A stretch of 64,000 nt of DNA from an uncultured Solirubrobacteraceae bacterium (GTDB lineage Bacteria; Actinomycetota; Thermoleophilia; Solirubrobacterales; Solirubrobacteraceae): the NCBI GenBank assembly GCA_963766105.1, contig CAVXYO010000001.1:10619-74618 (forward strand), read 5' to 3'. The notes beneath the pieces were generated by a model. The model was not told the origin of the DNA. It saw only the letters and a list, made by a program, of their open reading frames with translations, and made no database searches. The translations under genes were made by a program, and so were the position numbers. This document shows positions 1-64,000 of the stretch, piece after piece. Positions within the stretch are counted from its first letter, which is position 1; each line of letters opens with the position of its first letter.

Positions 1-1
1 C

Positions 2-196
2 AGCCAGATCGCCGAGCAGCTGTTCCTCGCCGAGAGCACCGTCAAGAGTCATCTCTCCTCCGCGTTCGGCAAGCTGGGCGTGCGTTCGCGCAACGAGGCC
101 GTGAGCCTGATCCTCGACCCGGATCGAGGTCTCGGCATGGGCATCCTCGGGCTCGGCGGGGAGCGGCTGGACTCGCCGGTGGCGGTCGCGCGATGA
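2..196 (+). CDS. LuxR-family HTH regulator, C-terminal part (5' truncated by window)
   Basis: Frame 2 reads SQIAEQLFLAESTVKSHLSSAFGKLGVRSRNEAV, a LuxR HTH signature. TGA at 194-196 overlaps the next ATG (ATGA). Confidence 0.85.
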   Translation, partial: SQIAEQLFLAESTVKSHLSSAFGKLGVRSRNEAVSLILDPDRGLGMGILGLGGERLDSPVAVAR

Positions 197-1344
197 GCGC
201 TGCCACCGCCGGCGTCCCGCTGACCGTCATGGACCAGCACGATCCGCAGCTGCTCGACGAGCTGCTGACCGCGGTAGGTCGCGTCGCGGCGGCCGGCGCG
301 TTCACCGGCGGTGCCGCGGTGGAGGAGTTCGAGGCCGACTACGCGCGCTGGTGTGGGGCAACCCACGCGGTGGGCGTGGCCTCCGGCACCGAAGCGCTCG
401 TCCTCTCGCTGCGCGCGCTGGGTATCGGCCCCGGCGACGAGGTCGTCGTCCCTGCCAACTCGTTCATCGCGACTGCCGAGGCCGTGAGCCTCGTCGGCGC
501 GCGACCGCGATTCGCCGACGTCGAGCCCGAGACCCAGCTGGTCACCGCCGAGACGATCCAGGCGGCGCTCACCCCCGCGGTGCGGTGTGTGATCCCCGTC
601 CACCTGTTCGGCCGCACGGTCGACATGTACCCGGTCGCCGAGCTCGCGCGCTCGCGCGGGCTGCTGCTCGTCGAGGACGCCGCGCAGGCTCACGGCGCGG
701 TCTACCGCGGCCGCCACGCCGGGACGATCGGCGACGCCGGCACGTTCTCGTTCTACCCGGCCAAGAACCTCGGCGCCTGGGGCGACGGCGGCGCCGTGGT
801 GACGTCGCGCCCGGAGATCGCCGAGCGCGTGCGTCTGCTGCGCTCGCACGGCGAGAGCCCGCGCTACTGCCATCGCATCGTCGGCACCACGGGCAGGCTC
901 GACGCGATTCAAGCGGCGGTCCTGCGCGTCAAGCTTTCGCGGCTGGACGACTGCAACCGCGCGCGGCGTGCAGCAGCCGGTCGCCTGCGCACGGCCCTCG
1001 AGGACATCGAGCAGGTCGCCGCGCCGGCGCCCGTCGATCCCGGCGGCGATCACGTCTACCACCAGTTCGTCATCCGAACGCCCCGGCGCGACGCCGTCCG
1101 TGAGCTGCTCGCTCGCCAGGGAGTTGCCACCGGCGTCCACTACCCGACGCCGATCCATCGCTCCGAGGCCTACGCCGGGATTTGCGAGGGGCACGACGTC
1201 GCGCCGCAGTGCACACGGCTGTCCGGCGAGATCCTCTCCCTGCCGATGTTCCCGGCGATCACCGATGCGCAGATCGAGCGGGTCGCACACGCCGTGAGCG
1301 CCTGCGTCGCAAATGCCGCCGAGCTCGCGCCCGTGGTGGGCTGA
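193..1344 (+). CDS. DegT/DnrJ/EryC1/StrS family PLP-dependent sugar aminotransferase
   Basis: Motifs VASGTEAL, VIPVHLFG, VEDAAQAHGA, FSFYPAKNLGAWGDGG (PLP Lys), LSLPMFP. Confidence 0.95.
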   Translation: MSAATAGVPLTVMDQHDPQLLDELLTAVGRVAAAGAFTGGAAVEEFEADYARWCGATHAVGVASGTEALVLSLRALGIGPGDEVVVPANSFIATAEAVSLVGARPRFADVEPETQLVTAETIQAALTPAVRCVIPVHLFGRTVDMYPVAELARSRGLLLVEDAAQAHGAVYRGRHAGTIGDAGTFSFYPAKNLGAWGDGGAVVTSRPEIAERVRLLRSHGESPRYCHRIVGTTGRLDAIQAAVLRVKLSRLDDCNRARRAAAGRLRTALEDIEQVAAPAPVDPGGDHVYHQFVIRTPRRDAVRELLARQGVATGVHYPTPIHRSEAYAGICEGHDVAPQCTRLSGEILSLPMFPAITDAQIERVAHAVSACVANAAELAPVVG

Positions 1345-1356
1345 TCGGGCGAGGAC

Positions 1357-2041
1357 ATGTCCACGATCGCTTTCGAGGAAGAGCAGAGCGCAGTCCGCCA
1401 GAGGGTGGCGACGCTGGCCGCCTACCGCGCGCTCGATCTGCTGATCGCCTCGCTCGGCCTGCTCGCCGCCCTGCCCGTGCTGGCCGGCGCCTGCGTCGCC
1501 ATCCGCCTGGAACGCGGCGGCCCGGCGATCTTCAGCCAGCGCCGTCTGGGGCTCGGCAAGCGCGCGTTCACGGTCCACAAGTTCCGCACGATGCGCCTGC
1601 AGGCCGACCCGCGTGTCCATCGCGAGTACGTACGCGCGCTGATCGGCGGCAGCGAGAGCACGCACGCCGGGGAGGACGGCCGCGATCTCTACAAGCTGGC
1701 GTCCGACGATCGCGTGACGCGCGTCGGGCGCTTTCTCCGCAAGACGAGCCTCGACGAGCTGCCGCAGCTCTACGACGTGCTCGTCGGGCGAATGTCGATC
1801 GTCGGGCCGCGCCCGGTGATCCCTTACGAGGCCGAGCTGTATCCCGCGAGCTTTCGACCGCCGCTTCGACGTCAAGCCGGGCATGACCGGGCTGTGGCAG
1901 GTCAGCGGGCGCAGCGAACGCACCTACCGCGAGATGATCGCGCTCGACCTCGAGTGGGTGCAGCGGCGCTCGCTGAAGCTCTACCTGTCGATCCTCGTGC
2001 GCACTCCGTGGGTGCTGCTGCTGCGTCGCGGGGTCGCCTAG
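1357..2041 (+). CDS. Priming polyprenyl glycosylphosphotransferase (Bac_transf family), split by an apparent +1 frameshift at ~1852-1854
   Basis: KFRTM, DDRVTRVGRFLRKTSLDELPQL and MSIVGPRP in frame 1. The conserved tail VKPGMTGLWQVSGRS...DLEWV continues in another frame to TAG 2039-2041. Deleting one T of TTT restores the frame. Confidence 0.9.
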
Positions 2042-2165
2042 CGATGTGCCGCCGCCGACCCGCGCGCAAGCCGGCGGCCGATCGCCGCGTTGATCTTGGC
2101 AGTGGCGTCATGCCGAGCACGGCAGGAGCCGCTGCCTACAACGATCGAGCGGAGGCACGAACGAG

Positions 2166-3323
2166 ATGATCACGACGCCGATAGGGGTCGCAGTCGTGGG
2201 CTACGGCTACTGGGGCCCCAACGTCGTGCGCAACATCCTCGAGTGCCCGCAGCTGCGCCTGATGGGGCTCTGCGAGCGCGACCCGGCCCGCGCGGAGGAA
2301 TTCAGCCGTCGCTACCCGGCGAGGGCGGCCGAGCCCGATCTCGACGCGCTGCTGCTCGATCCGCGCGTGCAGGCCGTGTCGATCGCCACGCCGCCGCGCA
2401 CGCACTACGACCTCGTGCGCCGCGCTCTTCAGGCCGGCAAGCACGTGCTCGTCGAGAAGCCGCTGGCAACCAGCGTCGCACAGGCCGAAGAGCTGATCGC
2501 GCTCGCGGCGCAGGTCGACCGCGTGCTGATGCCCGGGCACACGTTCGTCTACAGCCCGCCCGTCAACAAGGTGCGCGAGCTGATTCGCTCGGGCGAGCTC
2601 GGCGACGTCTACTTCGTCACCTCCTCGCGCATGAACCTCGGCCTGTACCAGGCCGACGGAGTGATCAGCGACCTCGCGCCGCACGACCTTTCGATCCTGC
2701 TCTACTGGCTCGGCCGGCCGGTCGTGCAGATTGCCGCCTCCGCGCAGAGCATCTTCCAGAACGGCGTGCCCGAGACGGCCTTCCTGACGGTCACGTTCGC
2801 CGGCGGGACGACCGCCAACGTGCAGATTTCCTGGCTGGCGCCGCGCAAGGTGCGCCAGATGGTCGTCGTCGGCTCCAAGCGCATGGTGCAGTACGAGGAC
2901 ACCTCATCCGACGAGGCCGTGCGCATCTACGACCGCGGTCTCGACGTCTCGCTGGCCGAGGCGCCCGCGACGTTCGGCGAGTACCAGCTGACCTATCGCA
3001 GCGGCGACATCGTCGTACCGCGCATCGAAGCCGCCGAGCCGCTCGGCCTGGAGCTCGCCGACTTCGCCAACGCGATCCGCACCGGCCAGGAGCCGCGCTC
3101 GAACAGCGCACTTGGGCTGGAGATCGTCCGTGCACTCGAGGCCGCCCACCTCTCGATTCAGCGTGCGGGCGATCCGGTCACGCTGGCCGGCGCCGATCGG
3201 CTCGGCGATGTCGCAGGCGAGGGCGACATGTCCGCCCGCATGCGTGTACTGCCGATCGACGGAGCCGCCCTGCCCGGGACGCCCGCGCCTTCGGCCGCAC
3301 CGCCGGCCGTGACCGCTCCCTGA
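2166..3323 (+). CDS. Gfo/Idh/MocA family oxidoreductase (NDP-sugar dehydrogenase-like)
   Basis: VVGYGYWGPN Rossmann motif, GKHVLVEKP, DLAPHD. Confidence 0.93.
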   Translation: MITTPIGVAVVGYGYWGPNVVRNILECPQLRLMGLCERDPARAEEFSRRYPARAAEPDLDALLLDPRVQAVSIATPPRTHYDLVRRALQAGKHVLVEKPLATSVAQAEELIALAAQVDRVLMPGHTFVYSPPVNKVRELIRSGELGDVYFVTSSRMNLGLYQADGVISDLAPHDLSILLYWLGRPVVQIAASAQSIFQNGVPETAFLTVTFAGGTTANVQISWLAPRKVRQMVVVGSKRMVQYEDTSSDEAVRIYDRGLDVSLAEAPATFGEYQLTYRSGDIVVPRIEAAEPLGLELADFANAIRTGQEPRSNSALGLEIVRALEAAHLSIQRAGDPVTLAGADRLGDVAGEGDMSARMRVLPIDGAALPGTPAPSAAPPAVTAP

Positions 3324-3331
3324 CCTAGACG

Positions 3332-3346
3332 CCTGGGGCGCCCAGG
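3332..3346. terminator. Putative hairpin terminator between convergent genes
   Basis: CCTGGG-GCG-CCCAGG stem-loop in the 28-nt gap between the stops at 3323 and 3352. No U-tract, which is common in Actinobacteria. Confidence 0.4.
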
Positions 3347-3351
3347 GGTGC

Positions 3352-4968
3352 TCAGCCGCCCGCGTTCCCGCCCAGCGGTGCGTCTGGGAGCGGGACCGCT
3401 GCGGCATTGGCCGCGCGCCTTGCGCGCCACGCTTGGAGCTTTGCGAGCGCTTCGCTGAGGCGGTCGCGATCGCGACCGTTGAGGCCGCCGATCGTCAGGA
3501 ACACGCCGAGGAACGCAACCGTCCCGGCGGCCAGGCTCAGCGGCAGCCCGGCGGCCGTGCCGATGGCGCGCTCCACGCCGTTGGCGGCGGCGAAGCCGCC
3601 GGCATACGCTCCGCCCAGCGCCAGGCGCTCGCGCAACGGCCACGTGGCTCGCAGCGGACGAGCCAGCGAGCGGCGCAGCGCGAGGCCGCTCAGCAGCACG
3701 ACCGCCAGGTAACCGGCGAGGAGCGCGACGGCGGGACCGTCGATGCCGATGCGCGGCGTCAGGATCGCCAGCAGGCCGAGCGTGAGCGCGGTGCGTGCGA
3801 TCGCGATCAGGCTCGTGATGCCGGGCCGGTTGGTCGCCCATAGGGCCTGCGTCTGCGTGACGGTCGCCGAAGCCAGCGCGGGGTACAGCGCCAGCAGCGC
3901 GAGCGCGGTCGTCGCGCGTGCGAAGCCCGGTCCGAAGAGTGCCAGGACCGATCGCGCGGCGCCGCCGATCGTCGCCGCGATCAGCAGCATGCCGATCGCT
4001 TCGTAGCGGATCGAGTCGATCAGCGCGCGGTCGAAGCCGTGGCTGTCGCCGCTGGCGTGCCGCCCGACGAGCGTCGGGTAGAGCACTTCGCTGATCCGCA
4101 TGCTCGCCTGCTGCAGGCGCTGCGGGATCATCTGCGCGCGGCTGTAGGCGCCGACCACGGCAACCGGTGCGAGCGTGCCGAGAACCCAGATCCCGCCCTG
4201 CTGGCTGACGCCCTGCGCGACCTGCCCCGGCGTGGCCTTCAGGCCGAAGCGCAGTAGCTCCGGCAGGACCGCGAGCCCGTGACGGTATTCCCGGCGGCTC
4301 AGGCGAGGCCGCGCGAACGCGCGCGCCGACACGACACGGTGCGCGAGCGCGGTCAGCGAAGCGCCGAGCGTGGCGATCACCAGTCCCCACACCGATCGCC
4401 AGAGCGAGCCGACGACCACTGCGATCGCGATGAAGCTGAGCACTTCGTGCAGGCGCACCCAGAAGATCTGCCGGCCGGCCACGAACGCCGAGAGAATCGA
4501 ATCGAGGTTCCAGGCGGTGTTCGTGATCAGCACGTAACCCGCAATGCTCACGAGCGCCGGCGCGAGCAGCTTCGGTGCGTGCAGCGGACCGCGAAAGACC
4601 AGCCAGCACGCGACTGCGTCGAATATCGCGACCAGCGCCGTGAGGGCGGCCGAGAACGTGAACACCGCTGCGAACAGCTGCGTGACGCGCGGCTCGCGCG
4701 GAGCCAGGCCGGTGATCTCCCTGATCAGCGCCTGCTGCTCTTTGACCGTCGAAAGCACCCACAGGGCGCCGACCGGCGCCGAGACGAGCGCGAACTGCCC
4801 GATAACGCGGACGCCGTACAGGCGCGAAGTGGCGAGCATCGAGAGAATCCCCAGCAGCGTCGCGAGCACGAATCCCAGCCCGCCGAAGAAGAAGCCCGCG
4901 CGATAGCTGCCGCGCTGCGTGCGCGCCTGCTCGCCTGCGGCGATCTCGCTCTGCTCGGGGTTGGCCAT
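3352..4968 (-). CDS. Oligosaccharide flippase (Wzx/MATE-like polysaccharide biosynthesis protein)
   Basis: About 12-14 hydrophobic segments, VVGAYSRA...P motif typical of PST flippases, glycan-locus context. Confidence 0.8.
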   Translation of the reverse strand: MANPEQSEIAAGEQARTQRGSYRAGFFFGGLGFVLATLLGILSMLATSRLYGVRVIGQFALVSAPVGALWVLSTVKEQQALIREITGLAPREPRVTQLFAAVFTFSAALTALVAIFDAVACWLVFRGPLHAPKLLAPALVSIAGYVLITNTAWNLDSILSAFVAGRQIFWVRLHEVLSFIAIAVVVGSLWRSVWGLVIATLGASLTALAHRVVSARAFARPRLSRREYRHGLAVLPELLRFGLKATPGQVAQGVSQQGGIWVLGTLAPVAVVGAYSRAQMIPQRLQQASMRISEVLYPTLVGRHASGDSHGFDRALIDSIRYEAIGMLLIAATIGGAARSVLALFGPGFARATTALALLALYPALASATVTQTQALWATNRPGITSLIAIARTALTLGLLAILTPRIGIDGPAVALLAGYLAVVLLSGLALRRSLARPLRATWPLRERLALGGAYAGGFAAANGVERAIGTAAGLPLSLAAGTVAFLGVFLTIGGLNGRDRDRLSEALAKLQAWRARRAANAAAVPLPDAPLGGNAGG

Positions 4969-5005
4969 GGCTACCTGTCAAGGCAACGGTCGCCACCCAC
5001 CGGCG

Positions 5006-5022
5006 CTTGCGCCGGGCGCAAG
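5006..5022. promoter_or_regulatory. 17-bp perfect palindrome in divergent promoter region
   Basis: CTTGCGCC-G-GGCGCAAG between the flippase start (4968) and the sulfotransferase start (5082). Confidence 0.45.
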
Positions 5023-5081
5023 TTCGGCCCCGGCCGCGCCGTTGACTCGGTGATGGGCGGCTAGCGGCGCGCAGCACGAGC

Positions 5082-5945
5082 ATGGCACTACCAACGTTCT
5101 TCATCATCGGCGCGCCCAAGGCCGGCACCACCAGCCTGCATCTCTACCTGGACCGCCATCCGGAGATCCAGATGTCGGCCAACAAGGAGCCGCGTTTCTT
5201 CGCCGGACCGGAGGGCGATGTCCCCTACGCACCCGGCCGTGTGAGCCGGCTGGCCGACTACGAAGCGCTGTTCGACCCGGCGGTTGCGGTGCGCGGCGAG
5301 GCGTCGACTGACTATGCGATCCACCCGCGCCGCCGCGGCGCTCCCGCGCGCATCAAGGAGCTCGTGCCCGGGGCGCGCTTCTTGTATCTCGTTCGCGACC
5401 CCGTCGCGCGCACGATCTCCCACTACAGGATGCGCGCCGCTTTTCTCGGCGAGCGCCGCCCGATCGAGCAGGCGCTGGGCGACTTCACCGACCGCCGCTC
5501 GCCCTACATCTGGCCGAGCCTGTATGCATCGCAGCTGGAGCGCTACTTCGAGCAGTTCTCACAGGAGCGGGTGCTCGTGATCGATCAGGCCGACCTGCTC
5601 GCCGATCGGCGCACGACGCTCAACGAGATCTTCTCGTTCTTGTCCGTAGACGCGGCGGCCGAGTCCCTGCGCGTGGATGAGCAACTCTCCGACAGCAGCG
5701 ACTGGCGCGCCTACTCCCCTGCATATACGAAGCTCGTCGATCGACTGGTCGTTCCCTGCACGCGGTGGGTCCCGCAGCGCCTGCGCCGGGCGACGCGCCG
5801 CGCCGTCGAGGCGCGCATGTGGCCGGCGCTGGAGACGCCGGCGCTCGACGAGCAGCTGCTCGAGCGGCTGAACGAGCTCTACCGCCCGCAGGCCGAACGC
5901 CTGCGCGCGCTGACCGGCAAGGCGTTCTCCAGTTGGGCGGTGTGA
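5082..5945 (+). CDS. Sulfotransferase family protein (paralog 1)
   Basis: 5'-PSB loop IIGAPKAGTTSL, HPEI...KEPRFF, 3'-PB motif RDPVARTISHY. Confidence 0.92.
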   Translation: MALPTFFIIGAPKAGTTSLHLYLDRHPEIQMSANKEPRFFAGPEGDVPYAPGRVSRLADYEALFDPAVAVRGEASTDYAIHPRRRGAPARIKELVPGARFLYLVRDPVARTISHYRMRAAFLGERRPIEQALGDFTDRRSPYIWPSLYASQLERYFEQFSQERVLVIDQADLLADRRTTLNEIFSFLSVDAAAESLRVDEQLSDSSDWRAYSPAYTKLVDRLVVPCTRWVPQRLRRATRRAVEARMWPALETPALDEQLLERLNELYRPQAERLRALTGKAFSSWAV

Positions 5946-5950
5946 GCGCG

Positions 5951-7051
5951 ATGGCCAGGCTGCCGGCGGTCTTGCTGCTTTGCCTCTGCTTGGCGTGCGC
6001 AGGCTGTGGAGGCGCCTCTCGAGGCCATGCGGATCTCGCCGGGCGCGACGGCCCGGCGGCCGGGCACGCCGTCGCTTCGACGGTCGCGTTCAGCCGCTCG
6101 GCCACCGCACGACACCGCCTGTTCTCGCCGTCGAGCTTCTGGAATCGGCCCGTGCCGAGCGATGCCGCGCTCGACCCCGGCTCGGCACAGATCGTCGCCG
6201 CGTTCAGCGCGCAGCTCGCGGGCGAACGAGCGCCCGGCCACTGGCCGTGGATCAACACGACCTCCTCGAGCGTTCCCGTCTACACCGTCGGGCGCGATCA
6301 GCCGACCGTCCGCGTGACGCTCGATCGTCCCTCGCGCTCGCCGGCATTGCAGGCGGCCTGGAACGCCGTGCCGCTGCCTGCCGCGGCGCGTCCCGCGGCC
6401 GGCAACGAAAAAGTCCTCGTGGTCGTGCAGCCGAGCCGCGACAGGCTCTGGGAGTTCTGGCGCATGTCGCACGGACCGTCGGGCTGGCACGCGATCTGGG
6501 GCGGAGCGATGCGTCACGTGTCCGAGAACCCGGGCGTATACGGACCGAGGGCGTGGCCCGGTGCGAGACCCGGTTGGGGGGTCTCGGCATCTTCGCTGGA
6601 GCTGCTCGGCGGTCTGATCACCCTCGAAGACCTCGCTCGCGGCAGCATCGACCACGCACTCGCGATTGCCATTCCGAACGTGCGCGCGGGGGTCTTCGCG
6701 TCGCCGGCCCAGCGCAGCGACGGGAGCTCGCCCGACCCGCTGGCCCTCCCCGAGGGCGCGCATCTGCGCCTCGACCCGCACCTGAACCTGGCGGCGCTGC
6801 ACCTGCCCCGCCTGACGGCCATGATCGCGCGGGCGGCGCAGCGCTACGGCCTGATCGTGCGCGATTACTCGCCCAACCTCGCCTTCTACGCACAGGACCC
6901 CACCCTGACCGGCGCCGACCCCTACACCGGGCCCGGCGGCTACTTCGAAGGCATGTCTCCCCGGGAACTGCTGATGAACTTCCCCTGGAGCAGCTTGCAG
7001 CTGCTGCCCATGCAGCTGCAAGCCAACCGCGTCGCCGCAGGGGGCGCGTGA
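5951..7051 (+). CDS. Uncharacterised secreted protein, probable lipoprotein
   Basis: ATG 5951. Signal with lipobox-like CAGC (MARLPAVLLLCLCLACAGCGG). The globular body contains LWEFW, LLGGLI..EDL..G.IDHAL, PEGAHLRLDP and AAQRYGLIVRD. TGA overlaps the next ATG. Confidence 0.8.
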   Translation: MARLPAVLLLCLCLACAGCGGASRGHADLAGRDGPAAGHAVASTVAFSRSATARHRLFSPSSFWNRPVPSDAALDPGSAQIVAAFSAQLAGERAPGHWPWINTTSSSVPVYTVGRDQPTVRVTLDRPSRSPALQAAWNAVPLPAAARPAAGNEKVLVVVQPSRDRLWEFWRMSHGPSGWHAIWGGAMRHVSENPGVYGPRAWPGARPGWGVSASSLELLGGLITLEDLARGSIDHALAIAIPNVRAGVFASPAQRSDGSSPDPLALPEGAHLRLDPHLNLAALHLPRLTAMIARAAQRYGLIVRDYSPNLAFYAQDPTLTGADPYTGPGGYFEGMSPRELLMNFPWSSLQLLPMQLQANRVAAGGA

Positions 7052-7914
7052 TGGCGCTGCCGACGTTCTTCATCATCGGCGCGGCGAAGGCCGGCACGAC
7101 GAGCCTTCACTTCTATCTGAGCCTGCATCCGGAGATCCAGATGTCGGCCAACAAGGAGCCCAACTTCTTCGGCGGACCGGAGAACGGCATCCCCTATCCG
7201 CCGCGGCGAGTCGGCCGCCTGCGCGACTACGAAGAGCTGTTCGATCCCAGCTTCGCCGTGCGCGGCGAGGCGTCGGCCGGCTACACCAACCACCCGCGCC
7301 GCCGCGGCGTCCCCGAGCGGATCAAGCAGCTGATACCCGACGCGAAGTTCCTCTACATCGTGCGCGATCCGATCGCACGCACGGTGTCTCATTACCAGGA
7401 CGCGTTTGCGATCGGAAAACAGCGCCGCCCCTTGAACGAGGCGCTCGGCGCGCTCGACGACCCGTACTCGCCACTGACCTGCCACAGCCGCTACGCGACG
7501 CAGCTGGAGCTCTACAGGCAGACCTTCGCGCCGCAGCGGATCATGGTGATCGATCAGGCCGAGCTGCTCTGCGACAGGCGCGCGACGCTGCGTGACGTCT
7601 TTCGCTTTCTCGCCGTCGACGACACGTTCGACACACCGGCGTTCGACGAGCAGCTCTACCGCTCCGAGGATCGGCCGGTCTACTCGGCCGCCTACTGGCA
7701 CTTCGTCGAACGCTTCGTCTCGCCGGCCACCCGGCGAATACCCGCCGCCGTTCGCACGACGGCCCGGCGAGGCCTCGAGCGCGCACTGCTGCCCAGGCTC
7801 GCCGAGCCGACGCTCGACGCCGATCGCCGCGCGGCACTCGAGGAGCTCTACCGCGGCGAGGTCGCTCGCCTGCGCGAGCTGACCGGCAAGCCGTTCTCGA
7901 CGTGGAGCATCTGA
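7051..7914 (+). CDS. Sulfotransferase family protein (paralog 2)
   Basis: MALPTFFIIGAAKAGTTSL, KEPNFF, RDPIARTVSHY. Highly similar to 5082-5945. Confidence 0.92.
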   Translation: MALPTFFIIGAAKAGTTSLHFYLSLHPEIQMSANKEPNFFGGPENGIPYPPRRVGRLRDYEELFDPSFAVRGEASAGYTNHPRRRGVPERIKQLIPDAKFLYIVRDPIARTVSHYQDAFAIGKQRRPLNEALGALDDPYSPLTCHSRYATQLELYRQTFAPQRIMVIDQAELLCDRRATLRDVFRFLAVDDTFDTPAFDEQLYRSEDRPVYSAAYWHFVERFVSPATRRIPAAVRTTARRGLERALLPRLAEPTLDADRRAALEELYRGEVARLRELTGKPFSTWSI

Positions 7915-7917
7915 GCG

Positions 7918-9099
7918 ATGCCGCGTGGCAGGCCGGCGGCGAAGCCCGAGCACCAGTTGATCCTGCTCAGCGCCGGCACCGCGGCCCGCCGCCTGGCGCT
8001 CGCCGAGCACGCGCGCCGGCTCGCGGCCGCCGTCGACTGGCCGGCGCTCGCGCAGCTGCTTCGCTCACGCGGGCTGCTCACGCTGCTCGGCCCGCGCATC
8101 CGCGAGCTGTCCGGCGGCTGTGCGGGGGGCGACGAATTCGCAGACGGCCTCGACCGGGCCTTGGCCGCCAGGCGCCGCCAGAGCACGTTCCTGCAGCTCG
8201 TCTCGGCACAGACGATCCGGCTGCTCGCCGACGCCGGCATCCGCTGCAGCCCGTTGAAGGGCCCTCAGCTGGGCGAGCGGCTCTACGGCGATCTCGGCCG
8301 GCGCCCCTCCAGCGACGTCGACCTGCTCGTCGTGCCCGAGCAGCTGCACGCTGCCGTGGAGGTGGTGCGCCGGCTCGGCTACGGCCCGCCGACCGATCGT
8401 CTGGACGCCGCAGGACTGCCGGCCCTGCACCTCACGCTGGCCCACGAACGCGACGAACTGCCGCCGGTGGAGCTGCACTGGCGCATCCACTGGTATGAGG
8501 CGAGCTTCGCTCGCGACCGGCTGCTCGCGCCGGCGGGCCGCCGGCTCGAGGATTGGCGTCCGCTGCCCGAGGACGAGCTGGCTTCGCTGCTGCTGTTCTA
8601 CGCGCGCGACGGCTTCGTCGACCTGCGACTGGCGGCGGATCTGGGTGCATGGTGGGACGCCTACGGCGACAGCTTGCGGGCAGGTGCGCTCGCCGACGCC
8701 TGCGACGCCCACCCCGCGCTTGCCAGGGCTCTGCGCACCGGCGCGCACGTCGCCGGGAGGCTGATCGGGCTGCCCGTGGGGCGGCTGCTCGGCGGCTCGG
8801 CGCGACTCGGGCTCCGCGAGCGGGCAGCGCTGCGCTTGGCCAACCCCAACCCGCGGGCCAGCCTGCCTCAGCTTTACGCCGATATCGGCATGATCGACGC
8901 GCTGCTGCTGCCCGCGGGAGAGAAGCGGGCGTTCGTGCGGCGTCAACTTCTGCCCTCTCGCCAGGTACTCGAGGAGCGCGCCCGCGCCGTCGGCCAGGGG
9001 CGCGTCGCGACACCTCCCGGCCACGCCCTGCGCGTAGTCGCCAGGTATGCCGTGAGCGCCGCGCGGATCACACGCGCGCCGGAAAGCCTGCCGAGCTGA
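7918..9099 (+). CDS. Nucleotidyltransferase family protein (NTP_transf_5-like)
   Basis: PLKGPQLGERLYGDLGRRPSSDVDLLV (KG...DxD motif) and PVELHW. Confidence 0.8.
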   Translation: MPRGRPAAKPEHQLILLSAGTAARRLALAEHARRLAAAVDWPALAQLLRSRGLLTLLGPRIRELSGGCAGGDEFADGLDRALAARRRQSTFLQLVSAQTIRLLADAGIRCSPLKGPQLGERLYGDLGRRPSSDVDLLVVPEQLHAAVEVVRRLGYGPPTDRLDAAGLPALHLTLAHERDELPPVELHWRIHWYEASFARDRLLAPAGRRLEDWRPLPEDELASLLLFYARDGFVDLRLAADLGAWWDAYGDSLRAGALADACDAHPALARALRTGAHVAGRLIGLPVGRLLGGSARLGLRERAALRLANPNPRASLPQLYADIGMIDALLLPAGEKRAFVRRQLLPSRQVLEERARAVGQGRVATPPGHALRVVARYAVSAARITRAPESLPS

Positions 9100-9100
9100 C

Positions 9101-10051
9101 ATGCAGACGCTGCTCGTCAGCAGTGTGGGGGGCCATCTGACCCAGCTGCACCGGCTCGTCGGGGTGCTGGAGGGTATCGAGCGCCAGCGTCTGTGGGTGA
9201 CCTTCGACACGCCGCAGAGCCGCTCGATGCTCGCCGGCGAAGATGTGATCTTCCTCGACTACACCGGGCCGCGCGACGTTGCGAACATCCTGCGTCACAC
9301 GCGCACCGCAAGGCGGCTGTTCCGTGGCGAGCACCCGTTCTCGACGGTCGTCAGCACCGGGTCGGGGATCGCCCTGTCCTTCCTGCCGCTCGCGCGCCTG
9401 CGAGGGGCCTCCTGTCACTACATCGAGTCCTTCACGCGCACGACCGGCCCTTCGGCCACCGGCCGCGTCCTCAGCCACCTGCCCGGTATCGCCATGTACA
9501 CCCAGTATCCCGGCTGGGCCTCCTCGAACTGGACGCACGCGGGCTCGGTGTTCGACGTCTTCGCCGCGGAGGCGTCGCGCGAGCACGATCGTGAGATCCG
9601 CCGCGCGGTCGTCACGCTCGGGACGATGCGCGACTACTCGTTCCGCCGCCTGGTCGAGCGTGCGCTCGACGTCCTGCCGACACGCGCCGAGGTGCTGTGG
9701 CAGGTGGGCTGCACCGACGTCTCGGACCTGCCGATCAGCGCGCGCGTCGGCCTTCCCGCCGACGAGCTTCAGCAGGCGATGGCCGATGCCGATGTGGTCA
9801 TCGCGCACGCCGGGTGCGGCTCCGCCGTCGCCGCGCTGGAAGCCGGCAAAAAGCCGTTGCTCGTGCCGCGCCGTGCCGCGCACGCAGAGAACGTCGACGA
9901 TCACCAGACGCTCCTCGCGCAGGAGCTCGCGCGGCGCGGGCTGGCGGTCGTCTGCCCGGTCGACGAGCTGGGGGCCGACCACCTGCGAAGCGCAGCGCGC
10001 GGGAGCGTGCACGTCGCGCCGCGCTCGACGCCGTTTCGCCTGAGGGTCTGA
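9101..10051 (+). CDS. Fused Alg14/Alg13-like (CpsF/CpsG, PssD/PssE) glycosyltransferase
   Basis: N-half SSVGGHLTQL, STGSGIA, YIES..R...PSATG. C-half VTLGT..F.RL, ADVVIAHAG.GS, LVPR...ENVDDHQ. Confidence 0.88.
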   Translation: MQTLLVSSVGGHLTQLHRLVGVLEGIERQRLWVTFDTPQSRSMLAGEDVIFLDYTGPRDVANILRHTRTARRLFRGEHPFSTVVSTGSGIALSFLPLARLRGASCHYIESFTRTTGPSATGRVLSHLPGIAMYTQYPGWASSNWTHAGSVFDVFAAEASREHDREIRRAVVTLGTMRDYSFRRLVERALDVLPTRAEVLWQVGCTDVSDLPISARVGLPADELQQAMADADVVIAHAGCGSAVAALEAGKKPLLVPRRAAHAENVDDHQTLLAQELARRGLAVVCPVDELGADHLRSAARGSVHVAPRSTPFRLRV

Positions 10052-10055
10052 GCCG

Positions 10056-11738
10056 GTGGGGCGCGAGGCCGACGCCGGCGCAGGCAAGCCGGCCGAGATG
10101 AGCAGCACGGTGGGGGTGGTGCCGGCGATCGAGCTGCGCCGGCGCCCGGCCCTGTTCGGCGCGCTGAGCGCGGCGTTTCCCGTGCGCTTCGAGGCCAGGG
10201 ACAGGCTCGGCGAACTCGACGGCCTCGACGGCCAGCTCGTGTTCGGCGATCGGCATCCGAGCGAGCCCATGGCCGCGGCGCAGGTCGCAGACGGGTGTCC
10301 GCGCCTGGTCGTCGCGGCACCTGGAGGCCGGGCGAGCACCCGTGGCGCGCAGATCGAGTTCGGCGACGACGCGGATATCGCAAAGCCGCTGCGAGGGCGC
10401 ACGCTGACGGAGCTGGCGCTGAGCACTGCGGCGAGCGCACGTCCCAGCGGGCGCGACCGCGTGCTGGCGGTCTCGGGCGCGACGCCTCTGTGGTGGGCGT
10501 GCGCAGGTGCGGCCTGGTCGCAGTTCAGCGCCTGCACGCTGGACGAGCTGCGAGACGGGGAGACGCTGCGCGAGCGCCTCAGCGTCGGGCGCTTCATGGC
10601 GCTCGTCCCACTGATCCACTTCCTGCGGCAGGCCACCGCGGGCCTTGCATGGGAGCAGCAGCCGCTGCGGGCGTCGTTCGTGATCGACGACCCCAACCTT
10701 CACTGGCCGTCGTATGGATACCTCGACTACGCCGAGATGGTCGCGCACGCCGGCGAGCACGGCTATCACGTGGGGCTGGCGATGGTCCCGCTGGACGGCT
10801 GGCTGTGCAACCGGCGCGCCGCCTCGCTGGTCGAGCGCAACCCCGCGGCCGTCTCATTGCTGATGCACGGCAACGACCACCTCGCCCGCGAGCTCGGCGC
10901 CCTGCGCGACGACCGCCGTGCCGAGGCTGTGCTCGCCCAGGCGCTGCGCCGCACGCACGCGTTCGAGCGACGCTCGGGCTTGGACGTGCAGCGCGTGATG
11001 GTGCCTCCGCACGAGGCCTGCTCTGCGAAGGCCCTGAAAGCCATGGCGCGGCTCGGATTCGACGCGGCGTGCATCGGGCGGGCACGTCCGTGGGGCGAGC
11101 GCGAGCGGCCGTCGCCGCCCAGCCGGCCGCTGGCGAGGTGGGGTCCGGCGGACATGGTCGACGGCGTCCTGCCCGTCCTCCCGCGCTATTTGATCGATCG
11201 CCCGCGCGAGGAGCTCGTACTGCGCGCGCTGCTCGGACAGCCGCTGATCCTGTTCGGCCATCACTGGGACTTCGCCGACGGCCTGGAGCCGCTCGCCGAG
11301 GCCGCCGGCTTCATCGACGGCCTCGGCGACGTGCGCTGGGAAGCGGTCGGCCAGATCGCGCGCCGCGGCTTTCGCGTGAGACGCGACGGCGAGGCGCTGC
11401 ACGTGCAGACGCACGCGCGCCGTGTGAACGTCGAGGTGCCCGAGGGAGTGCGCGCGGTGCACGTCGTGGCCGGCGAGGGCTGGGGCACGCGCCCGGCGCA
11501 GCTGCGCGCGCGCCAAGGCGGCCGTGCAAACGCCGTGCAGCCGGATCGCGACGGCGCGTTCGCAGCGCTGGAGGTCGTGCCGGGGGGACGCTTGGAGCTG
11601 GAGCTTCTGCCGCTGCGCCCCGTCGACCCTGCGGCGGTCGCGCCGGCGCGCACGGCGGCGTGGCCGATCGGCAGGCGCGCGCTGGTGGAGCTGCGCGACA
11701 GGATGCGGCCGCTGACCGGCCGCAAGTTCGCGGCTTAG
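10056..11738 (+). CDS. Hypothetical protein with a divergent polysaccharide-deacetylase (CE4/NodB-like) domain
   Basis: FVIDDP, LMHGNDH and MVPPHE resemble CE4 metal-binding and catalytic motifs. The start may instead be ATG 10098. Confidence 0.6.
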   Translation: MGREADAGAGKPAEMSSTVGVVPAIELRRRPALFGALSAAFPVRFEARDRLGELDGLDGQLVFGDRHPSEPMAAAQVADGCPRLVVAAPGGRASTRGAQIEFGDDADIAKPLRGRTLTELALSTAASARPSGRDRVLAVSGATPLWWACAGAAWSQFSACTLDELRDGETLRERLSVGRFMALVPLIHFLRQATAGLAWEQQPLRASFVIDDPNLHWPSYGYLDYAEMVAHAGEHGYHVGLAMVPLDGWLCNRRAASLVERNPAAVSLLMHGNDHLARELGALRDDRRAEAVLAQALRRTHAFERRSGLDVQRVMVPPHEACSAKALKAMARLGFDAACIGRARPWGERERPSPPSRPLARWGPADMVDGVLPVLPRYLIDRPREELVLRALLGQPLILFGHHWDFADGLEPLAEAAGFIDGLGDVRWEAVGQIARRGFRVRRDGEALHVQTHARRVNVEVPEGVRAVHVVAGEGWGTRPAQLRARQGGRANAVQPDRDGAFAALEVVPGGRLELELLPLRPVDPAAVAPARTAAWPIGRRALVELRDRMRPLTGRKFAA

Positions 11739-11792
11739 GGCAGCGTTCAATGGGCGTGCAAGGCATTTCCGAAGCCGCATAGGTCGCTGGGC

Positions 11793-13709
11793 ATGTGTGG
11801 GATCTGCGGACTGGCGGGCCGTGCGGTCGATCGACCGCCGCTGCAGCTCGCGCCGCTGCGCGCGATGACGGCGGCGATCGAGCACCGCGGGCCCGACGAG
11901 GACGGTCATCACCTCGGCCCCGGCGTGGCAATCGGCATGCGCCGTCTGAGCGTCATCGACCTGGCGTGCAGCCACCAGCCGCTGTGCAACGAGCGCGGCG
12001 ACGTGTGGACTGTGTTCAACGGCGAGATCTTCAACTTCGCAGAGCTGCGCCGCGAGCTGCAGGACCGCGGGCACCGTCTGCGCAGCGCCGGCGACACGGA
12101 GACGATCGTGCACCTGTACGAGGAGCACGGCGATCGCTTCGCCACGCGCCTGCGCGGGATGTTCGCGATCGCGGTGTGGGACGCGGTCCACAGGCGGCTC
12201 GTGCTCAGCCGCGATCGCATGGGCGTCAAGCCGCTGTACTACGCGATCACGCCCCGCGGGCTGGCGTTCGCGTCGGAGGTCAAGTCGCTGCTCGCGGGCG
12301 GCCTGGTTCGCGCGCAGCTGGACCCGTTCGCCGCCGAGCTGTTCCTCGCCTACGGCTACGTCCCCGGGCCGCGGACGCTGTTCGCGGGCGTGAGAAAGCT
12401 CGCCCCCGCGACGACGATGGTCTGGGAGAACGGCTCGCTCGCCCGCGAATACGAGTACTGGACTCCGTGGGATGACCCGCCGGCGACGGGCGGGTCCTGG
12501 CAGGAGGACGAGGAGATCCTGCAGGGCCTGCTGCGCAAGTCCGTGGGCGACCGCATGGTCAGCGACGTGCCGCTGGGTGTGATGCTGAGCGGAGGGCTCG
12601 ACTCGAGCCTGATCACCGCCTTGATGGCAGAGCAGAGCAGCGCGGCGGTGAAGACGTTCTCCGTCGGCTTCACCGAGGACGCGCAGGCCAACGAGCTGGC
12701 CGATGCGCGTGCCGTGGCGCAGCGCTTGGGCACCGACCATCACGAGCTGCTTACCAGCGCCTCCGATCACCCGTCGCTGATCGAGCACGCCCTCTGGCAT
12801 CTGGAGGAGCCCGTCGTCGACCTGTCCTTCCTCGGCTTTCTGCTGTTGAGCCGCTTGGCGCGCGAGCACGTGACGGTCGCCCTCAGCGGCCAGGCGGCGG
12901 ACGAGCTGCTCGGCGGCTACTCCAAGCATGCGATCGCACACGCGGCAGATCGGCTCGCACGACTGCCTGGCGCGCGCCACGGCGCCGCGGCCGCCGGCCG
13001 CGGCCTGTCGCAGGCGTCCAGGGTCGGGCGTGGACTGCGTGCGCTGGGCGCCGAGGACGATGCCGAGCGGATGTTCGAGATGAGCCGCGTGATCCTCGAG
13101 GGGCAGCGCCGCGCGCTGTTGAGTCGCGAGTTCCGCGCCACTCACGATCCGTCGCGGCTGCGAGACCCGATCCGCGCGCGAGCCAGCGGGCGTTCGGCGA
13201 GCGTGCTGTGCGAGACGCTTCACCTGGACAGCAAGCTCGCGCTCGTCGACCTGATGTTCCTGTACTTCGACAAGATGTCGATGGCGACGTCGCTGGAGGT
13301 GCGGGTGCCGTTCGCGGATCACGACGTGGTCGCCTTCTGCATGGCGCTGCCCGACGACCGCCGCATCCACCGCGGCCGGCGCAAGGAGCTGCTGCGCCGC
13401 GCCAGCCGCGGCCTGGTCGACGAGGCGACGATCGACAAGAAGAAGCGTGGCTTCTTCCGCGCGGCCTCGTCGACCTGGCTGAGCACCCATCGCGACGGCC
13501 TGGTGCGCGATGTCCTGCTCGACCCCGCCGCACGTGCACGCGGCATCTTCGACCCGAAGGCGGTCGAGCGCCTGGTCGATGCGCCGATCGGCGGCGGGCG
13601 CTCGGGCGAGCCGCTGCTCGCCGTCCTGCTGCTGGAGCTCTGGCACCGGCAGTTCGTCGACGCCCCCGGCGCGGACGTGCGCCCTTTGGCGGCGGTAGCC
13701 GGGGCGTGA
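11793..13709 (+). CDS. asnB: Glutamine-hydrolysing asparagine synthase family amidotransferase
   Basis: N-terminal MCGICG, HRGPD, RRLSVID, FNGEIFN, LSGGLDSS, LSGQAADELLGGY, SLEVRVPF. Confidence 0.93.
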   Translation: MCGICGLAGRAVDRPPLQLAPLRAMTAAIEHRGPDEDGHHLGPGVAIGMRRLSVIDLACSHQPLCNERGDVWTVFNGEIFNFAELRRELQDRGHRLRSAGDTETIVHLYEEHGDRFATRLRGMFAIAVWDAVHRRLVLSRDRMGVKPLYYAITPRGLAFASEVKSLLAGGLVRAQLDPFAAELFLAYGYVPGPRTLFAGVRKLAPATTMVWENGSLAREYEYWTPWDDPPATGGSWQEDEEILQGLLRKSVGDRMVSDVPLGVMLSGGLDSSLITALMAEQSSAAVKTFSVGFTEDAQANELADARAVAQRLGTDHHELLTSASDHPSLIEHALWHLEEPVVDLSFLGFLLLSRLAREHVTVALSGQAADELLGGYSKHAIAHAADRLARLPGARHGAAAAGRGLSQASRVGRGLRALGAEDDAERMFEMSRVILEGQRRALLSREFRATHDPSRLRDPIRARASGRSASVLCETLHLDSKLALVDLMFLYFDKMSMATSLEVRVPFADHDVVAFCMALPDDRRIHRGRRKELLRRASRGLVDEATIDKKKRGFFRAASSTWLSTHRDGLVRDVLLDPAARARGIFDPKAVERLVDAPIGGGRSGEPLLAVLLLELWHRQFVDAPGADVRPLAAVAGA

Positions 13710-14776
13710 TGGCTGCCGCGTGCGCTGTGCCACGCAGCGGCGAAGGGGCGGCCGTGCGGCGCATCGTCCATCACTTCGGCCCCGACCCCGCCTACGCGGG
13801 CGGGATGGGCAGCGTCATCCGGGTGCTCGGCGAGCACGACGTGGGCGGGCGCAGCGTCGAGAGCCGCCCCACGTGGCGACCGCGCTCGCGCTTGGCGAGC
13901 GTCCCGCTGGCGCTGCGCGCCGCCCTGGCGATCCCGTCCATCGGTCGCGACGAGATCGTGCACGTGCACCTCGCGGAAAACGGCGCGTTCGTGCGCGAGG
14001 GGGCAATCGTCGCGTTCGCGAGACTGCTCGGCCGGGTCACCGTCGTGACGATCCACGGCGCGGACTTCCTGGCGTTCGCGAGCGCACACCGGAGGCTTGC
14101 GGGCAGCGTGCTGCGCCGCGCGCACCTCGTCACGTGCCTGGATGCCGGCGTGCTGGAGGCGGTCCGCTCGCTTGCGCCACGGTCGGGCGTCGAGCTGCTC
14201 GCCAACCCGGTCGCGATGGACGACCGCTCGCCGCCGGCCGACGCGACCGAGGAGCTCGTTCTGTTCGCCGGGGAGATCGGCACGCGCAAGGGTGCGGACG
14301 TGCTCTGCGACGCGTGGCGGCTGGTCAGCGAGTCGCACCCGAACGCTCGCTGCATCATGGTCGGTCCGGTACGCGACTTCGCCGTGCCCGCGCTCGAGCG
14401 CCTGGAGGTACGCAGGCCGGTCGGCGCTCAGGCGATGGCCGAGCTCGTGCGCCGCGCGCGCGTCGTCGCGCTGCCGTCGCGCTCGGAGGGGATGCCGATG
14501 ATCCTGACCGAGGCGATGGCCGCCGGGCGCCCGTTCGTGAGCACCGCGGTCGGCGCGATACCCGCGCTCGCGGGCGAGGGAGGCGGCACGCTCGTGCCGG
14601 TCGGCGACCACGTCGAGCTCGCGCGGTGCCTGGGCGCCTTCCTCGGCGACAGCGCGCTCGCGGCGGCGGCCGGCGAGCGTGGCCGGCGCTGGTGCCGGCA
14701 AACGCGCAGCGTCGAGGTGATCGACGTTCGCCTCGGCGAGCTTTATGCCGACGCGGCGCGGGCGGCGGCGCGATGA
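13709..14776 (+). CDS. Glycosyltransferase family 4
   Basis: FAGEIGTRKG, LPSRSEGMPMILTEAMAAGRPFVST (EX7E motif). Confidence 0.9.
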   Translation: MAAACAVPRSGEGAAVRRIVHHFGPDPAYAGGMGSVIRVLGEHDVGGRSVESRPTWRPRSRLASVPLALRAALAIPSIGRDEIVHVHLAENGAFVREGAIVAFARLLGRVTVVTIHGADFLAFASAHRRLAGSVLRRAHLVTCLDAGVLEAVRSLAPRSGVELLANPVAMDDRSPPADATEELVLFAGEIGTRKGADVLCDAWRLVSESHPNARCIMVGPVRDFAVPALERLEVRRPVGAQAMAELVRRARVVALPSRSEGMPMILTEAMAAGRPFVSTAVGAIPALAGEGGGTLVPVGDHVELARCLGAFLGDSALAAAAGERGRRWCRQTRSVEVIDVRLGELYADAARAAAR

Positions 14777-15966
14777 GCCGCACAGCTTCAGCGGCCGGCT
14801 CGCCCCGCCGGATCGCGCTCGTGCTGTGGAACGGCGACGTGGGCGGCGCCGAGGTGCTGACCGCTTCGCTTGCCAAGCACATGCGCTTGCAAGGCGTCGA
14901 TGCGAGCGTCGTGTTCGTCGGCCGCGGCGAGCCGCTGGCCACACGACTGCGTGACAGTGCCATCCCGTACCGCGCTCTCGGCTTCGCGCGCGGGCGCGAG
15001 ATCCTCCGCCACCCCCGCGCCTACGCGGCGGCGGTCGCGCGCGCCGGGCGCGACGGAGCGGTGCTCGTCGAGAGCGGGTTCATGGGCGCGGCGTTGCGCG
15101 CGGGCGGCTACGGCGCCACGATCGTCGCCGCCGAGCACGGCGCGATCCTCGAGCTGCCCGGATACCGGCGGCGGCGGCGAGCGTCGTGGTGGCTCTCGCG
15201 ACTGGGCGGCGCGTGGGCCGACGACGTCGAGGTGGCAGTGTCGGACTTCATCCTGCAGCGCATGCAGCGCCACCCTCACGCTTCCCGCGCACTGTGCATC
15301 TACAACGGCATCGACACGCAGCGGTTCTCCACAGCCGAGCCGGGCGATCCCCCCCGCGCGCGGGAAGGCGAGTGCGTGGTGGGATTCGCCGGCCGGCTCA
15401 TTCACGGCAAGGGGCACGACCACCTGATCCAGGCGCTGGCTCGTGCGAGGTCCTCGCGGCCGCTGCACGTGCGGATCGCCGGGGAAGGACCGCAGCGAGC
15501 GCGCCTACGAGCGCTCGCGCGCTCGCTGCGCGTCGAGGATCGCGTCGAGCTCGTGGGCCTGACGCACGACATGCCGGCCTTCTGGCGCAGCGTCGACGTC
15601 GCCGTCGTCCCGTCGGCCGAGTTCACCGAGGCGTGCCCGATGACACCGCTGGAGGCGATGGCGGCCGGCAAGCCGGTCGTCGCGACGCGCAACGGCGGCC
15701 TCCCCGAGATCGTCCTCGACGGCGTGACCGGGCGGCTCGTCGCGCCGGGCGACCCGCAGGCGCTCGCACAAGCGCTCGTGCATTACGCCGAGAACGAGCA
15801 GTCGGCCGCGCGTCACGGCGCGGCCGGCCGCACGCGAATCGAGCAGTGCTTCGACATCGGGCGCTGCGCCCGCGCGTATCTGGACCTGCTCGGCCACGAG
15901 GCCGGACAGGGCGTGTCGGCGAAGGTCAGCGCTCCGGCCCGTCAAGCCACGGGATCTCTCGGTTGA
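14773..15966 (+). CDS. Glycosyltransferase family 4
   Basis: IYNGID, FAGRLIHGKG, PSAEFTEACPMTPLEAMAAGKPVVAT..GG.PEIV.DG.TG. Confidence 0.92.
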   Translation: MSRTASAAGSPRRIALVLWNGDVGGAEVLTASLAKHMRLQGVDASVVFVGRGEPLATRLRDSAIPYRALGFARGREILRHPRAYAAAVARAGRDGAVLVESGFMGAALRAGGYGATIVAAEHGAILELPGYRRRRRASWWLSRLGGAWADDVEVAVSDFILQRMQRHPHASRALCIYNGIDTQRFSTAEPGDPPRAREGECVVGFAGRLIHGKGHDHLIQALARARSSRPLHVRIAGEGPQRARLRALARSLRVEDRVELVGLTHDMPAFWRSVDVAVVPSAEFTEACPMTPLEAMAAGKPVVATRNGGLPEIVLDGVTGRLVAPGDPQALAQALVHYAENEQSAARHGAAGRTRIEQCFDIGRCARAYLDLLGHEAGQGVSAKVSAPARQATGSLG

Positions 15967-18499
15967 GCATCGCGGCGAGCGCTTCGCCGTCCGGGCGGAA
16001 GTGCTCGCGAAGCTTCGCGAAGGCCGCCTCGGGAACGTCGTCGGGAGCTTCGCCGCGCCGCGCGTTCCACATTTCCACGCGGTAGTTCGCCACGTTGTAG
16101 GAGCGGTCCAGCGTGGCCCGCACGCCGCCCGGCAGGGCGTGCCAGAGGCCACGAACGGCGGTCGTCTGCGCGAGCCGTTCCTGCCAGGTGACGAGGTTGA
16201 GCCCGGGTATCCGCTGCTCGACCGCCGCAGCGCGATAGCGCGTGTCGATGTTCGGCGGCACGAAATCCGCGTCGACGCCGATGAAGCGAAAGACGCCGGC
16301 GAGCGTCTCGGCCGGGCGGTCGCGCAGCTCCTCGGAGAAGAGCACCTCGAGCTGCTCGTCTGCGAAGACGCGCAGGAACCCGCCGAGCAGGCGCGCGTAT
16401 TCGCCGTTGACGACGTATCCGTTAACTCTGGTGCGCACCAGGCGTGCCTGCTCGAGCGCCGCCGGCTCGATCAGCTCGTCGACCGCCTGCTCGAAGGAGC
16501 GCGACTCCACTTTGCCGAGCGCCATCATCCGGTAGTGCGAGTACGCGCGCTCGACGGGGTCGCGCAGGACGCACAGCAGCCTGACGCCGGGAAACGCCTC
16601 GCGAATGCGGCGGGGTATCTCCTCCTCCAGAGCTGTTCTGTCAGGCGAGGCGAGGCCCAGGCGCGCCTCGGAACCGACGTCGCGGTAGGGGACGCCGCTC
16701 ATGTACTCGGTCGTCGCCTCGCCCCACACCGTGCCGGGCGCGGCATCTCGCGAGACGGTCTGCAGATACCAGTCGACCCCGCGACGGTAGTTGCGATCGA
16801 TGTTGAAGAAGTAGAGCTCCTTCTCGGCGGGCAGGTGCAGCTGGGGATGTACGCGCATGTACTCGAACAGCGAGGTGGTGCCCGCCTTCGGCGCGCCGAC
16901 GATCAGAAAGCCCAGGCCGTCGCGCGCGGGCGGCCGCGGAGCAGCGATTTCGGGCGCGGCGCCGGCGGCGCCCCCGCCCCCGCTGCCGGCGTGCGCGTAC
17001 GTCGCCGTCAGGACATTCGCTCCGGCGCGCGCCCGGGCGGGGGCAGGCATGGCGCCGAGCGCGACGCCGGCCCAGCTCCACAGCAGCAGCAGCGAGAAGG
17101 CCTGTTCGTGGGGGTCGACGAATGCGACGACCAGGTAGAAGACCGCGAGCGCCAGCAGCGAGAGTTTCCACATCGGCAGGTCGCCCGAGGCCGGCGAGAG
17201 GATCGCGCCGCCGACGCCGCAGAGCAGCACGGCGAGCCAGAGCAGCGCGCCGACCAGCCCCAGTTCGACGGCGAAGGCCAGGTAGGTGTTGTGCAGCGGC
17301 AGCGGCGGCACGGCTGTCCCCACGGCTTCGCTGAGCACGTAGCCGTTCTGTGGGTAGCCGGCCGACTGGCGGAAGTAGGCGAGGCTGTCGCGCTTGTAGC
17401 GTTCCCAGCCGAAGCCTACGAGCGGCCGGGCGGCGACCATGCGCAGCCCGGCGGATGTCTGGTTCTGACGCGCCCACACGCTGTTCTCGTTGTTCACGCG
17501 GTTGGAGGTTTTGTGCGAGAGCGCCGGCGACAGCAGCAGCGCCCCGCCGATCGCCAGCGCGCACGCGACCGCCGCGGGCACGAGCAGCCGGCGCCCGCGG
17601 CGGGTAGCCAGGGCGGCGGCGGCGGTGGCGAGGATCGCGGCGATCCACACCCCGCGCTCGAGCGTGACGAAGCAGCCGAAGACGCACACGACAGCGACGA
17701 TCCCCGCCAACACGCGCGCGCCGCGTCGTCGCCAGTGCGTGAGCGCGATCGCGGCGGCGACCGCGCATGCGTACGTCGCGAACCCCTCCACGACCGAGCT
17801 CTGAAAGGGGCCGCCCGCGCGTTCGTCGGGCAGTTCGGCGTCGACTCGGACGATGTAGTGGGGGAACACCAGGCCGTGCGGGCCGAGCGACTCGAAGATC
17901 GCCGTCAGCCCGAGGTAGCCGCCGAGCGCGACGAGCGTCACGAGCAAGAGCTCGCGCTCGCGCTCGCCCGAGAACACCGCGGGCGCCAGCAGGAAGGCGA
18001 GGTAGGGCGCGACGCCGAACATGTCGACGAGGGGCAGGAAGCCGCTCTGCAGCGTCCCGGAGGCGGCCGCCGACACCAGGACGTAGATCACCGCCAGCGC
18101 CATCAGCAGGTGCACGTTGCCGATGCGCAGGCGCGGCGAGTGCGCGACGCCGGGCGCGCGCAGCAGGAACTGCAACAGCACGACGAGCAGCAGCAGCCGG
18201 TCCAGGGGCAGGCCTCCGAGCCCGATCTGAAACCACGCCCCCGAGAAGATCGAGAGGACGATCGCGGCGCACATGTTGACCGCAGGGTTCAGCTCCCACA
18301 ACCGCCGCACGAGCAGTATGCCCAGGCAGATGCAGATCGGCGTGACGATCAGCCAGTGCCCGCGAAGGCGCTGTGGCGCCGCCGCGTAGACGAGCAGCAG
18401 CGCGGGTATCGCCAGCGCGGCCCAGGCCCGCCCGGGGGGACGCCACACGGCGCGTGGGGGCGCTTGCAAGCCGTACGCCGCGAGCGCTTGCGCCCTCAA
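15926..18499 (-). CDS. O-antigen ligase/Wzy polymerase-family membrane protein fused to a C-terminal sulfotransferase
   Basis: N-terminal ~480 aa multi-TM region with ERGVWIA, M...P.VGFG and HNTYL..AVELG.VG. Ala/Gly/Pro linker. Then FLIVGAPKAGTTSL, KELYFF, RDPVERAYSHY. Confidence 0.82.
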   Translation of the reverse strand: MRAQALAAYGLQAPPRAVWRPPGRAWAALAIPALLLVYAAAPQRLRGHWLIVTPICICLGILLVRRLWELNPAVNMCAAIVLSIFSGAWFQIGLGGLPLDRLLLLVVLLQFLLRAPGVAHSPRLRIGNVHLLMALAVIYVLVSAAASGTLQSGFLPLVDMFGVAPYLAFLLAPAVFSGERERELLLVTLVALGGYLGLTAIFESLGPHGLVFPHYIVRVDAELPDERAGGPFQSSVVEGFATYACAVAAAIALTHWRRRGARVLAGIVAVVCVFGCFVTLERGVWIAAILATAAAALATRRGRRLLVPAAVACALAIGGALLLSPALSHKTSNRVNNENSVWARQNQTSAGLRMVAARPLVGFGWERYKRDSLAYFRQSAGYPQNGYVLSEAVGTAVPPLPLHNTYLAFAVELGLVGALLWLAVLLCGVGGAILSPASGDLPMWKLSLLALAVFYLVVAFVDPHEQAFSLLLLWSWAGVALGAMPAPARARAGANVLTATYAHAGSGGGGAAGAAPEIAAPRPPARDGLGFLIVGAPKAGTTSLFEYMRVHPQLHLPAEKELYFFNIDRNYRRGVDWYLQTVSRDAAPGTVWGEATTEYMSGVPYRDVGSEARLGLASPDRTALEEEIPRRIREAFPGVRLLCVLRDPVERAYSHYRMMALGKVESRSFEQAVDELIEPAALEQARLVRTRVNGYVVNGEYARLLGGFLRVFADEQLEVLFSEELRDRPAETLAGVFRFIGVDADFVPPNIDTRYRAAAVEQRIPGLNLVTWQERLAQTTAVRGLWHALPGGVRATLDRSYNVANYRVEMWNARRGEAPDDVPEAAFAKLREHFRPDGEALAAMLNREIPWLDGPER

Positions 18500-18514
18500 G
18501 CTTGCGCCCTCAAG
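18487..18514. repeat. 14-bp tandem direct repeat at a gene junction
   Basis: CTTGCGCCCTCAAG twice (18487-18500 and 18501-18514), between the Wzz-like stop and the ligase TTG start. Confidence 0.85.
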
Positions 18515-19399
18515 CTAACCGGTGGGTTCGCGCCTGACGGTGCGCCGCGCAAGCGCGAGCGCGACCAGGCAGCCGATCACGACGCCGACGAGCAGGCCGA
18601 TCAGCGCGAACTTCTGCACCTTGGCGCTGTGATCGCTGCTCGCGCTCTGGGCGCCGGCGAGCAGCGAGACGAGCCCGCTGCTCGGACCGCGCGTGGAGAT
18701 TGCGCTCGTGTACGCGACGCCGATCGCCCGCAGCTTGACCGAGGCCGCGTTCTTCTGCGCTTCGGCGGCCGCGAGCGCGGGCGAGTACCCGCGCTTGTGA
18801 CGGCTCGCGCGCGCGACTTCGGCAACGGTGCGTCGCAGCGCAATCGATGCGTCGCGGTATTCGTGCAGCAGCGATTCGGCCTGCGGGTTGGTGCTGTTGC
18901 TGTGCCCCTCGTAGGCGATCAGCGCAGCAGACGCGGTATTGGCGAGCTGGACGGCCGCGAGTTCGCTCGGTCCGGTGGCAATCACGCGAAATGCCGGGCT
19001 GGTGGGGATCGGTGAGGAGGAGAGGCGCCCGGCTGCGTCGCGCGGCGGTACGCGCAGCTTGTCCTGCACCGCGGCGAGCACCGGTTCGGCGTCGATCGCC
19101 CGGCTGAACGCGGTCGCCAGCGAGGCGGCGGACTGCACGTAGCCGAAGAAGCCCGGCGAGTTCGGGTTCACCTGCCCGACCTGAAGCGTCGCCGAGGCCG
19201 TGTAGGTGGCCGGCCTCGAAAGGCCGTACGCACCGCCCGCGAGCGCGAGCAGGAGCGCGCACAGCCCGACGATCCACCTGTGGCGGACGATCGCGCCGTA
19301 GGCGAAGCTGTCGGGCGGCTCGAAGATCCCGTGAATCGCATGCTCGCGCCCGTTGGTGGCCGCCGTGGGCGACTCGGCGCTTCTGGGGGCGGTGATCAT
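18515..19399 (-). CDS. Wzz/chain-length-determinant-like polysaccharide co-polymerase
   Basis: ATG 19399 with GAGGA RBS. N-terminal TM followed by P.YTASATL.V, a helical periplasmic region and a C-terminal TM with G...G. No kinase domain. Confidence 0.7.
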   Translation of the reverse strand: MITAPRSAESPTAATNGREHAIHGIFEPPDSFAYGAIVRHRWIVGLCALLLALAGGAYGLSRPATYTASATLQVGQVNPNSPGFFGYVQSAASLATAFSRAIDAEPVLAAVQDKLRVPPRDAAGRLSSSPIPTSPAFRVIATGPSELAAVQLANTASAALIAYEGHSNSTNPQAESLLHEYRDASIALRRTVAEVARASRHKRGYSPALAAAEAQKNAASVKLRAIGVAYTSAISTRGPSSGLVSLLAGAQSASSDHSAKVQKFALIGLLVGVVIGCLVALALARRTVRREPTG

Positions 19400-19581
19400 G
19401 GAGTCCTCGATCAGTGGCACTGGTTCGCGTTGCGTCCCGATTGCGGAGCTACAGCTAGAACGACCCATGTGCGCCCAAACTTGCGCTCGGGCGGAGCGGT
19501 CGCCGGGGGAGTTGCCCCGCGCCGGCGGCGGCTTGAGGTTAAGTACGAGCAGACGAATTATTCGACATTGACGATTACGAG

Positions 19582-19608
19582 GTGTCTCTAGAAGTCTGTT
19601 AGAGACAC
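19582..19608. promoter_or_regulatory. Inverted repeat in a divergent promoter region
   Basis: GTGTCTCTA-N9-TAGAGACAC with perfect 9-bp arms, in an AT-richer intergenic stretch. Confidence 0.5.
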
Positions 19609-19762
19609 TTGTCCGCCAAGCCGATCTTGCTTAGTACGATTGCGCGGCTTTGCGCAGGGACGCGCAGCGACTGCTGCCGGTGACACGCCAATCCGATGCT
19701 CGATCCTCACACGGCCAATGCGCGCGGAGAGCGCAGGTAGCTCCGACGGGGGAGACAGACCC

Positions 19763-20977
19763 ATGGCTACGGCAGCGGTCGATCGATCGAACACGCGCAG
19801 CAAGGTGCCGAGAACCTCGCGCGCCACGATCGAGCGCGAAGCGTTCGCGGCATTTCCCTACGGCCTGCTGGTGCTCGACCGCGACGGCAGGGTCCTCTGC
19901 CAGAATCGCGAGGCAGCTCGCCTGATCGAGGTCGCGGGGGGCCGCAAGGCGGGGCTGTCGTGCTGCACGTTGCTGGGATGCCGGGCGGCCGGAAGCGTGC
20001 TCGCGGGAGTGTGCGTGACCGAGCTGGCAATCACCCGCCGCGAGACGCTGCCGGAGGTGCGCGTCGACCTGCCCGGCCCGGCGGGGCCGATCGCGACGTG
20101 GGTGACCGCCGCGGCGATCGACGACGAGCTCGGCGCCAGGGTCTTGCTGCAGTTGCGTCCCGGCGTAGCCAACGACCGGCGACGCCGGACGACGCCGCAC
20201 TGGATGACCGGGCCGCGCCTGCGTGTCCAGAGCCTCGGCCGTACGGTCGTCGAATCGGCGGAGGGGCCGATTGCGGGAGCTTGGCTGGACCAGCGCACCG
20301 GGCAGCTGTTGAAGTTCCTCGTAGCCGAGCGCCAGCGCGCTGTGCCGACGGAGGAGATCGGCGAGAACCTCTGGCCCGGCGCCGACTACGCCGTCGGTGG
20401 CAGCGTCCGCTACTACATACACGCGCTGCGCCGCAAGATCGAACCGCAGCGAGGCAGCCGCGCGCCCTCCGCTTTCATCGTCTCGCGCGCCGGCAGCTAC
20501 CGGCTGAACCTCGACCAGGTGCAGGTCGACGCCGACGACTTCGAGGAGCACGTGAACGCCGGCCTGCGTGTGCTCGATGCCGACCCGGGAACGGCAGCGG
20601 CGGCGATCGAGCGGGGTCTCGCCGTCTACCGCGGTGACTTCCTCGCCGACCTTCCCTACGCCGAGTGGGCGATGCTCGAGCGACACCGCTTGCACGATCT
20701 GGCGTGCACCGCGCTGCGCGCGCTCGCCCGCCTGCATCTGCAGCGGGCCGCGGTCGACGAGGCCGTCGGCTGCCTGGAGCGACTGACCCGCTTGCAGCCC
20801 TATGACGAAGACGTGCACCGCCGTTTGATGGAACTGGACATCGCCCAGGGACGCCGCAGCGATGCGGTGCGACGTTATGAGGTGCTGCGTTCTAGGATTC
20901 GCCGCACGTTCGGCCATGACCTGGACTTCACACCTGCCGACCTCGCACCGCTCACACCGCCGGCCACGCGCCCCTGA
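19763..20977 (+). CDS. SARP-like transcriptional regulator (PAS-like + winged HTH + BTAD)
   Basis: ATG 19763 after GGAGA. PYGLLVLDRDGRVLCQNREAARL (PAS-like), LLKFLV...EEIGENLWP...YIHALRRKIEP (wHTH), YRGDFLADLPY.EW and QPYDEDVHRRLM (BTAD). Confidence 0.85.
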   Translation: MATAAVDRSNTRSKVPRTSRATIEREAFAAFPYGLLVLDRDGRVLCQNREAARLIEVAGGRKAGLSCCTLLGCRAAGSVLAGVCVTELAITRRETLPEVRVDLPGPAGPIATWVTAAAIDDELGARVLLQLRPGVANDRRRRTTPHWMTGPRLRVQSLGRTVVESAEGPIAGAWLDQRTGQLLKFLVAERQRAVPTEEIGENLWPGADYAVGGSVRYYIHALRRKIEPQRGSRAPSAFIVSRAGSYRLNLDQVQVDADDFEEHVNAGLRVLDADPGTAAAAIERGLAVYRGDFLADLPYAEWAMLERHRLHDLACTALRALARLHLQRAAVDEAVGCLERLTRLQPYDEDVHRRLMELDIAQGRRSDAVRRYEVLRSRIRRTFGHDLDFTPADLAPLTPPATRP

Positions 20978-21090
20978 GCGCCTTGGCGCGTCGTTCGGTC
21001 TTTCGTACTTTTCTCGACCCCGCGCAACGTGAGCTTCGCTTCGCGCCGAGCGTTGAAGGAGAGTGTGCCCTCGTTCGATCGAAGCGAATC

Positions 21091-21306
21091 GTGAGCGACG
21101 CCGATCGTCCCCGGGTCAGTCCCTCGCGAAGCGTCGAGGTCGCGCTGGGCGAGTTCGCCTGGGAGGCGCTGGACGCCGAAAGCGCCCGGCTCGGCGTCGA
21201 TGCGCGCGAGCTGTTCGAGTTCGCGCTGCTGTACTACCTGGCAGATGTCGACAGCGGGCGCATCGCCCGCGAGATCCGCAGGAGCCTGCCACCCGCCGGC
21301 CCATAA
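21091..21306 (+). CDS. Small hypothetical protein, ribbon-helix-helix-like
   Basis: GTG 21091. Strand-helix-helix pattern SVEVAL / EFAWEALDAESARLG / ARELFEFALLYYLA. Confidence 0.55.
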   Translation: MSDADRPRVSPSRSVEVALGEFAWEALDAESARLGVDARELFEFALLYYLADVDSGRIAREIRRSLPPAGP

Positions 21307-21323
21307 CGGGCAACCGCGTCGCG

Positions 21324-21968
21324 CTAGCTTCCCGGCCCGGCCGCCGTCGCGGGCGCCGCTCCGCGTTCTCTCAGGTCGGCCGTCAGAGCCCGCCTGCCGC
21401 GGTGGTGCAGCCCATGCACGGAGCCCTCCGAGCGCCCGGTGCGCTCGGCGATCTCGGTCGGCGACAGGCCGGCGAGATGACGCAGCACGAGCACTTCGCG
21501 CTGCTCGCACGGCAGCGTCGAGAGCGCCTCTCGCAGGTCGTTGAGGCGCGTCGCGCCCGCCGGGTCGCCGCCGCCTTCGTCGCTGGTCCTGATGTCTTCG
21601 ACCGGGACGGGGCGGGGGCGGCGCACGTAGTCGAGCGCGACGTTTCGCGACACGCGCAGAACCCAGGCGAGGAAGGGCACCTCGCGCTCCTCGTACTTGC
21701 CGATCACGTGCATCAACTTGGCGAACACGTGCTGTGTGATGTCCTCGGCGTCGTGCGGATCGTGGACGATGCTGCGCACGTAGCCGTACACGTTGTCCGC
21801 GTAGCGTGCGTAGAGGAACCCCATCGCCGCGCGGTCGCCTTGCTGGGCGCGCTTGACCGCGCGCGAGACCATTCGCCTGGCCGCGAGCTCGTCCTCGCCG
21901 AGTGCCTTGGGCTCGGGCGACCTACGGGCGGCGCTTCGCTGCCCCGTTGTCCCGGTCGCGACCCTCAC
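21324..21968 (-). CDS. ECF-type RNA polymerase sigma-70 factor
   Basis: Region 2 LYARYADNVYGYV...DAEDITQHVF...WVLRVSRN. Region 4 LPCEQREVLVLRHLAGLSPTEIAE..GRSEGSV. Start at GTG 21968 or 22010. Confidence 0.9.
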   Translation of the reverse strand: MRVATGTTGQRSAARRSPEPKALGEDELAARRMVSRAVKRAQQGDRAAMGFLYARYADNVYGYVRSIVHDPHDAEDITQHVFAKLMHVIGKYEEREVPFLAWVLRVSRNVALDYVRRPRPVPVEDIRTSDEGGGDPAGATRLNDLREALSTLPCEQREVLVLRHLAGLSPTEIAERTGRSEGSVHGLHHRGRRALTADLRERGAAPATAAGPGS

Positions 21969-22204
21969 GACGCAAACCGCGCTGTTGTACCGACTATCCC
22001 CGTAACCCACCGCATCGCTTGTCTCCTCCTTGGTCTGACGTCTCCTCTAGTCCACGAGGAGAAGCAAAGCGAGCGTTTGTTGTGAGGCGGTTTACAAGTG
22101 CGTTTGATTACTGTTAGAAGACCGAAATAGCGGTGTTCCGAGCATGAAAACGCACAAATCGTCTAGTTCATGCTTTTAGTGCAATTTGTGAAGTACGCCA
22201 ATTC

Positions 22205-25200
22205 TCAGCGCACCTTGACGGTCGCCTTCGCGCCGATGTTGCCGGCCTCGTCGACCGCCTGCAGCGACAGCTGACGGGCGCCCGCCGGCAGCGAAACTTC
22301 GCGGCTGAATGCGCTGCCGCCTGCAACGGGCGCGCCGATACCGATCCCGGCCGGCTTGTTGTTGACCTTTGTCAGATAGGAGCTCGGGGTGCCGCACGCG
22401 CCGTCGTCGCCGGGAGCGGTGAACGTGAGGCGATATTTGCCGCCGCCGAGTGACGCGAGCGCCACGTTCGCGGGAGCGTTCGGCGGCGTGCCGTCGTGGT
22501 CGTAGTTGCCACTGCTCTGCTGGTCGTGGCGGAAGCTCGGCCACTGGCTCTGGCAGGCGGGCGCCTGCGTCTGCCACTCGAACAGGTAGCCCTCGCGCGT
22601 GAGATCGGCCATGCGCCCGTCGGCGGCGAGCGCGGGTGGCGCGTACAGCCAGCCGCCGGTCTGCTTGGGGAAGCCCGGGATGTCCCGGCCGGTTGCGCCG
22701 TCGTAGGCGTGCAGGAGCCCCAGCCCGGTGCCGCCGACCACCTGGCTCGTCGGCAGCGTCGGATCGAGTTTGGCGACGTTGTTCGCCGACAAGAGCTGGT
22801 AGTCGTCGGTGACCGTCGGGAACGCGGGCAGCGTCACGCCGGTCGCGCCGTCGAAGGCGCCGATCAGATGGTTGTAGGGGAAGTTCTGACCGACCAGCAG
22901 CAGGTTGGCGGCCTGGCTGAGCGACAGCTCGTACTTGACCACGTCCGGCGTGCCGGTGCCGAGCAGGTCGCCGATCGACGCCGACTCGAACAGGTTGATC
23001 GCGCCCGACCGGTCGGTCGCATCGGACGCCGCCCCGAACGCCTCCGGGCCGACCTGCTGCAGCGTGCGCACGACCTGGCCGGCGGGGCTGAGCTCCTCCA
23101 GCGAGCCGCCGGTCGCCGAAGCGACGATCACCGTCTGCCCGCCGATCTTGACGATCGAGGCGTCCTGACCGGGGCCGATGAAGGGCAGCGTGTCCTGGAT
23201 GATCCCCGGCATCGCGACCGGCCAGCCGGCGAGCAGTTTGCCGCTCGCGCCATCGACTGCATACAGGCGTCCGCTGGTGCCAGCCGCGGCGGAGGTGACG
23301 CCGGCGAAGCTCACGTCGCCGCTGTTGCTCACCGCGCCGTACACCTCGTTGCTCGCCACGACGACGTCGTCGTGGCCGGAGTTGGTCAGGTCGGCGATTG
23401 CCGGCTCGTTGATCGACTCGGCGACCATCGCTTTGCCGGCGGCAGCTTCGACCGGGTCGACGAGCGCCACCGGGTACCCCTTGACGGGCTTGCCGTTCGC
23501 GCGCCAGGCGTACAGATGCCCGTCGAGGCTCGGCTCGACGATGTCCGGCTTGGCGGAGAAGCCTTCCAGGTGAGCGATCGCCGGCGTCGCCAAGAAGCCG
23601 CACTTCGGATGGCTGCTGTCGGTCTCCAGCGCCGGCGCGCAGAACGCAGGGTTGGCCGAAACGGGGAAGTGGGCGACGGGCTTGCCGTTGGCGTGCCACG
23701 CATACAGATGTGTGCCGGCCGCGGTGATCACGTCGGCGCTGCCGTTGCCGGCGAGGTCGGCGATCACTGGCCCGCGCGGAGCCTCGCGCGGCAGCCCCAG
23801 CGCCGCCAGCGCGGGGGAGCCCGAGTGACCGAGCGCCGACTGCTGCACTTCGGTCTGCACCGGCCAGCCCTTCAGCTCGCTGCCGTCCGGCTCATACGCG
23901 TGCACCTTGCCGTCCTCGCTGGGGACGATCAGCTCCTGGACGTTGTCGCCGTTGAGATCGGCGTAGCGCGTCGGCGCCTCGCCGCCCGAGCCGATCCGCT
24001 TGGGATAGCCGGGCTTCAGCGTGGGGTCGGTGAAGGTCGTGAACACGCGGCGGTCGATGCCGGTCATGGCGATTCCAGGCCCGCTGACCTCCAGCTGCAC
24101 GGTGAACTGCTTTTCAAACGGATTGGCGCCGCCGGCGGCGAACGTCGGGCCGCCTGCGTCCGGCGGCACCACGTAGCTCGCCAGCGCGCTGCGAACGGCG
24201 TTGAGGTCGATCGAGCCGAAGTCGGTGACGGTGCCGTTGGAGTCGCCTTCGCGCACGGTCGACCACGTCGACGGCGTCTCGCCGGCGCCCCACATGAGCT
24301 TCCAGTGCAGCTGGGTGCCGGCCGTGAAGCGCGCCCGCGCAAGCCCTTCGATCTCGGTGCTCGATCCGGTCAGCGGCGCGTACCAGTCCGGCGAGTCGAT
24401 TGCGGCCTCCGGCGGGATGTTCCCGGCGGCGACCGCCCCGACGGCCGCGCCGATGTCGGCGCGTCCCCAGCCGAAGTGAGGCGACCACTGCTCGTCGCTC
24501 GGCAGCGTCGCGTCGGCGCCCGGGTCGGCGACACCGGCCCCTTCGGTGTTCGCGCCGAGCACGCGCTCGGCCGTCTGCTCGAGCAGCTCACGCGTCTCGT
24601 CGGGGCGCAGCGAGATCCCGTGGTCGAGGCCCGCGCTGACGACCAGCGCCGCGGCGCCGGAGGCCTTGCTCGTGTTGACCGAGCCTGTCGGCCCCTCCAT
24701 CGCGATCGAGCTCTTGCCGCCGTACTGCGTCGTGTTGGCGCCGCGGAAGAAGGTGCCGACGGGCACGTTCGAGCCGAGGCACGCCGGCTGACCGGCGAGC
24801 CCGCACAGTTTCTGCGCCTGCACCCACTGGCTCGATTCTTCGCCGAGGCCGACGCTGTCGGGCACCGTGCCCTGGATCAACATCGCGTGCCCGTAGTTGG
24901 CCGGGTAGTTGTGGTCGCCGGTGTTCAGGTCGTCGCCGGAGAACGTCTGCACGACGCCGTGGTCGTAGGCGTACTGCGAGGCCGCCTCGGCGAACGCCGA
25001 GTGATACAGGCTCCCGTTCGCGCCCTCGATCACCTTCGCGCCGTTGTCGGTCGCGTAGGTGATCCCCAGTGCGAAGTCGTTGGCATCGGAGACGAACGTG
25101 TCCCAGGTGCGTACGGGCATGACCTGGCAGTGCGGGCAGACGCCGATCGATCCCTGGCCGTCGTTGCCCTGCTCGACCGCGTCGACGGCGCGCCCGGTCC

Positions 25201-26029
25201 CGTGGTGGTGTGCAGCGAAGTAGCTGGAGGTGTCCGTCGGGTCGTTGGTGTTGTCGAAGAAGTTCCAGCCGGCGATGTCGTTTGCATAACCGTTGCCGTC
25301 ATTGTCGAAATGCCCGCCGGCCGGACACTGCACGATCAGGTGGCTGTCGCCGTCGATCTGGCAGTTGCCGAAGACGTGCAGCAGATCCTGTGCGGTGATC
25401 AGCGAGGCCGGCCCGGTGCGCCCCGTGTAGGAAAGGCTCACGCGCGGGTCTTGTGCGTAGTCGTCGACGTTGACCACGCCGTTGCCGTCGCAGTCGTAGG
25501 CTGCGCACGAGGAGCCGTCGGCACGCTCGGGATAGGGGAGCTCGCCTGTGCTCAGGTGAATCTGATCGCGCAGCCCGCGCTCGCTCCAATCGAAGCCGTC
25601 GTCGAGGATCGCGATCACCGCGTCGGCTCGCCCGCGCTCGCCCTTCCACGCGCCCGCCGCGTTGAAGCCGGCGACCATCGGCTTGCCGGCGTGCGGGCCG
25701 GCTTTGTAGATCGCGTTCGGCGTCAGCTGCGAGGGGAACCCGAACAGGTCGAAGCGCTCGGCGTAGAAGTTCGATGAGCGATTGGCTTCGGGTTGCTGGG
25801 TGTCGGGCTCTGCCTGGTCGTAGGCCGGGTCGTTGGGCGTGTCCTGGCGCTGCACGCTGCCGTAGGTGAACTGCTGGGCGGTTTCCGCCGAGCAGGGGTT
25901 CTCAAAGCCGCCGCAGCTCGACGCGCTTGCGCCGCCCGCAGGAAGCGCTCCCAACAAGACCAGCGCGCACGCTGCCACCAGCGATCGCGCGAAGGCGCGC
26001 AGCCCGCGCCGAGTCCCCTCCCGTTTCAC
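22205..26029 (-). CDS. Secreted subtilase-family (S8-like) protein with FG-GAP/beta-propeller repeats and a C-terminal Fn3-like domain (paralog 1)
   Basis: Signal peptide, GGAGG RBS, ILDDG (Asp), HHGTG (His), TGSVNT (Ser), Ca-loop DNDGNGYANDIAGWNF, repeated ADLNGD..E / GWPV motifs. Confidence 0.85.
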   Translation of the reverse strand: MKREGTRRGLRAFARSLVAACALVLLGALPAGGASASSCGGFENPCSAETAQQFTYGSVQRQDTPNDPAYDQAEPDTQQPEANRSSNFYAERFDLFGFPSQLTPNAIYKAGPHAGKPMVAGFNAAGAWKGERGRADAVIAILDDGFDWSERGLRDQIHLSTGELPYPERADGSSCAAYDCDGNGVVNVDDYAQDPRVSLSYTGRTGPASLITAQDLLHVFGNCQIDGDSHLIVQCPAGGHFDNDGNGYANDIAGWNFFDNTNDPTDTSSYFAAHHHGTGRAVDAVEQGNDGQGSIGVCPHCQVMPVRTWDTFVSDANDFALGITYATDNGAKVIEGANGSLYHSAFAEAASQYAYDHGVVQTFSGDDLNTGDHNYPANYGHAMLIQGTVPDSVGLGEESSQWVQAQKLCGLAGQPACLGSNVPVGTFFRGANTTQYGGKSSIAMEGPTGSVNTSKASGAAALVVSAGLDHGISLRPDETRELLEQTAERVLGANTEGAGVADPGADATLPSDEQWSPHFGWGRADIGAAVGAVAAGNIPPEAAIDSPDWYAPLTGSSTEIEGLARARFTAGTQLHWKLMWGAGETPSTWSTVREGDSNGTVTDFGSIDLNAVRSALASYVVPPDAGGPTFAAGGANPFEKQFTVQLEVSGPGIAMTGIDRRVFTTFTDPTLKPGYPKRIGSGGEAPTRYADLNGDNVQELIVPSEDGKVHAYEPDGSELKGWPVQTEVQQSALGHSGSPALAALGLPREAPRGPVIADLAGNGSADVITAAGTHLYAWHANGKPVAHFPVSANPAFCAPALETDSSHPKCGFLATPAIAHLEGFSAKPDIVEPSLDGHLYAWRANGKPVKGYPVALVDPVEAAAGKAMVAESINEPAIADLTNSGHDDVVVASNEVYGAVSNSGDVSFAGVTSAAAGTSGRLYAVDGASGKLLAGWPVAMPGIIQDTLPFIGPGQDASIVKIGGQTVIVASATGGSLEELSPAGQVVRTLQQVGPEAFGAASDATDRSGAINLFESASIGDLLGTGTPDVVKYELSLSQAANLLLVGQNFPYNHLIGAFDGATGVTLPAFPTVTDDYQLLSANNVAKLDPTLPTSQVVGGTGLGLLHAYDGATGRDIPGFPKQTGGWLYAPPALAADGRMADLTREGYLFEWQTQAPACQSQWPSFRHDQQSSGNYDHDGTPPNAPANVALASLGGGKYRLTFTAPGDDGACGTPSSYLTKVNNKPAGIGIGAPVAGGSAFSREVSLPAGARQLSLQAVDEAGNIGAKATVKVR

Positions 26030-26163
26030 ATCAACCTCCCTTTCTGCCGCGAGCCTCTCACACGTCTTCTACGTGCGTCAAGAGTTAAAATTGAGTTGTT
26101 GCAATGTGCACCGCGCCCCGGTGAACTCCTCGTCCTAGGCCGCCGCCGGGACGCCACGCGCAC

Positions 26164-27441
26164 TCACTCGCCGGCCGACTGTGTGGGCACAACGCCCTGC
26201 TGTGGCGCCAGCCCCTGCATCAGGCGCGTCGCGGTGATCAGGTCGAGCAGGTCCGGCAGCAGGTGCGGGTTCAGGCCCGTGTGCTCGGCCACGCGCTGGA
26301 GGCGGTAGAGCACGGTGTTGCGGTGCACGAACAGCGCGGCCGCGGCTCGGCTGGCGTTGAGGTCGCAGGCTGCGTACTCGCCGATCGTCGCGATCAGCTG
26401 ACCGTGCTTGGCGAGGTCGTCGGCGATGAACGCGCGCACGCGATCGGGCACCAAACGCCGCGGTGTGGCGCCGGTCGTGAGCATCACCGTCAGCCGGTCG
26501 ACGAGCGAGGCGTGTGCGAGCGTCAGCGTGTTGCCCGGCCCCGCCGCACCGGCTGCCGCACTCGCCTCGCGATAGGCCTCGCGTACCTGCTCGGGTCCGC
26601 GAGCGGGCAGCCCCACGCCGAGCGCCGGATCGCAGCCGAGCTTGGTCGTCGACAGGCGCATCTCCTGCGCGATCAGCGCGCTGATCGCCAGCGGATCGTC
26701 ATGCGCGAGGGCGACCAGTGCGATCAGGTCGTCGTCGCGTACGTGCACCGCGCTGGCGCGCACGTGGCGTACGTCGCTCAGATGGCGCGACGAGGTCCGC
26801 AGTGCCGCCGCGGCGCGATCGGGAAAGCCGTGCAGGACCATCACCAGGTATGTCTCCTCGGGGCCGACGGGGAAGTTCCCCGCTTGCAGGCGAACGCCCT
26901 CGGAGGTGACGCGCCCGTCGATCATCGCCTCCACCAGGCGGCTCTGCCCACGGTCGAGATCTGCCGCCAGCCGTCGCTCGGCGCGGATGTAGCTCTTGGC
27001 AACCTCCGACCATGCGGCCTCGATGTAGCGCATCATCGGCAGCGCCAGCGAGGCCATCACGTCCTCGCCCGCGCCGACGCGATCGCTCGCCTGTTCGATG
27101 ATCTCCGACAGCACACGGTGGCCCACGCGATAGGCATCGAGGATCTGCTCGGCGGGTATTCCCTGGTCGATGCGCCGCGCCACGGTCACGCGTATGAACG
27201 GCAGCCCCTCCGGCCCCGGCGCGGCCCCGCTGCGCGCGCATTGCACGAACGCGCCGATGTGCTCGGAGACCTGCTCGCCGATTTCCTGTGCGAGCGTTGA
27301 GTCGGGGCTGGTGGCGTATGCCGGCAGCTCGGAGAGGATCGAATCGGTCGCCGTCCGCACGAATTCCTCGCGCTGCTCGACGAGGATCTCCAGCACACGT
27401 TCCTGCGCTTCGTTCAGGACAGCGCGAGCGGCGATGTTCAC
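26164..27441 (-). CDS. PucR/CdaR family transcriptional regulator
   Basis: N-terminal RsbRD_N-like helical region (ILDAYRVG) and C-terminal HTH CDLNASRAAAALFVHRNTVLYRLQRV..TG. GTG start at 27441. Confidence 0.9.
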   Translation of the reverse strand: MNIAARAVLNEAQERVLEILVEQREEFVRTATDSILSELPAYATSPDSTLAQEIGEQVSEHIGAFVQCARSGAAPGPEGLPFIRVTVARRIDQGIPAEQILDAYRVGHRVLSEIIEQASDRVGAGEDVMASLALPMMRYIEAAWSEVAKSYIRAERRLAADLDRGQSRLVEAMIDGRVTSEGVRLQAGNFPVGPEETYLVMVLHGFPDRAAAALRTSSRHLSDVRHVRASAVHVRDDDLIALVALAHDDPLAISALIAQEMRLSTTKLGCDPALGVGLPARGPEQVREAYREASAAAGAAGPGNTLTLAHASLVDRLTVMLTTGATPRRLVPDRVRAFIADDLAKHGQLIATIGEYAACDLNASRAAAALFVHRNTVLYRLQRVAEHTGLNPHLLPDLLDLITATRLMQGLAPQQGVVPTQSAGE

Positions 27442-27505
27442 ACCGCCCAAATCTCGAGATCGCAAAGCATGACCGGGCATTACCCCGCACGCGAGGTTCT
27501 CATTC

Positions 27506-27520
27506 TGTGCAACTCGCACA
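27506..27520. promoter_or_regulatory. Candidate PucR/CdaR operator
   Basis: TGTGC-AACTC-GCACA palindrome between the divergent pucR and acylase genes. Confidence 0.55.
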
Positions 27521-27664
27521 AAGGCGCTGACGAAAGTCAGTGCGCGTCAGACAGGTTGGCGATCGGCGGCGCGGGTAATCACGACAACGGCGGGATACAG
27601 AGCGAGCGAGGGGAATGCAGTGACGGCCAAGGGTGGGAGTGCAGTGCGCGCCGGGCGCGAGTGG

Positions 27665-30452
27665 ATGGGGACGAGGTTCCGCGCCGGCGCGCCTGCGTTG
27701 TGGGGGCGCGTGGCGGTGCTGGCGACCGCCTGTGTGCTGGCCAGCGGCGTCACGGCTTCGAGTGCCGCCGCAGAAGTCGCACCACAGCCATACGCGACCA
27801 ACGACGCCGGCGGCTTTCGCAATGTGCTGCCGGCCGGCGAGAACGGGCTGGACAACGCACAGCAGCTCGCCGAATTCCAGCTCAACGGCACCTACCCACC
27901 GCACTTCACCGACCAGCTCCCGCTGTACGCCAACCTGCTTCACGCCTCGCCGACATTGACGCACGAGCAGATCGGCGACTACTTCAAGGACGCCACGTTC
28001 GGCGTCAAGGAAGGCGACCTCGCTTCGACGCTGAGCCCGCGCGCCGACGTGACGATCGAGCGCGACAAGGGCTTTGGCATACCCCACGTCTACGGCAGCT
28101 CTCGCGCCGGCGTGATGTTCGGCGCGGGGTATGCCGGCGCGCAGGACCGCCTGTTCCTGATGGACGTGCTGCGGCACACGGCGAAAGCGGAACTGTCCTC
28201 CTTCGTCGGCGGCTCGGCGGGTAATCGCGCGATGGATCAGGTGCAGTGGACGATCGCGCCGTACACGCAGGCCGATCTGCAGTCCCAGCTGGACAACGCG
28301 CCGACGCTTTACGGCGCCAAAGGCACGCAGGTCGTCGAAGACGTGCGCGAATTCTGCGCCGGCATCAACGCCTACATCGCCGAAGCGCGGCTGGACCCGA
28401 ACAAGCTTCCGGCCGAGTACGCGGCGCTCGGCAAGCTGCCCGAAGAATGGCAGCCGACAGACGTGATCGCCGAGGCCTCGCTGATCGGCGGCATCTTCGG
28501 CAAGGGCGGCGGCGCGGAGGTGCGCTCGGCGCTCACGCTGGAGTCCTTCGAAGCGAAGTTCGGCAAGACGGCCGGACGCAAGGCGTGGAAGGACTTCCGC
28601 GAGCAGAACGACCCCGAGGCGCCGACCACGGTGTCCAAGTCGTTCCCCTACGAGACCGGCTCGCCCTTCGCCAAGAACGGCCTGGCGATGCCCGACCCAG
28701 GTTCGGTCAGCTTCGTCCAGGACGGCTCGTCGGCGGCTCCAGCGCCGAGCGGCGCGGCGGTCAGCGACACACCCGACCCGGTGGCGATCCCCAGCGACGG
28801 ATCGATCGGCGCGGGCTTCCTGCACGACGCGGTCGCCGGCCCGGCGCTGATGTCCAACTGGGAGCTCGTCAACGCCAAGCACTCGACCAACGGTCACGCG
28901 ATCGCGGTGATGGGCCCGCAGGTCGGCTACTACAACCCGCAGATCCTCATGGAGGAGGACCTGCACGGCCCGGGCATCGACGCACGCGGAGCCTCTTTCC
29001 CGGGGGTCAACCTGTACGTCGAGCTCGGCCACGGGCGCGACTACGCGTGGAGCGCGACGACCGCCACCGCGGACAACGTCGACACGTTCGCAGAGGTGCT
29101 CTGCCAGGACGAATTCCACTACCTGTACAAGGGCGAATGTCTGCCCATGGAAAAGCTGGAACGGACGAACACATGGACGCCTAACGGCTCTGACCAGACG
29201 CCGCCGGGCTCGGAAACGCTGACCGTTTACCGCACGGTTCACGGCATCGTCTACGCGCGCGGCACCGTCAAGGGCCGGCAGGTCGCCTTCGCAAGCGCGC
29301 GCAGCACGTACTTCCACGAGGCCGACTCGGCGATCGGCTTCTCCGAGTTCAACGAACCGGGCTTCGTCACGAGCCCGCAGCAGTTCCAGCGTGGCCGCGT
29401 CGAACGTCAACTTCGGTTTCAACTGGTCCTACGTCGACGCCAACCACATCGCCTACTACCTCTCCGGCTGGTACCCGCAGCGAGCTGCCAAGACCTCGCC
29501 CGACTTCCCGGTCCTCGGCACCGGCGAATACGACTGGCAGGGCTTTGAACCGAAATTGCACATCAGCGAACGCATCCCCTTCGAAGCGCACCCCAACGCG
29601 CTGGACCCCACGTTCCTCGTCTCGTGGAACAACAAGCAGGCACCGCGCTTCTCCGCCGCCGACGACAAGTACTCCTTCGGCTCGGTCTACCGCATGCAGC
29701 TGATCCGCAACTTCATCGAAGCGGATCTGGCGGGGGGCAGGAAGATGGAACCCGCCCAGCTCGTGAGCGCGATGGACGAGGCCGCCACGCAGGACATCCG
29801 CAGCGTTCAGCTGTGGCCGATCCTCAAGCAGGCGCTCGGCAGCCCGAGCGATCCGCAGTTGCAGGACGCGATCGCCAAGCTCGACGCGTGGTACGCCGAC
29901 GGCGGCCACCGCCGCGACCTGAACAACACGAGCATCTCCAGCCCCGGCACCTACCAGCACAACGAAGCGATCACGATCATGGACGCGTGGTGGCCGAAAC
30001 TGCTCGAAGCGGAGTTCCGCCCGGCGCTCGGCGAAGCGGCTTTCGGCGAACTGCACGGCATGCTCGAATTCGGCCAGCCCAACCCGGGCGGGGAACCGAC
30101 CGCCCCCGATTTCGCCGACGGCTGGTACGGCTACGTCAGCAAGGACCTGCGCGACCTGCTGTCGGCAAACGGCGAAGGCTCCAAGCCCAGAGGTGCCTAC
30201 TCGCAGACCTACTGCGGCAACGGCTCGCTGCAAGCCTGCCGCCAGGCGCTGCAGAGCTCGCTGGCGCAAGCGCTCAGCGTCACGCCACAGCAGATCTACG
30301 GACACGGCGAATGCGCCGAAAACCCCCAGGCCAGCTGCTTTGACATGAACCGCTTCGTCAGCGCCAGTGGCATCTCGCTGCCGCCCTTCCCCTTCCAGAA
30401 CCGCCCGACCTTCCAGCAGGTCGTGGAACTGACGACGACGGTCGCCCACTGA
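27665..30452 (+). CDS. Penicillin acylase family (peptidase S45, Ntn hydrolase), secreted; apparent +1 frameshift at ~29393
   Basis: Signal peptide, GIPHVYG, FGAGYAGAQDRLFLMD, beta-chain start SNWELV...GPQVG. Continues in a second frame as FNWSYVD..HIAY..SG.YP.R and WNNK. Deleting one G restores QRAASNVNF. Confidence 0.88.
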
Positions 30453-33400
30453 TGCGTCGCTTGGCCGGCCGATTCCTCGTCCCGGCGCTGCTGGTCATCG
30501 CCTTCGCGACGCTCCCCGGCCAGGCGCAAGCGGCCTTCCCCTACTACGGAACGGGCAGCCCGGGCGAACCGGCGAGCTGGCGGCTCGCGCCGGGAGAAGT
30601 CCCCAGCAACCTCAACGGCCTGGGGTGGAAGTTCGCTGCGACGCCGGCGACGCCGTCGGCGACCAACCCCGCCGAAGCGCTGCTGACGCAGAAGAACAAC
30701 TCACAGACCGACGAGCTGTGCGGCGTGACCGGAATGAGCCTCGTCGACGCGCGCGCGACGATGCCGGCGGGCACCGGATCGTGCATCGCCGCCGGCACGC
30801 CGACGCACACGGCGTTCACCCTGAGCGTCGGGCGCCCCGACGTGTCGATCGGCGAGCTCGACTCGGGCATCGAGTGGAACAACGCCGGCGACATGTCCAG
30901 CCTGCGCGCGAAGGTGATGCTCAACGTCGGCGAGCTGCCTGCGCCGCGGACCGATCTGAGTTCGACGTTCGACCCCTCCACGCATGCCAATTGCGCCACC
31001 GCGCGTGCAGCGACCGGTGGCGACTACGACGTGCACGGTGCGATGCCCGGTGGCAAACCCGGCGGGACCGGGCCGATCCCCTACGACGTGCTCGAACAGG
31101 GCGTGTTCAACGTGCTCGACTACGCGTGCGACTCGCGCGTGGCCAACGTCGTCGAGAACTACCCGAAGTGCACAAACCCGCCGACGACGCGCGATTGCCG
31201 CAACGGGCCGGCGGGGATGCTCACGCCCGAGGATCTGATCATCGCCTTCTCCGACGGGGTGGACCACGACGGCAACGGCTACGTCAACGACATCGCCGGC
31301 TGGAACTTCGTCGACAACGACAACGATGCCTACGACGAGGTGCAGTACGGCCACGGCACCGGCGAGGACGAGGACTCCACGGCCGAAGCGAACAACAGCG
31401 CCGGCGACACCGGCACGTGCCCCAACTGCGAGGTGCTGCCGCTGCGCGTCGGCGAGTCCTTCGTCGCCGAGGCAAACCGCTTCGGCGAGGCGACGATCTA
31501 CGCGACAGACCGCGGCGTGGACATCGTGCAGGAGGCGCTCGGCTCGCTCAACGACCCCGTTTTCGCGCGCGAAGCGATCGACTACGCCTACGACCACGGC
31601 GTCGCCGTGATCGCCTCGGCGGCAGACGAGGCGGCAGAGCACCACAACCAGCCCGGCGCGCTGCCGCATACGATCGTCGTCAACGCCGTCGAAGGCCCCG
31701 CGAGCCTCGGCGGCGTGCCCGTGACGAACGTCCCGCCGTCCTATTTGCAGCTCGACGGCTGCACGAACTTCGGCACGCGCATCGACGTATCGGTGCCGGC
31801 CACGTCGTGCTCCTCGGAGGCGACGGGCAAGAGCTCGGGCGTCGTCGGGCTGATCTACAGCGCCGCGCTGAACGCCTGCGGCGCGGGGCTGTACGGCGAA
31901 TGCTCCGGCGGCTCGCAGGCCAAGCTCAAACCCGCCAAGAACTGCACGCGCGTCGATGGCTCGCCGTGCCCGATCACCGCCGACGAGGTGCGCCAGCTGA
32001 TGGCCTCGGGCAACATCGAAGGCACCGCCGTCGACGGCTCCTCGACGCTGGGGAGCAATCCGCCGAGCGCCGGCAAAGCGCCCGCCGACCGCGGCGAAGG
32101 CGGCCAGGCCGACGACGTCGACACGGCCGCCGCGCCGGAAAGCGCGTGCAGCGTGGGCATGGCGCCGACGTGCACCGACCCCAACCTCAACTCGACGTTC
32201 GCCGCCGACGAGAACGGCGGCACGATCGGGCCGCTGCCCGATACCTCGCGCTACCCGTCGCGCAAGGGCTGGGACGAGTTCTTCGGCTACGGGCGCCTGG
32301 ACGCCTACAAGTCGGTCGACGCCGCGGCGGAAGGGTGGATCCCGCCCGAAGCGGACATCACCTCGCCCGAATGGTTCCAGCAAATGGACCCAGGACAGGA
32401 ATCTTTCGCGCTCGACGGCTCGGTCGACGCGCGCACCAAATACACCTGCCGCGTGGAAGCGGCGCCCGGCGCGCAGCCCAACAACGCACCGACGTCCTCC
32501 AGCGGCGACTTCGCCGCCGTCCCGTCGAGCTACTGCGACGGCGCGACCGTGCACGCCAAAGCATTCAGCGGGCTGCTCGCGACCGTGAGCACGGCGACGC
32601 TCGCGGCGATGTTCCCCAAAGGCGCCCCGACGTCGTTCACCGGCAACGAGAACGGCGGCACCGCGCAGAGCTCCAACGGCCGCCCCAACACGCTGCCCTA
32701 CGCGTTCACCGTGCGCGTCGTCGTGACCACCGCCCCGGGCGTGCCGGGCCCGGCGATGACCGGCCAGGACCGCCGCCAGCTGTTCCTGCACCGCGACGCG
32801 GACATGCTCAAAGGCTTTCCGCTGGAGATGAAAGGCGACGGCGACGCCAGCCCGGTGCTCGCCGACCTCGCCGGCGAAGACGCCAATCAGCTGATCGTCG
32901 CCAACTCGGACGGCTGGATCCACGCCTACCGGTACGGCCCCGCCGGCGGGACGCTCGAAGACCTTCCAGGCTGGCCCGTGCACACCGACGCGCTGCCGCT
33001 GCACGGCGGCGAGCACGCCTTCAGCGGCGGCGGGCTGACGACTGCGCACTACGACCCGGTGATCGAGGCTCCCGCGGTCGGCGACCTCTCCGGCGACGGC
33101 GAACTGGACGTCGTCGCCGACGATGTGCAGGGCAACGTCTACGCGTGGAACGCCAAGGGCGAACGGATCTTCCACGAGACGTCGGACCCGGCCTACTCCG
33201 GCGCGCCGCTGCCGGGCGACCCTGCCTGGGAGGCGCAACGCGCCGGCGTGCGCGAGCGCACGGAGGCCGGCTTCGTCACCTCGCCGGTGCTCGCCGACCT
33301 GGAACCGCAGAACGGCTCCGGCCTGGACATCGTCGCCGCAGGCGAGGATCGCCACGTCTACGCCTGGCACCCCCACGGCGAAGCCGTCAAAGGCTTCCCC

Positions 33401-35608
33401 GTGCTCGTCGAGGATCCCGGCAAGGTCGCGTCCGTCGATCCCACCAGCAACCAGCCGACGTTCAATGCCAACGTCCCTGCCAACCAAGACAAATCCGAAG
33501 ACCAGGGCAAGATCGTCGACACGCCCGCGATCGCCCAGCTCGACGGGCCGGGCAGGCCGCCGAGCATCATCGTCGGAACCAACGAGGAGTACCTCGCCAA
33601 CACCGGCAACGAAGGCGAACTCAATGCCAGCGGCGTCAACACCGCGTCGCTCGGCGTGGTCGGCGCGTCGGGACTGCTCAGCTTCGCCAACGGCCGCGTG
33701 TACGCGATCGACGCAAACGGCTGCTCGGCCGATCCGTCCTCGTGCGCGACCGGAGGCCTGAAATGCGCCGGCTCGAAATGCAGCTCGAGCGCCTTCCGCG
33801 AAGGCTGGCCGGCGAAGATCGGGATCATCGACGCGGGCCTGCTGCCGGACGTAGGCGAGGGCATCAACGGCTCGCCGGTGGTCGCCCCCGTGCTCTGCTC
33901 CGAAGGCGGCGAAGGGCTGAAGGTCGGCGTCACGCCCGACGCAGGGCCCGGCTACGTGCTCAACGCCGATGGCACGTCCTGCTACGGCTCGGCCAACGGG
34001 CAGGACAACGCGCTGCAGACCGACGCCAGCGCGAGCACGAGCAAAACCGACACGCCCACGTTCCCGACCGTCGGCGAGCCGGCATTCGGCACGCTCGACG
34101 GGACGACGACGAGCATGTTCGCCCCGACCGCAGGATTGCTGCGCGCGCTGGACGTCGTCGCGCCGGACTACCAGAAGGGCAGCCAGGACTTCATCGCCGG
34201 CTGGAACGCCAACTCCGGGCAGTTCTCGCCGGGCTTCCCGGCGGTCGACAACGACCTGTCGTTCATCACCGGCGAGACGGTTGGCGACGTGACCGGCGAA
34301 GCGCCCAAACAGGAGGTCGTCGCGGGAACCGCGTCGCAGGACCTGCAGGCCTACAACAGCGCGGGGGCGCCCGCCAGTGGCGCATGGCCGAAGCTCACCG
34401 GCGGCTGGACGGTCGCCACGCCGACGCTCGGCTCGCTGGGCACGATCGACACCGCGTCGAGTGCCAAGAAGGACGTCGTGTCGATCACGCGCGAAGGGAC
34501 CGTCTCGGTGTACACGACCCCGGCGGCGGCCTGCTCGCCGAGCTCATGGCCGAACTTCCACCATGACATCGCCAACTCGGGCGACTACACGCGCGACGCC
34601 GTGCCGCCCGGCAAGCCGCTGAACACGAGCGTCTCCGAAAACACGCTGCACTTCACAGCGCCGGGCGACGACCTGCTGTGCGGCAAAGCGACGCGCTATG
34701 AAATCGTCACCGCCGAAAGCCCCGTCACCGCCGAGAGCTTCGCGAGCGCGACGCCGCTGTCCGGCGCGCCCGAACCGGCTGCGGCGGGCACCGCTCAGAC
34801 CTACGCGCTGCCGGCCGGCGTCGAGACCTACGTGGCGATCCGCGCGGTCGACGACCAGGGCAACGTCGGCCTGCCCGCCTCGGCGGAATACAACCCCGGC
34901 GCGCCGCTGCCCGCGCTCGGGCGCTGCGTGAAGGCGGCTGTGAAGAAAACGGGCGAATGGCGCGGCGCGCACTGCGTCGGCTTCGCGCACGGCAAAGGCG
35001 CCGACAACTTCCTGCCTGGGCCGGGCGCCGCCAACAAGTTCACCGGGCATCTCGGCGCCGTCACGCTGGAAACGGTCGGCCAGGCGAAGATCGCGTGCAG
35101 CTCGGGCTCGGCGCAGGGCGAATACACGGGCTCGAAGACGCTCGCGGCCACGATCACGCTGGCGGGCTGCGAACGCCCGAGCACCCACGAGCCCTGCCAA
35201 AGCGTCGGCGGAGCCTCCGGGCAGATCGCCACGAACGCGCTGGAAGGCGAATACGGCTTCATCTCGAGCGCCAGGAAGCTCTCGGTCGGCCTGGACCTCA
35301 GGCACGAACCGGCGCTCGCGACCTTCGAATGCACGACGGCGGCGCTGCCCGGCAAAGAACTCGTCAACCTCGAAGGATCGGTGATCGGCTCGATCAAGAA
35401 GTTCGACTCGATGGTCTCGGCCTTCACGGTCACGTACAAGGCGACGGCGGGCAAGCAGCTTCCCGAAGCGTTCGAAGGCGCCGCCAAAGACACGCTCGTC
35501 ACCTCGGTCGTCGGCGGCAGCGCCGAACAGACGGGCCTCACCGCCACGCTCACGCTGACCAACGAAGAACGCTTGGAGATCAAAGCCAAGACGCGGGGCG
35601 GCAAATAG
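30452..35608 (+). CDS. Large secreted subtilase-family (S8-like) protein with FG-GAP repeats, Fn3-like domain and extra C-terminal beta domain (paralog 2)
   Basis: Signal peptide, ELDSG, GHGTG, CSSEATG, DHDGNGYVNDIAGWNF, repeated ADL.GDG.LDVV and GWPV/GFPV. ATG overlaps the acylase stop. Confidence 0.85.
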   Translation: MRRLAGRFLVPALLVIAFATLPGQAQAAFPYYGTGSPGEPASWRLAPGEVPSNLNGLGWKFAATPATPSATNPAEALLTQKNNSQTDELCGVTGMSLVDARATMPAGTGSCIAAGTPTHTAFTLSVGRPDVSIGELDSGIEWNNAGDMSSLRAKVMLNVGELPAPRTDLSSTFDPSTHANCATARAATGGDYDVHGAMPGGKPGGTGPIPYDVLEQGVFNVLDYACDSRVANVVENYPKCTNPPTTRDCRNGPAGMLTPEDLIIAFSDGVDHDGNGYVNDIAGWNFVDNDNDAYDEVQYGHGTGEDEDSTAEANNSAGDTGTCPNCEVLPLRVGESFVAEANRFGEATIYATDRGVDIVQEALGSLNDPVFAREAIDYAYDHGVAVIASAADEAAEHHNQPGALPHTIVVNAVEGPASLGGVPVTNVPPSYLQLDGCTNFGTRIDVSVPATSCSSEATGKSSGVVGLIYSAALNACGAGLYGECSGGSQAKLKPAKNCTRVDGSPCPITADEVRQLMASGNIEGTAVDGSSTLGSNPPSAGKAPADRGEGGQADDVDTAAAPESACSVGMAPTCTDPNLNSTFAADENGGTIGPLPDTSRYPSRKGWDEFFGYGRLDAYKSVDAAAEGWIPPEADITSPEWFQQMDPGQESFALDGSVDARTKYTCRVEAAPGAQPNNAPTSSSGDFAAVPSSYCDGATVHAKAFSGLLATVSTATLAAMFPKGAPTSFTGNENGGTAQSSNGRPNTLPYAFTVRVVVTTAPGVPGPAMTGQDRRQLFLHRDADMLKGFPLEMKGDGDASPVLADLAGEDANQLIVANSDGWIHAYRYGPAGGTLEDLPGWPVHTDALPLHGGEHAFSGGGLTTAHYDPVIEAPAVGDLSGDGELDVVADDVQGNVYAWNAKGERIFHETSDPAYSGAPLPGDPAWEAQRAGVRERTEAGFVTSPVLADLEPQNGSGLDIVAAGEDRHVYAWHPHGEAVKGFPVLVEDPGKVASVDPTSNQPTFNANVPANQDKSEDQGKIVDTPAIAQLDGPGRPPSIIVGTNEEYLANTGNEGELNASGVNTASLGVVGASGLLSFANGRVYAIDANGCSADPSSCATGGLKCAGSKCSSSAFREGWPAKIGIIDAGLLPDVGEGINGSPVVAPVLCSEGGEGLKVGVTPDAGPGYVLNADGTSCYGSANGQDNALQTDASASTSKTDTPTFPTVGEPAFGTLDGTTTSMFAPTAGLLRALDVVAPDYQKGSQDFIAGWNANSGQFSPGFPAVDNDLSFITGETVGDVTGEAPKQEVVAGTASQDLQAYNSAGAPASGAWPKLTGGWTVATPTLGSLGTIDTASSAKKDVVSITREGTVSVYTTPAAACSPSSWPNFHHDIANSGDYTRDAVPPGKPLNTSVSENTLHFTAPGDDLLCGKATRYEIVTAESPVTAESFASATPLSGAPEPAAAGTAQTYALPAGVETYVAIRAVDDQGNVGLPASAEYNPGAPLPALGRCVKAAVKKTGEWRGAHCVGFAHGKGADNFLPGPGAANKFTGHLGAVTLETVGQAKIACSSGSAQGEYTGSKTLAATITLAGCERPSTHEPCQSVGGASGQIATNALEGEYGFISSARKLSVGLDLRHEPALATFECTTAALPGKELVNLEGSVIGSIKKFDSMVSAFTVTYKATAGKQLPEAFEGAAKDTLVTSVVGGSAEQTGLTATLTLTNEERLEIKAKTRGGK

Positions 35609-35658
35609 CGCCAGGCGCTCGCGTCCGAGCGCACGCCGCTGAAGGCTAAGGTGCCGCC

Positions 35659-36096
35659 ATGGAGTCGCCGGTCAGCCTGCCGGTCGCGCGCGAGATCTCC
35701 CTCGAGCAGACGCGCGAGCTGCGCCGGTCGATCCTGCGCCCGCACGAGTCGCTCGAGGAGATGGCCGCCGGCGAGGCCGACGGCGCCTACGCCGCCGGCG
35801 TGTTCGACGGTGCGAAGCTGATCGCGGTCGGCCTGATCGCGCCGAGTCCCGAGCGCGGCGGATGGCGCGTGCGCGGGATGGCGACGGCTGCCGATGCGCG
35901 CAGCCGCGGCGCGGGCGGCGCCGTGCTGCAGGAGCTGCTGGCCCACGCACGTGCACGCGGAGCGTCGCGCGTGTGGTGCAACGCGCGCACGCCCGCGCGG
36001 CGCTTCTACGAGCGCGCCGGGTTCGGCGTCTGCTCGGAGGTGTTCGAGATCGCGCCGATCGGCCCGCACGTCGTGATGGAACGCGCGCTGGCCTGA
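35659..36096 (+). CDS. GNAT family N-acetyltransferase
   Basis: WRVRGMAT....RSRGAG, VWCNAR..A..FYERAGF. Leaderless -10 TAAGGT 6 nt upstream. Confidence 0.9.
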   Translation: MESPVSLPVAREISLEQTRELRRSILRPHESLEEMAAGEADGAYAAGVFDGAKLIAVGLIAPSPERGGWRVRGMATAADARSRGAGGAVLQELLAHARARGASRVWCNARTPARRFYERAGFGVCSEVFEIAPIGPHVVMERALA

Positions 36097-36107
36097 ACGG
36101 GCGAGAC

Positions 36108-36134
36108 TCAACCCTCCCGCTGTGCAGCCGATAA
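36108..36134 (+). promoter_or_regulatory. Sigma-28 (FliA/WhiG/SigD-type) promoter
   Basis: TCAA(36108-36111)-N15-GCCGATAA(36127-36134), against consensus TAAA-N15-GCCGATAA. ATG follows 6 nt later. Confidence 0.75.
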
Positions 36135-36140
36135 GCGAAC

Positions 36141-37304
36141 ATGGCTCCGCAGCGAGGATCTTTCGATGCCCGGGACGCCCCGACGAGGCGCGTGGCCGGG
36201 CTGCTCTATCTGATCGGGTGCGTGACGACGGTCGTCGCGATCGTGCTGCCCCACTCGCCGCAGGCGGATCTGACTGCGTTCGCGCTGCTCGCGGTCGCAA
36301 TGGCGGCAGTCGCGGCGCTGCTGCTCGCCTATCCGCGAGCGCTGCCGCAGAGGACCTGCGAGGCGGTGATGTTCCTCGGCACGGCGATCGTCTCGCTGAC
36401 GCTGTACTTCAACGGCGAGCGCCACGGAGGCCCGTCGGCCGACAACGAGGTGCTGTATCTGTGGATCGCGCTGTACGCCGGCTACTTCTTCACGCGCGCG
36501 CAGATGATCTGCCAGCTGTTCGTGCTCGCGGCGTGCTACGCGGGCGCTCTCGTCGCCATCGCTCCCGGGCAGGTGGGCTTCACGCGCTGGCTGATAACGG
36601 TCGGCATGGTCTCCACGGCCGCCGGCGTCGTGCACGTTCTCAAGCTGCACAACGAGCGCCTCGTGGCGAGGCTGTCGGCGGCCGTGCGAACGGACTCGCT
36701 GACCGGGCTGATCAATCGCCTGGGCTTCGACGAATCGCTGACGCGCGAGCTGGCGCACGCGGGCAGGACGGGCCGTCCGCTGGCGCTGATCATCGCCGAC
36801 ATCGACGACTTCAAGGGGCTCAACGACGAGCTCGGTCATCCGGCCGGCGACGCTGCGCTGAGGGCATTCGGCACGACGGCGACCGCCGTCGCGCGAGCGA
36901 CCGACACGATGTCGCGGATCGGCGGCGACGAGTTCGCGGCGATCCTTCCCGAAACAGATGCCGGCGGCGCATTCGAGTTCGCCGAGCGATTGCGCCTTGC
37001 GATCGGCGACCTGGAGGCGGAGCTCGGCTTGCGGCTGACGATGAGCGTCGGCGTGGTCGCGGCGCAGCTTCCCGGCGCCACGCCGGAGGCGCTGATCCGA
37101 GCGGCGGATCGCGCGCTCTACGAGGCCAAGCGCCTGGGACGCGACCAGAGCGTGCTCGTCGACGGCGACACGCAGCAGCCGGCACCGCAGCTTCCGCGTT
37201 CCGGCGCGCCACGCGCGCCGCGCGCAGGGCAAGCGCCCGCGCCGCGAGTCCTTCACGACGCGATCGGCGAGAGGTTCGCGGGGTCGCGCGGCGGGCGGCG
37301 ATAG
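36141..37304 (+). CDS. Membrane-bound diguanylate cyclase (GGDEF)
   Basis: About 5-6 N-terminal TMs, TDSLTGLINR, DIDDFKGLNDELGHPAGD, RATD I-site, RIGGDEF, ADRALYEAK..GR. Confidence 0.93.
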   Translation: MAPQRGSFDARDAPTRRVAGLLYLIGCVTTVVAIVLPHSPQADLTAFALLAVAMAAVAALLLAYPRALPQRTCEAVMFLGTAIVSLTLYFNGERHGGPSADNEVLYLWIALYAGYFFTRAQMICQLFVLAACYAGALVAIAPGQVGFTRWLITVGMVSTAAGVVHVLKLHNERLVARLSAAVRTDSLTGLINRLGFDESLTRELAHAGRTGRPLALIIADIDDFKGLNDELGHPAGDAALRAFGTTATAVARATDTMSRIGGDEFAAILPETDAGGAFEFAERLRLAIGDLEAELGLRLTMSVGVVAAQLPGATPEALIRAADRALYEAKRLGRDQSVLVDGDTQQPAPQLPRSGAPRAPRAGQAPAPRVLHDAIGERFAGSRGGRR

Positions 37305-38875
37305 CGGCGAGCCTGCAGCGCCCGCGCCAGCGCGTAGGAGCCGTAGACGATCAGCAGCGCGGCGAGCTGTGCGCCGATGCCCTGCCACGTCGCGTACGCG
37401 CCGAGCCACTGCCCCCACCACGGTTGGAGCGTGAAGCCGGTCGGCGTGCTCGGCACCCAGCCGAGCCCCTGCAGGCTGTGCACGGTCGTGCCGACCATCA
37501 CGCCGAGCACCAGCCCGATCAGGATGCCGGTGGCGATGAGCATTTTCCTGTACGGGAGCTTGCGCTCGAGCTTGAAGGTGACGAAGCCGACGGCGAACGT
37601 CGCGCCGAGGCCGATGAGGATGCCCAGCGCGGTCGCCCCGCCGCCGGCGCTGACCTGCAGGTTCTGCAGGAACAGCACCGTCTCGAAGCCCTCGCGATAC
37701 ACGCTCGTCAGCCCGAGCAGGCCGAAGCCGAGGAGCTCGCCGGAGAGGAAGCCGAGGCGATCGACGCGCTCCAGCGCGCGCCGGCGCTTGTGAAAGCGCC
37801 CGAGCCACTCGCTCCAGTAGACGCGATGGAAGAACCAGTTGGTCACGAGCAGCAGAACGGCGATCGCTATCAGCCCGGTGATCGCCTGCAAACGCAGGCC
37901 GCCGTCGCCGAGCGCGTCGACGAGCGCCTGCGCGAGCGCGTACGTCAGCGCCGTGGCGCCGAGGCCGGCGAGCGCCCCGAGCAGCACCGGCCGGCGCAGC
38001 CTGCGGCGCTCGCCGACGAACGATGCGGTGATCGCGGCGAGGATCAGCACCGCCTCCAGGCCCTCGCGAAAGACGATCACGGCGGCGTCGGCGACGACCG
38101 TGTCCTTGCCGATCGTGCGGTCGCCGAGCACCGTCGCAGCCGTGTCCACACCCGCCTGCGCACGCTCGTTCGCGCGCCCGACCTCCTCCGCGCCCGCACC
38201 TGTGCTCAGCGCCGCGATCAGCCCCGGCTCGTGGCGGCCCTGGCGCCAGAAGGCATCGTCCACGCTGCTCGCGACGGCCGGCTCGCGCGCGCTCAGGCGC
38301 TTGCCGGGACCGGCCGCGTAGAGCGCGTAGGCCTCTGCCGCGAACGTCGTCGCTCGCGACCTGCGCCCGTTGCCGTCCGCTTCGCGCGAGTCGCCGAGCA
38401 GCGCGTCGATCGACGCGTAGGGCGTCGACGCGGGCGCTCGCCGCGGGCTCACGGCCAGCCCCGCCTGCGTGAGCTGTGCGCTCACGCGCCGGGCGAGCGT
38501 ATCGACCGACAACGGCACGGGCCATGGCTGCAGGCGCTCGCGCGTCGCGCCGAGAGCGCCCGACAGCTCGCGCGTGCCGCTCGCCGCCGCGTCGAGCCGG
38601 CCACGCGCGGCGCTCGGGCGCCAGAGCACGACCTGCTGCGCCAGCGCGGCGGCCATCGTCCGCACGCGCGCTGCCCCGGCGAGGTCGTGCGTGGCGTCGG
38701 CGGCCCGGTAGGTCGCGGCGAGCACGTCCAGCAGCGCGTACGTCGCGTCCACCTCGCGCGTGGCCGGGGCGCCGGCCGTCCCGGCGCCCGCCGCAGCGGG
38801 CGCGCCGGCAGCGATCGGCGACAGCGCCGCACACACGCCGAGCAGCAGCAGGCGGGTGCGAGGCGGTGTTCGCAA
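37253..38875 (-). CDS. FTR1-family iron permease with a long N-terminal extracytoplasmic domain
   Basis: Signal-like N-terminus, ~250 aa soluble region, then TMs with FREGLEA and YREGFET motifs. Confidence 0.85.
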   Translation of the reverse strand: MRTPPRTRLLLLGVCAALSPIAAGAPAAAGAGTAGAPATREVDATYALLDVLAATYRAADATHDLAGAARVRTMAAALAQQVVLWRPSAARGRLDAAASGTRELSGALGATRERLQPWPVPLSVDTLARRVSAQLTQAGLAVSPRRAPASTPYASIDALLGDSREADGNGRRSRATTFAAEAYALYAAGPGKRLSAREPAVASSVDDAFWRQGRHEPGLIAALSTGAGAEEVGRANERAQAGVDTAATVLGDRTIGKDTVVADAAVIVFREGLEAVLILAAITASFVGERRRLRRPVLLGALAGLGATALTYALAQALVDALGDGGLRLQAITGLIAIAVLLLVTNWFFHRVYWSEWLGRFHKRRRALERVDRLGFLSGELLGFGLLGLTSVYREGFETVLFLQNLQVSAGGGATALGILIGLGATFAVGFVTFKLERKLPYRKMLIATGILIGLVLGVMVGTTVHSLQGLGWVPSTPTGFTLQPWWGQWLGAYATWQGIGAQLAALLIVYGSYALARALQARRYRRPPRDPANLSPIAS

Positions 38876-38915
38876 GGCGCGCGAACGTGGGCGTAGGGCG
38901 CCGATTGCCGTCTCC

Positions 38916-40043
38916 CTAGGCGCCGGTGACCTTCGCCGCGACGGTCGACAGCGGTTCGTCGAGCGCCGCGACCTCGGCGGCGAGCTTCTGCCGGTCCGGC
39001 TGGGTCAACTCGCCGTAGGGCGCGAAGCCGAGCGGCGTGTCGCGCCTGTAGGAGTCCAGGCCGCGCTGCACGCCGGCGAAGCGCCGTTCGATCGTCTGAA
39101 CGAGGGCGGCGTTGCCCGTCTGTCGCAGCGCCGGGCGCAGCAGCTCGAACGCCTTGCGCGAGCCGGCGAGGTTGCCCTGGAAGTCGGACAGGTCGGTGTG
39201 CGAGTAGCGGTCCTCCTCGCCGGTGATCTTCGAGTTGGTGACCTCGTTCATCAGCTCGACGGCACCGTTGGCAAGCTGCGCGGGCTGAAGCGCGAGCGCC
39301 GTGACCTTGCGCTGCAGCGTGCGCACGTCGCGCAACAGCTTGGCGGCGTAGGACTCGGTCCCGCGCGTGGTGCCCTGCTGCCAGAGCGTGCGCTCGATGC
39401 GGTGAAAGCCCGTCCATTCGCCTTCGTGTTCGACGTCGTTGATGCGCGCGTCGATTTCCGGGTCGAGCTTGCCGAAGCTCTCGGCGACCGGCTCGATCGC
39501 CTCGTAGTGCTCGCGCACGGGACCGAACAGCGCCTTGGCGCGCGCGAGGTCGCCCGCTCGAAGCGCCGCCACGAACCGCTCGGTCCCGGCCGCCAGCAGC
39601 GCGACTTCGCCTTCGACGTAGCGCTTGTAGGCGGCGGTCGCCTGCGTGAGCAGCGCCGTCGAGGCCGCGTCGGTCTTGACCTGCGCGGTCCCCGTTGCCT
39701 GCAGCGTTCCCTGGTCTTCGCTGTCGCCGCTGGGGCAGTTGACGACGTAGGAGCCGGGAGCGAGGTTCAGCGAGAACTTGCCGTGCAGGCCTTCGACGAC
39801 GTTCTCGGACTCGCCGAGGATCACGCCGGAGGCGTTCTTCAGCTCCATCTCGGAGACCTTGGAGGTGCCGCCGTTGGCGACCTCGAAGGTGACCGCGCCG
39901 GCGGCGACGCTGATGTGCTCGGGCGTGCAGCCGCCGTCGGTCAGCGTCACCGCGACCGACCTGCCGCTCTTGCTGGCCGAGCTGCCGCACGCCGTCAGCG
40001 TGAGGGCCGCGATGGCACCGACGACGAGGGCTCCTCTGATCAT
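38916..40043 (-). CDS. efeO: Iron uptake lipoprotein EfeO (cupredoxin-like + imelysin/M75 domain)
   Basis: Lipobox LTAC, V.EME.KN..G.ILGE.EN, HYEAIEPVAESF, GFHRIE, KITGEEDRYSHTDLSDF. Confidence 0.93.
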   Translation of the reverse strand: MIRGALVVGAIAALTLTACGSSASKSGRSVAVTLTDGGCTPEHISVAAGAVTFEVANGGTSKVSEMELKNASGVILGESENVVEGLHGKFSLNLAPGSYVVNCPSGDSEDQGTLQATGTAQVKTDAASTALLTQATAAYKRYVEGEVALLAAGTERFVAALRAGDLARAKALFGPVREHYEAIEPVAESFGKLDPEIDARINDVEHEGEWTGFHRIERTLWQQGTTRGTESYAAKLLRDVRTLQRKVTALALQPAQLANGAVELMNEVTNSKITGEEDRYSHTDLSDFQGNLAGSRKAFELLRPALRQTGNAALVQTIERRFAGVQRGLDSYRRDTPLGFAPYGELTQPDRQKLAAEVAALDEPLSTVAAKVTGA

Positions 40044-40939
40044 GCTCGCTCCGTTCTCGTTTGCTGGGTTTCACTCCATGAAGATTTCGATGAGGCGCTT
40101 ACGCGCCCGGATTGGCCGGTCGGTGGCTTGGCCGGGGCGCGGCGCTGCGGCCACAGCACGAACGCGAGCATCGGCACGGCGTAGGCGAGGTAGGCGCCGG
40201 CCTCGCCGTACGTCGGCAGCGGCTGCAGGCCGAGCATTCCCGTCAACAGCGACGACGTGACGGTGCCGGGCACGACCAGCCAGCTGAGATCGAGCGCCTG
40301 ACCCTGCAGGCCGTTGAACCAGCCGCCCTCATGTGCGGTGTGCACCGCCGTGGCGAGCAGCCCGCCGGCGATCAGCACGAGAAAGACGGCCGTGACCTTG
40401 AAGAAGCGCGCGAGGTCGATGCGAATGCCTCCGCGATAGAGCCCAGCGCCGACGACGACCGCGGTGAGGATCCCCAGCAGCGCGCCGAAGCCCGCGGCGA
40501 GCGCGTTGCCCGACGCCTGGAACGCCGCGAGCAGGAACACGGCGGTCTCCAGGCCCTCGCGCAGAACCGCGAAGAACGCCATCGCGACGAGCCCGGCCAC
40601 CGAGCCGGCGGCGAGCGCCGCCGCCGCATTGCGCTCGATCTCCCCGCGCAGCCCGGCGGCGTTGCGGCGCATCCACACGATCATGAAGCTGACGATCGCC
40701 ACAGCGCACAGGCCGACGACGGTCTCGAGCTGCTCCTGCTCGGCCTGCGGCAGCTGTTCGTCGAAAAGCTGCAGGGCGATCCCGACGGCCGTGCACAGCA
40801 CAACGGCGAGCGCGACGCCGATCCACACGTAGCGCAGCGCCTCGCGGTTGCCCTGGCGGCGCAGGAACGCCGCGACGATGCTCACGATCAGCGCCGCCTC
40901 CAGCCCCTCGCGCAGACCGATCACGTACGTCGCGATCAA
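40040..40939 (-). CDS. efeU: Iron uptake permease EfeU (FTR1 family)
   Basis: IGLREGLEA and VLREGLET motifs, ~7 TMs, overlaps the efeO start. Confidence 0.92.
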   Translation of the reverse strand: MIATYVIGLREGLEAALIVSIVAAFLRRQGNREALRYVWIGVALAVVLCTAVGIALQLFDEQLPQAEQEQLETVVGLCAVAIVSFMIVWMRRNAAGLRGEIERNAAAALAAGSVAGLVAMAFFAVLREGLETAVFLLAAFQASGNALAAGFGALLGILTAVVVGAGLYRGGIRIDLARFFKVTAVFLVLIAGGLLATAVHTAHEGGWFNGLQGQALDLSWLVVPGTVTSSLLTGMLGLQPLPTYGEAGAYLAYAVPMLAFVLWPQRRAPAKPPTGQSGRVSASSKSSWSETQQTRTERA

Positions 40940-41039
40940 CGCTCGGTCCTCGGTGTGTCGTGTCGAATGGGCTGTTGTTGCGGGGTCATCTGGCGATATC
41001 CGAGCTGCAAGATCGAGAATGCGCGGCGCACCGTATCAT

Positions 41040-41059
41040 TAATTAGGGTTCCCTAATTA
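41040..41059. promoter_or_regulatory. Palindromic operator upstream of efeU, candidate metal-dependent repressor box
   Basis: TAATTAGGG-TT-CCCTAATTA, 9-bp perfect arms, strongly AT-rich for this genome, ~100 nt upstream of efeU. Confidence 0.7.
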
Positions 41060-41147
41060 GGCGACCCGAACTGCAGGTGCGATGAGGCACGCGACGCGGC
41101 GCGTGAGAATGGGGCGCGATGCTCGCGGCGGCGCTAGACTCGCGGTC

Positions 41148-41567
41148 ATGGCCGGTCCCGACGACGAGCTGTTCGGCGAGGAGCACGTCCGCGTCTATCG
41201 CGAGACCGGCGGCGAGCACGGCTACGAGTGGCGTGGCACGACGATCCTGCTGCTGAGCACCGTCGGGCGCAAGTCCGGCGAGCAGCGCACGACGCCGCTG
41301 ATCCACCGCACCGACGGCGAGCACTGGATCGTCGTCGCCTCCAAGGGCGGGGCCCCCGAGCACCCGAGCTGGTACGAGAACCTGCTGGCCGACCCCGACG
41401 CGACGATCCAGGTCAAGGGCGAGCGCATCGACGTGCGCGCTTCGACCGCCGCCGGCGCCGAGCGAGCCCGCCTGTGGTCGCTGATGGCCGAGGTGTGGCC
41501 CGCCTACGACGAATACCAGGCGAGGACCGACCGCGAGATCCCGGTCGTCGTCTTCGCGCGCCGCTGA
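41148..41567 (+). CDS. Deazaflavin (F420)-dependent nitroreductase-family oxidoreductase (Ddn-like)
   Basis: LLLSTVGRKSGEQRTTPL, VVASKGGAPEHPSWYENL.A.P, YQARTDREIPVV. Leaderless -10 TAGACT. Confidence 0.93.
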   Translation: MAGPDDELFGEEHVRVYRETGGEHGYEWRGTTILLLSTVGRKSGEQRTTPLIHRTDGEHWIVVASKGGAPEHPSWYENLLADPDATIQVKGERIDVRASTAAGAERARLWSLMAEVWPAYDEYQARTDREIPVVVFARR

Positions 41568-41570
41568 GCG

Positions 41571-41915
41571 CTAGCCGAGCTCGCCGGGGTCCGGCGGATT
41601 GGGGTCCAGCGCGCGCAGCGTGGCGGCGACGCGATGGACGACGACGTCGCTCGGGCGCGCCAGCAGCGGCCCGACCTGCTCGCGGTAGCGCCGGTAGTGC
41701 GGCGTCGAGTAGTGCGCGCTCAGCGCTGCCTCGCCGGCCCAGCCCGACAGCAGCACGAACTCCCCCGGCTGCTCGGCAGCGAGCACGAGGAAGCTCACGC
41801 ATCCGGGCTCCTCGCGGGCGCCCGCGGCCAGCTCGTCCAGCAGCACGCGCAGTTCCCGCTCACGTCCGGCGAGGCCGTGCAGCTCGGCGACGAGGAGGCG
41901 CTCGGGGTCGCTCAC
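41571..41915 (-). CDS. Antibiotic biosynthesis monooxygenase (ABM) domain protein
   Basis: REEPGCVSF, W..EAAL.AH..TPHY. Confidence 0.85.
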   Translation of the reverse strand: MSDPERLLVAELHGLAGRERELRVLLDELAAGAREEPGCVSFLVLAAEQPGEFVLLSGWAGEAALSAHYSTPHYRRYREQVGPLLARPSDVVVHRVAATLRALDPNPPDPGELG

Positions 41916-41921
41916 GAGCTC

Positions 41922-42623
41922 TCAGCCCACCCAGCGGTCCAGCAGCGGATCGGCTTCGGCTCCTTCGCGCATGCGCACGAGCGCCGCGGCGCGCAGGTCG
42001 CGCTTGGTGCGCGCGTAGACCTCCGGTGCGAGCGCGGCCAGGCGCGCGGCCACGTGCAGCGAGCGGTCGAGCACGTCGTCGGGCGCGAGCACCTCGTCGA
42101 ACACGCCGAGCCTCTCGCATTCGCCGGCGTCGGTGAGCTCTGAGCCGAGCGCGAGCACGCGCGCGGCCTGCGGGGTCAGCTCGGCCTGCGTGACGCCGAG
42201 CGCCGCCTGCGGGTAGGGCACGCCAACCTTCACCTCCGTCAGCCCGTAGCGCCCGGCACTGGAGGCGACGCGGATGTCCGTGCACAGCGCGAGCACGAGC
42301 CCGCCGGCGATCGCGTGCCCGGTGATCGCGCCGACGACCGGGAACTGCAGCTCGTACACGCCGAGCGCCATCTCGTTGATGCCGTCGACCATCTCGCGCT
42401 GCTGTGCCGGCCCGTAGCCGGGGACCGCCTTGAGGTCGGCGCCGGCCGAGAAGCAGCCCGGGCGCCCGGCGAGCACGAGCGCGCGCGGTGCGTCGGCCGC
42501 GACCTGTGCGACCGCGTCGACCAGCTCGCCCAGCAGCGTCACGTCCATCGCGTTGGCCGGCGGCCGGTCGATCGCCAGCACGACCACGCCGTCGTCATGC
42601 TCGTCGATGCTCACGTGGTCCAT
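41922..42623 (-). CDS. Enoyl-CoA hydratase/isomerase family protein
   Basis: IDRPPANAM, FSAGADL, GHAIAGGLVLALCTDIR, GLTEVKVG. Leaderless -10 TAGGCT. Confidence 0.93.
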   Translation of the reverse strand: MDHVSIDEHDDGVVVLAIDRPPANAMDVTLLGELVDAVAQVAADAPRALVLAGRPGCFSAGADLKAVPGYGPAQQREMVDGINEMALGVYELQFPVVGAITGHAIAGGLVLALCTDIRVASSAGRYGLTEVKVGVPYPQAALGVTQAELTPQAARVLALGSELTDAGECERLGVFDEVLAPDDVLDRSLHVAARLAALAPEVYARTKRDLRAAALVRMREGAEADPLLDRWVG

Positions 42624-42709
42624 CGGCGCAGCCTATTGAACGCGCCGAGGCGGTCGCCGGGCGGCGCCGTTGCCGAAGGCGCGCGCCTCGTCGCGGCTAG
42701 CATCGCCGC

Positions 42710-43354
42710 ATGACCGACGTTCGCGTGCTGCGCGTGTTCACCGACTGCAACGGAGCGTCGGGCAACCTGCTCGGTGTCGTGCGCGACGGCTCGCGCGAGC
42801 TCTCGCACGCGCGCCGGCAGGCGATCGCCGCTGCGCTCGGCTACTCGGAGACCGTGTTCGTCGAGCGCGGCGCGCGCGTGCAGATCTTCACGCCGGCGGC
42901 CGAGCTGCCGTTCGCCGGGCACCCGGCGGTCGGCGCGGCGTGGCTGCTGCGCGAGCCGGTGCTGCGCGTCGCGGCGGGCGACGTGGCCACGCGCGTAGAG
43001 GAGGATCGCGCGTGGGTGCTCGCGCGCGCCGAGTGGTGCCCGGCGTTCGAGCGGCGCCGGCTTGCCACGCCGGCCGACGTCGACGCCTTCGCGCCGCCGG
43101 CCCGCGGCAGCCTGCACGTGTGGGCGTGGGCCGACGAGCCGCGCGGGCGCATTCGCGCGCGTGTGTTCGCACCGGACCTCGGCGTCCCCGAGGACCCGGC
43201 CACCGGCTCTGCCACCGTCGCGCTGTGTGCCGAGCTCGGCCGTGCGATCGCCGTCGAGCAGGGACCGCGCTGTGAGATCGAAGCGCAGCCGCTCGCCGAC
43301 GGGCTGATCGAGCTCGGCGGGCGCGTGGCCGACGACGGCGTGCGCCGCCTCTAG
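42710..43354 (+). CDS. PhzF family isomerase/epimerase
   Basis: RVFTD...GNLLGVV, GYSETVF, IFTPAAELPFAGHP, EDPATGSA. Confidence 0.92.
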   Translation: MTDVRVLRVFTDCNGASGNLLGVVRDGSRELSHARRQAIAAALGYSETVFVERGARVQIFTPAAELPFAGHPAVGAAWLLREPVLRVAAGDVATRVEEDRAWVLARAEWCPAFERRRLATPADVDAFAPPARGSLHVWAWADEPRGRIRARVFAPDLGVPEDPATGSATVALCAELGRAIAVEQGPRCEIEAQPLADGLIELGGRVADDGVRRL

Positions 43355-43375
43355 CGCCGGGCCGCTCGCAGCCGC

Positions 43376-44578
43376 TCAGTCCTCGCGCGCCTGCTCGCGC
43401 GCGAAGCTCGCCTGGCGCTCGCGGATCGCCGCGTGGCGCTCGCCGAGCATCTCGCGAAACGTCTCGAACGCCGCGCGCTCGGCGAGCGCGTGGGCCTCGC
43501 GCAGCGAGAGCTTGCCCTTGCGCGCGGCCTTCCACGTCTGCTCGCCGGCCTTCGACGCGGCGCGCTTGGCCGCCTTGCGCTCGCTCGCCGAGGCGCGCTT
43601 GGCGGCCTGCTTCAGCTCGCGGTGGTCGCGCTTGCGGTCCTCGGCCTCCGACCCGCGCAGCTCCTGCCACGCCGCGCGCGCGTGCTTGAGCGCGTCGATC
43701 ACCTGCGTACGCGCCTCCTCCGCGGCGATCGCCGCCTCGCGCAGCTGCTTGCGCGTGCGCGCGCCCTGCGTCAAGAGGCCGAACGACCACAGACCGGTGT
43801 CGAGCATCCGCGCGGCACGCTCGAGGTCGTCGTTGACCGCCGCGCGCAGCTCCGCCCCGCGCAGGCCCGCTTCGATGTGACGGATGCGCGAGGCGTACTC
43901 GACCTCCAGCAGCCCGACGATCGCGCGCGCCGCGATCATCGGCTCCGGGTCGCGCGGATCGACCTCCGCGTGCTCGGCCAGCGCCTGCGTCGCGACCTCG
44001 ACGAGGCGTGCGTGCAGCGCCAGCCACGCCGCGTTCAGCGCCGGCGTCGCGGCGACCATCTCGCTGAACAGCGGCATGAACATGTGGATCGCATCGGGCA
44101 GCTCCTCCAGCTCCTCGGGCTCCTCGCTGAGCGCGCGCAGCATCGCCTTCGTCGGCGACTCGCCCGCGTCGCGCTCGCGCAGCGCCGCCGCCAGCCGCTC
44201 GACGCCTTCGTCGGCGCGGTCGAACACCAGCGACTCCTTCGTCGGGAAGTAGTTGAACACCGTCTTCTCCGACACGCCGACGATGCGCGCGATCTCGGAG
44301 ACCGTGACGTGCTCGAAGCCGCGCACCAGGAACAGCGTCGTGGCGACGTCGGAGATGCGCTGGCGCGTCAGGCGCTTCTTGCGCTCGCGCAGCCCCTCGC
44401 CAGGATGCCGGCGACGGGCGAGCCGCTCCTGCAGCACGCGCACCTGCGCAAATGCGTCGGCCATCTCCTCGCCGAGCTCCTGCGCGAGCAGCTTGTGGAT
44501 ACGCGCCGAGCTCGACAGCTCGTCAAAGCCGTCGCCTTCGTCCAGCGGCGCCGCCCCGCTGTCAGCCAAGCTCGCCAT
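43376..44578 (-). CDS. TetR/AcrR family regulator with N- and C-terminal extensions
   Basis: GLRERKKRLTRQRI...A..LF..RGFEHVTV.EIA..VGVSEKTVFNYFPTKE. Long charged helical tail. Confidence 0.88.
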   Translation of the reverse strand: MASLADSGAAPLDEGDGFDELSSSARIHKLLAQELGEEMADAFAQVRVLQERLARRRHPGEGLRERKKRLTRQRISDVATTLFLVRGFEHVTVSEIARIVGVSEKTVFNYFPTKESLVFDRADEGVERLAAALRERDAGESPTKAMLRALSEEPEELEELPDAIHMFMPLFSEMVAATPALNAAWLALHARLVEVATQALAEHAEVDPRDPEPMIAARAIVGLLEVEYASRIRHIEAGLRGAELRAAVNDDLERAARMLDTGLWSFGLLTQGARTRKQLREAAIAAEEARTQVIDALKHARAAWQELRGSEAEDRKRDHRELKQAAKRASASERKAAKRAASKAGEQTWKAARKGKLSLREAHALAERAAFETFREMLGERHAAIRERQASFAREQARED

Positions 44579-44641
44579 CGATCACATCTTAATATAAATC
44601 TTTAGTTGCACGATTTTTTCAGTTACTGTAGGATTCTCGCC

Positions 44642-45656
44642 ATGCCCGAGAACCCGAACCCCAGACGCACCCGCGATCGAGGCGCACGGCCTGACCAAGC
44701 GCTTCGGCGACTTCACCGCCGTCGACGCGCTCGACCTGCGCGTCGACACCGGTACCGTCGTGTCGCTGCTCGGGCCGAACGGCGCCGGCAAGACGACGAT
44801 GGTGCGGATGCTGGCCACGCTGCTGCGCCCCGACGCCGGCAGCGCGCGCGTCGCCGGCCACGACGTCGTCGCCGAAGCCGACCGCGTGCGCAGCACGATC
44901 TCGCTCACCGGCCAGTTCGCCGCGCTGGACAGGCACCTCACGGCGGAGGAGAACCTGCGCCTGATGGCCCGCCTGCGCGGACACCGGGGCCGCTCCGTGC
45001 GCGCGCTCGTCGACGGCCTGATCGAGCGCTTCGACATCGGCGAGTTCCGCGGCCGTCTGGTCAAGAACCTGTCCGGCGGCCAGCGCCGCCGCGTCGATCT
45101 CGCCGCCGGCCTGATCGACCGCCCGCAGCTGCTCGTGCTCGACGAGCCGACGACCGGGCTGGACCCGCGCAGCCGTCAGGTCGTGTGGGCGACCGTGCGC
45201 GAGCTCGTCGGCGAAGGCGTCACGCTGCTGCTGACCACGCAGTACCTCGATGAGGCCGACGCGCTCGCCGATCGCGTCGTGCTGATCGACCACGGTCGCG
45301 AGGTCGCCGCCGGGACGCCCGCGCAGCTGAAGGCGCAGGTCGGTGAGCAGCGCGTCGACGTGATCGCCGCCGACGGCGGCGCGCTCGACCGGCTCGCCGA
45401 GCTGCTCGGCGCGCAGTTCGACACGAGCGTCGCGCGCGAGCAGCGCACCGTCTCGGTGCCCGCGCCCGACGAGGCCGCCGACCTCGCGCGCGTCGCCGCG
45501 ATCGTGCGCGACAGCCGCGTCGCCGTCGACGAGGTCGCGCTGCGCCGCCCCACGCTCGACGACGCCTTCCTCGCGCTCACCGGTCACACGGCCGGCGAGG
45601 ACGGGGAGGCCGCCGCAGAGCCTGACCGCGAGCCGGCCCAGGAGGTGGCGGCATGA
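44642..45656 (+). CDS. ABC exporter ATP-binding subunit (DrrA-like); apparent +1 frameshift in CCCC at 44659-44662
   Basis: GPNGAGKTT, LSGGQRRR, VLDEPTTGLDP, LTTQYLDEAD. The ATG 44642 (7 nt after -10 TAGGAT) joins the ORF if one C is removed. Confidence 0.92.
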
Positions 45657-46492
45657 ACGCGAGCGCGCTCGCTCCCCACGCCTCCGCGCCCGGCCCGGAG
45701 GGCTTCGCCGCGCAGCGCTACATACGCGACACGCTGCTGCTGACCGCCCGCAGCCTGCGCGCGATCCCGCGCGTGCCCGAGCGACTGCTCGACGTGACGA
45801 TCCAGCCGATCGTCTTCATCCTGCTGTTCCTGTACGTGTTCGGCTCGGCGATCCACGTGCACGGGATCAGCTACAAGGACTACCTGTTCCCCGGCATCAT
45901 CGCCCAGTCGCTCGCCTTCGGGATCATCGGCGCCGGCGTCGCCACGTCCAACGACATGACCGAGGGGGTCGTCGATCGCTTCCGCTCGATGCCGATCAGC
46001 CGCCTGTCGATCATCACCGGGCAGGTCATGGGCCAGTTCTGCGAGGCGGCGCTGGGCATGACGATCGTCGTCGGCTTCGGCCTCGCGCTCGGCTGGCACC
46101 CGCACCTGACGCTCGCGCACGGCTTCGAGCTGGCCGGGCTGATGATCCTCGCGATGTTCGCCTTCACGTGGGCCGGCGTGCTGTTCGGGATGCTCGTGCG
46201 CTCACCCGACGCGATGCAGGGGATCGGCTTCATCGTGATCTTCCCGCTCAGCTTCATGGCCGGGACGTTCGTGCCGATCTCCGGCATGGACGCGGTCCCC
46301 CGGGCGATCGCCCAGTGGGACCCGATCTCCGCGCTCGTCGCCAGCGTCCGCGGGCTCACGCAGGGCACGCACTCGACCGGCTCCTGGCAGCTCGAACACC
46401 CGCAACTCGCGATGGCGCTGTGGTGCGTCGCGATCCTCGCGATCGCCATGCCGCTCGCGCTGCGGCGCTTCAACCGCACGCTCGCGGCCTGA
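45653..46492 (+). CDS. ABC-2 type permease (DrrB-like)
   Basis: QP..F.LLF.YVFG, D...G..DRFRSMP, six TMs. Confidence 0.92.
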   Translation: MNASALAPHASAPGPEGFAAQRYIRDTLLLTARSLRAIPRVPERLLDVTIQPIVFILLFLYVFGSAIHVHGISYKDYLFPGIIAQSLAFGIIGAGVATSNDMTEGVVDRFRSMPISRLSIITGQVMGQFCEAALGMTIVVGFGLALGWHPHLTLAHGFELAGLMILAMFAFTWAGVLFGMLVRSPDAMQGIGFIVIFPLSFMAGTFVPISGMDAVPRAIAQWDPISALVASVRGLTQGTHSTGSWQLEHPQLAMALWCVAILAIAMPLALRRFNRTLAA

Positions 46493-46525
46493 GCCGACGT
46501 TCGGCGCCGGCGCCGGAAGGCCGGC

Positions 46526-47101
46526 TCACGCGACGGGGAAGCGCGCCGCCCACGGCTCACGCTGCACGCGCGCGCCGTTGATCACGTATGCGATCAGCCG
46601 GTACCAGCCGGCGATCGCGAGCAGCTCGAGCAGCTGATCCTCGGCATAGCGGGCAGCGAGCTTGCGCCACAGCTCGTCGGAGACCGTCGCGGTGTCGTGC
46701 AGCTCGTCGCACAGCGCGATCAGCAGCGCGTCGTGCTCGCTCCACGCCGGGTCGCTCGCGTCGCCGTTGACGGTTGCCGCGAGCTGCTCGTCGCTGAGGC
46801 CGAGCGGCTTGCCGAATGCCAATGCGTGCACGCCCCACTCGTACTCCGCGCCGCTGCGCGCGCACGTGCGGTGGATGACGATCTCGCGCTCGCGCGGCGG
46901 CACGCGCCCGTGGCCGAGGATGCCGGCGCCGAGCGGGCGCATGCGCGCGGCGAGCTCGGCGTGCACGTTGAGCGTGCGAAACAGCTTCAGCGGCTCGGCG
47001 TCGCTGCCCGGAGGCATCCACTTGCGCAGCGACGCCTCCATCTCCGGTGCGTATGGCGGCTGCAACGGGGCGATGCGCGGCTGTGCGGCGATCTGCGACA
47101 T
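46526..47101 (-). CDS. Carboxymuconolactone decarboxylase/AhpD-like protein
   Basis: REREIVI.RT......YEWGVH, G.SDEQ, LCDELH, W..LA..Y...QL.EL. Confidence 0.85.
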   Translation of the reverse strand: MSQIAAQPRIAPLQPPYAPEMEASLRKWMPPGSDAEPLKLFRTLNVHAELAARMRPLGAGILGHGRVPPREREIVIHRTCARSGAEYEWGVHALAFGKPLGLSDEQLAATVNGDASDPAWSEHDALLIALCDELHDTATVSDELWRKLAARYAEDQLLELLAIAGWYRLIAYVINGARVQREPWAARFPVA

Positions 47102-47224
47102 GGCGTCCTCTCTGCTTCGGAAGTAGATGCACTAACAGTGTAGCTTCTAAATCCAAAGCAATCCTCACCGATGAATTCGCCGCGCGCAGGCCGTCGTAAG
47201 GGGCATCGCTACGCTAAGCCACCG

Positions 47225-48199
47225 ATGAACAGCCAAGCTCCCGCCATCGAGGTCGAGCAGCTGGTGCGCGAGTTCCGCAAGGGGCCACGTGCCGTCGACG
47301 GCATCGACCTCGCCGTCTCGCCGGGCGAGATCTACGGATTTCTCGGCCCCAACGGCGCCGGCAAGTCGACGACCGTGCTGATGCTCACCACGCTTTTGCC
47401 GCCCACGAGCGGGCGCGCGACGGTCGGCGGCTATGACATCGTGCGCGACGGCGCGCACGTGCGCGCGTCGATCGGCGCAGCGCTGCAGGAGGCCGCACTG
47501 GACGCGATCCTCACCGCGCGCGAGCACCTGATGCTGCAGGCCACGCTGCAGGGCATGCCCAAGGCAGAACGCTCCAAACGTGCGCAGGAGCTGCTCGAGC
47601 GCGTCGGCCTGACCGAAGCCGCCGACCGGCGCGTCGGCGGGTACTCGGGGGGCATGAAGCGCCGCCTGGACCTCGCGCTGGCGCTCGTGCACCGCCCGCG
47701 CATCCTGTTCCTCGACGAGCCGACGACGGGGCTGGACCTGCAGAGCCGCAGTGCGCTGTGGGAGGAGGTCGCGCGCCTGGCGCGCGACGAGGGCATGACG
47801 GTCTTCCTGACGACGCAGTACCTCGAGGAGGCCGATGCGCTGGCCGACCGCGTGGGCATCATCGATCACGGCAAGATCGTCGCCGAGGGGACGCCCGAGC
47901 AGCTCAAGGGGGAGATCGGCAGCCCGAGCGTGGAGGTCGTGCCCGACGACCCGAGCACCGGCGATGCGCTCGCCGAGCAGCTCAAGCGCTTCGGCGAGGT
48001 CGCGCGCGACGGAGGCAGCGCGGTCAGCGTGCAGCTGCCCGACGGCGCGCTGGCGCTCGCCGAGATCGTGCGCGTGCTCGATCAGGCCAGCATCAAGGTC
48101 GCGTCGCTGCAGCTGCACCAGCCGTCGCTCGACGACGTCTTCATCGCCAAGACCGGCCGCAAGCTCGAGGGCGCCGGCGACGCCGCCGATGAGCAGTAG
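47225..48199 (+). CDS. ABC exporter ATP-binding subunit (DrrA-like)
   Basis: GPNGAGKST, YSGGMKRRLDLA, FLDEPTTGLD, LTTQYLEEAD. Confidence 0.95.
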   Translation: MNSQAPAIEVEQLVREFRKGPRAVDGIDLAVSPGEIYGFLGPNGAGKSTTVLMLTTLLPPTSGRATVGGYDIVRDGAHVRASIGAALQEAALDAILTAREHLMLQATLQGMPKAERSKRAQELLERVGLTEAADRRVGGYSGGMKRRLDLALALVHRPRILFLDEPTTGLDLQSRSALWEEVARLARDEGMTVFLTTQYLEEADALADRVGIIDHGKIVAEGTPEQLKGEIGSPSVEVVPDDPSTGDALAEQLKRFGEVARDGGSAVSVQLPDGALALAEIVRVLDQASIKVASLQLHQPSLDDVFIAKTGRKLEGAGDAADEQ

Positions 48200-49028
48200 C
48201 CGACTGACGCCGGCCGCCGCCGCAGCGGGCGGCGCAGGCCTCGCACTGGCGGCGCCGAGCCTGGTCGAGCAGATCGGCGCGATCGCGCGGCGCTCGGTCG
48301 TGCGCACGTTTCGCCAGCGTGCGCTGCTGGCCTTCCCGCTGATCTTCCCGCTGATCTTGTTCGCGATCAACGGCAGCTCGCTCAGCGCCGCGCGCAAAAT
48401 CCCCGGCTTTCCCGACGTCAGCTATCGCGACTTCGCGCTCGCCGTGCCGTTCATCCAAGGCGCGCTGTTCGTCGCCGTAAGCACCGGCACCGACCTCGCG
48501 CGCGACATCCAGTCGGGCTTCTTCGACCGCCTCGCGCTGACGCCGCTGCGCGGGTCGGCGCTGCTCGCCGGGCAGCTCGGCGGCGCGGTCGTCGTGGCCT
48601 GCGTACAGTCGCTGGTCTACCTCGGCGTCGGCCTGGCCACGGGCGTCGGCATCGCCAGCGGCTTCGGCGGCGCGCTCGTGCTGCTGGCGCTGTCGATCCT
48701 GATCTCCTTCGGCTTCGCCGGCCTCGGCGCGCTGCTGGCGCTGCGCCTCGGCTCGGGCGAAGCCGTGCAGGGCTTCTTCCCGCTGCTGTTCGTGACCGTC
48801 TTCCTCAGCTCCTCCAGCCTGCCGCGCAACCTGATCAAGGCCGACTGGTTTCGCGAGGTCGCCACCTACAACCCCGTCTCCTATCTGATCGAGGGCATCC
48901 GCAGCCTGATCATCACCGGCTGGGACGGCAAAGCGCTGGCGCTCGGCTTCGGCTTCGCGCTGGCGCTCAGCGTGCTCACGCTCGGCTTGGCCGGCGCCGC
49001 GATGAAGAACCGGCTGGTGCGCACGTGA
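48189..49028 (+). CDS. ABC-2 type permease
   Basis: DIQSGFFDRL, NPVSY, six TMs. Confidence 0.9.
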   Translation: MSSSRLTPAAAAAGGAGLALAAPSLVEQIGAIARRSVVRTFRQRALLAFPLIFPLILFAINGSSLSAARKIPGFPDVSYRDFALAVPFIQGALFVAVSTGTDLARDIQSGFFDRLALTPLRGSALLAGQLGGAVVVACVQSLVYLGVGLATGVGIASGFGGALVLLALSILISFGFAGLGALLALRLGSGEAVQGFFPLLFVTVFLSSSSLPRNLIKADWFREVATYNPVSYLIEGIRSLIITGWDGKALALGFGFALALSVLTLGLAGAAMKNRLVRT

Positions 49029-49795
49029 GGCGCTTCTACTACGTCGCGCGCGGGGTCGCCTGGCGCTCGGTGCACAACACGGTCGTCAACCCGGCGATCC
49101 TGCTTCCCTCGCTGATCTTCCCGCTGTTCTTCCTGGCCGCGTTCGCCGGCGGGCTGTCGCGCATCTCAGACGTGCCCAACTTCAACTACGCGCCCGGTTA
49201 CACGGCCTTCCAGTACGCCTTCGTGTTCCTGCAGTCGGCGGCCTTCGGCGGCGTGTTCACGGGCTTTGCCGTCGCGCGCGACTTCGACTCCGGCTTTGCC
49301 CGGCGGCTGCTGCTGTGCGCGCCGCAGCGCAGCGGCATCATCGCCGGCTACGCGCTCGGCGCTCTCGGGCGCTGGCTGATCACCGCGAGCGTGATCACCG
49401 TCGCCGCGCTGATCGCCGGCATGGATGTCGCCGGCAACGGCGTCGAACTGGTCGGCCTGGTCGGGCTGGGCGTGATGATGAACCTCGCCGCCGCGCTGTG
49501 GGCCTGCGGCGTGGCGATGTTCCTGCGCACCGAACAGGCCGGCGCGCTGATCCAGATGCCCGTCTTCATCGTGCTGTTCCTCGCGCCCGTCTACGTCCCG
49601 CTGAGCCTGCTCACGGGCTGGATCCACGCGGTGGCCCGCTACAACCCCGCGACCGTCGCGCTGGAGGCCGCGCGCGGGCTGATCGCCGGATCGCCGGTCA
49701 AACTGCTGCTGGCCTTCGCGGTGCTCGCCGCGGGCGCGGCCGTGATGTCGCTGTGGGCGCGGCGCGGGCTGGCCTCCGCCGAGCGCGCGGGGTAG
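49025..49795 (+). CDS. ABC-2 type permease
   Basis: DFDSGFARRL, LAPVYVP..LL.GWIHAVARYNP. Confidence 0.9.
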   Translation: MRRFYYVARGVAWRSVHNTVVNPAILLPSLIFPLFFLAAFAGGLSRISDVPNFNYAPGYTAFQYAFVFLQSAAFGGVFTGFAVARDFDSGFARRLLLCAPQRSGIIAGYALGALGRWLITASVITVAALIAGMDVAGNGVELVGLVGLGVMMNLAAALWACGVAMFLRTEQAGALIQMPVFIVLFLAPVYVPLSLLTGWIHAVARYNPATVALEAARGLIAGSPVKLLLAFAVLAAGAAVMSLWARRGLASAERAG

Positions 49796-49810
49796 TCGCC
49801 GGCCTCGCGC

Positions 49811-50254
49811 TCAGGCGTCCGAGCCGGCGAGCTTGCGCAGCAGCGCGTGCAGCGTCTTTCGCTCCTCGGTCGTCAGCGCCGCGAAGAACTCCCGCTGCAG
49901 GCCGCCGGCGAGCGTGCGGATGCGCTGCAGCGTCTGCTCGCCGGGCTCGGTGAGAAAGACCTGGCGCGCGCGCCGGTCGGCCGGGTGCAGGCGGCGCTCG
50001 GCGAGACCGCGCGCTTCGAGCTCGTCGATCACGGCGACCATCGAGCTGGGATCGATCGCCGTCTTCTCGTGCAGCTGCTGCTGGCTCATCCCCGGGTGGG
50101 CTGAGAGCACCGTCATCACGCCGAAGTGCCGCGGGTGCAGCCCCTCGGGCTCGAGCGCCTTGTGAAAGCGCCGTCGCGAGGCCTCGCCGAGCCGCGCCAT
50201 CAGGTAGCCCGGAAACTCGCCCAGCTCACCCGGTATCGGCCCTCCGTCCCACAT
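49811..50254 (-). CDS. MarR family transcriptional regulator
   Basis: GMSQQQL......IDPSSMVAVIDELEARGL.ER...PADRRA..V.LT. ATG 50254 is 7 nt after -10 TAGAAT (leaderless). Confidence 0.93.
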   Translation of the reverse strand: MWDGGPIPGELGEFPGYLMARLGEASRRRFHKALEPEGLHPRHFGVMTVLSAHPGMSQQQLHEKTAIDPSSMVAVIDELEARGLAERRLHPADRRARQVFLTEPGEQTLQRIRTLAGGLQREFFAALTTEERKTLHALLRKLAGSDA

Positions 50255-50384
50255 GGCGAGCATTCTACGCGGCCAACATTATTTGTGATAAAAATTATTT
50301 AGAAGTCAAACGAACGAGCGATGAGTTCGGCATCGGCAGCTCGTCTCAGGGGTGGAAGCACAAGCGACCGAAGGAGACGCACGC

Positions 50385-52535
50385 ATGGCATCGTTGACAC
50401 GCTGGGTCCTGGCGCACAAGCGCATCGTCGTCGTCTTCTGGGTGCTGCTGACGCTCGTCGGGATCGCCTCGGCCGGGTCCTCCACGAAAGCGCTCAAACA
50501 GAAATTCTCCGTGCCCGGCAAGGAAGGCTGGGTGACCAACGAGCAGATCGCGCACCGCTTCCACAACACCGGCGGCGACACCTCGCCGCTGGTCCCCGTC
50601 GTCACGCTGCCGGCCGGCAAGACGGTCTCCTCGCCGGGCGTCAAGCAGGAACTCGCCGCGCTGGAAGGACGCGTCGCAAAGGCGCTGCCGGGCGCGCGCG
50701 TCGCCGGCTACGCCGCGACGGGCAGCGACGCGCTCGTCTCCAAGGACCGGCGCACGACGTTCATCCTCGCCTACCCGACCGCGGACCTCAAAGAATCCTT
50801 CGGCAACAACCCCGATGCCGCCCGCCACGCGACGGCGGCGCTGAAGGGCGCGACGATCGCCGGCGCGCCCGTGCACGTGACCGGCTACGACGCGCTGTCG
50901 GTGCAGAGCGGCGGCGACAGCGGCCCCGGCGTGCTGCTCGAGGCGCTGCTCGGCGGCTTCGGCGCGCTGCTCGTGCTCGCCTTCGTGTTCGCCTCGTTTT
51001 TGGCGATCGTGCCGCTGATGATGGCCGTCGTCTCGATCATGACGACGTTCCTGCTCGTCTGGGGGCTGACGACGATCACCGAAGTCTCGCCGATCGTGCA
51101 GTTCCTGATCGCGCTGATCGGCCTGGGCGTGTCGATCGACTACGCGCTGATCGTCGTCGTGCGCTGGCGCGAGGAGCGCGCCCACGGCCTGCAGGGCGAT
51201 GAAGCGATCCAGCGCGCGATGGAGACGGCCGGCCGCGCCGTCGTGTTCAGCGGCACGACCGTCGCGATCGGGCTGCTCGCGCTCGTCGCGCTGCCGCTGC
51301 CGTTCCTGCGCTCGGTCGGCTATGGCGGCATGCTGATCCCGCTCGTCAGCGTGATCGTCGCCACGACCCTGCTGCCCGTCGTGCTCGCCAAGCTCGGTCC
51401 GCGCCTGGACTGGCCGCACATTCGCGACGACGACAAGGCGAGCCGTGCCTGGACGTCATGGGCCAATGCGATCGTGCGACGCCGCTGGTTCGCCGCCGGC
51501 GGCGCCGTGCTGATCCTCGCCGCGCTCGTGCTCGCAGCGGGCAGCCTCCAGCTCGGCCTTTCCAATCTCAACGCGGTCGCCCGGGAGGGAGACGCCAAGC
51601 AGGGACTCGTCGCGCTGGAGCGCGCGGGCATCGGCTCCGGGGCGCTGCTCCCGCACGAGGTGCTCGTGGAAGGCTCCAACTCACCCGATGCGGTCGCTCG
51701 CTCGCTCGCCGGCGTCGCCGGCATCCATGGCGCGGTCGCGCCGGCTTCCGCCTCCTGGCGCCGGCCGGGCGCCGCCGTGGTCGACGCGCTCGCCGTCGCC
51801 GACGGCTCCTCGGCCGCCGGGCGCGACACGCTCGACCGCGTGCGCGGGGTCGTGCGCGCCGACGGGCCCGACGTGCGCCTCGGCGGTCTCGCCGCGCAGA
51901 ACCACGACTTCATCGAAGCCGTGTACGGCAACTTCCCGCTGATGATCGCGCTGATCACGCTGATCACGTTCGTCCTGCTCGCCCGCGCGTTCCGTTCGCT
52001 GCTGCTGCCGCTGAAGGCGGTCGTGCTCAACGTGATCTCCGTCGGCGCGGCATGGGGCGTGCTGGACCTCGTGTGGCAGCGCGGGCACGGCTCGGATCTG
52101 ATCTGGGGCATCTCCGCGACCGGTTCTGTGACCGCGTGGATCCCGTTGATGGTGTTCGCCTTCCTGTTCGGCCTGTCGATGGATTACGAGGTGTTCATCC
52201 TCGCGCGCATGCGCGAGGAGTTCGACGCGACCGGCTCGACCGACACGGCGGTCGTGCGCGGGATCGGGCGCACCGGCCGGCTCGTCACGAGCGCCGCGCT
52301 GATCCTGTTCCTCGCGTTCGTCTCGCTCGCCTCGGGCCCGGAAACGGAAGTCAAAGTCCTCGCGACCGGCCTGGCGGCGGGAATCCTGCTCGACGCGACC
52401 GTGATCCGCGCGCTGCTCGTGCCGGCCGTCGTGTCGCTGTTCGGCCGCTGGAACTGGTGGCTGCCGCGACTGCCCGCGCGGCTGCTGCGCGTCGAGCCGT
52501 CGCTGCCGCCGCGCTCGCAGCCGCGCGAGGTCTGA
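50385..52535 (+). CDS. MMPL family (RND) transporter
   Basis: AAGGAG RBS. GLGVSIDYAL...RWREE, TAGRAV.FSG.T, FGLSMDYEVF..ARMREE, TGRLVTSAA, DAT.IR..LVPA. Confidence 0.95.
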   Translation: MASLTRWVLAHKRIVVVFWVLLTLVGIASAGSSTKALKQKFSVPGKEGWVTNEQIAHRFHNTGGDTSPLVPVVTLPAGKTVSSPGVKQELAALEGRVAKALPGARVAGYAATGSDALVSKDRRTTFILAYPTADLKESFGNNPDAARHATAALKGATIAGAPVHVTGYDALSVQSGGDSGPGVLLEALLGGFGALLVLAFVFASFLAIVPLMMAVVSIMTTFLLVWGLTTITEVSPIVQFLIALIGLGVSIDYALIVVVRWREERAHGLQGDEAIQRAMETAGRAVVFSGTTVAIGLLALVALPLPFLRSVGYGGMLIPLVSVIVATTLLPVVLAKLGPRLDWPHIRDDDKASRAWTSWANAIVRRRWFAAGGAVLILAALVLAAGSLQLGLSNLNAVAREGDAKQGLVALERAGIGSGALLPHEVLVEGSNSPDAVARSLAGVAGIHGAVAPASASWRRPGAAVVDALAVADGSSAAGRDTLDRVRGVVRADGPDVRLGGLAAQNHDFIEAVYGNFPLMIALITLITFVLLARAFRSLLLPLKAVVLNVISVGAAWGVLDLVWQRGHGSDLIWGISATGSVTAWIPLMVFAFLFGLSMDYEVFILARMREEFDATGSTDTAVVRGIGRTGRLVTSAALILFLAFVSLASGPETEVKVLATGLAAGILLDATVIRALLVPAVVSLFGRWNWWLPRLPARLLRVEPSLPPRSQPREV

Positions 52536-52577
52536 GAGGTCACGCGTCACGCGGGCTCGGGCGGCGCCCGGGCTCGC

Positions 52578-53174
52578 TCACGCGCCGGCCGGAACCTCGC
52601 GCAGGATCATCCCGAGCACCTCGTCGCGGATCTGCTCTCCGCTGAGGGCGGTCTCGGACGTCAGCGCGCGGATCGCCAGGCCGTTGAGCAGCGCGTCCAG
52701 GCGCCAGCTCCACGGGATCTCGCCCTCGCGCTGGGGCGGCGTCAGGCCCTCCAGTGCGTGATCGAGCAGCGAGTACCAGCTGGTCAGGCGCGCCTCGATC
52801 GTGTGGCGCAGCTCGGGCAGGCGCACGGCCTCGCCGTAGGCGTTGATCCACACGCGCCACGTCTCGCCCGCCTCGTCGTCCTCGCCGTCGGCGAGCATGC
52901 TGTCGAGCAGCGCGACGATCCGCTCGCGGCCCGCAGGGATGCCGTCGAGCGCCTGCACCATCCTCGCGTGCGCGCGCTCGGAGACGAACGTCAGCGCGTG
53001 CATCAGCAGGTCCTGACGGTTTGCGAAGTAGTGGTTGAGCATGCCCGTACTCACGCCCGCCTCTTCGGCGACCGTGCGCATCGTCGTCCCTGAGAAACCC
53101 TCCCGCGCGATCACCGCCGTCGCCGCTCGGCAGATCTGCTCGCGTCGTATAGGCCCCATCCCAAGCTTAGGCAC
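52578..53174 (-). CDS. TetR family regulator (BetI-like C-terminal domain)
   Basis: RREQICRAA..VIAREG..GTT.R.VAEEAGVSTGMLNHYF. Confidence 0.9.
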   Translation of the reverse strand: MPKLGMGPIRREQICRAATAVIAREGFSGTTMRTVAEEAGVSTGMLNHYFANRQDLLMHALTFVSERAHARMVQALDGIPAGRERIVALLDSMLADGEDDEAGETWRVWINAYGEAVRLPELRHTIEARLTSWYSLLDHALEGLTPPQREGEIPWSWRLDALLNGLAIRALTSETALSGEQIRDEVLGMILREVPAGA

Positions 53175-53284
53175 AGCCGCCGAATCGTCGCACATCGGCC
53201 GCGCAATTCGCAACGACAGAATCGCAGCCGTTGATGTCAACCGCCGCGACCGGATAACATCCCATCTAGTCGGCTGATTTGACT

Positions 53285-53911
53285 ATGAACGGGTGGGAGA
53301 CAAGCAGCGCCGGAGTCGGCGCGGCGCGCGGCGCCGCCCGACCGATCGCGCGAAATCTACGCCGCTGGCGCAGCGCGCGAGAAATGACCCTGTCGGCGCT
53401 GGCCGAGCAGGCCGGTGTCGCGAAGTCAACCGTCTCGCTGATCGAGCACGGCCGCGGCAACCCCTCGATCGACACTGTCGGCGCGCTCGCCGAGGCCCTC
53501 GGTGTCCCGTTCGCGAGCCTGCTGCACGACGAGGCGCCCGCCGAGAGCATGTCGCTCGTGCGCGAGAGCGAAAGCCCGGTGATCGCAGTCGACGCGGCGG
53601 GCGTCGAGGGCGAGGGGCTGGTCGCGCGCCACCTGCTCACGCGCACCGGCGGCGCGCTGATCGAGATCTACACGCTCGTGCTGGCGCACGGCGCTGTGCG
53701 TCACGCCGAGCCGCACGTGACCGGCCTGTTCGAGCACGTCACCGTCGCCGAGGGCAAGGTGCGCATCGCCACCGACTCGTTCAGCGAGGTGCTCGAGCGT
53801 GGCGACCTGATCAGCTTCCGCGCCGACCGCCCGCACAGCTATCGCGCGATCGAAGGCCCGGCCAGGCTGATCGCGGTGCACGAATACCCGCGCCGCGCAC
53901 CGGCCGACTGA
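53285..53911 (+). CDS. XRE-family HTH regulator with cupin domain
   Basis: NLRRWR.....TLSALAEQAGVAKST.SLIE.GRGNPSIDT, C-terminal cupin (EPH..G..EH, F.AD.PHSY). Confidence 0.9.
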   Translation: MNGWETSSAGVGAARGAARPIARNLRRWRSAREMTLSALAEQAGVAKSTVSLIEHGRGNPSIDTVGALAEALGVPFASLLHDEAPAESMSLVRESESPVIAVDAAGVEGEGLVARHLLTRTGGALIEIYTLVLAHGAVRHAEPHVTGLFEHVTVAEGKVRIATDSFSEVLERGDLISFRADRPHSYRAIEGPARLIAVHEYPRRAPAD

Positions 53912-53953
53912 CAGCGTCGGCACCGCCGCTGAGATCGGCCGTATCCTGCGGAC

Positions 53954-54871
53954 GTGCCCGAGCCATCGATGCCCTCCTCCGGCGACCCGCGCGAGCGCAA
54001 TCGCCCCGCCGCGCCCGGCGCGATCTCGCGCCTGCTGATCTCCTGCGCCGACCGCCCCGGCATCGTCGCCGCCAGCTCGCGCCTGCTGACCGACGTGGGG
54101 GCGAACATCGTGCGCTCCGATCAGCACACGACCGACCCGCGCGGCGGCACGTTCTTCATGCGCATGGAGTTCGACCTCGCGCTTGACCAGGCTGCGCGCG
54201 AGGAGCTGCAGCTGCGCTTCGCGCGGGAGGTCGCAGAGCCGCTGGACATGCAGTGGCGGATGTGGGACGCGGCGATCCCCAAGCGCGTGGCAATCCTCGT
54301 CTCGCGCCAGGATCACTGCCTGCTGGACCTGCTGTGGCGATGGCGGCGCGGGCAGCTGGAGATGGACGTCGGCGTCGTCGTCTCCAACCATCCCGACCTG
54401 CGCGAGGACGTCGAGTCCTTCGGCCTGCCCTACGTGCACATTCCCGTCGATGCCGCGAGCAAGCCCGAGGCAGAGCGGCGGCTGCTGGAGCTGCTCGTCG
54501 CCGAGCGCATCGACTTGGTCGTGCTCGCGCGCTACATGCAGATCCTCAGCAGCGATCTGCTCGACGCCCTGGCGGCCCCGGCGATCAACATCCATCACTC
54601 CTTCCTGCCCGCGTTCGCCGGCGCGAGCCCCTACGAACAGGCCAAGCAGCGTGGCGTGAAGCTGATCGGCGCGACCGCCCACTACGTGACCGAGGGCCTC
54701 GACGAGGGGCCGATCATCGAGCAGGACACCGTGCGCGTGACACACCGCGACGACATCGCCGCGCTGATGCGCCTGGGCGCCGACATCGAGCGCACGGTGC
54801 TCGCGCGCGCGGTGCAGTGGCACTGCGAAGACCGCGTGCTGCGCGCGGGCGCGACGACCGTGGTGTTCTGA
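53954..54871 (+). CDS. purU: Formyltetrahydrofolate deformylase
   Basis: ACT domain [55 protein letters not shown]. Leaderless -10 TATCCT. Confidence 0.96.
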
Positions 54872-54877
54872 GCGCGC

Positions 54878-55907
54878 ATGGCTGCCGACACCGGCCTGTA
54901 CTTCTCACACCCGTCCTCGCTGGAGCACGACCCGCGCCCGCTGATGCCCGGGCACCCGGACACGCCCGAGCGCCTGGAGGCGATCGAGCGCCTGCTCGGC
55001 GCGGAGGACTGGCTGGGCTGGCAGCGGCGCGCGGCACCGCCGGCGCCCGAGCGCCGGCTGGAGCTCGTGCACCGCCCGTCGCAGATCGCCCAGGTCAAGC
55101 GCCTGGCCGAGGGCGGCGGCGGAGCGGTCGACATGGACACGATGGTCGGCGAGGCCTCCTATCGCGCTGCGCTGCATGCCGCCGGCGGCGCCTGCGCGAT
55201 GGTCACGGCGCTGCTCGCCGGCGAGGCAAGGCTCGGCTTCTCCGCGATGCGCCCTCCCGGCCACCATGCAGAGCCGGCGCGCGCGATGGGCTTCTGCCTG
55301 TTCAACAGCGCGGCGATCGCCGCCGCGCTGGCGATCGCCGAGCTGGGCGCGGCACGCGTGCTGATCCTCGACTGGGACGTGCACCACGGCAACGGCACCG
55401 CGGCGGCGTTCGCCGAGCGCGCCGATGTGCTCTACGCGAGCATTCATCAGCAGGGCATCTACCCGGGCACCGGCGCGCTCTCGGACATCGGCTCCGGCGA
55501 GGGCGCCGGCTACACGCTCAACCTGCCCGTGCCCGGCGGCTCGCGCGAGGACGAATGGCTGTCGCTCGTCGAGCATGTCGTGCTGCCGGTCGGCCGCGCG
55601 TTCGACGCCGCAGCTCGTGCTGATCTCCGCAGGCTTCGATGCACACCGCGCCGACCCGCTCGCCGGCTGTGAGCTCGAGTCGCGCTCGTTCGGCGAGCTC
55701 GCGCGACACGTGCGCGCGTTCGCGCACGAGCTGGAGATACCGATTGGCGTGGTGCTCGAGGGCGGCTACGAACCCGTCGCGCTGGCAGAGTCGGTACGCG
55801 AGACGCTGCTGGCGCTCGGCGACGATCGCGCGCCGCGGCCGGTCTCCGCGCAGCCGGCGCCCACCGAGCGCGCGATCGAGCAGCTGCGCGGCCACTGGCC
55901 GCTGTAG
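54878..55907 (+). CDS. Histone deacetylase/AcuC-family Zn-dependent deacylase; apparent +1 frameshift at ~55607
   Basis: HPDTPERL, RPPGHHA, GFCLFN, DWDVHHGNGT, YPGTG. Continues in another frame as PQLVLISAGFDAH.ADPL and VLEGGY. Confidence 0.92.
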
Positions 55908-55943
55908 TTCTTGCGGCGGGCCGGGCCGCCCGCGGGACGTAGG

Positions 55944-58010
55944 ATGAGCGCAGTGCCCGACCAGCCGCCAGCCGAGCCCACGCCGCCGAGCTCCAATCGC
56001 ACCGATGCCCACCCGCCGATGCCGCGCGACAAGCGCGGCTGGCAGGTCGCGCCGGCGCCCGACGGCCGCGGCATGCCCGAGCAGCCGCCGAGCGGGCCGC
56101 CTGCTCACCGTCGGCCCGGCTTCATCTGGTTCGTGGTCATCCTGCTGGCGATCAACTGGCTGTCGCTGCTGCTGATCCACCCGACGACCGGACAGCCGCG
56201 GGTCGCGGTGCAGTTCAAACCGTTCTTCCTGGCGGAGGTGCAGGCGGGCAACGTCAAGTCGGTCAACAGCAAGGGCAACACGATCCAAGGGACGCTGAAG
56301 GCGAAGGTCCGCTACCCGGCGCACGACAAGAGCTCCAAGCCGACGACGCTGTTCGCGACGGAGATCCCGACCTACTGGGACCGCGGCCAGCTCACCGCGC
56401 TGCTGAAAGAAAAGAACGTAAACATCACCGCCAAACCGACGGGCGAAAGCAAATCGCTGCTCGCCGAGCTGCTGCTCGGGTTCGGCCCGACGCTGCTGAT
56501 CGTCGGGCTGTTCGTGCTGCTCGCGCGCCGCGCCGCCAAAGCGGGCGGCGGGATGGGGGCGCTGGGCAACTTCGGGCGCTCGCAGGCGCGCCGCGTCGAT
56601 CCGGAGAAGATCCGCGTGACGTTCGCCGACGTCGCGGGCATCGACGAGGCCAAGGCCGAGCTGGCGGAGATCGTCGACTTCCTGCGCGATCCGCAGAAGT
56701 ACGGGCGCCTCGGCGGGCGCATGCCCCACGGCGTGCTGCTGTCGGGCGCGCCGGGCACCGGCAAGACGCTGCTCGCCCGCGCCGTCGCCGGGGAGGCGCA
56801 CGCGGCCTTCTTCTCGATCTCCGCGTCTGAGTTCATCGAGGCGATCGTCGGCGTCGGCGCGTCGCGCGTTCGCGACCTCTTCACCAAGGCCAAGGAGGCC
56901 GAGCCGGCGATCATCTTCATCGACGAGCTCGACGCGATCGGCCGTTCGCGCCAGGGATCGGTGTCGGTGACCGGCGCCAACGACGAGCGCGAGCAGACGC
57001 TCGACCAGATCCTGACCGAAATGGACGGCTTCGAGAGCTCCGAGGCCGTCGTCGTGCTGGCGGCGACCAACCGCCCCGACGTGCTCGACTCGGCGCTGCT
57101 GCGCCCGGGGCGCTTCGACCGTCGCGTGGCGGTGCAGGCGCCGGACCGCAAAGGCCGGCGCGAAATCCTCGAAGTGCACACGCGCTCGATCCCGCTCGCC
57201 GACGGCGCCGACCTCGACGCGCTCGCGGCGAGCACGCCGGGAATGGTCGGCGCCGACCTCGCGAACCTCGCCAACGAGGCCGCGCTGCTTGCAGCGCGCC
57301 GCGGCCACGACAAGGTCGAGATGAGCGACTTCACCGACTCGCTGGAGAAGATCATGCTCGGCTCGCCTCGCGGCATCCTGCTGTCGCCGGCCGACCGCGA
57401 ACGCACCGCTTTCCACGAGTCCGGTCACGCGCTCGTCGGCATGCTCACGCCCGGCGCCGACCCGGTGCGCAAGGTGTCGATCATCCCGCGCGGCATGGCG
57501 CTCGGCGTGACGCTCTCCACGCCCGATGCCGACCGCGTGTCCTACTCGCGCGAGGAGCTTCAGGCGAAGATCCGCGTGGCGCTCGGCGGGCGCGTCGCCG
57601 AGGAGGTCGTGTTCGGCTCGATCACCTCAGGCGCCGAGTCCGACATCCAGCAGCTCACGCAGATCGCGCGCCAGATGGTCGGGCGCTGGGGCATGAGCGA
57701 CGCGATCGGCCCGATCGCCGTGCTGAGCGCCGACGGCCAGGGCCCGCTGCTGCCCGGCGTCAGCGAGACCTCCGAGGAGACCCAGCGACAGATCGACGAG
57801 GAGGTGCACCGCCTGGTGGAGGACGCCCATGCGACTGTCACGCGCCTGCTCACCGAGCACCGTTCCCAGCTCGACGATCTCGCGCACGCGCTGCTGGACA
57901 AGGAGACGCTCGACGCGCTGGAAGCCTACGGCGCGGCCGGCGTTCCGGCGCACGTGGAAGAGCCACCCGCCGTCGCAGAAACGGCGCTCAGCAAGCGCAC
58001 GAGCGCCTAG
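55944..58010 (+). CDS. ftsH: ATP-dependent zinc metalloprotease FtsH (probable paralog)
   Basis: Two TMs, [54 protein letters not shown] Zn motif. Confidence 0.96.
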
Positions 58011-58816
58011 CGCCCCTCAACCGTGGGTGCCGTGCGCCGCGGCTGCGTGAGCGCCTGCTCGCGCTGGCGCTCGCGCCCGGCATCGACGAGCGCACAAACC
58101 TCGTCCGGATCCTCGGCGCAGTGCAGCAGCTGCAGGTCGGCGCCCGAGATGCGCCCGTCGGCGAGCGCACGCTCGCGCAGCCAGGCGATCAGCCCGTCCC
58201 ACTCGCCACCGATCAAGATCACCGGGAAGTGGCGGATCGTGCCCGTCTGGATCAGCGTCAGCGCCTCGAAGCACTCGTCGAGCGTGCCGTAGCCGCCCGG
58301 CGCGATCACGAACGCGCTCGCGTAGCGCACGAACATCACCTTGCGCGCGAAGAAGTGCCCGAAGCGCACGCTGATATCCAGGTACTCGTTGGAGGCCTGC
58401 TCGTGCGGAAGCTCGATGTTGCAGCCGACCGACGTCGCGCCGGCGTCGCGCGCGCCGCGATTCGCCGCCTCCATCAGGCCGGGGCCGCCGCCCGTGACGA
58501 TCGCATAGCCGCGCCGGCCGAGGCGCGCGGCGACCTCGCGCACGAGCGCGTAGTCGGGGTGCTCGCGCGGGGTGCGCGCCGAGCCGAACACGCTGACCGC
58601 TGGGCCGACGTGCGCGAGCGCATCGAACCCGCGCGCGAACTCGGCGGCGATCTCGCGCACGCGCTCGGCGTCGGCCGCGCGCACGCTTGCCGGCTCGTCG
58701 CCAAGCCACAGCAGCAGCTCCTCGTCGAGTGTCGGGCCGCCGACGCCTTCAGGCGCCTCGGGCAGCGGTTCGCCCGGCGCTTGGCGCCCGTCGGCCGGCT
58801 GCTCGTCGCTGCTCAC
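58007..58816 (-). CDS. LOG family (TIGR00730-like) nucleotide phosphoribohydrolase
   Basis: VSVFGSAR, TGGGPG.MEAANRGA, F.HFFARKVMF, PGGYGTLDE. Confidence 0.92.
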   Translation of the reverse strand: MSSDEQPADGRQAPGEPLPEAPEGVGGPTLDEELLLWLGDEPASVRAADAERVREIAAEFARGFDALAHVGPAVSVFGSARTPREHPDYALVREVAARLGRRGYAIVTGGGPGLMEAANRGARDAGATSVGCNIELPHEQASNEYLDISVRFGHFFARKVMFVRYASAFVIAPGGYGTLDECFEALTLIQTGTIRHFPVILIGGEWDGLIAWLRERALADGRISGADLQLLHCAEDPDEVCALVDAGRERQREQALTQPRRTAPTVEGR

Positions 58817-59967
58817 TGCGCACGCGTAGGGGCCGCGCGCGCCGGCCGCGCGACCAGCCGGTCGACGCCGATCGTGCAGATCGCCAGGCTGACGACCGAC
58901 GCGGCGACGATCGCCGTCGCAACTTCGCCGGAGAGCACGCCCTCGGCGAGCCCGAGCGACGCCACCGCGGCAGGCACGCCGAGCTGCGCGCACGCCGCCA
59001 GGCCGGCGCCCGGCGTGAGCCTTCCCGCCAGCGCCGCAACGAGGTGGATCGCCACGTTCAGCACAGCCAGCGCAGAGGCCAGCGCGATCATCGCCGGATG
59101 TGAGAACAGGCCGCTGAGATCGAGCTGGGCGCCCAGCGTGACGAAGTACAGCGGCACGAAGAAGCCGTCGGCGACGCCGCGGATCTGCGTGGAGAGGCGT
59201 TTGGGGCCGCCGACGAGCGCAACCGTGACCCCCGCGCCGAACCCGGCGATGAGCACGCTCGTACCGCTGCGCTGCGCCAGCCATGCGAGCAGGAACAGCA
59301 TCAGCAGCGCGACGCGCAGGTCGAGCGCCCAATGGCGCTGCTTGGAGAGGTGGCGGACGTGCTCGACCCAGCTCTGGCCGGCGACGCTGCGGGCGGCGCC
59401 GAGCAGCAGCGCGGCCGCGGCGGCGACGAGCGCGCAGCCGAGCAGTACGTGGCCGGTGCGCCCCGGCTGCAGGACGATCGGCACCGAGACGATCGTCACG
59501 ACGTCGGCGATCGTCACCTGGGCCATCACCGTGAGCGCATCGCGCCCGTCGCTGCGGGTCTCCTGCAGCGCCGGCAGCAGCACTGCGGCCGAGCCCGACG
59601 CGAGCACGACGGCGTAGACCGCCGCGTGCGCGGTTCCCGCGAGCGCGGCCGCGGCCAGCCCGGCCGGCACGGCGAGCACGCCGACGATCGCCGCCAGCAG
59701 CGCTCCCTGGCGCAGCGACGCGAACAGGCGCCGGTCGCTCAGCGGCAGGTGCATCCCGGCGGTCAGCATCAGCATCGCGAAGCCGACCTGACTGAGGAAC
59801 GAGAGCGTCGCGTTGGACGGGTGCACGGCCCCGAGCCCGGTCTTGCCGAGCAGCACGCCGCCGGCGATCTCGCCGATCACCACGGGCACGAAGTAGCGCG
59901 GCGTGAGCGCGATCAGAGGGCCGGCCAGACCGGCGAGCACGATCACCAGGAGGTCTCCGAAGCTCAC
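58813..59967 (-). CDS. Cation:proton antiporter (Na+/H+ exchanger family)
   Basis: P.VIGEI.GG.LLG, about 11-12 TMs, FFVPLYFV..GA.LD. Leaderless -10 TAGGCT. Confidence 0.85.
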   Translation of the reverse strand: MSFGDLLVIVLAGLAGPLIALTPRYFVPVVIGEIAGGVLLGKTGLGAVHPSNATLSFLSQVGFAMLMLTAGMHLPLSDRRLFASLRQGALLAAIVGVLAVPAGLAAAALAGTAHAAVYAVVLASGSAAVLLPALQETRSDGRDALTVMAQVTIADVVTIVSVPIVLQPGRTGHVLLGCALVAAAAALLLGAARSVAGQSWVEHVRHLSKQRHWALDLRVALLMLFLLAWLAQRSGTSVLIAGFGAGVTVALVGGPKRLSTQIRGVADGFFVPLYFVTLGAQLDLSGLFSHPAMIALASALAVLNVAIHLVAALAGRLTPGAGLAACAQLGVPAAVASLGLAEGVLSGEVATAIVAASVVSLAICTIGVDRLVARPARAAPTRAQ

Positions 59968-60031
59968 GCAGCGCAGCCTACGCCGGGCGGCCCGCGCGCA
60001 CGCTTGGCCGGTGTGCTGGGATCATGCGCGG

Positions 60032-60829
60032 ATGCCCGCGACGCGCAAGCTCGATGCCAAGCAGTACGACAAGGAGCTGCTGCGCCTGCAGACCGAGTTG
60101 GTGTTCATGCAGGAGTGGGTCGTCGCCAACGACCGCCGGCTGGTCGTGCTGTTCGAGGGACGCGACACCGCCGGCAAGGGGGGCGTGATCAAGCGCATCA
60201 CCGAGTACCTGAACCCGCGCCGGTGCCGCATCGCCGCGGTGCCGACGCCGAACGAGCGCGAGCGCTCGCAGTGGTACTTCCAGCGCTACGTCTCGCACCT
60301 GCCGGCGGCCGGCGAGATCGTGCTGTTCGATCGCAGCTGGTACAACCGCGCCGGCGTCGAGCACGTGATGGGCTATTGCACGCAGGAGGAGTACGAGGAG
60401 TTCCTGCGCTTCTGCACGCAGTTCGAGCAGACGCTGCAGAACGACGGGATCATGCTCGTCAAGTACTGGCTGTCGGTCTCCGACGAGGAGCAGGAGCGGC
60501 GCTTCGAGAAACGGCTGTCGGACCCGCGCAAGCGCTGGAAGTTCAGCCCCACCGACGTGCAGGCTCGCGCGCGCTGGGTCGACTACGCCGAGGCCAAGGA
60601 CCGCATGTTCGCGCGCACCGACAGCGAGCGGAGCCCGTGGTACGTCGTCGAGGCCGACGACAAGCGCACGGCGCGCCTGAACCTGATCAGCCACCTGCTG
60701 TCGCTCGTGCCCTACGAGCACCCGGACGAGCCTAAGCGCGTCAAGCTGCCGGCGCGCCAGCGGCGTAAGTACAAGCGCCCGCCGCGGGGCAGCGAACGCT
60801 TCGTGCCCGAGCGCTACGCGGTGGACTGA
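60032..60829 (+). CDS. ppk2: Polyphosphate kinase 2
   Basis: FEGRDTAGKGG Walker A, FDRSWYNRAGVEHVMG, KYWLSVS.EEQ.RRF, WKFSP.D. Confidence 0.96.
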   Translation: MPATRKLDAKQYDKELLRLQTELVFMQEWVVANDRRLVVLFEGRDTAGKGGVIKRITEYLNPRRCRIAAVPTPNERERSQWYFQRYVSHLPAAGEIVLFDRSWYNRAGVEHVMGYCTQEEYEEFLRFCTQFEQTLQNDGIMLVKYWLSVSDEEQERRFEKRLSDPRKRWKFSPTDVQARARWVDYAEAKDRMFARTDSERSPWYVVEADDKRTARLNLISHLLSLVPYEHPDEPKRVKLPARQRRKYKRPPRGSERFVPERYAVD

Positions 60830-60879
60830 ACGCCGGAGGGCCTGGCCGCAGGCGCTGTGCCGCCCGGTAGGCTTGCCCG

Positions 60880-61413
60880 ATGCCGCCCGCAGAGGCCTTC
60901 GCGCAGAAGCTCAACGAGCAGATCGCCAACGAGTTCGCCGCCCATCAGCAGTACGTGGCGTGCGCCGTTTACTACGACTCCGAGGCGCTGCCGCAGCTCG
61001 CGCGCTTCTTCTACCGCCAGGCGCTGGAGGAGCGCGGCCACGCGATGATGATGGTCAAGTTCCTGCTCGACACGGGCGCAGAGGCGACCACGCCCGGCGT
61101 GGCCGAGCCGCGCTCGCGCTTCGGCGACCTTGTCGAGCCGATCGCGCTTGCGCTGGAGCAGGAGCAGCGTGTGTCCGAGCAGATCAACGCGCTCGCGGCG
61201 ACCGCGCGCGAGGCGCACGACTACACCTCCGAGCAGTTCGTGCAGTGGTTCATCAAGGAGCAGACCGAGGAGGTCGCGACGATGAGCGCCCTGCTGCGCG
61301 TCGCCGAGCGCGCCGGCGCCGACGCAGCCAGCGTCGAGGACTTCCTCGCGCGCGAGCAGCCCGGCGAGGCGGGCGGCGACCCGACCGCGCCGCAGGCCGC
61401 CGGCGAAGGCTGA
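60880..61413 (+). CDS. Ferritin
   Basis: LNEQIANEF.A..QY, FF..QA.EER.HA, EQ.V...I, F.QWFI.EQ.EE ferroxidase pattern. Leaderless -10 TAGGCT. Confidence 0.92.
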   Translation: MPPAEAFAQKLNEQIANEFAAHQQYVACAVYYDSEALPQLARFFYRQALEERGHAMMMVKFLLDTGAEATTPGVAEPRSRFGDLVEPIALALEQEQRVSEQINALAATAREAHDYTSEQFVQWFIKEQTEEVATMSALLRVAERAGADAASVEDFLAREQPGEAGGDPTAPQAAGEG

Positions 61414-61438
61414 GGCGTCCGCCGCCGGCGCCCGCGCG

Positions 61439-62281
61439 CTACAGGTGAACGACGACGCCCTCGGTCGCCACGCTGACGGCAGGCACGTCGCGTGCCAGGC
61501 GCGCGGCGAGCTCGTCGAGCTCGTCGTCGGTGCGATTGAGCCGGTGATGGAAGAGCGCCACCGAGCGCGCGCCCGCGCGCTGGGCGAGCGCGACGGGATA
61601 GTCGGCCACGGCGTGGCCGAAGTCGCCCTCGGCTTCCAGCTCGTGCGGCAAGAGCTGCGCGTCGTGCACGAGCAGGTCTGCGTCGCGCGCGAGCTCGAGC
61701 GCTGCCGGGTGATACGCGCCGAAGCCGTCCTCGCCCATCCCGAGCGCGGTCGGGTTGTGGTCGGGCATGTAGGCGATCGTGCTGTGACCGTCGCTGACGC
61801 GGTAGCCGAACGTGCGCCCGCCCTTGTGCGGGATCTCGCGCGCCAGCACGGCGAAGCCCTCGAGCTCGGACTCGCCCGGGCCGATCGACTGGCAGGACCA
61901 GCGCCCGCGCAGCTCGGTCGGCCCGACGGGGAAGTACGGCGGCTTCATCAACCCGCCGAGCACCATCGCCGCCTCGACGCCGGTCTGCTGGTCGGGGAGG
62001 ATCACCGTGACGCGCGCGTCGACGCGGTCGCCGGAGGAGAAGAACGGCAGCCCCATCGTGTGGTCCCAATGCAGGTGGGTGAGCAGGATCGTGCCGTCGA
62101 ACGGCTCACCCGCGAACAGCCTGATCGCGCGCCGTACGCCCGTGCCGGCGTCGAGGATCAGCGAGGGCGAGCTCGCGCCGTCGGCGGTTAGCGCCAGGCA
62201 CGACGTGTGCCCGCCGTAGCGAACGTACTCGAGGCCGGCCGCGGGAAGCGATCCCCGCACGCCGCAGAAGTCGACCCGCAA
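61439..62281 (-). CDS. MBL-fold metallo-hydrolase (phosphodiesterase-like)
   Basis: RVDFCGVRGS, YGGHTSC, LDAGTG, THLHWDH (HxHxDH), VHDAQ, GH, LFHH. Likely start TTG 62281; the ORF extends to 62377. Confidence 0.9.
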   Translation of the reverse strand: MRVDFCGVRGSLPAAGLEYVRYGGHTSCLALTADGASSPSLILDAGTGVRRAIRLFAGEPFDGTILLTHLHWDHTMGLPFFSSGDRVDARVTVILPDQQTGVEAAMVLGGLMKPPYFPVGPTELRGRWSCQSIGPGESELEGFAVLAREIPHKGGRTFGYRVSDGHSTIAYMPDHNPTALGMGEDGFGAYHPAALELARDADLLVHDAQLLPHELEAEGDFGHAVADYPVALAQRAGARSVALFHHRLNRTDDELDELAARLARDVPAVSVATEGVVVHL

Positions 62282-62371
62282 GCGGCTCAGCTCCGGCCGG
62301 GGCGCCACCCGCGGCGTTCGTGCGAACGTGGCCTGATCGGGCGGCTGCCTCGGCGCATCGCGTTCATTATC

Positions 62372-62399
62372 TGTCAAGCGCGGCGCGTGTCAAGCGCGG
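62372..62399. repeat. 12-bp direct repeat overlapping a candidate sigma-70 promoter
   Basis: TGTCAAGCGCGG at 62372-62383 and 62388-62399. On the minus strand this reads TTGACA-N16-GATAAT. Confidence 0.55.
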
Positions 62400-62409
62400 G
62401 CACGGCGCG

Positions 62410-63600
62410 TCAGGCGGCGGCGAGCTTGTTCAGGTCGTAGTCGAAGCCAGCCTTGCGCAGCTGCAGCAGGAGCTTCGGCTGCCAGGTGCCGGCCATGTCC
62501 AGTCGCACGTACGCGATGTCCTGCAGATCGCACGGCAGCTGCACGCCTTCCTCGTAGAGCACGCAAACGCTGCCCGGCGTGAGCGCGGCGACGAGAAAGC
62601 CCATCTCGAACACGACCGCCTGGTGCGCCCGCGGGGAGTAGTAGGGCTCGTCCTCGGAGTCCACGCGCGGAGCGCCGATGTCGTCGGCGGTGAGCAGCAC
62701 GATCGCGTAGCGCGAGCCGGGCTCGCCGAACTGCTCGGCCAGCGCGCTGCGGCCCCCGGAGGGCTCGTTGAGGACGGTGACCTCGTGCGGGCCGGCGTGT
62801 TCGAGCAGCTGCGCCACGGCCTCCATCCAGCGCTCGTTGCGCCCGTGGGCGAGCAGCACCTGCTTGGCAGTCGCCGACGTCGCGCCCGGCGCCCCGGCAC
62901 GCTCACCCGGCACGGCGCCGGCGCCCGGCGGCCTGCGCTCGGGCGCGAGCGCCGCCGCCGGTGCCAGCTCGGCACTGACGGCGGGGCGCTCCTCGCGGCG
63001 CTCGCGCAGCTCGTCGTCGTCGAACCGCGACGCTGCGATCGGTTCGTGCTGCAGGTCGCGCTCGCCGTCCGGCTCGCGCTGACGCCGGGGGGCGAGATCG
63101 GGCACGTCCACCGGCGCTTGCTCGCCCGGCGCTTCGGGTTGGCCCTCGGAGAACGGCCCGTTACCGGCGGCGATGTCCAGCTCAGGCTCTTGCGGCGCCG
63201 GGATCTGCGCGGGCGGAGTCGGCTCCTCGGCCTGGGATCGCGGGAGCTCGGACGGTGCCGGATCCTCCCTTACGAAGGCCAGCTCGCCCTGCAACACCTG
63301 GAGCAGCTCGATCGCCGCCTTGACTGCGTCGAGGTCGCCGGCGTACTGCTGTTGCCAGCGCTGCGGTGCGCCGGAGGTCGCGCAGGCCTGCGTGAACTCG
63401 CCGGCCTGCGCCGGTCCGGCGTACATGTGCTCGAGCGCCTGCACGGTCGGCTCGACCCACTGGTTGCGCGCCGCCTTCCAGCTCTCGTAGTCGGAGAAGT
63501 CGCCGACGAGGCTCGCCCGCTGCACGAGCGCCTGGCCCTGCTTGATGCACTGGGCGAGCAGCTCGTTTGCGATCGGGATGGAGACCTCGAGCGCGGGCAT
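62410..63600 (-). CDS. TIR-domain nucleotide-binding protein (CAP12/Pycsar-effector-like TIR) with N-terminal helical domain and low-complexity linker
   Basis: C-terminal VLLAHGR, YAIVLLTADD, PRAHQAVVFEMGF (Glu retained), LPCDL..IAY..LD..G.W..KL..QL..AG. Confidence 0.82.
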   Translation of the reverse strand: MPALEVSIPIANELLAQCIKQGQALVQRASLVGDFSDYESWKAARNQWVEPTVQALEHMYAGPAQAGEFTQACATSGAPQRWQQQYAGDLDAVKAAIELLQVLQGELAFVREDPAPSELPRSQAEEPTPPAQIPAPQEPELDIAAGNGPFSEGQPEAPGEQAPVDVPDLAPRRQREPDGERDLQHEPIAASRFDDDELRERREERPAVSAELAPAAALAPERRPPGAGAVPGERAGAPGATSATAKQVLLAHGRNERWMEAVAQLLEHAGPHEVTVLNEPSGGRSALAEQFGEPGSRYAIVLLTADDIGAPRVDSEDEPYYSPRAHQAVVFEMGFLVAALTPGSVCVLYEEGVQLPCDLQDIAYVRLDMAGTWQPKLLLQLRKAGFDYDLNKLAAA

Positions 63601-63602
63601 GC

Positions 63603-63860
63603 CTAGGCCGGTCCCGGCAGGCCGGTCGACCCGCGACGGTCCAGCCCGGCGCGCAGCACGTACGGCCTGAAGGAACGGATGTGCGTGCTGGGCCTGAACG
63701 AGCGCACGACGCTGGCAGCGCGGATGTCGTTGCGAAAGCTCGCATCGGCGAGCACGCGGCGCGCCGCGGCTCGCGCGAGGATCGCGGCCGCGACGACGTG
63801 CTCGTCGATCACGTATTGCGAGTCGAGCACGAGCTGTCGGATGAGGAGTGCTCGGCGCAT
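63603..63860 (-). CDS. Small protein with FlgM-like (anti-sigma-28) C-terminal motif
   Basis: RALLIRQLVLDSQYVIDEHVVAAAILAR resembles the FlgM motif (x)Y.VD...IA..L. GCCGATAG lies 16 nt upstream. Confidence 0.55.
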   Translation of the reverse strand: MRRALLIRQLVLDSQYVIDEHVVAAAILARAAARRVLADASFRNDIRAASVVRSFRPSTHIRSFRPYVLRAGLDRRGSTGLPGPA

Positions 63861-63975
63861 AGCTTGTCTGCGAGGCCTATCGGCAGCGTGCGCCGATGCC
63901 CCACTTCCGCGCCACAGCCTTAGACGAGGGTATGAACGACGTTGTACGGTGGCGCCTTACGAGCGGGAGGGAACG

Positions 63976-64000
63976 ATGAGCCGACGAGTGTTGCTACGTG
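63976..64000 (+). CDS. Start of an unknown CDS (truncated by window end)
   Basis: GGGAGG RBS followed by ATG AGC CGA CGA GTG TTG CTA CGT. Confidence 0.45.

What the first reader, a model, noticed from the sequence alone, without database searches (positions are those of the whole stretch)
193..19399. Candidate biosynthetic locus for a sulfated, amidated surface polysaccharide in a soil-type actinobacterium
Seen in sequence: a Wzx/Wzy/Wzz-type skeleton (priming transferase, flippase, ligase/polymerase, Wzz-like, GTs) together with three PAPS-dependent sulfotransferase domains, an AsnB amidotransferase, a CE4-like deacetylase and a nucleotidyltransferase. Established: bacterial sulfated exopolysaccharides are best known from cyanobacteria and marine bacteria, and AsnB-like enzymes amidate uronic acids in O-antigen clusters. 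Inference: the product is a heavily tailored (N-/O-sulfated, amidated, partly deacetylated) glycosaminoglycan-like polymer. I know of no characterised example from this lineage.
Basis: partly seen in the sequence, partly recalled or inferred. Interest (0 to 1): 0.72.

Follow-up and report, generated by a model that had tools for sequence, protein, structure and literature searches.

The report
Sulfated surface-glycan gene cluster, Solirubrobacteraceae
This stretch is a real gene cluster for building a sugar polymer on a lipid carrier and very probably decorating it with sulfate; it is a soil-actinobacterial version of a system already known from cyanobacteria and marine bacteria, so it is interesting but not a new kind of biology.

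Summary
Window 193-19,468 carries 15 tightly packed genes. They encode a priming phosphoglycosyl transferase, a Wzx flippase, a Wzy_C polymerase/ligase-type protein, Wzz and three glycosyltransferases. There is also a C-3 amino-sugar pair (Gfo/Idh/MocA plus DegT), an AsnB amidotransferase with an intact glutaminase domain, a PF14907 nucleotidyltransferase-fold protein and a CE4-like protein recognisable only by fold. Three sulfotransferase domains are present, all with intact PAPS-binding motifs, and one is fused to Wzy_C.

The core is conserved across many Solirubrobacteraceae metagenome genomes. In one relative, cysN and an APS kinase lie about 5 kb from it. Homologous sulfotransferases are fused to Wzy_C in a second lineage and to an ABC-exporter ATPase in Paenibacillus. 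This ties them to glycan assembly rather than to small molecules.

Caveats:
- The priming transferase carries a 1-nt insertion (T run, 1852-1854) that two relatives lack. It is probably an assembly error.
- No PAPS genes lie in the window.
- N-sulfation, uronic-acid amidation and "glycosaminoglycan-like" remain inference.
- A sister genome has a lasso-peptide cluster directly upstream.

Verdict: a new member of a known kind. A similar actinomycete prediction was published in 2026.

The parts
2..196 (+). C-terminal end of a LuxR/GerE-type regulator. Its stop overlaps the G1 start (ATGA). This is the likely left border of the locus.
   Evidence: Frame +2 reads ...ESTVKSHLSSAFGKLGVRSRNEAV...*. 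The sister genome L017 has a 217-aa GerE protein in the same position with the same 4-nt overlap.
193..1344 (+). G1, DegT/DnrJ/EryC1 PLP aminotransferase, probably a sugar C-3 aminotransferase.
   Evidence: PF01041, 364 bits. The named enzymes among the best PDB matches are the C-3 aminotransferases DesV-type 2oga, QdtB and WbpE.
1357..2041 (+). G2, small polyprenyl-phosphate phosphoglycosyl transferase (priming enzyme). It is interrupted by a 1-nt insertion in the T run at 1852-1854.
   Evidence: The GC3 frame switches near 1850. A soil-metagenome contig lacks one base at 1852. Sister genome L017 has an intact 227-aa ORF with one base fewer.
2166..3323 (+). G3, Gfo/Idh/MocA NAD-dependent sugar dehydrogenase, the likely 3-dehydrogenase partner of G1.
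   Evidence: PF01408, 109 bits. The best NCBIfam match is UDP-GlcNAc 3-dehydrogenase, 158 bits, below its cut-off of 450.
3352..4968 (-). G4, Wzx-type MOP flippase.
   Evidence: PF01943 and PF13440. Crude hydropathy shows many hydrophobic segments. It is about 70% identical in relatives L014-L016.
5082..5945 (+). G5, PAPS-type sulfotransferase.
   Evidence: PF13469 and PF00685. Motifs PKAGTTS, KEPRFF and RDPVARTISHY align to the catalytic motifs of 3-OST-3.
5951..7051 (+). G6, conserved secreted protein or lipoprotein of unknown function, from an orphan family.
   Evidence: No Pfam, NCBIfam or PDB match. More than 2000 homologues, all annotated hypothetical. G18 and C19 are nearly invariant after a hydrophobic N-terminus. 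AF2 pLDDT is 75 with no Foldseek match.
7051..7914 (+). G7, PAPS-type sulfotransferase, a paralogue of G5.
   Evidence: PF13469 and PF00685. It is 57% identical to G5 over all 287 residues.
7918..9099 (+). G8, PF14907 nucleotidyltransferase-fold protein, cytoplasmic, substrate unknown.
   Evidence: PF14907, 97 bits. No predicted TM segment. It is 53-60% identical in L007 and L014-L016, always inside the glycan locus.
9101..10051 (+). G9, fused PssD/PssE (Alg14/Alg13-like, GT28-related) glycosyltransferase.
   Evidence: PF04101. NCBIfam matches are WelK-like at 113 bits, PssE and PssD, all below their cut-offs.
10056..11738 (+). G10, cytoplasmic three-domain protein: a GATase1-like N-domain without a catalytic triad, a CE4-like barrel and a beta-sandwich. 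It is a putative de-N-acetylase or esterase.
   Evidence: No sequence-model match. AF2 pLDDT is 84. Foldseek finds PelA, ArnD, 3rxz and CE4 esterases, E 5e-8 to 1e-3. Invariant residues are D211, D212, H271, H275, P317, P318, H402 and H403; R313 and H319 are nearly invariant.
11793..13709 (+). G11, AsnB-type glutamine-dependent amidotransferase.
   Evidence: PF00733, 285 bits, and PF13537, 146 bits; the N-terminus is MCGICG. TIGR01536 scores 447, above its cut-off of 267; TIGR03108 scores 466, below 817; the lasso-cyclase model scores 194, below 525.
13709..14776 (+). G12, GT4 glycosyltransferase.
   Evidence: PF13692 and PF00534. It is 67-85% identical in L001, L002 and L005.
14773..15966 (+). 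G13, GT4 glycosyltransferase.
   Evidence: PF13692, PF00534 and PF13439. It is conserved in L001, L002 and L005.
17030..18499 (-). G14, N-terminal part: a Wzy_C-family polytopic membrane domain (polymerase or ligase).
   Evidence: PF04932, 60 bits. About 13 hydrophobic segments, with a 91-residue loop followed by three further segments. About 390 homologues, 58-76% identical among the best 120.
15926..16915 (-). G14, C-terminal part: a sulfotransferase domain fused to Wzy_C through an Ala/Gly/Pro-rich linker.
   Evidence: PF00685 and PF13469 at residues 531-744. The same fusion occurs in the sister genome (P0002/L001, same frame) and in a 39%-identical protein, P0419. It is a separate overlapping gene in L002-L005.
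18515..19468 (-). G15, Wzz-type chain-length determinant with 2 TM segments. The true start is probably M24, at 19399.
   Evidence: PF02706, 36 bits. TM segments at residues 59-77 and 288-306. Homologue alignments begin at residue 24.
19640..20977 (+). G16, SARP/BTAD transcriptional activator, divergent from G15 and syntenic in relatives.
   Evidence: PF03704 and PF00486. It is 65% identical and in the same position in L002.
21324..22010 (-). G17, ECF sigma factor, syntenic with the locus in L002.
   Evidence: Sigma70_r2 and Sigma70_r4_2. It is 73% identical in L002.

Best explanation
The locus encodes a Wzx/Wzy-dependent pathway for a sulfated heteroglycan of the cell envelope or surface.

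Inferred sequence of steps:
1. G3, a 3-dehydrogenase, and G1, a C-3 aminotransferase, make a 3-amino sugar nucleotide.
2. The small phosphoglycosyl transferase G2 primes a polyprenyl phosphate.
3. The cytoplasmic glycosyltransferases G9, G12 and G13 complete a repeat unit.
4. The lipid-linked unit is tailored while still on the cytoplasmic face. The PAPS-dependent sulfotransferases G5, G7 and the C-terminal domain of G14 act here. The CE4-like G10 probably de-N-acetylates it and the AsnB-type G11 probably amidates a carboxyl group. The PF14907 protein G8 may add a further substituent.
5. Wzx (G4) flips the unit across the membrane.
6. The Wzy_C domain of G14, with Wzz (G15), polymerises or ligates it outside the membrane, where the lipoprotein G6 may also act.

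Fusing one sulfotransferase to the cytoplasmic C-terminus of Wzy_C keeps sulfation physically beside the assembly machine.

Shown: domain identities, intact catalytic motifs, gene order, the fusion and the synteny. Inferred: the order of steps, every substrate, and that the product actually carries sulfate.
For: - All components of a Wzx/Wzy pathway pass Pfam thresholds.
- G5 to G13 are separated by -4 to +5 nt, apart from one 54-nt gap, so they look like a single operon.
- The sulfotransferase domains keep the 5'-PSB motif (PKAGTTS or AKAGTTS), the Glu of KE(P/L)xFF aligned to the catalytic Glu of 3-OST-3, and the 3'-PB motif (RDPxxRxxSHY). After the uncharacterised bacterial enzyme 3RNL, their best solved relatives are heparan-sulfate 3-OST and NDST sulfotransferase domains.
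- The Wzy_C-sulfotransferase fusion is present in two independent assemblies with different linkers and in a 39%-identical protein. In L002-L005 the sulfotransferase is the next gene after Wzy_C; in L002-L004 the called genes overlap it by 4 nt.
- The same Wzy_C family is also found fused to GT4 and to Wzx.
- A Paenibacillus homologue of the sulfotransferase is fused to an ABC-exporter ATPase, next to a glycosyltransferase, an acyltransferase-ABC-2 permease fusion and an APS kinase.
- Relative L014 has cysN (TIGR02034, 481 bits, cut-off 336) and an APS kinase about 5 kb from the sulfotransferase/Wzx/Wzz/Wzy core.
- Three hydrophobic segments follow the large loop of G14, which places the sulfotransferase domain in the cytoplasm where PAPS is available (crude hydropathy only).
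- G10 has a CE4-like fold and invariant DD / HxxxH / PP / HH residues, with R313 and H319 nearly invariant.
- Among its best solved matches, G1 groups with the sugar C-3 aminotransferases DesV, QdtB and WbpE.
Against: - There is no chemistry. Nothing here shows that any polymer is made or that it is sulfated.
- No PAPS-synthesis genes lie in the 64-kb window, and the rest of the genome could not be reached.
- The priming transferase is out of frame as assembled.
- The cluster has no UDP-sugar 6-dehydrogenase, so the uronic acid that the AsnB would amidate is hypothetical.
- The AsnB also fits a housekeeping asparagine synthase model.
- Polymerase and ligase roles of Wzy_C cannot be told apart from sequence.
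- Sulfotransferase, PF14907 nucleotidyltransferase and HPr-kinase homologues are also a known accessory set of lasso-peptide clusters (PMC8498205). Such a lasso cluster adjoins the homologous locus in L017 and L002.
Confidence: 0.6

Rival explanations
1. The locus is genuine but dead in this organism. The 1-nt insertion in the priming transferase G2 is a real mutation, so no lipid-linked repeat unit is started unless another priming enzyme substitutes.
For: G2 is split into two frames at 1852-1854. A roughly 95%-identical soil contig and the sister genome L017 are both in frame there.
Against: The extra base sits in a homopolymer (TTT). A second single-base frameshift splits the penicillin-amidase gene near 29,390. 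Two indels in about 55 genes, with every other cluster gene intact and GC3 strongly coding on both sides of the shift, fit an indel-prone assembly better than decay.
Confidence: 0.25
2. The glycan is not a free exopolysaccharide. It is either a short glycan or a polymer that the Wzy_C protein ligates to a fixed acceptor (a protein, an S-layer or the cell wall), as in PglL/WsaB-type O-oligosaccharyltransferase or WaaL-type ligase systems. The sulfotransferases would still act on the lipid-linked glycan.
For: Wzy_C, Wzx and Wzz are unusually conserved (52-76% identity) across genomes whose glycosyltransferase and modification genes differ. True O-antigen polymerases are normally very divergent (general knowledge). 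The locus has only one Wzy_C protein and no OPX, tyrosine-kinase or LCP gene.
Against: A Wzz chain-length determinant sits directly beside Wzy_C in an apparent two-gene operon, which implies polymerisation. No acceptor protein is evident.
Confidence: 0.2
3. Some of the tailoring genes (sulfotransferases G5 and G7, the PF14907 protein G8, perhaps the AsnB-like G11) serve the neighbouring lasso-peptide pathway rather than the glycan.
For: Lasso clusters with an HPr-kinase homologue, a putative sulfotransferase and a nucleotidyltransferase are documented, and the pseudomycoidin nucleotidyltransferase glycosylates a phospho-serine (PMC8498205). In L017 a lasso leader peptide (NF033521, 25 bits, cut-off 19), a cyclase-like Asn_synthase and an HPrK-like gene lie immediately upstream of the LuxR-DegT start of the locus. 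In L002 the B1, B2, HPrK-like and ABC genes adjoin the AsnB end.
Against: The cluster part of the window (1-22 kb) has no PqqD or B2 gene among its ORFs and no intergenic space to hold one. G11 has a complete glutaminase domain and scores 194 against a 525 cut-off on the lasso-cyclase model. G8 and a G5/G7-type sulfotransferase sit beside Wzy_C in L014-L016, where no lasso gene is seen within 10 kb. G5, G7 and G8 lie inside the G5-G13 operon together with the glycosyltransferases.
Confidence: 0.08
4. The sulfotransferases act on a glycolipid or small molecule, as the mycobacterial Stf enzymes and rhizobial NodH do, and merely sit in a glycan locus.
For: Pfam PF00685 and PF13469 do not discriminate between acceptor types. 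The best solved match, 3RNL, has no known substrate.
Against: The sulfotransferases are physically fused to Wzy_C and to an ABC-exporter ATPase. They are conserved next to Wzy_C. The nearest enzymes of known function are glycosaminoglycan sulfotransferases.
Confidence: 0.05

Closest known systems
Synechan (xss) cluster of Synechocystis sp. PCC 6803 (PMC8205485)
   Same: It is a Wzx/Wzy/PCP-dependent heteropolysaccharide cluster with several glycosyltransferases, two PAPS-type sulfotransferases (PF00685/PF13469 types) and dedicated regulators. The sulfate content of the product was measured.
   Different: It comes from a cyanobacterium with an outer membrane and an OPX exporter. Its sulfotransferases are stand-alone. 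It has no AsnB, no CE4-like protein, no PF14907 protein and no amino-sugar pair. Here one sulfotransferase is fused to Wzy_C and the product is unknown.
wps-1 cluster of Actinoplanes missouriensis (PMC13390465, 2026)
   Same: It is an actinomycete Wzx/Wzy/Wzz cluster with two sulfotransferases, one of the heparan-sulfate-sulfotransferase type. It is predicted, not yet shown, to make a sulfated polysaccharide.
   Different: It belongs to a different class (Actinomycetes rather than Thermoleophilia). It has a different accessory set (GH26, methyltransferase, kinase). No Wzy fusion is reported. Genetic phenotypes in sporangium formation exist there and none exist here. I did not compare sequences.
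Sulfated capsular polysaccharide clusters of marine Gammaproteobacteria (Vibrio sp. KMM 8419, PMC11641403; Cobetia marina KMM 1449, PMC11766843)
   Same: According to their titles and abstracts, these papers report sulfated bacterial capsular polysaccharides whose structures were solved by NMR, together with their biosynthetic gene clusters or genomic context. I did not read the full papers.
   Different: They are Gram-negative marine hosts. No sequence comparison was made here.
Animal heparan-sulfate 3-O-sulfotransferases and the NDST sulfotransferase domain (PDB 1t8t, 3bd9, 1nst, 8ccy)
   Same: They share the fold family and catalytic motifs, and they are the nearest solved enzymes of known function (E 1e-10 to 1e-15). 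Pairing a metal-dependent de-N-acetylase-like protein (G10) with such sulfotransferases recalls NDST logic.
   Different: The similarity is low and covers only part of each chain. The animal enzymes act in the Golgi lumen on a finished polymer, not on a lipid-linked unit. N-sulfation here is only a hypothesis.
WbpB/WbpE-type 3-dehydrogenase and 3-aminotransferase pairs, and WbpS-type AsnB amidotransferases, of Pseudomonas aeruginosa O-antigen loci (general knowledge)
   Same: A Gfo/Idh/MocA dehydrogenase sits beside a DegT aminotransferase. WbpE is among the best PDB matches of G1. An AsnB homologue lies inside a glycan locus.
   Different: This locus has no WbpA-type 6-dehydrogenase, no WbpD-type acetyltransferase and no 2-epimerase. 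G3 is below the cut-off of the UDP-GlcNAc 3-dehydrogenase model.
Kinase, nucleotidyltransferase and sulfotransferase-bearing lasso-peptide clusters (paeninodin and pseudomycoidin type; PMC8498205)
   Same: They share accessory families: a sulfotransferase, a nucleotidyltransferase (PF14907 here; the family of the lasso enzyme was not checked) and an Asn_synthase-fold enzyme. A lasso cluster adjoins the homologous locus in L017 and L002.
   Different: The cluster part of the window has no precursor, B1 or B2 gene. G11 is a complete AsnB, not a cyclase. The accessory genes are embedded among glycosyltransferases.

Membership tests
Wzx/Wzy-dependent glycan assembly pathway | Polyprenyl-phosphate phosphoglycosyl transferase (priming enzyme) | tested here: inconclusive
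The gene as assembled carries a +1 frameshift at 1852-1854.
Wzx/Wzy-dependent glycan assembly pathway | MOP-family Wzx flippase | tested here: met
   G4 matches PF01943 at 39 bits against a cut-off of 28.2, and is a polytopic membrane protein.
Wzx/Wzy-dependent glycan assembly pathway | Wzy polymerase | tested here: inconclusive
   G14 has a Wzy_C domain at 60 bits against a cut-off of 31.7. That family also contains WaaL ligases and O-oligosaccharyltransferases, and sequence alone cannot decide between them.
Wzx/Wzy-dependent glycan assembly pathway | Polysaccharide co-polymerase (Wzz) | tested here: met
   G15 matches PF02706 at 36 bits against a cut-off of 25.5. It has two TM segments flanking an extracytoplasmic domain of about 210 residues.
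Wzx/Wzy-dependent glycan assembly pathway | A polymer of repeat units is produced | not testable with these tools
   This needs chemistry on a culture.
PAPS-dependent carbohydrate sulfotransferases (heparan-sulfate 3-OST / NST-like) | 5'-phosphosulfate-binding loop (PKxGTT), 3'-phosphate-binding motif (RDPxxR..S) and catalytic base Glu | tested here: met
   All three domains have (P/A)KAGTTS, KE(P/L)xFF and RDPxxRxxSHY. The alignment shown (G5 against 3-OST-3A1) places the Lys, Glu and Ser on the enzyme's motifs; G7 and the G14 domain carry the same motifs by inspection of their sequences.
PAPS-dependent carbohydrate sulfotransferases (heparan-sulfate 3-OST / NST-like) | PAPS supply (ATP sulfurylase plus APS kinase) in the same genome | not testable with these tools
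   None is found in the 64-kb window and the source contig could not be retrieved. In relative L014, cysN and an APS kinase adjoin the homologous core. In Paenibacillus L010 an APS kinase follows the sulfotransferase fusion.
PAPS-dependent carbohydrate sulfotransferases (heparan-sulfate 3-OST / NST-like) | A carbohydrate acceptor | not testable with these tools
   The only evidence is context: the fusions to Wzy_C and to an ABC-exporter ATPase, and the operon shared with glycosyltransferases.
Carbohydrate esterase family 4 (NodB-type deacetylases) | Match to the NodB / Polysacc_deac_1 sequence model | tested here: not met
   G10 has no Pfam, NCBIfam or PDB-sequence hit, even with a 42-sequence profile.
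Carbohydrate esterase family 4 (NodB-type deacetylases) | Distorted (beta/alpha) barrel fold with Asp-His-His metal site and catalytic Asp/His motifs | tested here: inconclusive
   The AF2 model has pLDDT 84. Foldseek hits PelA, ArnD, 3rxz and CE4 esterases with target TM-scores of 0.55-0.62. D211, D212, H271, H275, P317, P318, H402 and H403 are invariant, and R313 and H319 nearly invariant, in 42 homologues. I did not check the residue geometry in the model.
AsnB-type glutamine-dependent amidotransferase | N-terminal nucleophile Cys2, class-II glutaminase domain and Asn_synthase ATP-pyrophosphatase domain | tested here: met
   G11 starts MCGICG. GATase_7 scores 146 bits, Asn_synthase 285 bits and TIGR01536 447 bits against a cut-off of 267.
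AsnB-type glutamine-dependent amidotransferase | Acts on a glycan carboxyl group (WbpS or EPS-amidotransferase type) | tested here: inconclusive
   TIGR03108 scores 466 bits, below its cut-off of 817. The GT4-GT4-AsnB order is conserved at 75-91% identity in L001, L002 and L005. No uronic-acid-forming gene lies in the locus.
Lasso-peptide biosynthetic cluster | Precursor peptide, B1 (PqqD) and B2 (transglutaminase-like) proteins, and a lasso cyclase | tested here: not met
   No PqqD or Transglut_core3 match among the ORFs of 1-22 kb. G11 scores 194 against a cut-off of 525 on NF033535. These genes do exist beside the homologous locus in L017 and L002, which lies outside the window.
Glycosaminoglycan-type polymer | GAG synthase (HAS, KfiA/KfiC or PmHS type) and UDP-sugar 6-dehydrogenase giving an amino-sugar/uronic-acid backbone | tested here: not met
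   No such domains are found in the locus. Only G9 resembles a glucuronosyltransferase, and only weakly (WelK, 113 bits against a cut-off of 400).

The most novel reading that the evidence does not exclude
Solirubrobacteraceae, which are abundant soil actinobacteria, may share a conserved envelope glycopolymer that is N-sulfated by a bacterial counterpart of the animal NDST logic. In this reading a cytoplasmic CE4-like de-N-acetylase (the G10 family, more than 1300 members and absent from Pfam) exposes an amine on the lipid-linked repeat unit, or the free 3-amino group made by G1 and G3 is used. Heparan-type sulfotransferases, one tethered to Wzy_C, then sulfate it before flipping. The orphan lipoprotein G6 and the PF14907 protein G8 would be further lineage-specific parts of the machine, possibly linked functionally to the adjoining lasso-peptide genes.
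Probability: 0.15. Interest if true: 0.8.

Novelty: new member of a known kind. Interest (0 to 1): 0.45.

Why it matters
Sulfated polysaccharides are usually treated as a speciality of animals, algae, cyanobacteria and a few marine bacteria. This locus and its many relatives suggest that sulfated surface glycans are common in Solirubrobacteraceae, a widespread and little-cultured group of soil Actinomycetota.

If chemistry confirms it, three things follow:
- It would add a terrestrial Gram-positive source of sulfated glycans and of polysaccharide sulfotransferases, which are wanted as biocatalysts.
- It would provide a natural Wzy-sulfotransferase fusion for studying how tailoring is coupled to assembly.
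- It would give a first functional context to three large uncharacterised protein families: the G6 family, the G10 family and PF14907.

As it stands it is a well-supported annotation, not a discovery of a new mechanism.

Tried and rejected
1. I tried to retrieve the window's own contig, to see the upstream DNA and look for cysDNC. Exact-protein look-ups with G1, G11 and G14 all failed. I used the sister genome L017 as a proxy instead.
2. I searched for sequencing runs of this organism to check the frameshift. Only soil or sediment metagenomes holding 6-18% of the sampled words were found, so only contigs from relatives could be laid on the region.
3. G10 and G6 found nothing by sequence against Pfam, NCBIfam or PDB, even as profiles. 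The G6 model found no fold match either, so its function stays unknown.
4. The sigma-70 promoter and intrinsic-terminator scans gave no more than chance.
5. I suspected a further frameshift in 48.2-49.8 kb and rejected it. That region holds two adjacent ABC-2 permease-like ORFs.
6. I considered whether the Wzy-sulfotransferase fusion is an indel artefact and rejected it. The sister assembly has the same in-frame fusion with a different linker, and a 39%-identical fusion exists elsewhere.
7. I considered whether G11 is a lasso cyclase and rejected it.
8. I considered whether the Firmicutes sulfotransferase hits from the genome scan were the lasso-associated sulfotransferases. In the one locus examined (L010) the context is an ABC-transporter-type glycan locus with an APS kinase, not a lasso cluster.
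9. Literature searches for Solirubrobacter sulfotransferases and for PF14907 gave nothing relevant.

Full report
**1. Gene map**

The window is about 70% G+C, so the mechanical ORF list is full of shadow ORFs. I chose frames by third-position GC, which is 0.87-0.91 in the frames accepted.

This gives 15 genes between 193 and 19,468. A regulator gene sits on the left and two on the right. G5 to G13 are separated by -4 to +5 nt, apart from one 54-nt gap, and look like one operon. G1-G3 form a second unit. Wzx (G4) is divergent from G5. Wzz and Wzy_C-ST (G15, G14) form a two-gene unit on the minus strand.

The first 196 nt of the window hold the C-terminus of a LuxR/GerE-type regulator. Its stop overlaps the G1 start codon (ATGA). 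The locus therefore starts essentially at the window edge and is not badly truncated.

**2. Check of the observation**

Pfam and NCBIfam confirm the whole inventory.

| Gene | Coordinates | Identity |
|---|---|---|
| G1 | 193-1344 | DegT aminotransferase |
| G2 | 1357-2041 | Bac_transf priming transferase |
| G3 | 2166-3323 | Gfo/Idh/MocA dehydrogenase |
| G4 | 3352-4968(-) | Polysacc_synt flippase (Wzx) |
| G5, G7 | 5082-5945, 7051-7914 | sulfotransferases, 57% identical paralogues |
| G8 | 7918-9099 | PF14907 NTase-fold protein |
| G9 | 9101-10051 | fused PssD/PssE-type glycosyltransferase |
| G11 | 11793-13709 | AsnB with glutaminase domain and Cys2 |
| G12, G13 | 13709-14776, 14773-15966 | GT4 glycosyltransferases |
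| G14 | 15926-18499(-) | Wzy_C plus sulfotransferase, one 857-aa protein |
| G15 | 18515-19399/19468(-) | Wzz |

G6 and G10 match no sequence family. No cysD, cysN, cysC or other PAPS gene is present anywhere in the 64 kb.

**3. The frameshift in the priming transferase**

The coding frame of G2 switches near 1850. Frame 1 reads ...VGPRPVIPYEAELYPASF. Frame 2 continues DRRFDVKPGMTGLWQV... to a stop at 2039-2041. The joined sequence matches Bac_transf end to end at 192 bits.

Two independent relatives are in frame at this point:
- A soil-metagenome contig about 95% identical lacks one base at 1852.
- The sister genome GCA_037025425.1 (L017) has an intact 227-aa gene with one base fewer at exactly this spot, GAGCTAT-GACC against the window's GAGCTTTCGACC.

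The extra base lies in a T run. A second single-base frameshift splits the penicillin-amidase gene near 29,390. I therefore think an assembly indel is more likely than a true pseudogene, roughly 3 to 1, but this cannot be settled without the reads.

**4. The sulfotransferases**

All three domains keep the PAPS-binding and catalytic motifs. Their best solved match is an uncharacterised bacterial sulfotransferase (3RNL). After that come heparan-sulfate 3-O-sulfotransferases and the NDST sulfotransferase domain, which are carbohydrate sulfotransferases.

The G14 fusion is real:
- The sister genome has the same in-frame fusion at 86% identity with a different linker.
- A search of 1.8 billion representative proteins found another Wzy_C-sulfotransferase fusion at 39% identity (P0419).
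- The same search also found Wzy_C-GT4 and Wzx-Wzy_C fusions in this Wzy_C family.

In most of the roughly 390 other homologues Wzy_C is about 500 aa. In the relatives examined (L002-L005) the sulfotransferase is the next gene, overlapping Wzy_C by 4 nt in L002-L004. In L016 a G5/G7-type sulfotransferase holds that position instead. In L014 and L015 a methyltransferase does.

A 30%-identical homologue in Paenibacillus is fused to the ATPase of an ABC-2 exporter. It sits beside a GT8, an acyltransferase-permease fusion, a second sulfotransferase-containing protein and an APS kinase. Repeated physical fusion to glycan assembly and export proteins is the strongest argument that the acceptor is the glycan.

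Crude hydropathy places three hydrophobic segments after the large Wzy_C loop. That would put the sulfotransferase domain in the cytoplasm, where PAPS is.

**5. PAPS supply**

This cannot be tested for this genome. In relative L014 (Wzy_C 60% identical, on a 3.7-Mb contig) cysN (TIGR02034, 481 bits against a cut-off of 336) and an APS kinase lie about 5 kb from the sulfotransferase/Wzx/Wzz/Wzy_C core.

**6. The other tailoring genes**

- **G10.** It belongs to a family of more than 1300 hypothetical proteins with no Pfam model. The AF2 model (pLDDT 84) shows an N-terminal GATase1-like domain, a central barrel and a C-terminal beta-sandwich. Foldseek hits PelA, ArnD, a mycobacterial putative polysaccharide deacetylase and several CE4 enzymes. 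D211, D212, H271, H275, P317, P318, H402 and H403 are invariant, and R313 and H319 nearly invariant, reproducing the CE4 motif pattern. The N-domain has no invariant Cys or His. There is no signal peptide or TM segment, so it would act in the cytoplasm.
- **G1 and G3.** Among its best solved matches, G1 groups with the C-3 aminotransferases DesV-type 2oga, QdtB and WbpE. G3 is nearest the UDP-GlcNAc 3-dehydrogenase model, though below its cut-off. A 3-amino sugar is therefore likely.
- **G11.** It is a complete AsnB. Its conserved position after the two GT4 genes argues for a role in the glycan. No uronic-acid-forming enzyme is in the locus, so 'amidated uronic acid' is unproven.
- **G8.** It is an NTase-fold protein of unknown substrate, not a sugar-activating enzyme.
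- **G6.** It is a conserved lipoprotein-like protein from a family of more than 2000 members, with no detectable relative of known fold.

**7. Distribution**

All close homologues come from Solirubrobacteraceae or Solirubrobacterales metagenome genomes and from soil metagenomes.

The scaffold is 52-70% identical in genomes whose glycosyltransferases, sugar-precursor genes and modifying enzymes differ:

| Component | Identity across relatives |
|---|---|
| Wzx | about 70% |
| Wzz | 52-57% |
| Wzy_C | about 60% |
| G6 | 55-61% |
| PF14907 (G8) | about 53% |

Such conservation of Wzx and Wzy is unusual for O-antigen or capsule loci (general knowledge). It suggests a lineage-wide envelope polymer with variable decoration rather than a strain-specific slime. 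The SARP regulator and the ECF sigma factor to the right are syntenic in L002.

**8. Lasso-peptide neighbour**

In L017 an HPrK-like gene, a cyclase-like Asn_synthase and a 59-aa ORF with a lasso leader domain (25 bits against a cut-off of 19) lie directly upstream of the LuxR regulator. In L002, B1, B2 (75 bits against a cut-off of 33), an HPrK-like gene and ABC genes adjoin the AsnB end.

Kinase, nucleotidyltransferase and sulfotransferase genes are known accessories of some lasso clusters (PMC8498205). I therefore keep a small-probability rival in which G5, G7 and G8 serve the peptide. Three things argue against it:
- The cluster part of the window has no lasso core genes.
- G11 is not a cyclase.
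- G8 and the sulfotransferases sit beside Wzy_C in loci without lasso genes nearby.

**9. Comparison with the known, and verdict**

The working principle is Wzx/Wzy assembly with cytoplasmic PAPS-dependent sulfation. This is the principle of synechan in Synechocystis, where sulfate was measured (PMC8205485). Sulfated capsules with sequenced clusters exist in marine Gammaproteobacteria (PMC11641403, PMC11766843). A Wzx/Wzy cluster with two sulfotransferases was reported in the actinomycete Actinoplanes missouriensis in 2026, with the chemistry still pending (PMC13390465).

The present locus is therefore a new member of a known kind. It has four noteworthy particulars: the Wzy_C-sulfotransferase fusion, three sulfotransferase domains, a divergent CE4-like protein, and two large orphan families embedded in a lineage-wide scaffold.

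Noticed in passing
window 27473-30452 (+): A penicillin-amidase (Ntn-hydrolase) gene is split into two overlapping ORFs by a single-base indel near 29,390-29,400. Pfam positions 1-335 fall in one ORF and 324-602 in the other. It is the second frameshift in the window and hints at an indel-prone assembly.
   Followed up: partly
L017 2-3054 (sister genome GCA_037025425.1), immediately upstream of the LuxR-DegT start of the homologous locus: A lasso-peptide cluster: an HPrK-like kinase, a cyclase-like Asn_synthase called as 153-aa and 481-aa pieces, and a 59-aa ORF with a lasso leader domain (NF033521, 25 bits against a cut-off of 19). The same genes probably lie just outside the left edge of the window.
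   Followed up: partly
L002/L003 16788-21533; L005 21491-22396: In other relatives, lasso B1 (PqqD), B2, an HPrK-like gene and ABC-transporter genes adjoin the opposite (AsnB) end of the glycan locus. L005 has a second AsnB-like gene there. The recurrent adjacency of lasso and glycan loci in different arrangements is unexplained.
   Followed up: partly
L014 1-1508: cysN (TIGR02034, 481 bits) and an APS kinase gene lie about 5 kb from the sulfotransferase/Wzx/Wzz/Wzy_C core of a relative on a 3.7-Mb contig.
   Followed up: yes
L010 2913-11266 (Paenibacillus sp.): An ABC-transporter-type glycan locus. The exporter ATPase is fused to a TPR and a sulfotransferase domain (614 aa). The ABC-2 permease is fused to an Acyl_transf_3 domain. 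A 1023-aa protein starts with a sulfotransferase domain, and an APS kinase follows. It looks like an unexplored sulfated glycan system in Firmicutes.
   Followed up: partly
window 5951-7051 (+) and homologues: The G6 family has more than 2000 members and a lipoprotein-like N-terminus. It has no Pfam model and no PDB fold match at pLDDT 75. Two paralogues per locus are found in L015 and L016.
   Followed up: partly
window 62410-63876 (-): A 488-aa protein with a C-terminal CAP12/Pycsar-type TIR effector domain (PF10137, 65 bits). It is possibly an anti-phage defence gene.
   Followed up: no
window 22205-26029 (-) and 30344-35608 (+): Two very large secreted S8 subtilases (1274 aa; the second lies in a 1754-codon open frame) flank a PucR-type regulator and the split amidase gene.
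   Followed up: no
window 37253-41035 (-): An FTR1-type permease, an imelysin-cupredoxin protein and a second FTR1 permease. This is an EfeUO-like iron-uptake set.
   Followed up: no
P0402, P0475, P0479 (representative proteins): The Wzy_C family of G14 also occurs fused to Wzx (1009 aa) and to GT4 glycosyltransferases (867-917 aa). Several 800-1000-aa members carry extra regions with no Pfam match.
   Followed up: partly

Follow-up and report, generated by a model that had tools for sequence, protein, structure and literature searches.

Gene content of the locus

The window, by which we mean the whole 64,000-nucleotide stretch of DNA analysed here from an uncultured Solirubrobacteraceae bacterium, carries on its minus strand a single open reading frame (15926..18499; 857 aa, TTG start, TGA stop) in which a Wzy_C membrane domain, putatively a polymerase, is joined through a linker to an intact sulfotransferase domain. 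According to the ORF list and the Pfam matches, this is exactly the arrangement claimed in the initial annotation, and all the motifs quoted there are found (HNTYL at residues 403-407, ELG at 412-414, GAPKAGTT at 535-542 and RDPVERAYSH at 646-655). GC3 of the ORF frame lies between 0.83 and 1.0 along the whole fused gene, linker included.

Immediately upstream of the fused gene is a gene for a Wzz-like chain-length determinant (PCP) with two TM segments (18515..19468, minus strand; Pfam Wzz 8.8e-9), and a convergent GT4 glycosyltransferase gene (14770..15966, plus strand) overlaps its 3' end by 41 nt with its own 3' end. The plus strand further encodes another GT4 glycosyltransferase (13754..14776), an AsnB-like glutamine amidotransferase (11793..13709), two stand-alone sulfotransferases (no. 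1, 5082..5945; no. 2, 7048..7914), a GFO/IDH/MocA oxidoreductase of sugar-nucleotide modification (2166..3323), an initiating phosphoglycosyl transferase (Bac_transf; 1357..2169) and a DegT-family sugar aminotransferase (214..1344). A Wzx-type flippase (Polysacc_synt, at least 10 hydrophobic segments) is encoded on the minus strand (3352..4968), and a GT28-like gene also belongs to the cluster. No PAPS-synthesis genes were found among the window genes scanned, and the sulfate donor would therefore be supplied by housekeeping genes elsewhere. Wzx, Wzy, PCP, glycosyltransferases and sulfotransferases are thus grouped together as in clusters of the xss or wps-1 type, and the cluster probably encodes a Wzx/Wzy-dependent cell-surface polysaccharide pathway whose product would be sulfated.

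Domains of the fused protein

The N-terminal ~483 residues (residues 1-483; 17051..18499, minus strand), with about 14 predicted TM helices and a WaaL-like fold (hydropathy, positive-inside analysis, AF2 and Foldseek), constitute the cluster's only Wzy_C-type membrane glycosyltransferase. Pfam places Wzy_C (PF04932) at residues 268-422 (17234..17698, minus strand; 2.2e-16, 60.4 bits for a cut-off of 31.7), and the pattern H-N-X9-G-XX-G, described for ligases and O-OTases, occupies residues 403-417. The AF2 model of residues 1-540 (pLDDT 90.4) has, by Foldseek against the PDB, a sole significant match, WaaL (7TPG; E 3.6e-5, probability 1.00, TM 0.47/0.60, the higher value being normalised to WaaL). 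Both proteins display a long external loop in which Arg and His are conserved, at putatively equivalent positions, but WaaL has 12 TM helices instead of ~14 and shares only 17% identity with the domain; furthermore, the fused protein adds a C-terminal enzyme domain and its host is expected to be devoid of a lipid A-core acceptor. Hydropathy and positive-inside analysis place the large, predicted extracytoplasmic loop (residues 324-404; 17288..17530, minus strand) between TM11 and TM12. It contains the near-invariant R334, R344 and H403, each at least 90% conserved in 120 homologs, as candidate counterparts of the WaaL residues. In the Wzy_C class, two conserved Arg and one His of the external loop serve Und-PP binding and acceptor activation (PMC10920833).

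The C-terminal domain (residues 529-857; 15929..16915, minus strand) is, judging from its sequence and predicted structure, a PAPS-dependent carbohydrate sulfotransferase of the heparan-sulfate type, with a carbohydrate as presumed acceptor. Indeed, it matches Sulfotransfer_1 (PF00685; residues 531-744, 52.5 bits for a cut-off of 22) and Sulfotransfer_3 (PF13469; residues 532-743, 45 bits for a cut-off of 27) in Pfam and, by sequence, 3rnl, 3-OST and NDST in the PDB. The AF2 model of residues 487-857 (pLDDT 87.8) retrieves 3rnl (E 1.2e-11, TM 0.82 normalised to target), NDST1 (4.5e-11) and 3-OST, the matches spanning E 1e-11 to 1e-9. Both PAPS motifs, PKxGTT and RDPxxRxxS, are intact when aligned to 3rnl and 3-OST-5. 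Across 92 homologs, G535 is invariant and K538, G540, T541 and T542 are near-invariant in the 5'-phosphosulfate-binding loop (GAPKAGTT; 16874..16897, minus strand), R646, D647, P648, R651 and S654 are invariant in the 3'-phosphate-binding motif (RDPVERAYSH; 16535..16564, minus strand), and K560 and E561 are near-invariant. E561 belongs to an EKELYFF segment (16805..16825, minus strand); its counterpart in the alignment is the QEIHFF Glu of heparan sulfate 3-OST-5, the presumed catalytic base of that enzyme. The fold and the PAPS-binding motifs are thus those of the NDST1 sulfotransferase domain, of 3-OST-1/3/5 and of bacterial 3rnl, whereas identity is ~20% and a helical C-terminal extension of ~90 residues (~770-857), conserved in the Solirubrobacterales family, is additional here.

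Regarding topology, an acidic loop and the large loop are interspersed with loops of the cytoplasmic type (RLR, ERERE, HWRRRGAR, TRRGRR). Beyond the large loop come three TM helices and then a tail, which is Arg-rich both here and in unfused homologs. Hydropathy, charge distribution and the analogy with WaaL would place the sulfotransferase on the cytoplasmic side, where PAPS is found, and the Wzy_C catalytic loop outside. The predicted position of the C-terminus is the one that, according to the initial annotation, would give access to PAPS, but it speaks against the coupling of polymerisation or ligation to sulfation proposed there, since the two sites would lie on opposite sides of the membrane, co-localised rather than catalytically coupled. 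With this arrangement, sulfation and polymerisation would be separated by Wzx flipping, and the probable role of the fusion is to keep a tailoring enzyme of the cytoplasm attached to the polymerase, without chemical coupling of their reactions.

Linker and internal start codons

The linker (residues 484-528, 45 residues; 16916..17050, minus strand) is Gly/Ala/Pro-rich, as had been noticed at the outset. More precisely, its first ~20 residues are Arg-rich and equivalent to the C-terminal tail of Wzy, and the remainder is Gly/Ala/Pro-rich and fast-evolving. A helix at residues 486-505 appears in the AF2 model of residues 1-540, and the same region falls below pLDDT 50 when the C-terminal fragment is modelled. 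The GGAG-N3-ATG reported at 17016 is present and out of frame; it opens only the ORF 'MS*' and is therefore no start for the sulfotransferase.

Comparison with related loci

The same fusion, the existence of which in other proteins was an explicit question, is found in P0002 of locus L001, which belongs to a separate NCBI assembly: this 872-aa protein is 86% identical and is recovered in a single tblastn frame. The two loci are ~12-14% divergent, and their 2.6-kb DNA alignment contains two indels only, of 3 and 48 nt, both located in the linker. For the TM domain, per-site differences at the first, second and third codon positions amount to 0.075/0.041/0.23; the corresponding values are 0.07/0.033/0.237 for the sulfotransferase domain and 0.30/0.32/0.41 for the linker. 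Third-position-dominated substitution in each domain reflects purifying selection on both halves; because robust examples of the fusion number two, this selection is demonstrated for each domain and not for the fused state itself. In both fused genes the linker GC3 is 0.85-1.0 in frame, the ancestral Wzy stop codon is absent, the position of the ancestral sulfotransferase start is CTG/CTC, and the linker is devoid of any in-frame ATG, GTG or TTG preceded by an SD-like sequence.

In nine related loci (L002, L003, L004, L015-L019 and L021), the Wzy_C and sulfotransferase genes are adjacent, separate and in different frames, either overlapping by ATGA, as in L002, or separated by a spacer of up to ~180 nt, and Wzz also precedes Wzy_C in L002 and L003, in the same order as in the window. 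The unfused pairs of Solirubrobacteraceae MAGs (for instance P0003 and P0274 in L002, or P0012 and P0294 in L004) are 63-76% identical to both halves and share the order Wzz, Wzy_C, sulfotransferase, followed by convergent GT4, GT4 and AsnB, but their Arg-rich Wzy tail ends in a stop codon and their sulfotransferase has its own ATG or GTG. The ancestral state is thus two genes, and the fusion a lineage-specific, recent and rare joining of neighbours rather than a distinct enzyme class. Homologs in the form of two genes had been put forward as a refutation of the fusion; they do exist in these nine loci, but the L001 homolog is fused and the fusion is most likely genuine. Furthermore, C-terminal fusions recur in this clade, with a methyltransferase (P0222) or a GT4 (P0235, P0239) replacing the sulfotransferase in relatives.

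Discussion

We favour, with a probability of about 0.75 for the explanation as a whole, including the polymerase function and inner-face sulfation, a genuine lineage-specific fusion of neighbouring genes within a Wzx/Wzy-dependent pathway for a probably sulfated surface polysaccharide, the host being a soil actinobacterium of Solirubrobacteraceae type. In the proposed mechanism, the membrane domain would polymerise flipped undecaprenyl-PP-linked repeat units at the outer face of the membrane, with a chain length set by the adjacent Wzz. The last TM helix would end in the cytoplasm, where the ~45-residue flexible linker would carry the sulfotransferase, and the latter would most likely act at the inner face, sulfating lipid-linked repeat units prior to their flipping by Wzx, alongside the two free sulfotransferases of the cluster. 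The fusion would fix a 1:1 ratio and keep the tailoring enzyme at the membrane beside the polymerase, the two catalytic steps remaining in different compartments.

The initial annotation had called for confirmation of the fusion on account of indel errors in the window. An indel might indeed have removed the Wzy stop codon and brought a separate sulfotransferase gene into frame in an organism that has two genes, as its relatives do in different frames. The assembly is not error-free, as a frameshift interrupts at least one gene of the window, which encodes a penicillin amidase, midway through its beta subunit. Spurious fused ORFs also arise in noisy long-read contigs of related organisms, P0192 of L014 being one of them; in one sequencing run with related strains (90-95% identity), none of the contigs crosses the linker. 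However, the comparative evidence favours a real fusion over an artefact: a divergent and separate assembly holds it in one frame, the sole indels between both loci keep to the linker, the ancestral sulfotransferase start codon and any in-frame start with an SD-like sequence are missing from both genes, and GC3 is high in frame through both linkers. All these features are not expected to arise twice from one indel, which makes an artefact very improbable and, on sequence grounds, a genuine fusion most likely. Were the DNA fusion real but an internal start used, also or mainly, to produce an unattached sulfotransferase, the fusion would be of little consequence. The window gene does contain an in-frame ATG (M484) where the last TM helix ends, but no SD-like sequence accompanies this codon, and it is replaced by GTA in L001, whose sole linker candidate, GTG493, is likewise without an SD-like sequence and not conserved in the window. 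Together with the CTG/CTC now found at the ancestral start, this leaves internal initiation with only a slight chance of being correct.

The function of the membrane domain deserves a separate discussion, as it could belong, in a real fusion, to a ligase or an O-oligosaccharyltransferase (WaaL/PglL-like) transferring the completed glycan onto a lipid or a protein. The sole structural match is a ligase, the pattern at residues 403-417 points in the same direction, and the Pfam domain itself bears the name 'O-antigen ligase'. On the other hand, the domain scores 23.2 bits against the NCBIfam RfaL equivalog NF012031, whose cut-off is 277, and is thus not assigned as a WaaL/RfaL ortholog; an actinobacterium of the Solirubrobacteraceae type should have no lipid A-core acceptor; and the gene lies immediately downstream of Wzz, in a cluster that encodes Wzx and an initiating transferase but no second multi-TM polymerase candidate within the window, which is the context of a Wzy polymerase. 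Analogous Wzy_C proteins of the Actinoplanes wps clusters have also been interpreted as Wzy (PMC13390465). We therefore regard a ligase as unlikely, and a polymerase of flipped undecaprenyl-PP-linked repeat units as the most likely function. An extracytoplasmic C-terminus, with a sulfotransferase modifying the polymer outside during its synthesis, would amount to true catalytic coupling, but it appears extremely improbable. PAPS occurs in the cytoplasm, and the motifs that bind it are intact. A C-terminus on the inside is predicted alike by the positive-inside analysis, by the Arg-rich tail and by the count of three helices beyond the external loop. In relatives, this position is occupied by a SAM methyltransferase or a GT4, enzymes whose substrates, SAM and nucleotide sugars, are found in the cytoplasm.

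The architecture had been described as without characterised counterpart, and our literature searches found no paper on a Wzy_C-sulfotransferase fusion; however, a precedent exists for Wzy_C combined with a cytoplasmic pathway enzyme. This nearest precedent is WadA of Brucella and Mesorhizobium, a bimodular O-antigen ligase made of a Wzy_C/GT121 domain and a globular GT25 glycosyltransferase (PMC10920833). Both proteins unite in one polypeptide a Wzy_C membrane enzyme for Und-PP-linked glycans and a soluble enzyme acting earlier in the pathway, but here a PAPS sulfotransferase takes the place of GT25, the organism is an actinobacterium and lacks LPS, and the membrane domain probably acts as a polymerase. 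With no detectable orthology and an RfaL score far below cut-off, the fused protein follows the same design without being a member of the WadA family. At the level of the cluster, the closest systems are xss (synechan) of Synechocystis 6803, a Wzx/Wzy-dependent cluster for a sulfated EPS (PMC8205485), and wps-1 of Actinoplanes missouriensis, in which the heparan-sulfate-type sulfotransferase WpsH is encoded near the Wzy_C protein WpsJ (PMC13390465). They likewise combine Wzx, Wzy, PCP, glycosyltransferases and at least two sulfotransferases, but neither has its sulfotransferases fused to another protein, and synechan is the only one of the two products for which sulfation has been shown chemically.

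The fusion does not reveal a new enzymatic mechanism; it is real, yet rare, and departs only modestly from a known design. Nevertheless, it provides natural evidence for a sulfotransferase working at the membrane with a Wzy polymerase and points to a docking role of the Wzy C-terminal tail on the cytoplasmic side; a membrane-anchored sulfotransferase is also a ready-made design for engineering sulfated polysaccharides. In a 'Rosetta stone' reading, the same physical complex would exist across several hundred Solirubrobacterales clusters, the cytoplasmic tail of Wzy docking a tailoring enzyme, either a sulfotransferase or, in relatives, a methyltransferase or GT4. We hold this extension to be speculative and doubtful. 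If it were true, one membrane machine would organise both the cytoplasmic finishing of lipid-linked repeat units and their polymerisation outside, possibly giving the polymerase access only to units whose modification is complete, and sulfated surface polysaccharides would be widespread in soil Thermoleophilia.

Among bacteria, sulfated polysaccharides are regarded as uncommon except in cyanobacteria and certain marine groups, and a possible sulfated polysaccharide in actinomycetes was raised only in 2026 (PMC13390465). The three sulfotransferase domains of the cluster, and its hundreds of relatives in Solirubrobacterales metagenomes, suggest that this trait is common in abundant, poorly cultured soil bacteria.

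A two-domain gene in a polysaccharide cluster

A single 857-aa ORF on the minus strand (15926..18499, TTG start, TGA stop) joins a Wzy_C membrane domain (residues 1-483) to a sulfotransferase domain (residues 529-857) through a linker of residues 484-528. In Pfam, Wzy_C matches residues 268-422 with 60.4 bits against a cut-off of 31.7, and Sulfotransfer_1 and Sulfotransfer_3 match residues 531-744 with 52.5 and 45 bits, each above its cut-off. Together with the motifs HNTYL (residues 403-407), GAPKAGTT (535-542) and RDPVERAYSH (646-655), these matches bear out the ORF, domains and motifs described in the initial annotation. Furthermore, third-position GC is 0.83-1.0 in frame from start to stop, linker included, in a genome of about 70% GC. 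The exact protein has no entry in the contig index.

On the minus strand, the gene forms a pair with a Wzz-like chain-length determinant (18515-19468) and is the second of the two. Exactly at the junction between the Wzz stop and the Wzy start, a 14-nt unit (minus strand, TTGAGGGCGCAAGC) is duplicated in tandem (18486-18513); the TTG of copy 1 begins an ORF of 5 codons, and the TGA of this ORF overlaps the TTG of copy 2, from which the fused gene is read in frame. At the same junction, the homologous locus L001 has one copy of the unit, with a TTG 1 nt past the TAG stop. The duplication could be real or an assembly artefact. An ECF sigma factor and a BTAD/Trans_reg_C regulator adjoin Wzz in the window, and likewise in L002, a locus where the two domains are unfused.

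The locus is a Wzx/Wzy-dependent polysaccharide cluster. The fused gene is convergent with two GT4 genes and an AsnB-like amidotransferase gene, an arrangement also found in L002, and the genes upstream in the window encode a DegT aminotransferase, a Bac_transf initiating transferase, a GFO/IDH/MocA oxidoreductase, a Wzx flippase, an NTP_transf_5 protein and a GT28-like protein. Also upstream are two stand-alone sulfotransferases (5082-5945 and 7048-7914), which bring the sulfotransferase domains of the cluster to three and between which lies a predicted lipoprotein (5951-7051) with a signal peptide and a LACAGC lipobox, without Pfam match. Between the GT28-like and AsnB-like genes is an ORF (10056-11738) devoid of Pfam match and TM segment, whose coding signal is strong from about 10521. 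No PAPS-synthesis gene was found among the 30 window ORFs scanned. Downstream of the cluster, the region is flanked by two very large proteins with subtilase (S8) domains (22205-26029, minus strand, about 1270 aa, and 30452-35608, plus strand, about 1720 aa).

Evidence that the fusion is genuine

The first question is whether an assembly error could have joined two genes. The warning of the initial annotation about indel errors in the window was fair: elsewhere in it, a penicillin-amidase (Ntn-hydrolase) gene (27824-30452) is broken near 29391-29400 into two ORFs that do not share a frame. The alpha subunit and the start of the beta subunit (residues 1 to about 172) fall in the first ORF (27824-29548); the second (29391-30452) takes up the beta subunit in another frame from residue 173 or so. 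There is no homopolymer at the break site and, since the frameshift falls within a domain, the split gene is either a pseudogene or the product of an assembly indel. An error of the same kind at the Wzy_C-sulfotransferase junction is nonetheless very improbable, in view of a second fusion and of the way in which the two fused genes differ from each other. Reads of the source genome were not found; the only run recovered, the soil metagenome X1 (9% of words), contains related strains that are 90-95% identical, and no contig from it spans 16,996-17,023, even at 80% likeness. The case for the fusion therefore stands on comparative evidence.

A search for further proteins carrying both domains, as the initial annotation had advised, recovered P0002, an 872-aa homolog encoded at L001 in a separate NCBI assembly. 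It is 86% identical to the window protein and is the sole other two-domain protein obtained with the full-length query among 5.8 billion protein clusters. Residues 1-856 of the window protein align to L001 in one frame (tblastn), and global DNA alignment of the fused genes reveals just two indels in 2.6 kb, of 3 and 48 nt, both located in the linker and both multiples of three. Differences per site at codon positions 1, 2 and 3 are 0.075, 0.041 and 0.23 in the membrane domain, 0.07, 0.033 and 0.237 in the sulfotransferase domain, and 0.30, 0.32 and 0.41 in the linker, a pattern showing that both domains evolve under purifying selection in one and the same frame, with a fast-evolving spacer between them. 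The two linkers retain a recognisable common motif (TATYAHAGSGG in one, RATYDGTAGSN in the other), and GC3 across the linker is 0.85-1.0 in frame in both genes alike.

The start codon of a free sulfotransferase is also absent. Unfused sulfotransferases start 4-5 codons 5' of the conserved GFL(I/V)IGAPK (e.g. MTAEIGFLIIGAPK and VTEIGFLVIGAAK), and at this ancestral start position the fused genes read DGL (…GGC CTG) and DDL (…GAC CTC). No in-frame ATG, GTG or TTG with an SD-like sequence occurs in the linker of the window or L001 gene. Internal linker starts from which a free sulfotransferase could be translated were considered and rejected, as they all lack an SD-like sequence as well as conservation. 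As the initial annotation pointed out, a GGAG-N3-ATG does occur out of frame at 17016, but it does not serve as a sulfotransferase start, as the ORF that it opens reads only MS*. A single sequencing indel would thus not suffice to explain all these features in two assemblies, and the comparative evidence for a genuine fusion is strong.

Origin and rarity of the fusion

Among unfused relatives, P0003 is the closest, with 76% identity over the membrane half. At L002 and L003, it is a 510-aa Wzy_C protein, and the next gene, for a sulfotransferase of 336 aa, begins with an ATG that shares nucleotides with the Wzy stop (ATGA). At L004, L015-L019 and L021, the two genes likewise adjoin in differing frames, and the spacing in unfused loci ranges from overlap (L002) up to about 180 nt. 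The initial annotation had named separate genes, in reads or homologs, as what would refute a fusion; these nine loci have that arrangement, and the window and L001 genes are fused. With nine loci of adjoining, unfused genes in different frames against two that are fused, the fusion is a derived state, which most simply arose once, in an ancestor common to the window and L001 organisms. Where relatives are named, they are MAGs assigned to Solirubrobacteraceae, Solirubrobacterales or Thermoleophilia. At L005-L008, which encode more distant orthologs of the sulfotransferase, no Wzy homolog is detectable in the 6 kb upstream.

Just two more candidates, P0179 and P0192, emerged when 1.84 billion representatives were searched exhaustively with HMMER. 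P0192 (L014) was rejected because, in this noisy long-read contig, the Wzy gene shifts frame five times and the apparently fused tail is out of frame. P0179 (L013, 6001-8662; ENA ERZ25039555 contig_3622, 3.49 Mb) is a distant 781-aa ORF with a weak Wzy_C match and a sulfotransferase half 50% identical to that of the window. Its final 85 or so sulfotransferase residues lie in another frame, GC3 falls to 0.5-0.6 in its linker of about 95 residues, and its cluster context differs from that of the window, with the gene directly after Wzx. P0179 is kept as a doubtful case only; it could represent a fusion that arose independently, a gene in decay or read-through across an intergenic region. Queries limited to the sulfotransferase half, or to a fragment across the junction, were meant to enrich for fusions but missed both P0001, the window protein itself and hence an exact match, and P0002; apparently, a long multidomain target goes undetected if the query is far shorter. 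The lack of fusions in those two lists is therefore no evidence of rarity, and our estimate is based on full-length searches and on frame checks locus by locus.

Structure and topology of the two domains

The protein was modelled with AF2 as two separate halves, residues 1-540 and 487-857. The membrane-domain model (120 homologs; pLDDT 90.4, pTM 0.88) has some 14 TM helices, as well as three short helices within a loop of 80 residues (324-404), and its sole significant PDB match is the WaaL ligase 7TPG (E 3.6e-5, TM 0.60 normalised to WaaL). Loop residues R334, R344 and H403, each at least 90% conserved, may correspond to the two Arg and the His that PMC10920833 describes for WaaL. Short basic loops (SPRLRIGN, ERERE, HWRRRGAR and TRRGRR) alternate with the large loop and an acidic one (203-235), the large loop being followed by three TM helices, and the tail past the last helix is Arg-rich (ARARAG in the window, AQVRRAKQARRASRG in unfused homologs). 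By the positive-inside rule applied to these loops and to this tail, the C-terminus of the membrane domain is predicted to be cytoplasmic, a location in which, as the initial annotation pointed out, PAPS would be accessible. The termini of WaaL are cytoplasmic. As regards polymerase or ligase activity, we infer a Wzy polymerase, since the window cluster has no other polytopic polymerase candidate, the protein scores far below the cut-off of the RfaL equivalog model, and an actinobacterium would not be expected to have a lipid A-core acceptor.

The sulfotransferase model (pLDDT 87.8, first 28 residues disordered) matches the bacterial sulfotransferase 3rnl (E 1.2e-11), NDST1 and heparan sulfate 3-O-sulfotransferases, and a sequence search with the domain returned the same set. 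Among the PAPS-binding residues, G535, R646, D647, P648, R651 and S654 are invariant and K538, G540, T541 and T542 near-invariant, while the Glu of the 3-OST-5 segment QEIHFF, the catalytic base of that enzyme, is matched by E561 in the alignment. The domain looks competent for catalysis.

Proposed function and relation to known systems

PAPS, the sulfate donor, is cytoplasmic, and the topology prediction places the PAPS-using domain in the cytoplasm too and the Wzy_C catalytic loop outside. On this topology, the fusion would not couple sulfation to polymerisation in a direct chemical sense, and the coupling suggested in the initial annotation is an overreach in this respect. Rather, the repeat unit would be assembled on undecaprenyl phosphate at the inner face and tailored there, including sulfation by two free and one tethered sulfotransferase, then flipped to the outer face by Wzx and polymerised by the membrane domain, with Wzz setting chain length. 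The fusion would offer membrane anchoring, proximity and fixed stoichiometry. Other members of the Wzy_C clade carry a SAM methyltransferase (P0222) or a GT4 (P0235, P0239) at the same C-terminal position, which supports a cytoplasmic C-terminus that readily takes on pathway enzymes. In P0162, a Wzx flippase stands at the N-terminus. Membrane-domain homologs with added modules are 600-1000 aa long, and C-terminal extensions of 200-350 aa without Pfam match are found in P0133, P0138, P0144, P0148, P0173 and P0224.

A literature search found no paper on a Wzy_C-sulfotransferase fusion, and the initial annotation knew of no characterised protein of this architecture, but the general design has a precedent: WadA likewise unites a Wzy_C enzyme, here a ligase, and a pathway enzyme, the glycosyltransferase GT25, in one protein (PMC10920833). 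The window protein falls outside the WadA family, as neither of the defining features, being an LPS ligase and having GT25 as partner, applies to it. Clusters similar to that of the window are xss for synechan (PMC8205485) and wps-1 of Actinoplanes (PMC13390465), but with sulfotransferases that are separate proteins.

The Wzy_C-sulfotransferase fusion is rare, real and mechanistically unsurprising. It provides evidence from nature that this particular sulfotransferase acts together with the polymerase at the membrane and, assuming that the product is sulfated, points to sulfated surface polysaccharides in soil Thermoleophilia.

Follow-up and report, generated by a model that had tools for sequence, protein, structure and literature searches.

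A partly conserved gene cluster for giant predicted secreted subtilases and a penicillin-acylase-type hydrolase in Solirubrobacterales

Solirubrobacterales are common, almost unstudied soil Actinomycetota. In an uncultured member of Solirubrobacteraceae, genes for two giant subtilase-like proteins, a penicillin-acylase-type hydrolase and a PucR-type regulator lie together within 13 kb of a 64,000-nucleotide stretch of DNA (the window). Is this a dedicated extracellular system, as the original prediction proposed, or a set of ordinary exoenzymes that happen to be neighbors?

The predicted genes were all found in the window: S8A and the PucR gene on one strand; the S45 acylase (27620-30452), S8B and a GNAT acetyltransferase gene on the other (Table 1). 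The open reading frames (ORFs) of S8A, PucR and S8B had coding-type GC3 values (0.84-0.91). In a check by simple hydropathy, as opposed to a dedicated predictor, S8A, the acylase and S8B showed signal-peptide-like N-termini and no further transmembrane-like segment, and on this basis are predicted to be secreted. They contain 15, 8 and 32 cysteines, respectively.

Table 1. Features of the cluster with window positions and supporting evidence
Feature	Position	Strand	Evidence
S8A, secreted subtilase, 1274 aa	22205..26029	-	GC3 0.91; Peptidase_S8; FG-GAP_3; AF2/Foldseek; orthologs
S8A beta-sandwich, ~8-bladed FG-GAP-type propeller and Fn3-like tail (aa 560-1274)	22208-24352	-	
S8A S8 domain (aa 136-522)	24464-25624	-	
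GTGCACATTGCA motif, second copy of the intergenic motif, in the 134-bp gap upstream of S8A	26100..26111	-	
PucR/CdaR-family regulator, longest ORF 451 aa	26164..27519	-	HTH_30 54.7 bits; GGDEF_2 41.9 bits
Conserved divergent regulatory region	27505..27580	.	Five-locus alignment
GTGCGAGTTGCA in divergent region	27508-27519	-	
AAAGTCAGTGCGCGTCAGACAG in divergent region	27533-27554		
S45 acylase, N-terminal 591 codons	27620..29392	+	Penicil_amidase 255.1 bits, profile positions 1-335
Frameshift site, 1-nt insertion (+1)	29391..29393	+	Base missing in 13/13 aligned relatives; GC3 frame switch
S45 acylase, C-terminal 352 codons, other frame	29394..30452	+	Penicil_amidase 96.0 bits, profile positions 339-603; tblastn with joined protein
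S8B, secreted S8A paralog, 1718 aa	30452..35608	+	GC3 0.91; Peptidase_S8; invariant catalytic residues; orthologs
S8B C-terminal extension, ~243 aa, Cys-rich, all-beta	34877..35605	+	AF2 pLDDT 84; six invariant Cys
GNAT acetyltransferase, peripheral	35659..36096	+	Acetyltransf_1 50.9 bits

The claim of two giant exported paralogs with a common architecture was borne out by the ORFs, Pfam, BLASTP, AF2/Foldseek and the signal-like N-termini. Both proteins belong to the S8 family, with Peptidase_S8 (PF00082) scores of 54.9 bits for S8A and 44.0 bits for S8B (Pfam cut-off, 21.8). In BLASTP they were 27% identical over about 1400 columns (E=1e-106), and, judged by sequence, they are true paralogs. 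The motifs W.F.HD..SG.Y..D..PP and TAPGDD, named in the prediction, were present in each. S8B has the layout of S8A but with a longer insert inside the S8 domain.

The catalytic motifs LDDG/LDSG, HGTG, HN.P and GS..T.K.SG can be read in both translations, with the Asp-His-Ser order and the oxyanion Asn. D137, H301, N399 and S454/S455 of S8B were invariant among 10 orthologs, and the equivalent columns were conserved at 90% or more in 29 sequences from both paralog groups. S8A and S8B thus appear to be catalytically competent subtilases. The closest solved sequences were thermitase, Ak.1 protease and fervidolysin (1thm, 1dbi and 1r6v; E 1e-9 to 1e-12), which share secretion, the residue order and the oxyanion Asn. 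However, only about 130-200 residues align with them, and S8A and S8B differ by an insert of 100-170 amino acids between Asp and His and by about 700 extra residues forming a beta-sandwich, an approximately 8-bladed FG-GAP propeller and an Fn3-like domain. The sequence-matched solved chains stop short of this C-terminal part, where a fold search gave propellers, not subtilases. An I9 propeptide was looked for and not found in either protein.

The C-terminal part of S8A matched FG-GAP_3 with 29.9 bits (cut-off, 26.9). An AF2 model of residues 560-1274 (pLDDT 72, pTM 0.78) consisted of a beta-sandwich, a propeller and a 7-strand tail, and its Foldseek matches were 8-bladed propellers (Cake8, TMt 0.79; BamB, 0.71). 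Repeat match and fold together place S8A among FG-GAP/VCBS propeller proteins. S8B alone scored below threshold against FG-GAP (13.6-15.3 bits) and is homologous to S8A over its whole length. The C-terminal extension of S8B is missing from "short-form" S8B orthologs and also terminates other large proteins at three of the related loci (L002, L017 and L022). It had no Pfam match, and Foldseek returned no significant PDB fold match for it; OmpX/OmpA-like barrels were rejected as homologs (TMt only ~0.5).

Orthologs of S8A were 69-89% identical, and those of S8B 58-88% identical, in each case among the best 120 matches; the S8A orthologs with a named source came from Solirubrobacterales/Solirubrobacteraceae metagenome-assembled genomes (MAGs). 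The labels given in the sources, where named, were "hypothetical protein", "Subtilase family" and "S8 family serine peptidase". The family defined by the propeller module comprised 293 representative clusters at E<=1e-30; for ten distant representatives, a cluster look-up of taxonomy gave almost no names. A full-length relative, 35% identical, was found at an Acidimicrobiaceae locus (L064), and at L081 the S8B gene is present in three tandem copies. An exact look-up of the window S8B gave no record, and NCBIfam had no model specific to the S8A/S8B architecture. Two named families were rejected. The T7SS mycosin model (TIGR03921) scored 44 bits where 278.75 are needed, with no T7SS domain among the scanned window genes, and the model for T9SS-dependent M6-like inactivated metalloproteases (NF052323) scored 48.7 and 36.6 bits where 600 are needed, its match being a short FG-GAP-like stretch only. 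Neither the architecture nor the gene pairing was found described in literature searches that combined FG-GAP with subtilase, or Solirubrobacter with acylase or subtilisin; an older survey listed FG-GAP only with a trypsin-family protease.

The exported acylase of about 930 amino acids that had been predicted kept its family and its signal-like N-terminus but not its single ORF, as the gene lies in two frames in the window. Both pieces scored above the Penicil_amidase (PF01804) cut-off of 21.3 bits and belong to the S45 family. The N-terminal piece runs from the signal-like N-terminus through the alpha subunit into the first part of the beta subunit, where it includes Ser-beta1 in "SNW". Penicillin G acylases were the closest solved structures (E ~1e-44; 7reo, 6nvy and 1gk9), and the acylase resembles them in the whole-length PF01804 match, the alpha/spacer/beta layout and the signal peptide. 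Gln23, Asn241 ("WNN") and Arg263 (E. coli PGA numbering) were conserved when the ortholog at L005, a related locus, was compared with 7reo, and the same residues occur in the window translation; Ser-beta1 was placed from the "SNW" directly before the aligned stretch, which begins at beta residue 5, and is not an aligned column. Identity is low, however; beta-Phe24 of the acyl pocket is replaced by Val; the acylase exceeds the solved chain by about 100-170 residues; and its gene is coupled to one for a subtilase, a pairing not found described in literature searches. By these residues and matches, the protein is to be classed as a divergent penicillin-G-acylase-type Ntn hydrolase with conserved catalytic residues. 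An assignment to PvdQ/AHL acylases (NCBIfam NF051460) was rejected at 48.8 bits, with 950 needed.

The acylase is split because of a 1-nt insertion near 29392, in the context CAGC[G]TGGCC, that none of the 13 aligned relatives has. When joined, the two pieces make a protein of 943 amino acids, and intact orthologs have 923-943. The window thus holds no single intact precursor ORF able to autoprocess, whereas the orthologs are intact. The extra base is most likely an assembly error; otherwise the acylase has been inactivated very recently. If the frameshift is genuine, which we consider somewhat unlikely, the acylase is a fresh pseudogene here and the cluster would work, if at all, without a deacylase. 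The absence of the insertion from all 13 relatives, its position outside any long homopolymer and a likewise fragmented-looking S8A copy at L001 are consistent with that possibility. However, both halves of the acylase retain coding-type GC3 in full (0.85-0.89), along with conserved residues, so that any inactivation would be very recent. Furthermore, L022, L046, L054, L078 and L081 show split, frameshift-like matches in the same long genes, the pattern expected from assembly indel errors in related MAG loci. The window sequence was in none of the public sequencing runs, the best of which had a word share of 0.13.

The regulator between the divergent arms, also part of the prediction, was confirmed by its HTH_30 (PF13556) and GGDEF_2 matches, which make it a member of the PucR/CdaR family. 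Its true start probably lies near 27441-27480, because relatives have 425-428 amino acids. Orthologs additionally carry PucR-like_N and RsbRD_N, and they adjoin the acylase gene at L005, L056, L079 and L080. As in B. subtilis PucR and E. coli CdaR, the window protein has a C-terminal HTH_30 and a GGDEF_2-like middle domain, and its gene is divergent from the genes presumably under its control. Matches to named equivalogs were weak (33 bits against 600 for the Rv1453 family; 26 against 612 for CdaR).

The candidate operator had been anticipated as well. The motif GTGCnnnTTGCA occurred in the PucR/acylase intergenic region of all five PucR loci and also upstream of S8A where S8A follows PucR (the window and L005). 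Across 81 loci it had six further matches, a count for a motif that was defined after both window sites had been seen. GTGCNNNTTGCA had only two matches in the 64-kb window, both in promoter regions of the module. A second motif, AAAGTCAGTGCGCGTCAGACAG, occurred once in the window, where none was expected by chance; among 78 loci, counted before L079 and L080 joined the set, its only occurrences were at L005 and L056, the sole PucR loci of that set. GTGCnnnTTGCA is a candidate PucR operator. The divergent region also contains TTGnnn and GGGTA blocks that are promoter-like by eye only, and a strong SD sequence, AAAGGGAGG, precedes the GTG start of S8A. An Rfam scan of the whole window found no RNA family, so no riboswitch lies behind the conserved intergenic region. 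Between 21900 and 36300, a sigma-70 scan gave no promoter-like site and terminator-like matches did not exceed the shuffle expectation.

The predicted coupling of the acylase to the second paralog held: the TGA of the acylase overlaps the ATG of S8B by 1 nt (TGATG). We surveyed 54 well-flanked S8B-type loci in Solirubrobacterales MAGs for partners within 10 kb; since the MAGs are related, the counts are of non-independent events. An acylase gene was within this distance of S8B at 17 of the 54 loci, including all six of the closest clade (80% or more). The two genes were adjacent in both orders and in several clades, with 4-nt overlaps from acylase to S8B at L002 and from S8B to acylase at L015, and with the 1-nt overlap in the window and at L079. 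At 19 of the 54 loci, neither the acylase nor the alternative partner described below was within 10 kb, and the neighbors were unrelated housekeeping genes. A PucR-acylase-S8B unit was found at five loci (the window, L005, L056, L079 and L080); at eight others, a TetR regulator takes the place of PucR. Only the window and L005 have all four genes, S8A included, in the 13-kb layout; the two share 87-91% identity in S8A, the acylase and S8B, 80% in PucR and 70% in GNAT. Elsewhere, S8A orthologs are usually solitary, in unrelated contexts. The region is therefore a real, partly conserved module. Of the co-occurrence that a dedicated module would imply, the acylase-S8B link survived, and by these gene-order comparisons it is well supported beyond chance. 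The complete set did not survive outside the window and L005, and on the same comparisons the four-gene version appears specific to this lineage.

A different secreted partner of S8B, termed X/Y, was found at 24 of the 54 loci and flanks S8B at 24 of the 35 loci of the clade with less than 65% identity. It is absent from the window. The order acylase-X-S8B was seen at L041, L055, L057, L066 and L071, with stop/start overlaps read at L066. X/Y proteins have about 670-730 amino acids and are weakly ceramidase-like: 8 of 20 members matched the N-terminal ceramidase model (Ceramidase_alk, PF04734; best E=3.9e-6), the member shown scored 15.9 bits against it, below the cut-off of 32.1, and some homologs have a precomputed PF04734 match. 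A profile search against PDB sequences gave nothing at E<=1. A weakly ceramidase-like secreted protein at the partner position in another clade lends indirect support to the idea of an acyl-amide substrate.

As the best explanation overall we tentatively favor a lineage-variable extracellular hydrolase cluster with a core of regulator, S45 acylase and S8B. A regulator responsive to a small molecule, PucR here and TetR in sister lineages, would activate the divergent promoters; co-translated and exported, the acylase and S8B would work one after the other on a substrate resembling an N-acylated peptide, such as a lipopeptide, a lipoprotein or another acyl-amide. The acylase, as a deacylase, would strip the acyl cap and the subtilase S8B would cleave the peptide, with the propeller and Fn3 module as a possible substrate-recognition platform. 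S8A would be an ancient paralog recruited to the same control in this lineage.

Alternatively, the proteins may be generic nutrient-scavenging exoenzymes, broad proteases beside an unrelated amide-scavenging acylase with no common substrate; we regard this as possible but doubtful. Clustering would then come from co-regulation of secreted catabolic genes or from inherited gene order. The frequent occurrence of S8B and S8A without partners, the interchangeable regulators and the size of the family fit such a view, as does the tandem array at L081, which is typical of expanding exoenzyme families. However, acylase/S8B adjacency and start/stop overlap survive inversion of the gene order, and the partner position is repeatedly taken by a second amidase-like protein. 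Conservation is also unusually high for scavengers, as the S8A identities illustrate, and S8A, the acylase and S8B are better conserved than neighboring genes.

A bolder version of the favored cluster hypothesis holds that propeller-bearing S8B-type subtilases and gene-coupled N-acyl amidases form an unrecognized two-step extracellular system of abundant soil Thermoleophilia against acylated peptides or lipid-amides, induced through PucR or TetR, with S8A and S8B perhaps heteromeric. This is unlikely as it stands. The amidase would be the S45 acylase in one clade, the ceramidase-like protein in another and both in some; example targets would be competitors' lipopeptide antibiotics, surfactants and signal molecules, with PucR/TetR sensing substrate or product.

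It is quite improbable that S8A and S8B are housekeeping proteases that mature the envelope or the organism's own surface proteins, docked on the cell surface by the propeller, the Fn3 domains and the S8B C-terminal domain, with the acylase association secondary. In favor of such a role are the strong conservation of both paralogs with orthologs of similar length in many Solirubrobacterales MAGs, the recurrence of the C-terminal domain of S8B in further giant secreted proteins, the polysaccharide locus and the ECF sigma factor gene next to the module in the window, and one automatic annotation of an ortholog as "cell wall-associated protease". Against it stand the lack of any sortase signal, lipobox or transmembrane anchor, an envelope-gene neighborhood that is not conserved even at L005, and divergent TetR/PucR control, which points to expression that is induced and not constitutive.

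New as a variant of familiar enzyme kinds, the cluster has a function that we can only infer from sequence. The secreted subtilases of 1,300-1,800 amino acids form a family that is strongly conserved in Solirubrobacterales and populous in metagenomes, and their recurrent coupling to deacylase-type enzymes leads to a testable hypothesis in which acylated peptides are first deacylated and then proteolyzed. The cluster also offers candidates for enzymes of lipopeptide or acyl-amide turnover, of quorum quenching or of antibiotic inactivation in soil; if the genes are linked through nothing more than inherited order, they encode ordinary exoenzymes. Actinomycetes inactivate lipopeptide antibiotics hydrolytically, with ring-opening of daptomycin by Ser-type esterases (PMC3324550 and its ref. 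37). The likeness to the cluster is a functional analogy only, in that enzymes of high-G+C Gram-positive soil bacteria hydrolyze an acylated peptide.

The flanks of the module vary. L005 lacks the ECF sigma, SARP, Wzz, GGDEF and FTR1 genes that flank the module in the window, and an envelope-locus link by way of the neighboring genes for ECF sigma, SARP and Wzz/Wzy was dropped because these flanks are not conserved there. The GNAT gene begins 50 nt downstream of S8B and its product has no signal sequence; GNAT follows S8B at L005 and L079, and not at L056 or L080.

Genes were called by third-position GC content (GC3), which is informative because the window has a G+C content of about 70%. By this test, the region of the two giant secreted subtilases, S8A and S8B, carries five genes. 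They are listed below with the other features.

Coordinates of features in the window and, where a locus is named, in related loci
Feature	Position	Strand	Remarks
Polysaccharide biosynthesis locus	2166-19468		includes GFO/IDH/MocA oxidoreductase, Polysacc_synt flippase, NTP_transf_5, GT28
Sulfotransferase	5082-5945		polysaccharide locus
ORF, 428 aa	5765-7051	+	polysaccharide locus; coding-type GC3
ORF, 560 aa	10056-11738	+	polysaccharide locus; coding-type GC3
Asparagine synthase	11793-13709		polysaccharide locus
Wzy-type polymerase fused to sulfotransferase	15926-18499	-	polysaccharide locus
Wzz	18515-19468	-	polysaccharide locus
SARP/BTAD-type regulator	19640-20977	+	within 19640-22010, directly downstream of S8A
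ECF sigma factor	21324-22010	-	directly downstream of S8A
S8A	22205-26029	-	1274 aa; GC3 0.91; Peptidase_S8
GTGCnnnTTGCA motif, second copy	26100-26111		70-81 nt upstream of S8A start codon
PucR-type regulator	26164-27519	-	GC3 0.85; HTH_30 and GGDEF_2
GTGCnnnTTGCA motif	27508-27519	-	PucR/acylase intergenic region
AAAGTCnGTGC(n3-4)CAGACAG	27533-27554
Acylase, first frame	27620-29548	+	GC3 0.85; Penicil_amidase profile positions 1-335
Acylase, second frame	29391-30452	+	GC3 0.89; Penicil_amidase profile positions 339-603
S8B	30452-35608	+	1718 aa; GC3 0.91; Peptidase_S8
S8B C-terminal domain	34877-35605		residues 1476-1718
GNAT acetyltransferase	35659-36096	+	fifth gene of block
Iron-uptake cluster	37253-40939		two FTR1-type permeases, imelysin/cupredoxin protein
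ABM-ECH-PhzF genes	41571-43354
S8B-type C-terminal domain, L002	23796-24449
S8B-type C-terminal domain, L017	23676-24329
S8B-type C-terminal domain, L022	4487-5161
X/Y, L066	8007-10013
X/Y, L003	14329-16521
TetR gene and S8B-type tandem, L081	9260-25430

S8A and S8B have the same architecture, as the original prediction held, with an S8 peptidase domain and the tail motifs W.F.HD..SG.Y..D..PP and TAPGDD in both. Their 27% identity over ~1400 alignment columns (E=1e-106) marks them as old paralogs. Catalytic Asp, His and Ser, together with the oxyanion Asn, were invariant in 10 of 10 S8B orthologs; in 29 sequences drawn from both groups, their conservation was at least 90%. Beyond the catalytic domain, the last 715 residues of S8A had an FG-GAP_3 match above threshold, and their AlphaFold2 model (pLDDT 72, pTM 0.78) comprises a beta-sandwich, a propeller and a tail of seven strands. 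Foldseek matched the propeller model to 8-bladed propellers (the designed Cake8, TMt 0.79; BamB, 0.71; PQQ dehydrogenases) and found no enzyme-specific relative. The N-termini of S8A, the acylase and S8B are charged, then hydrophobic, with Ala-rich cleavage-like sites; these proteins have many cysteines, no TM-like segment elsewhere and no visible sortase signal, lipobox or membrane anchor. PucR and the GNAT protein lack signal-like N-terminal features.

S8B ends in an extra Cys-rich, all-beta domain of 243 aa with no Pfam match and no significant PDB fold match. The domain has six invariant Cys, terminates 'long-form' S8B proteins, recurs in L002, L017 and L022 (related loci from metagenome-assembled genomes, MAGs) and is also the last domain of further very large exported proteins (fn3/TIG, 1609 aa; Big_13, 1604 aa). 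Solirubrobacteraceae may share it as a module for surface docking or binding.

The 120 best matches of each subtilase shared 69-89% (S8A) and 58-88% (S8B) identity with the window proteins; the named hosts were Solirubrobacterales or Solirubrobacteraceae MAGs (soil Thermoleophilia), and the source names were 'hypothetical protein', 'Subtilase family' and 'S8 family serine peptidase'. A complete HMMER search with the propeller-Fn3 module retrieved 3391 representative proteins at E<=1e-3 (293 at E<=1e-30). Among the listed representatives, 67 had at least 1000 aa, and 60 of these carried the same N-terminal S8 domain. By these counts and this co-occurrence, the S8/propeller/Fn3 architecture is a large uncharacterised family, not a one-off.

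The predicted ~930-aa acylase proved correct as to its S45 (penicillin-acylase-type) domain and not as to its single ORF. Its two pieces span consecutive stretches of the Penicil_amidase profile, with a frame switch at ~29392, where a blastn alignment placed one extra base in the window (CAGC[G]TGGCC) relative to 13 of 13 relatives. In the orthologs one uninterrupted ORF encodes 923-943 aa, so that in the window an intact acylase requires the repair of one base. The window sequence was found in none of the public sequencing runs, and an exact look-up of its S8B returned no record. Because both halves still look fully coding and similar splits occur in related MAG loci, we lean towards an assembly error; a fresh pseudogene, with the acylase truly dead in this strain, seems to us rather unlikely. 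Long S8 genes lay in pieces in different frames in six loci (L001, L022, L046, L054, L078 and L081). This suggests that indel errors are common in related assemblies and calls for caution before any such split S8 gene is called a pseudogene.

The closest solved relatives of the acylase were penicillin G acylases (E ~1e-44), whose Gln23, Asn241 ('WNN') and Arg263 align in it. Ser-beta1 was placed from 'SNW' just ahead of the alignment, which begins at beta residue 5. The acyl-pocket Phe-beta24 is Val in the acylase, so its substrate need not be phenylacetyl-like. Identity with PvdQ was rejected, as the acylase fell far short of the equivalog model.

For synteny, loci were searched with the window's proteins: 72 S8B-type loci with 10-kb flanks, one genome per species, and nine more from exact protein look-ups. 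Counts refer to the 54 loci whose flanks reached at least 3.5 kb in each direction. In 17 of these, the acylase and S8B were no more than 10 kb apart: 6/6 where S8B was at least 80% identical to that of the window, 5/13 at 65-79%, 6/33 at 50-64% and 0/2 below 50%. As predicted, the acylase is start/stop-coupled to S8B, by a 1-nt overlap in the window and L079 and a 4-nt overlap in L002 (2-nt gap in L056); in L015 the order is inverted, again with a 4-nt overlap. Inherited order by itself does not readily account for adjacency and coupling that survive an inversion.

The unit of PucR (minus strand) and acylase followed by S8B was found in the window, L005, L056, L079 and L080. A conserved 194-aa TetR gene, divergent from S8B, lies between acylase and S8B in five loci (L001, L004, L044, L046 and L052) and also ahead of S8B in L006, L068, L078 and L081. 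In L081, three S8B-type copies in tandem come after the TetR gene, and a frameshift-like break divides one of them; the family has been amplified locally there. S8A is divergent from the acylase arm in the window, L005, L001 (fragmented), L044, L046 and L052; it lies upstream of S8B on the opposite strand without a nearby acylase in L016 and in tandem behind S8B in L059 and L078. Other S8A orthologs are solitary, in unrelated contexts. From which genes recur across loci, therefore, the stable core is regulator-acylase-S8B. Co-occurrence thus held for acylase and S8B, whereas the full 13-kb four-enzyme arrangement was found only in the window and L005. In L005 the five-gene block is kept without the genes that flank it in the window (ECF sigma, SARP, Wzz/Wzy, GGDEF and FTR1).

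A second S8B partner, a secreted family of ~670-730 aa (X/Y) with an invariant H..E-S.PD motif, was absent from the window and directly adjoined S8B, on one side or the other, in 24 of the 35 loci with S8B below 65% identity. The order acylase-X-S8B occurred in L041, L055, L057, L066 and L071, with stop/start overlaps in L066. X/Y weakly matched the N-terminal domain of neutral/alkaline ceramidase (8 of 20 members, best E 3.9e-6; the displayed member scored 15.9 bits, below the cut-off of 32.1), and some database homologs carry a precomputed ceramidase family match. A profile search against PDB sequences found nothing. If the ceramidase likeness holds, S8B-type proteases would have some N-acyl-amide hydrolase partner in 35 of the 54 loci; the remaining 19 have unrelated housekeeping neighbours. 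That generic exoenzymes are merely co-located has to be weighed between these 19 loci and the coupling that survives inversion; we find it doubtful.

The placing of a PucR regulator with a candidate operator between divergent arms was borne out: the PucR-acylase intergenic region is conserved across five PucR loci. The element AAAGTCnGTGC(n3-4)CAGACAG has a single occurrence in the window against a chance expectation of zero. Across 78 loci, a set without L079 and L080 in which L005 and L056 carry PucR, it was found in those two alone. In the five-locus alignment the AAAGTCnGTGC half is kept in 5/5, and L079 and L080 diverge in the CAGACAG half. The GTGCnnnTTGCA motif has exactly two occurrences in the 64-kb window, a statistic biased by its definition after sight of both sites. 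In L005, L056, L079 and L080 it again lies between PucR and the acylase, L005 has a further copy ahead of S8A, and the motif is missing upstream of S8A in loci without PucR; there were six other matches in 81 loci. This cross-locus pattern is consistent with control of both arms by one regulator in the window lineage. The longest PucR ORF (451 aa) begins inside GTGCnnnTTGCA; because relatives have 425-428 aa, translation probably begins near 27441-27480, at M14 (27480) or V27 (27441).

Three exported hydrolases with intact catalytic residues, the acylase frameshift aside, occur with a conserved regulatory region at which the small-molecule-type regulator varies. The enzymes would be induced together, exported and act in sequence on an N-acylated peptide-like substrate: the acylase (or X/Y) would strip the acyl group and the subtilase cut the peptide, with the propeller and Fn3 module as a putative binding platform. 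We hold this whole model of inducible sequential deacylation and proteolysis tentatively, as somewhat short of an even chance. Soil actinomycetes are known to break lipopeptides down by hydrolysis, as when Ser-type esterases open the daptomycin ring (PMC3324550); this is an analogy and not evidence for the model. Maturation of the organism's own surface proteins appears quite improbable.

All parts are known enzyme and regulator families; S8, S45 and PucR membership was confirmed on testing, with the exception that the acylase ORF is not intact in the window. Literature searches found no description of the S8/beta-sandwich/8-blade FG-GAP propeller/Fn3 architecture as a large Thermoleophilia family, of its recurrent coupling to deacylase-type genes, or of a PucR motif common to both arms. 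These three features appear undescribed, and the module is a good target for biochemical work.

In the flanks, the polysaccharide locus suggests a sulfated surface polysaccharide; its two ORFs of 428 and 560 aa had no Pfam match. Neither the SARP/BTAD-type regulator nor the ECF sigma factor is kept beside S8A in relatives. L079, which lacks S8A, shares the downstream side with the window (GNAT, GGDEF, ABM, ECH and PhzF). There GNAT-GGDEF continues towards ABM-ECH-PhzF, and the iron-uptake cluster of the window is an insertion relative to it.
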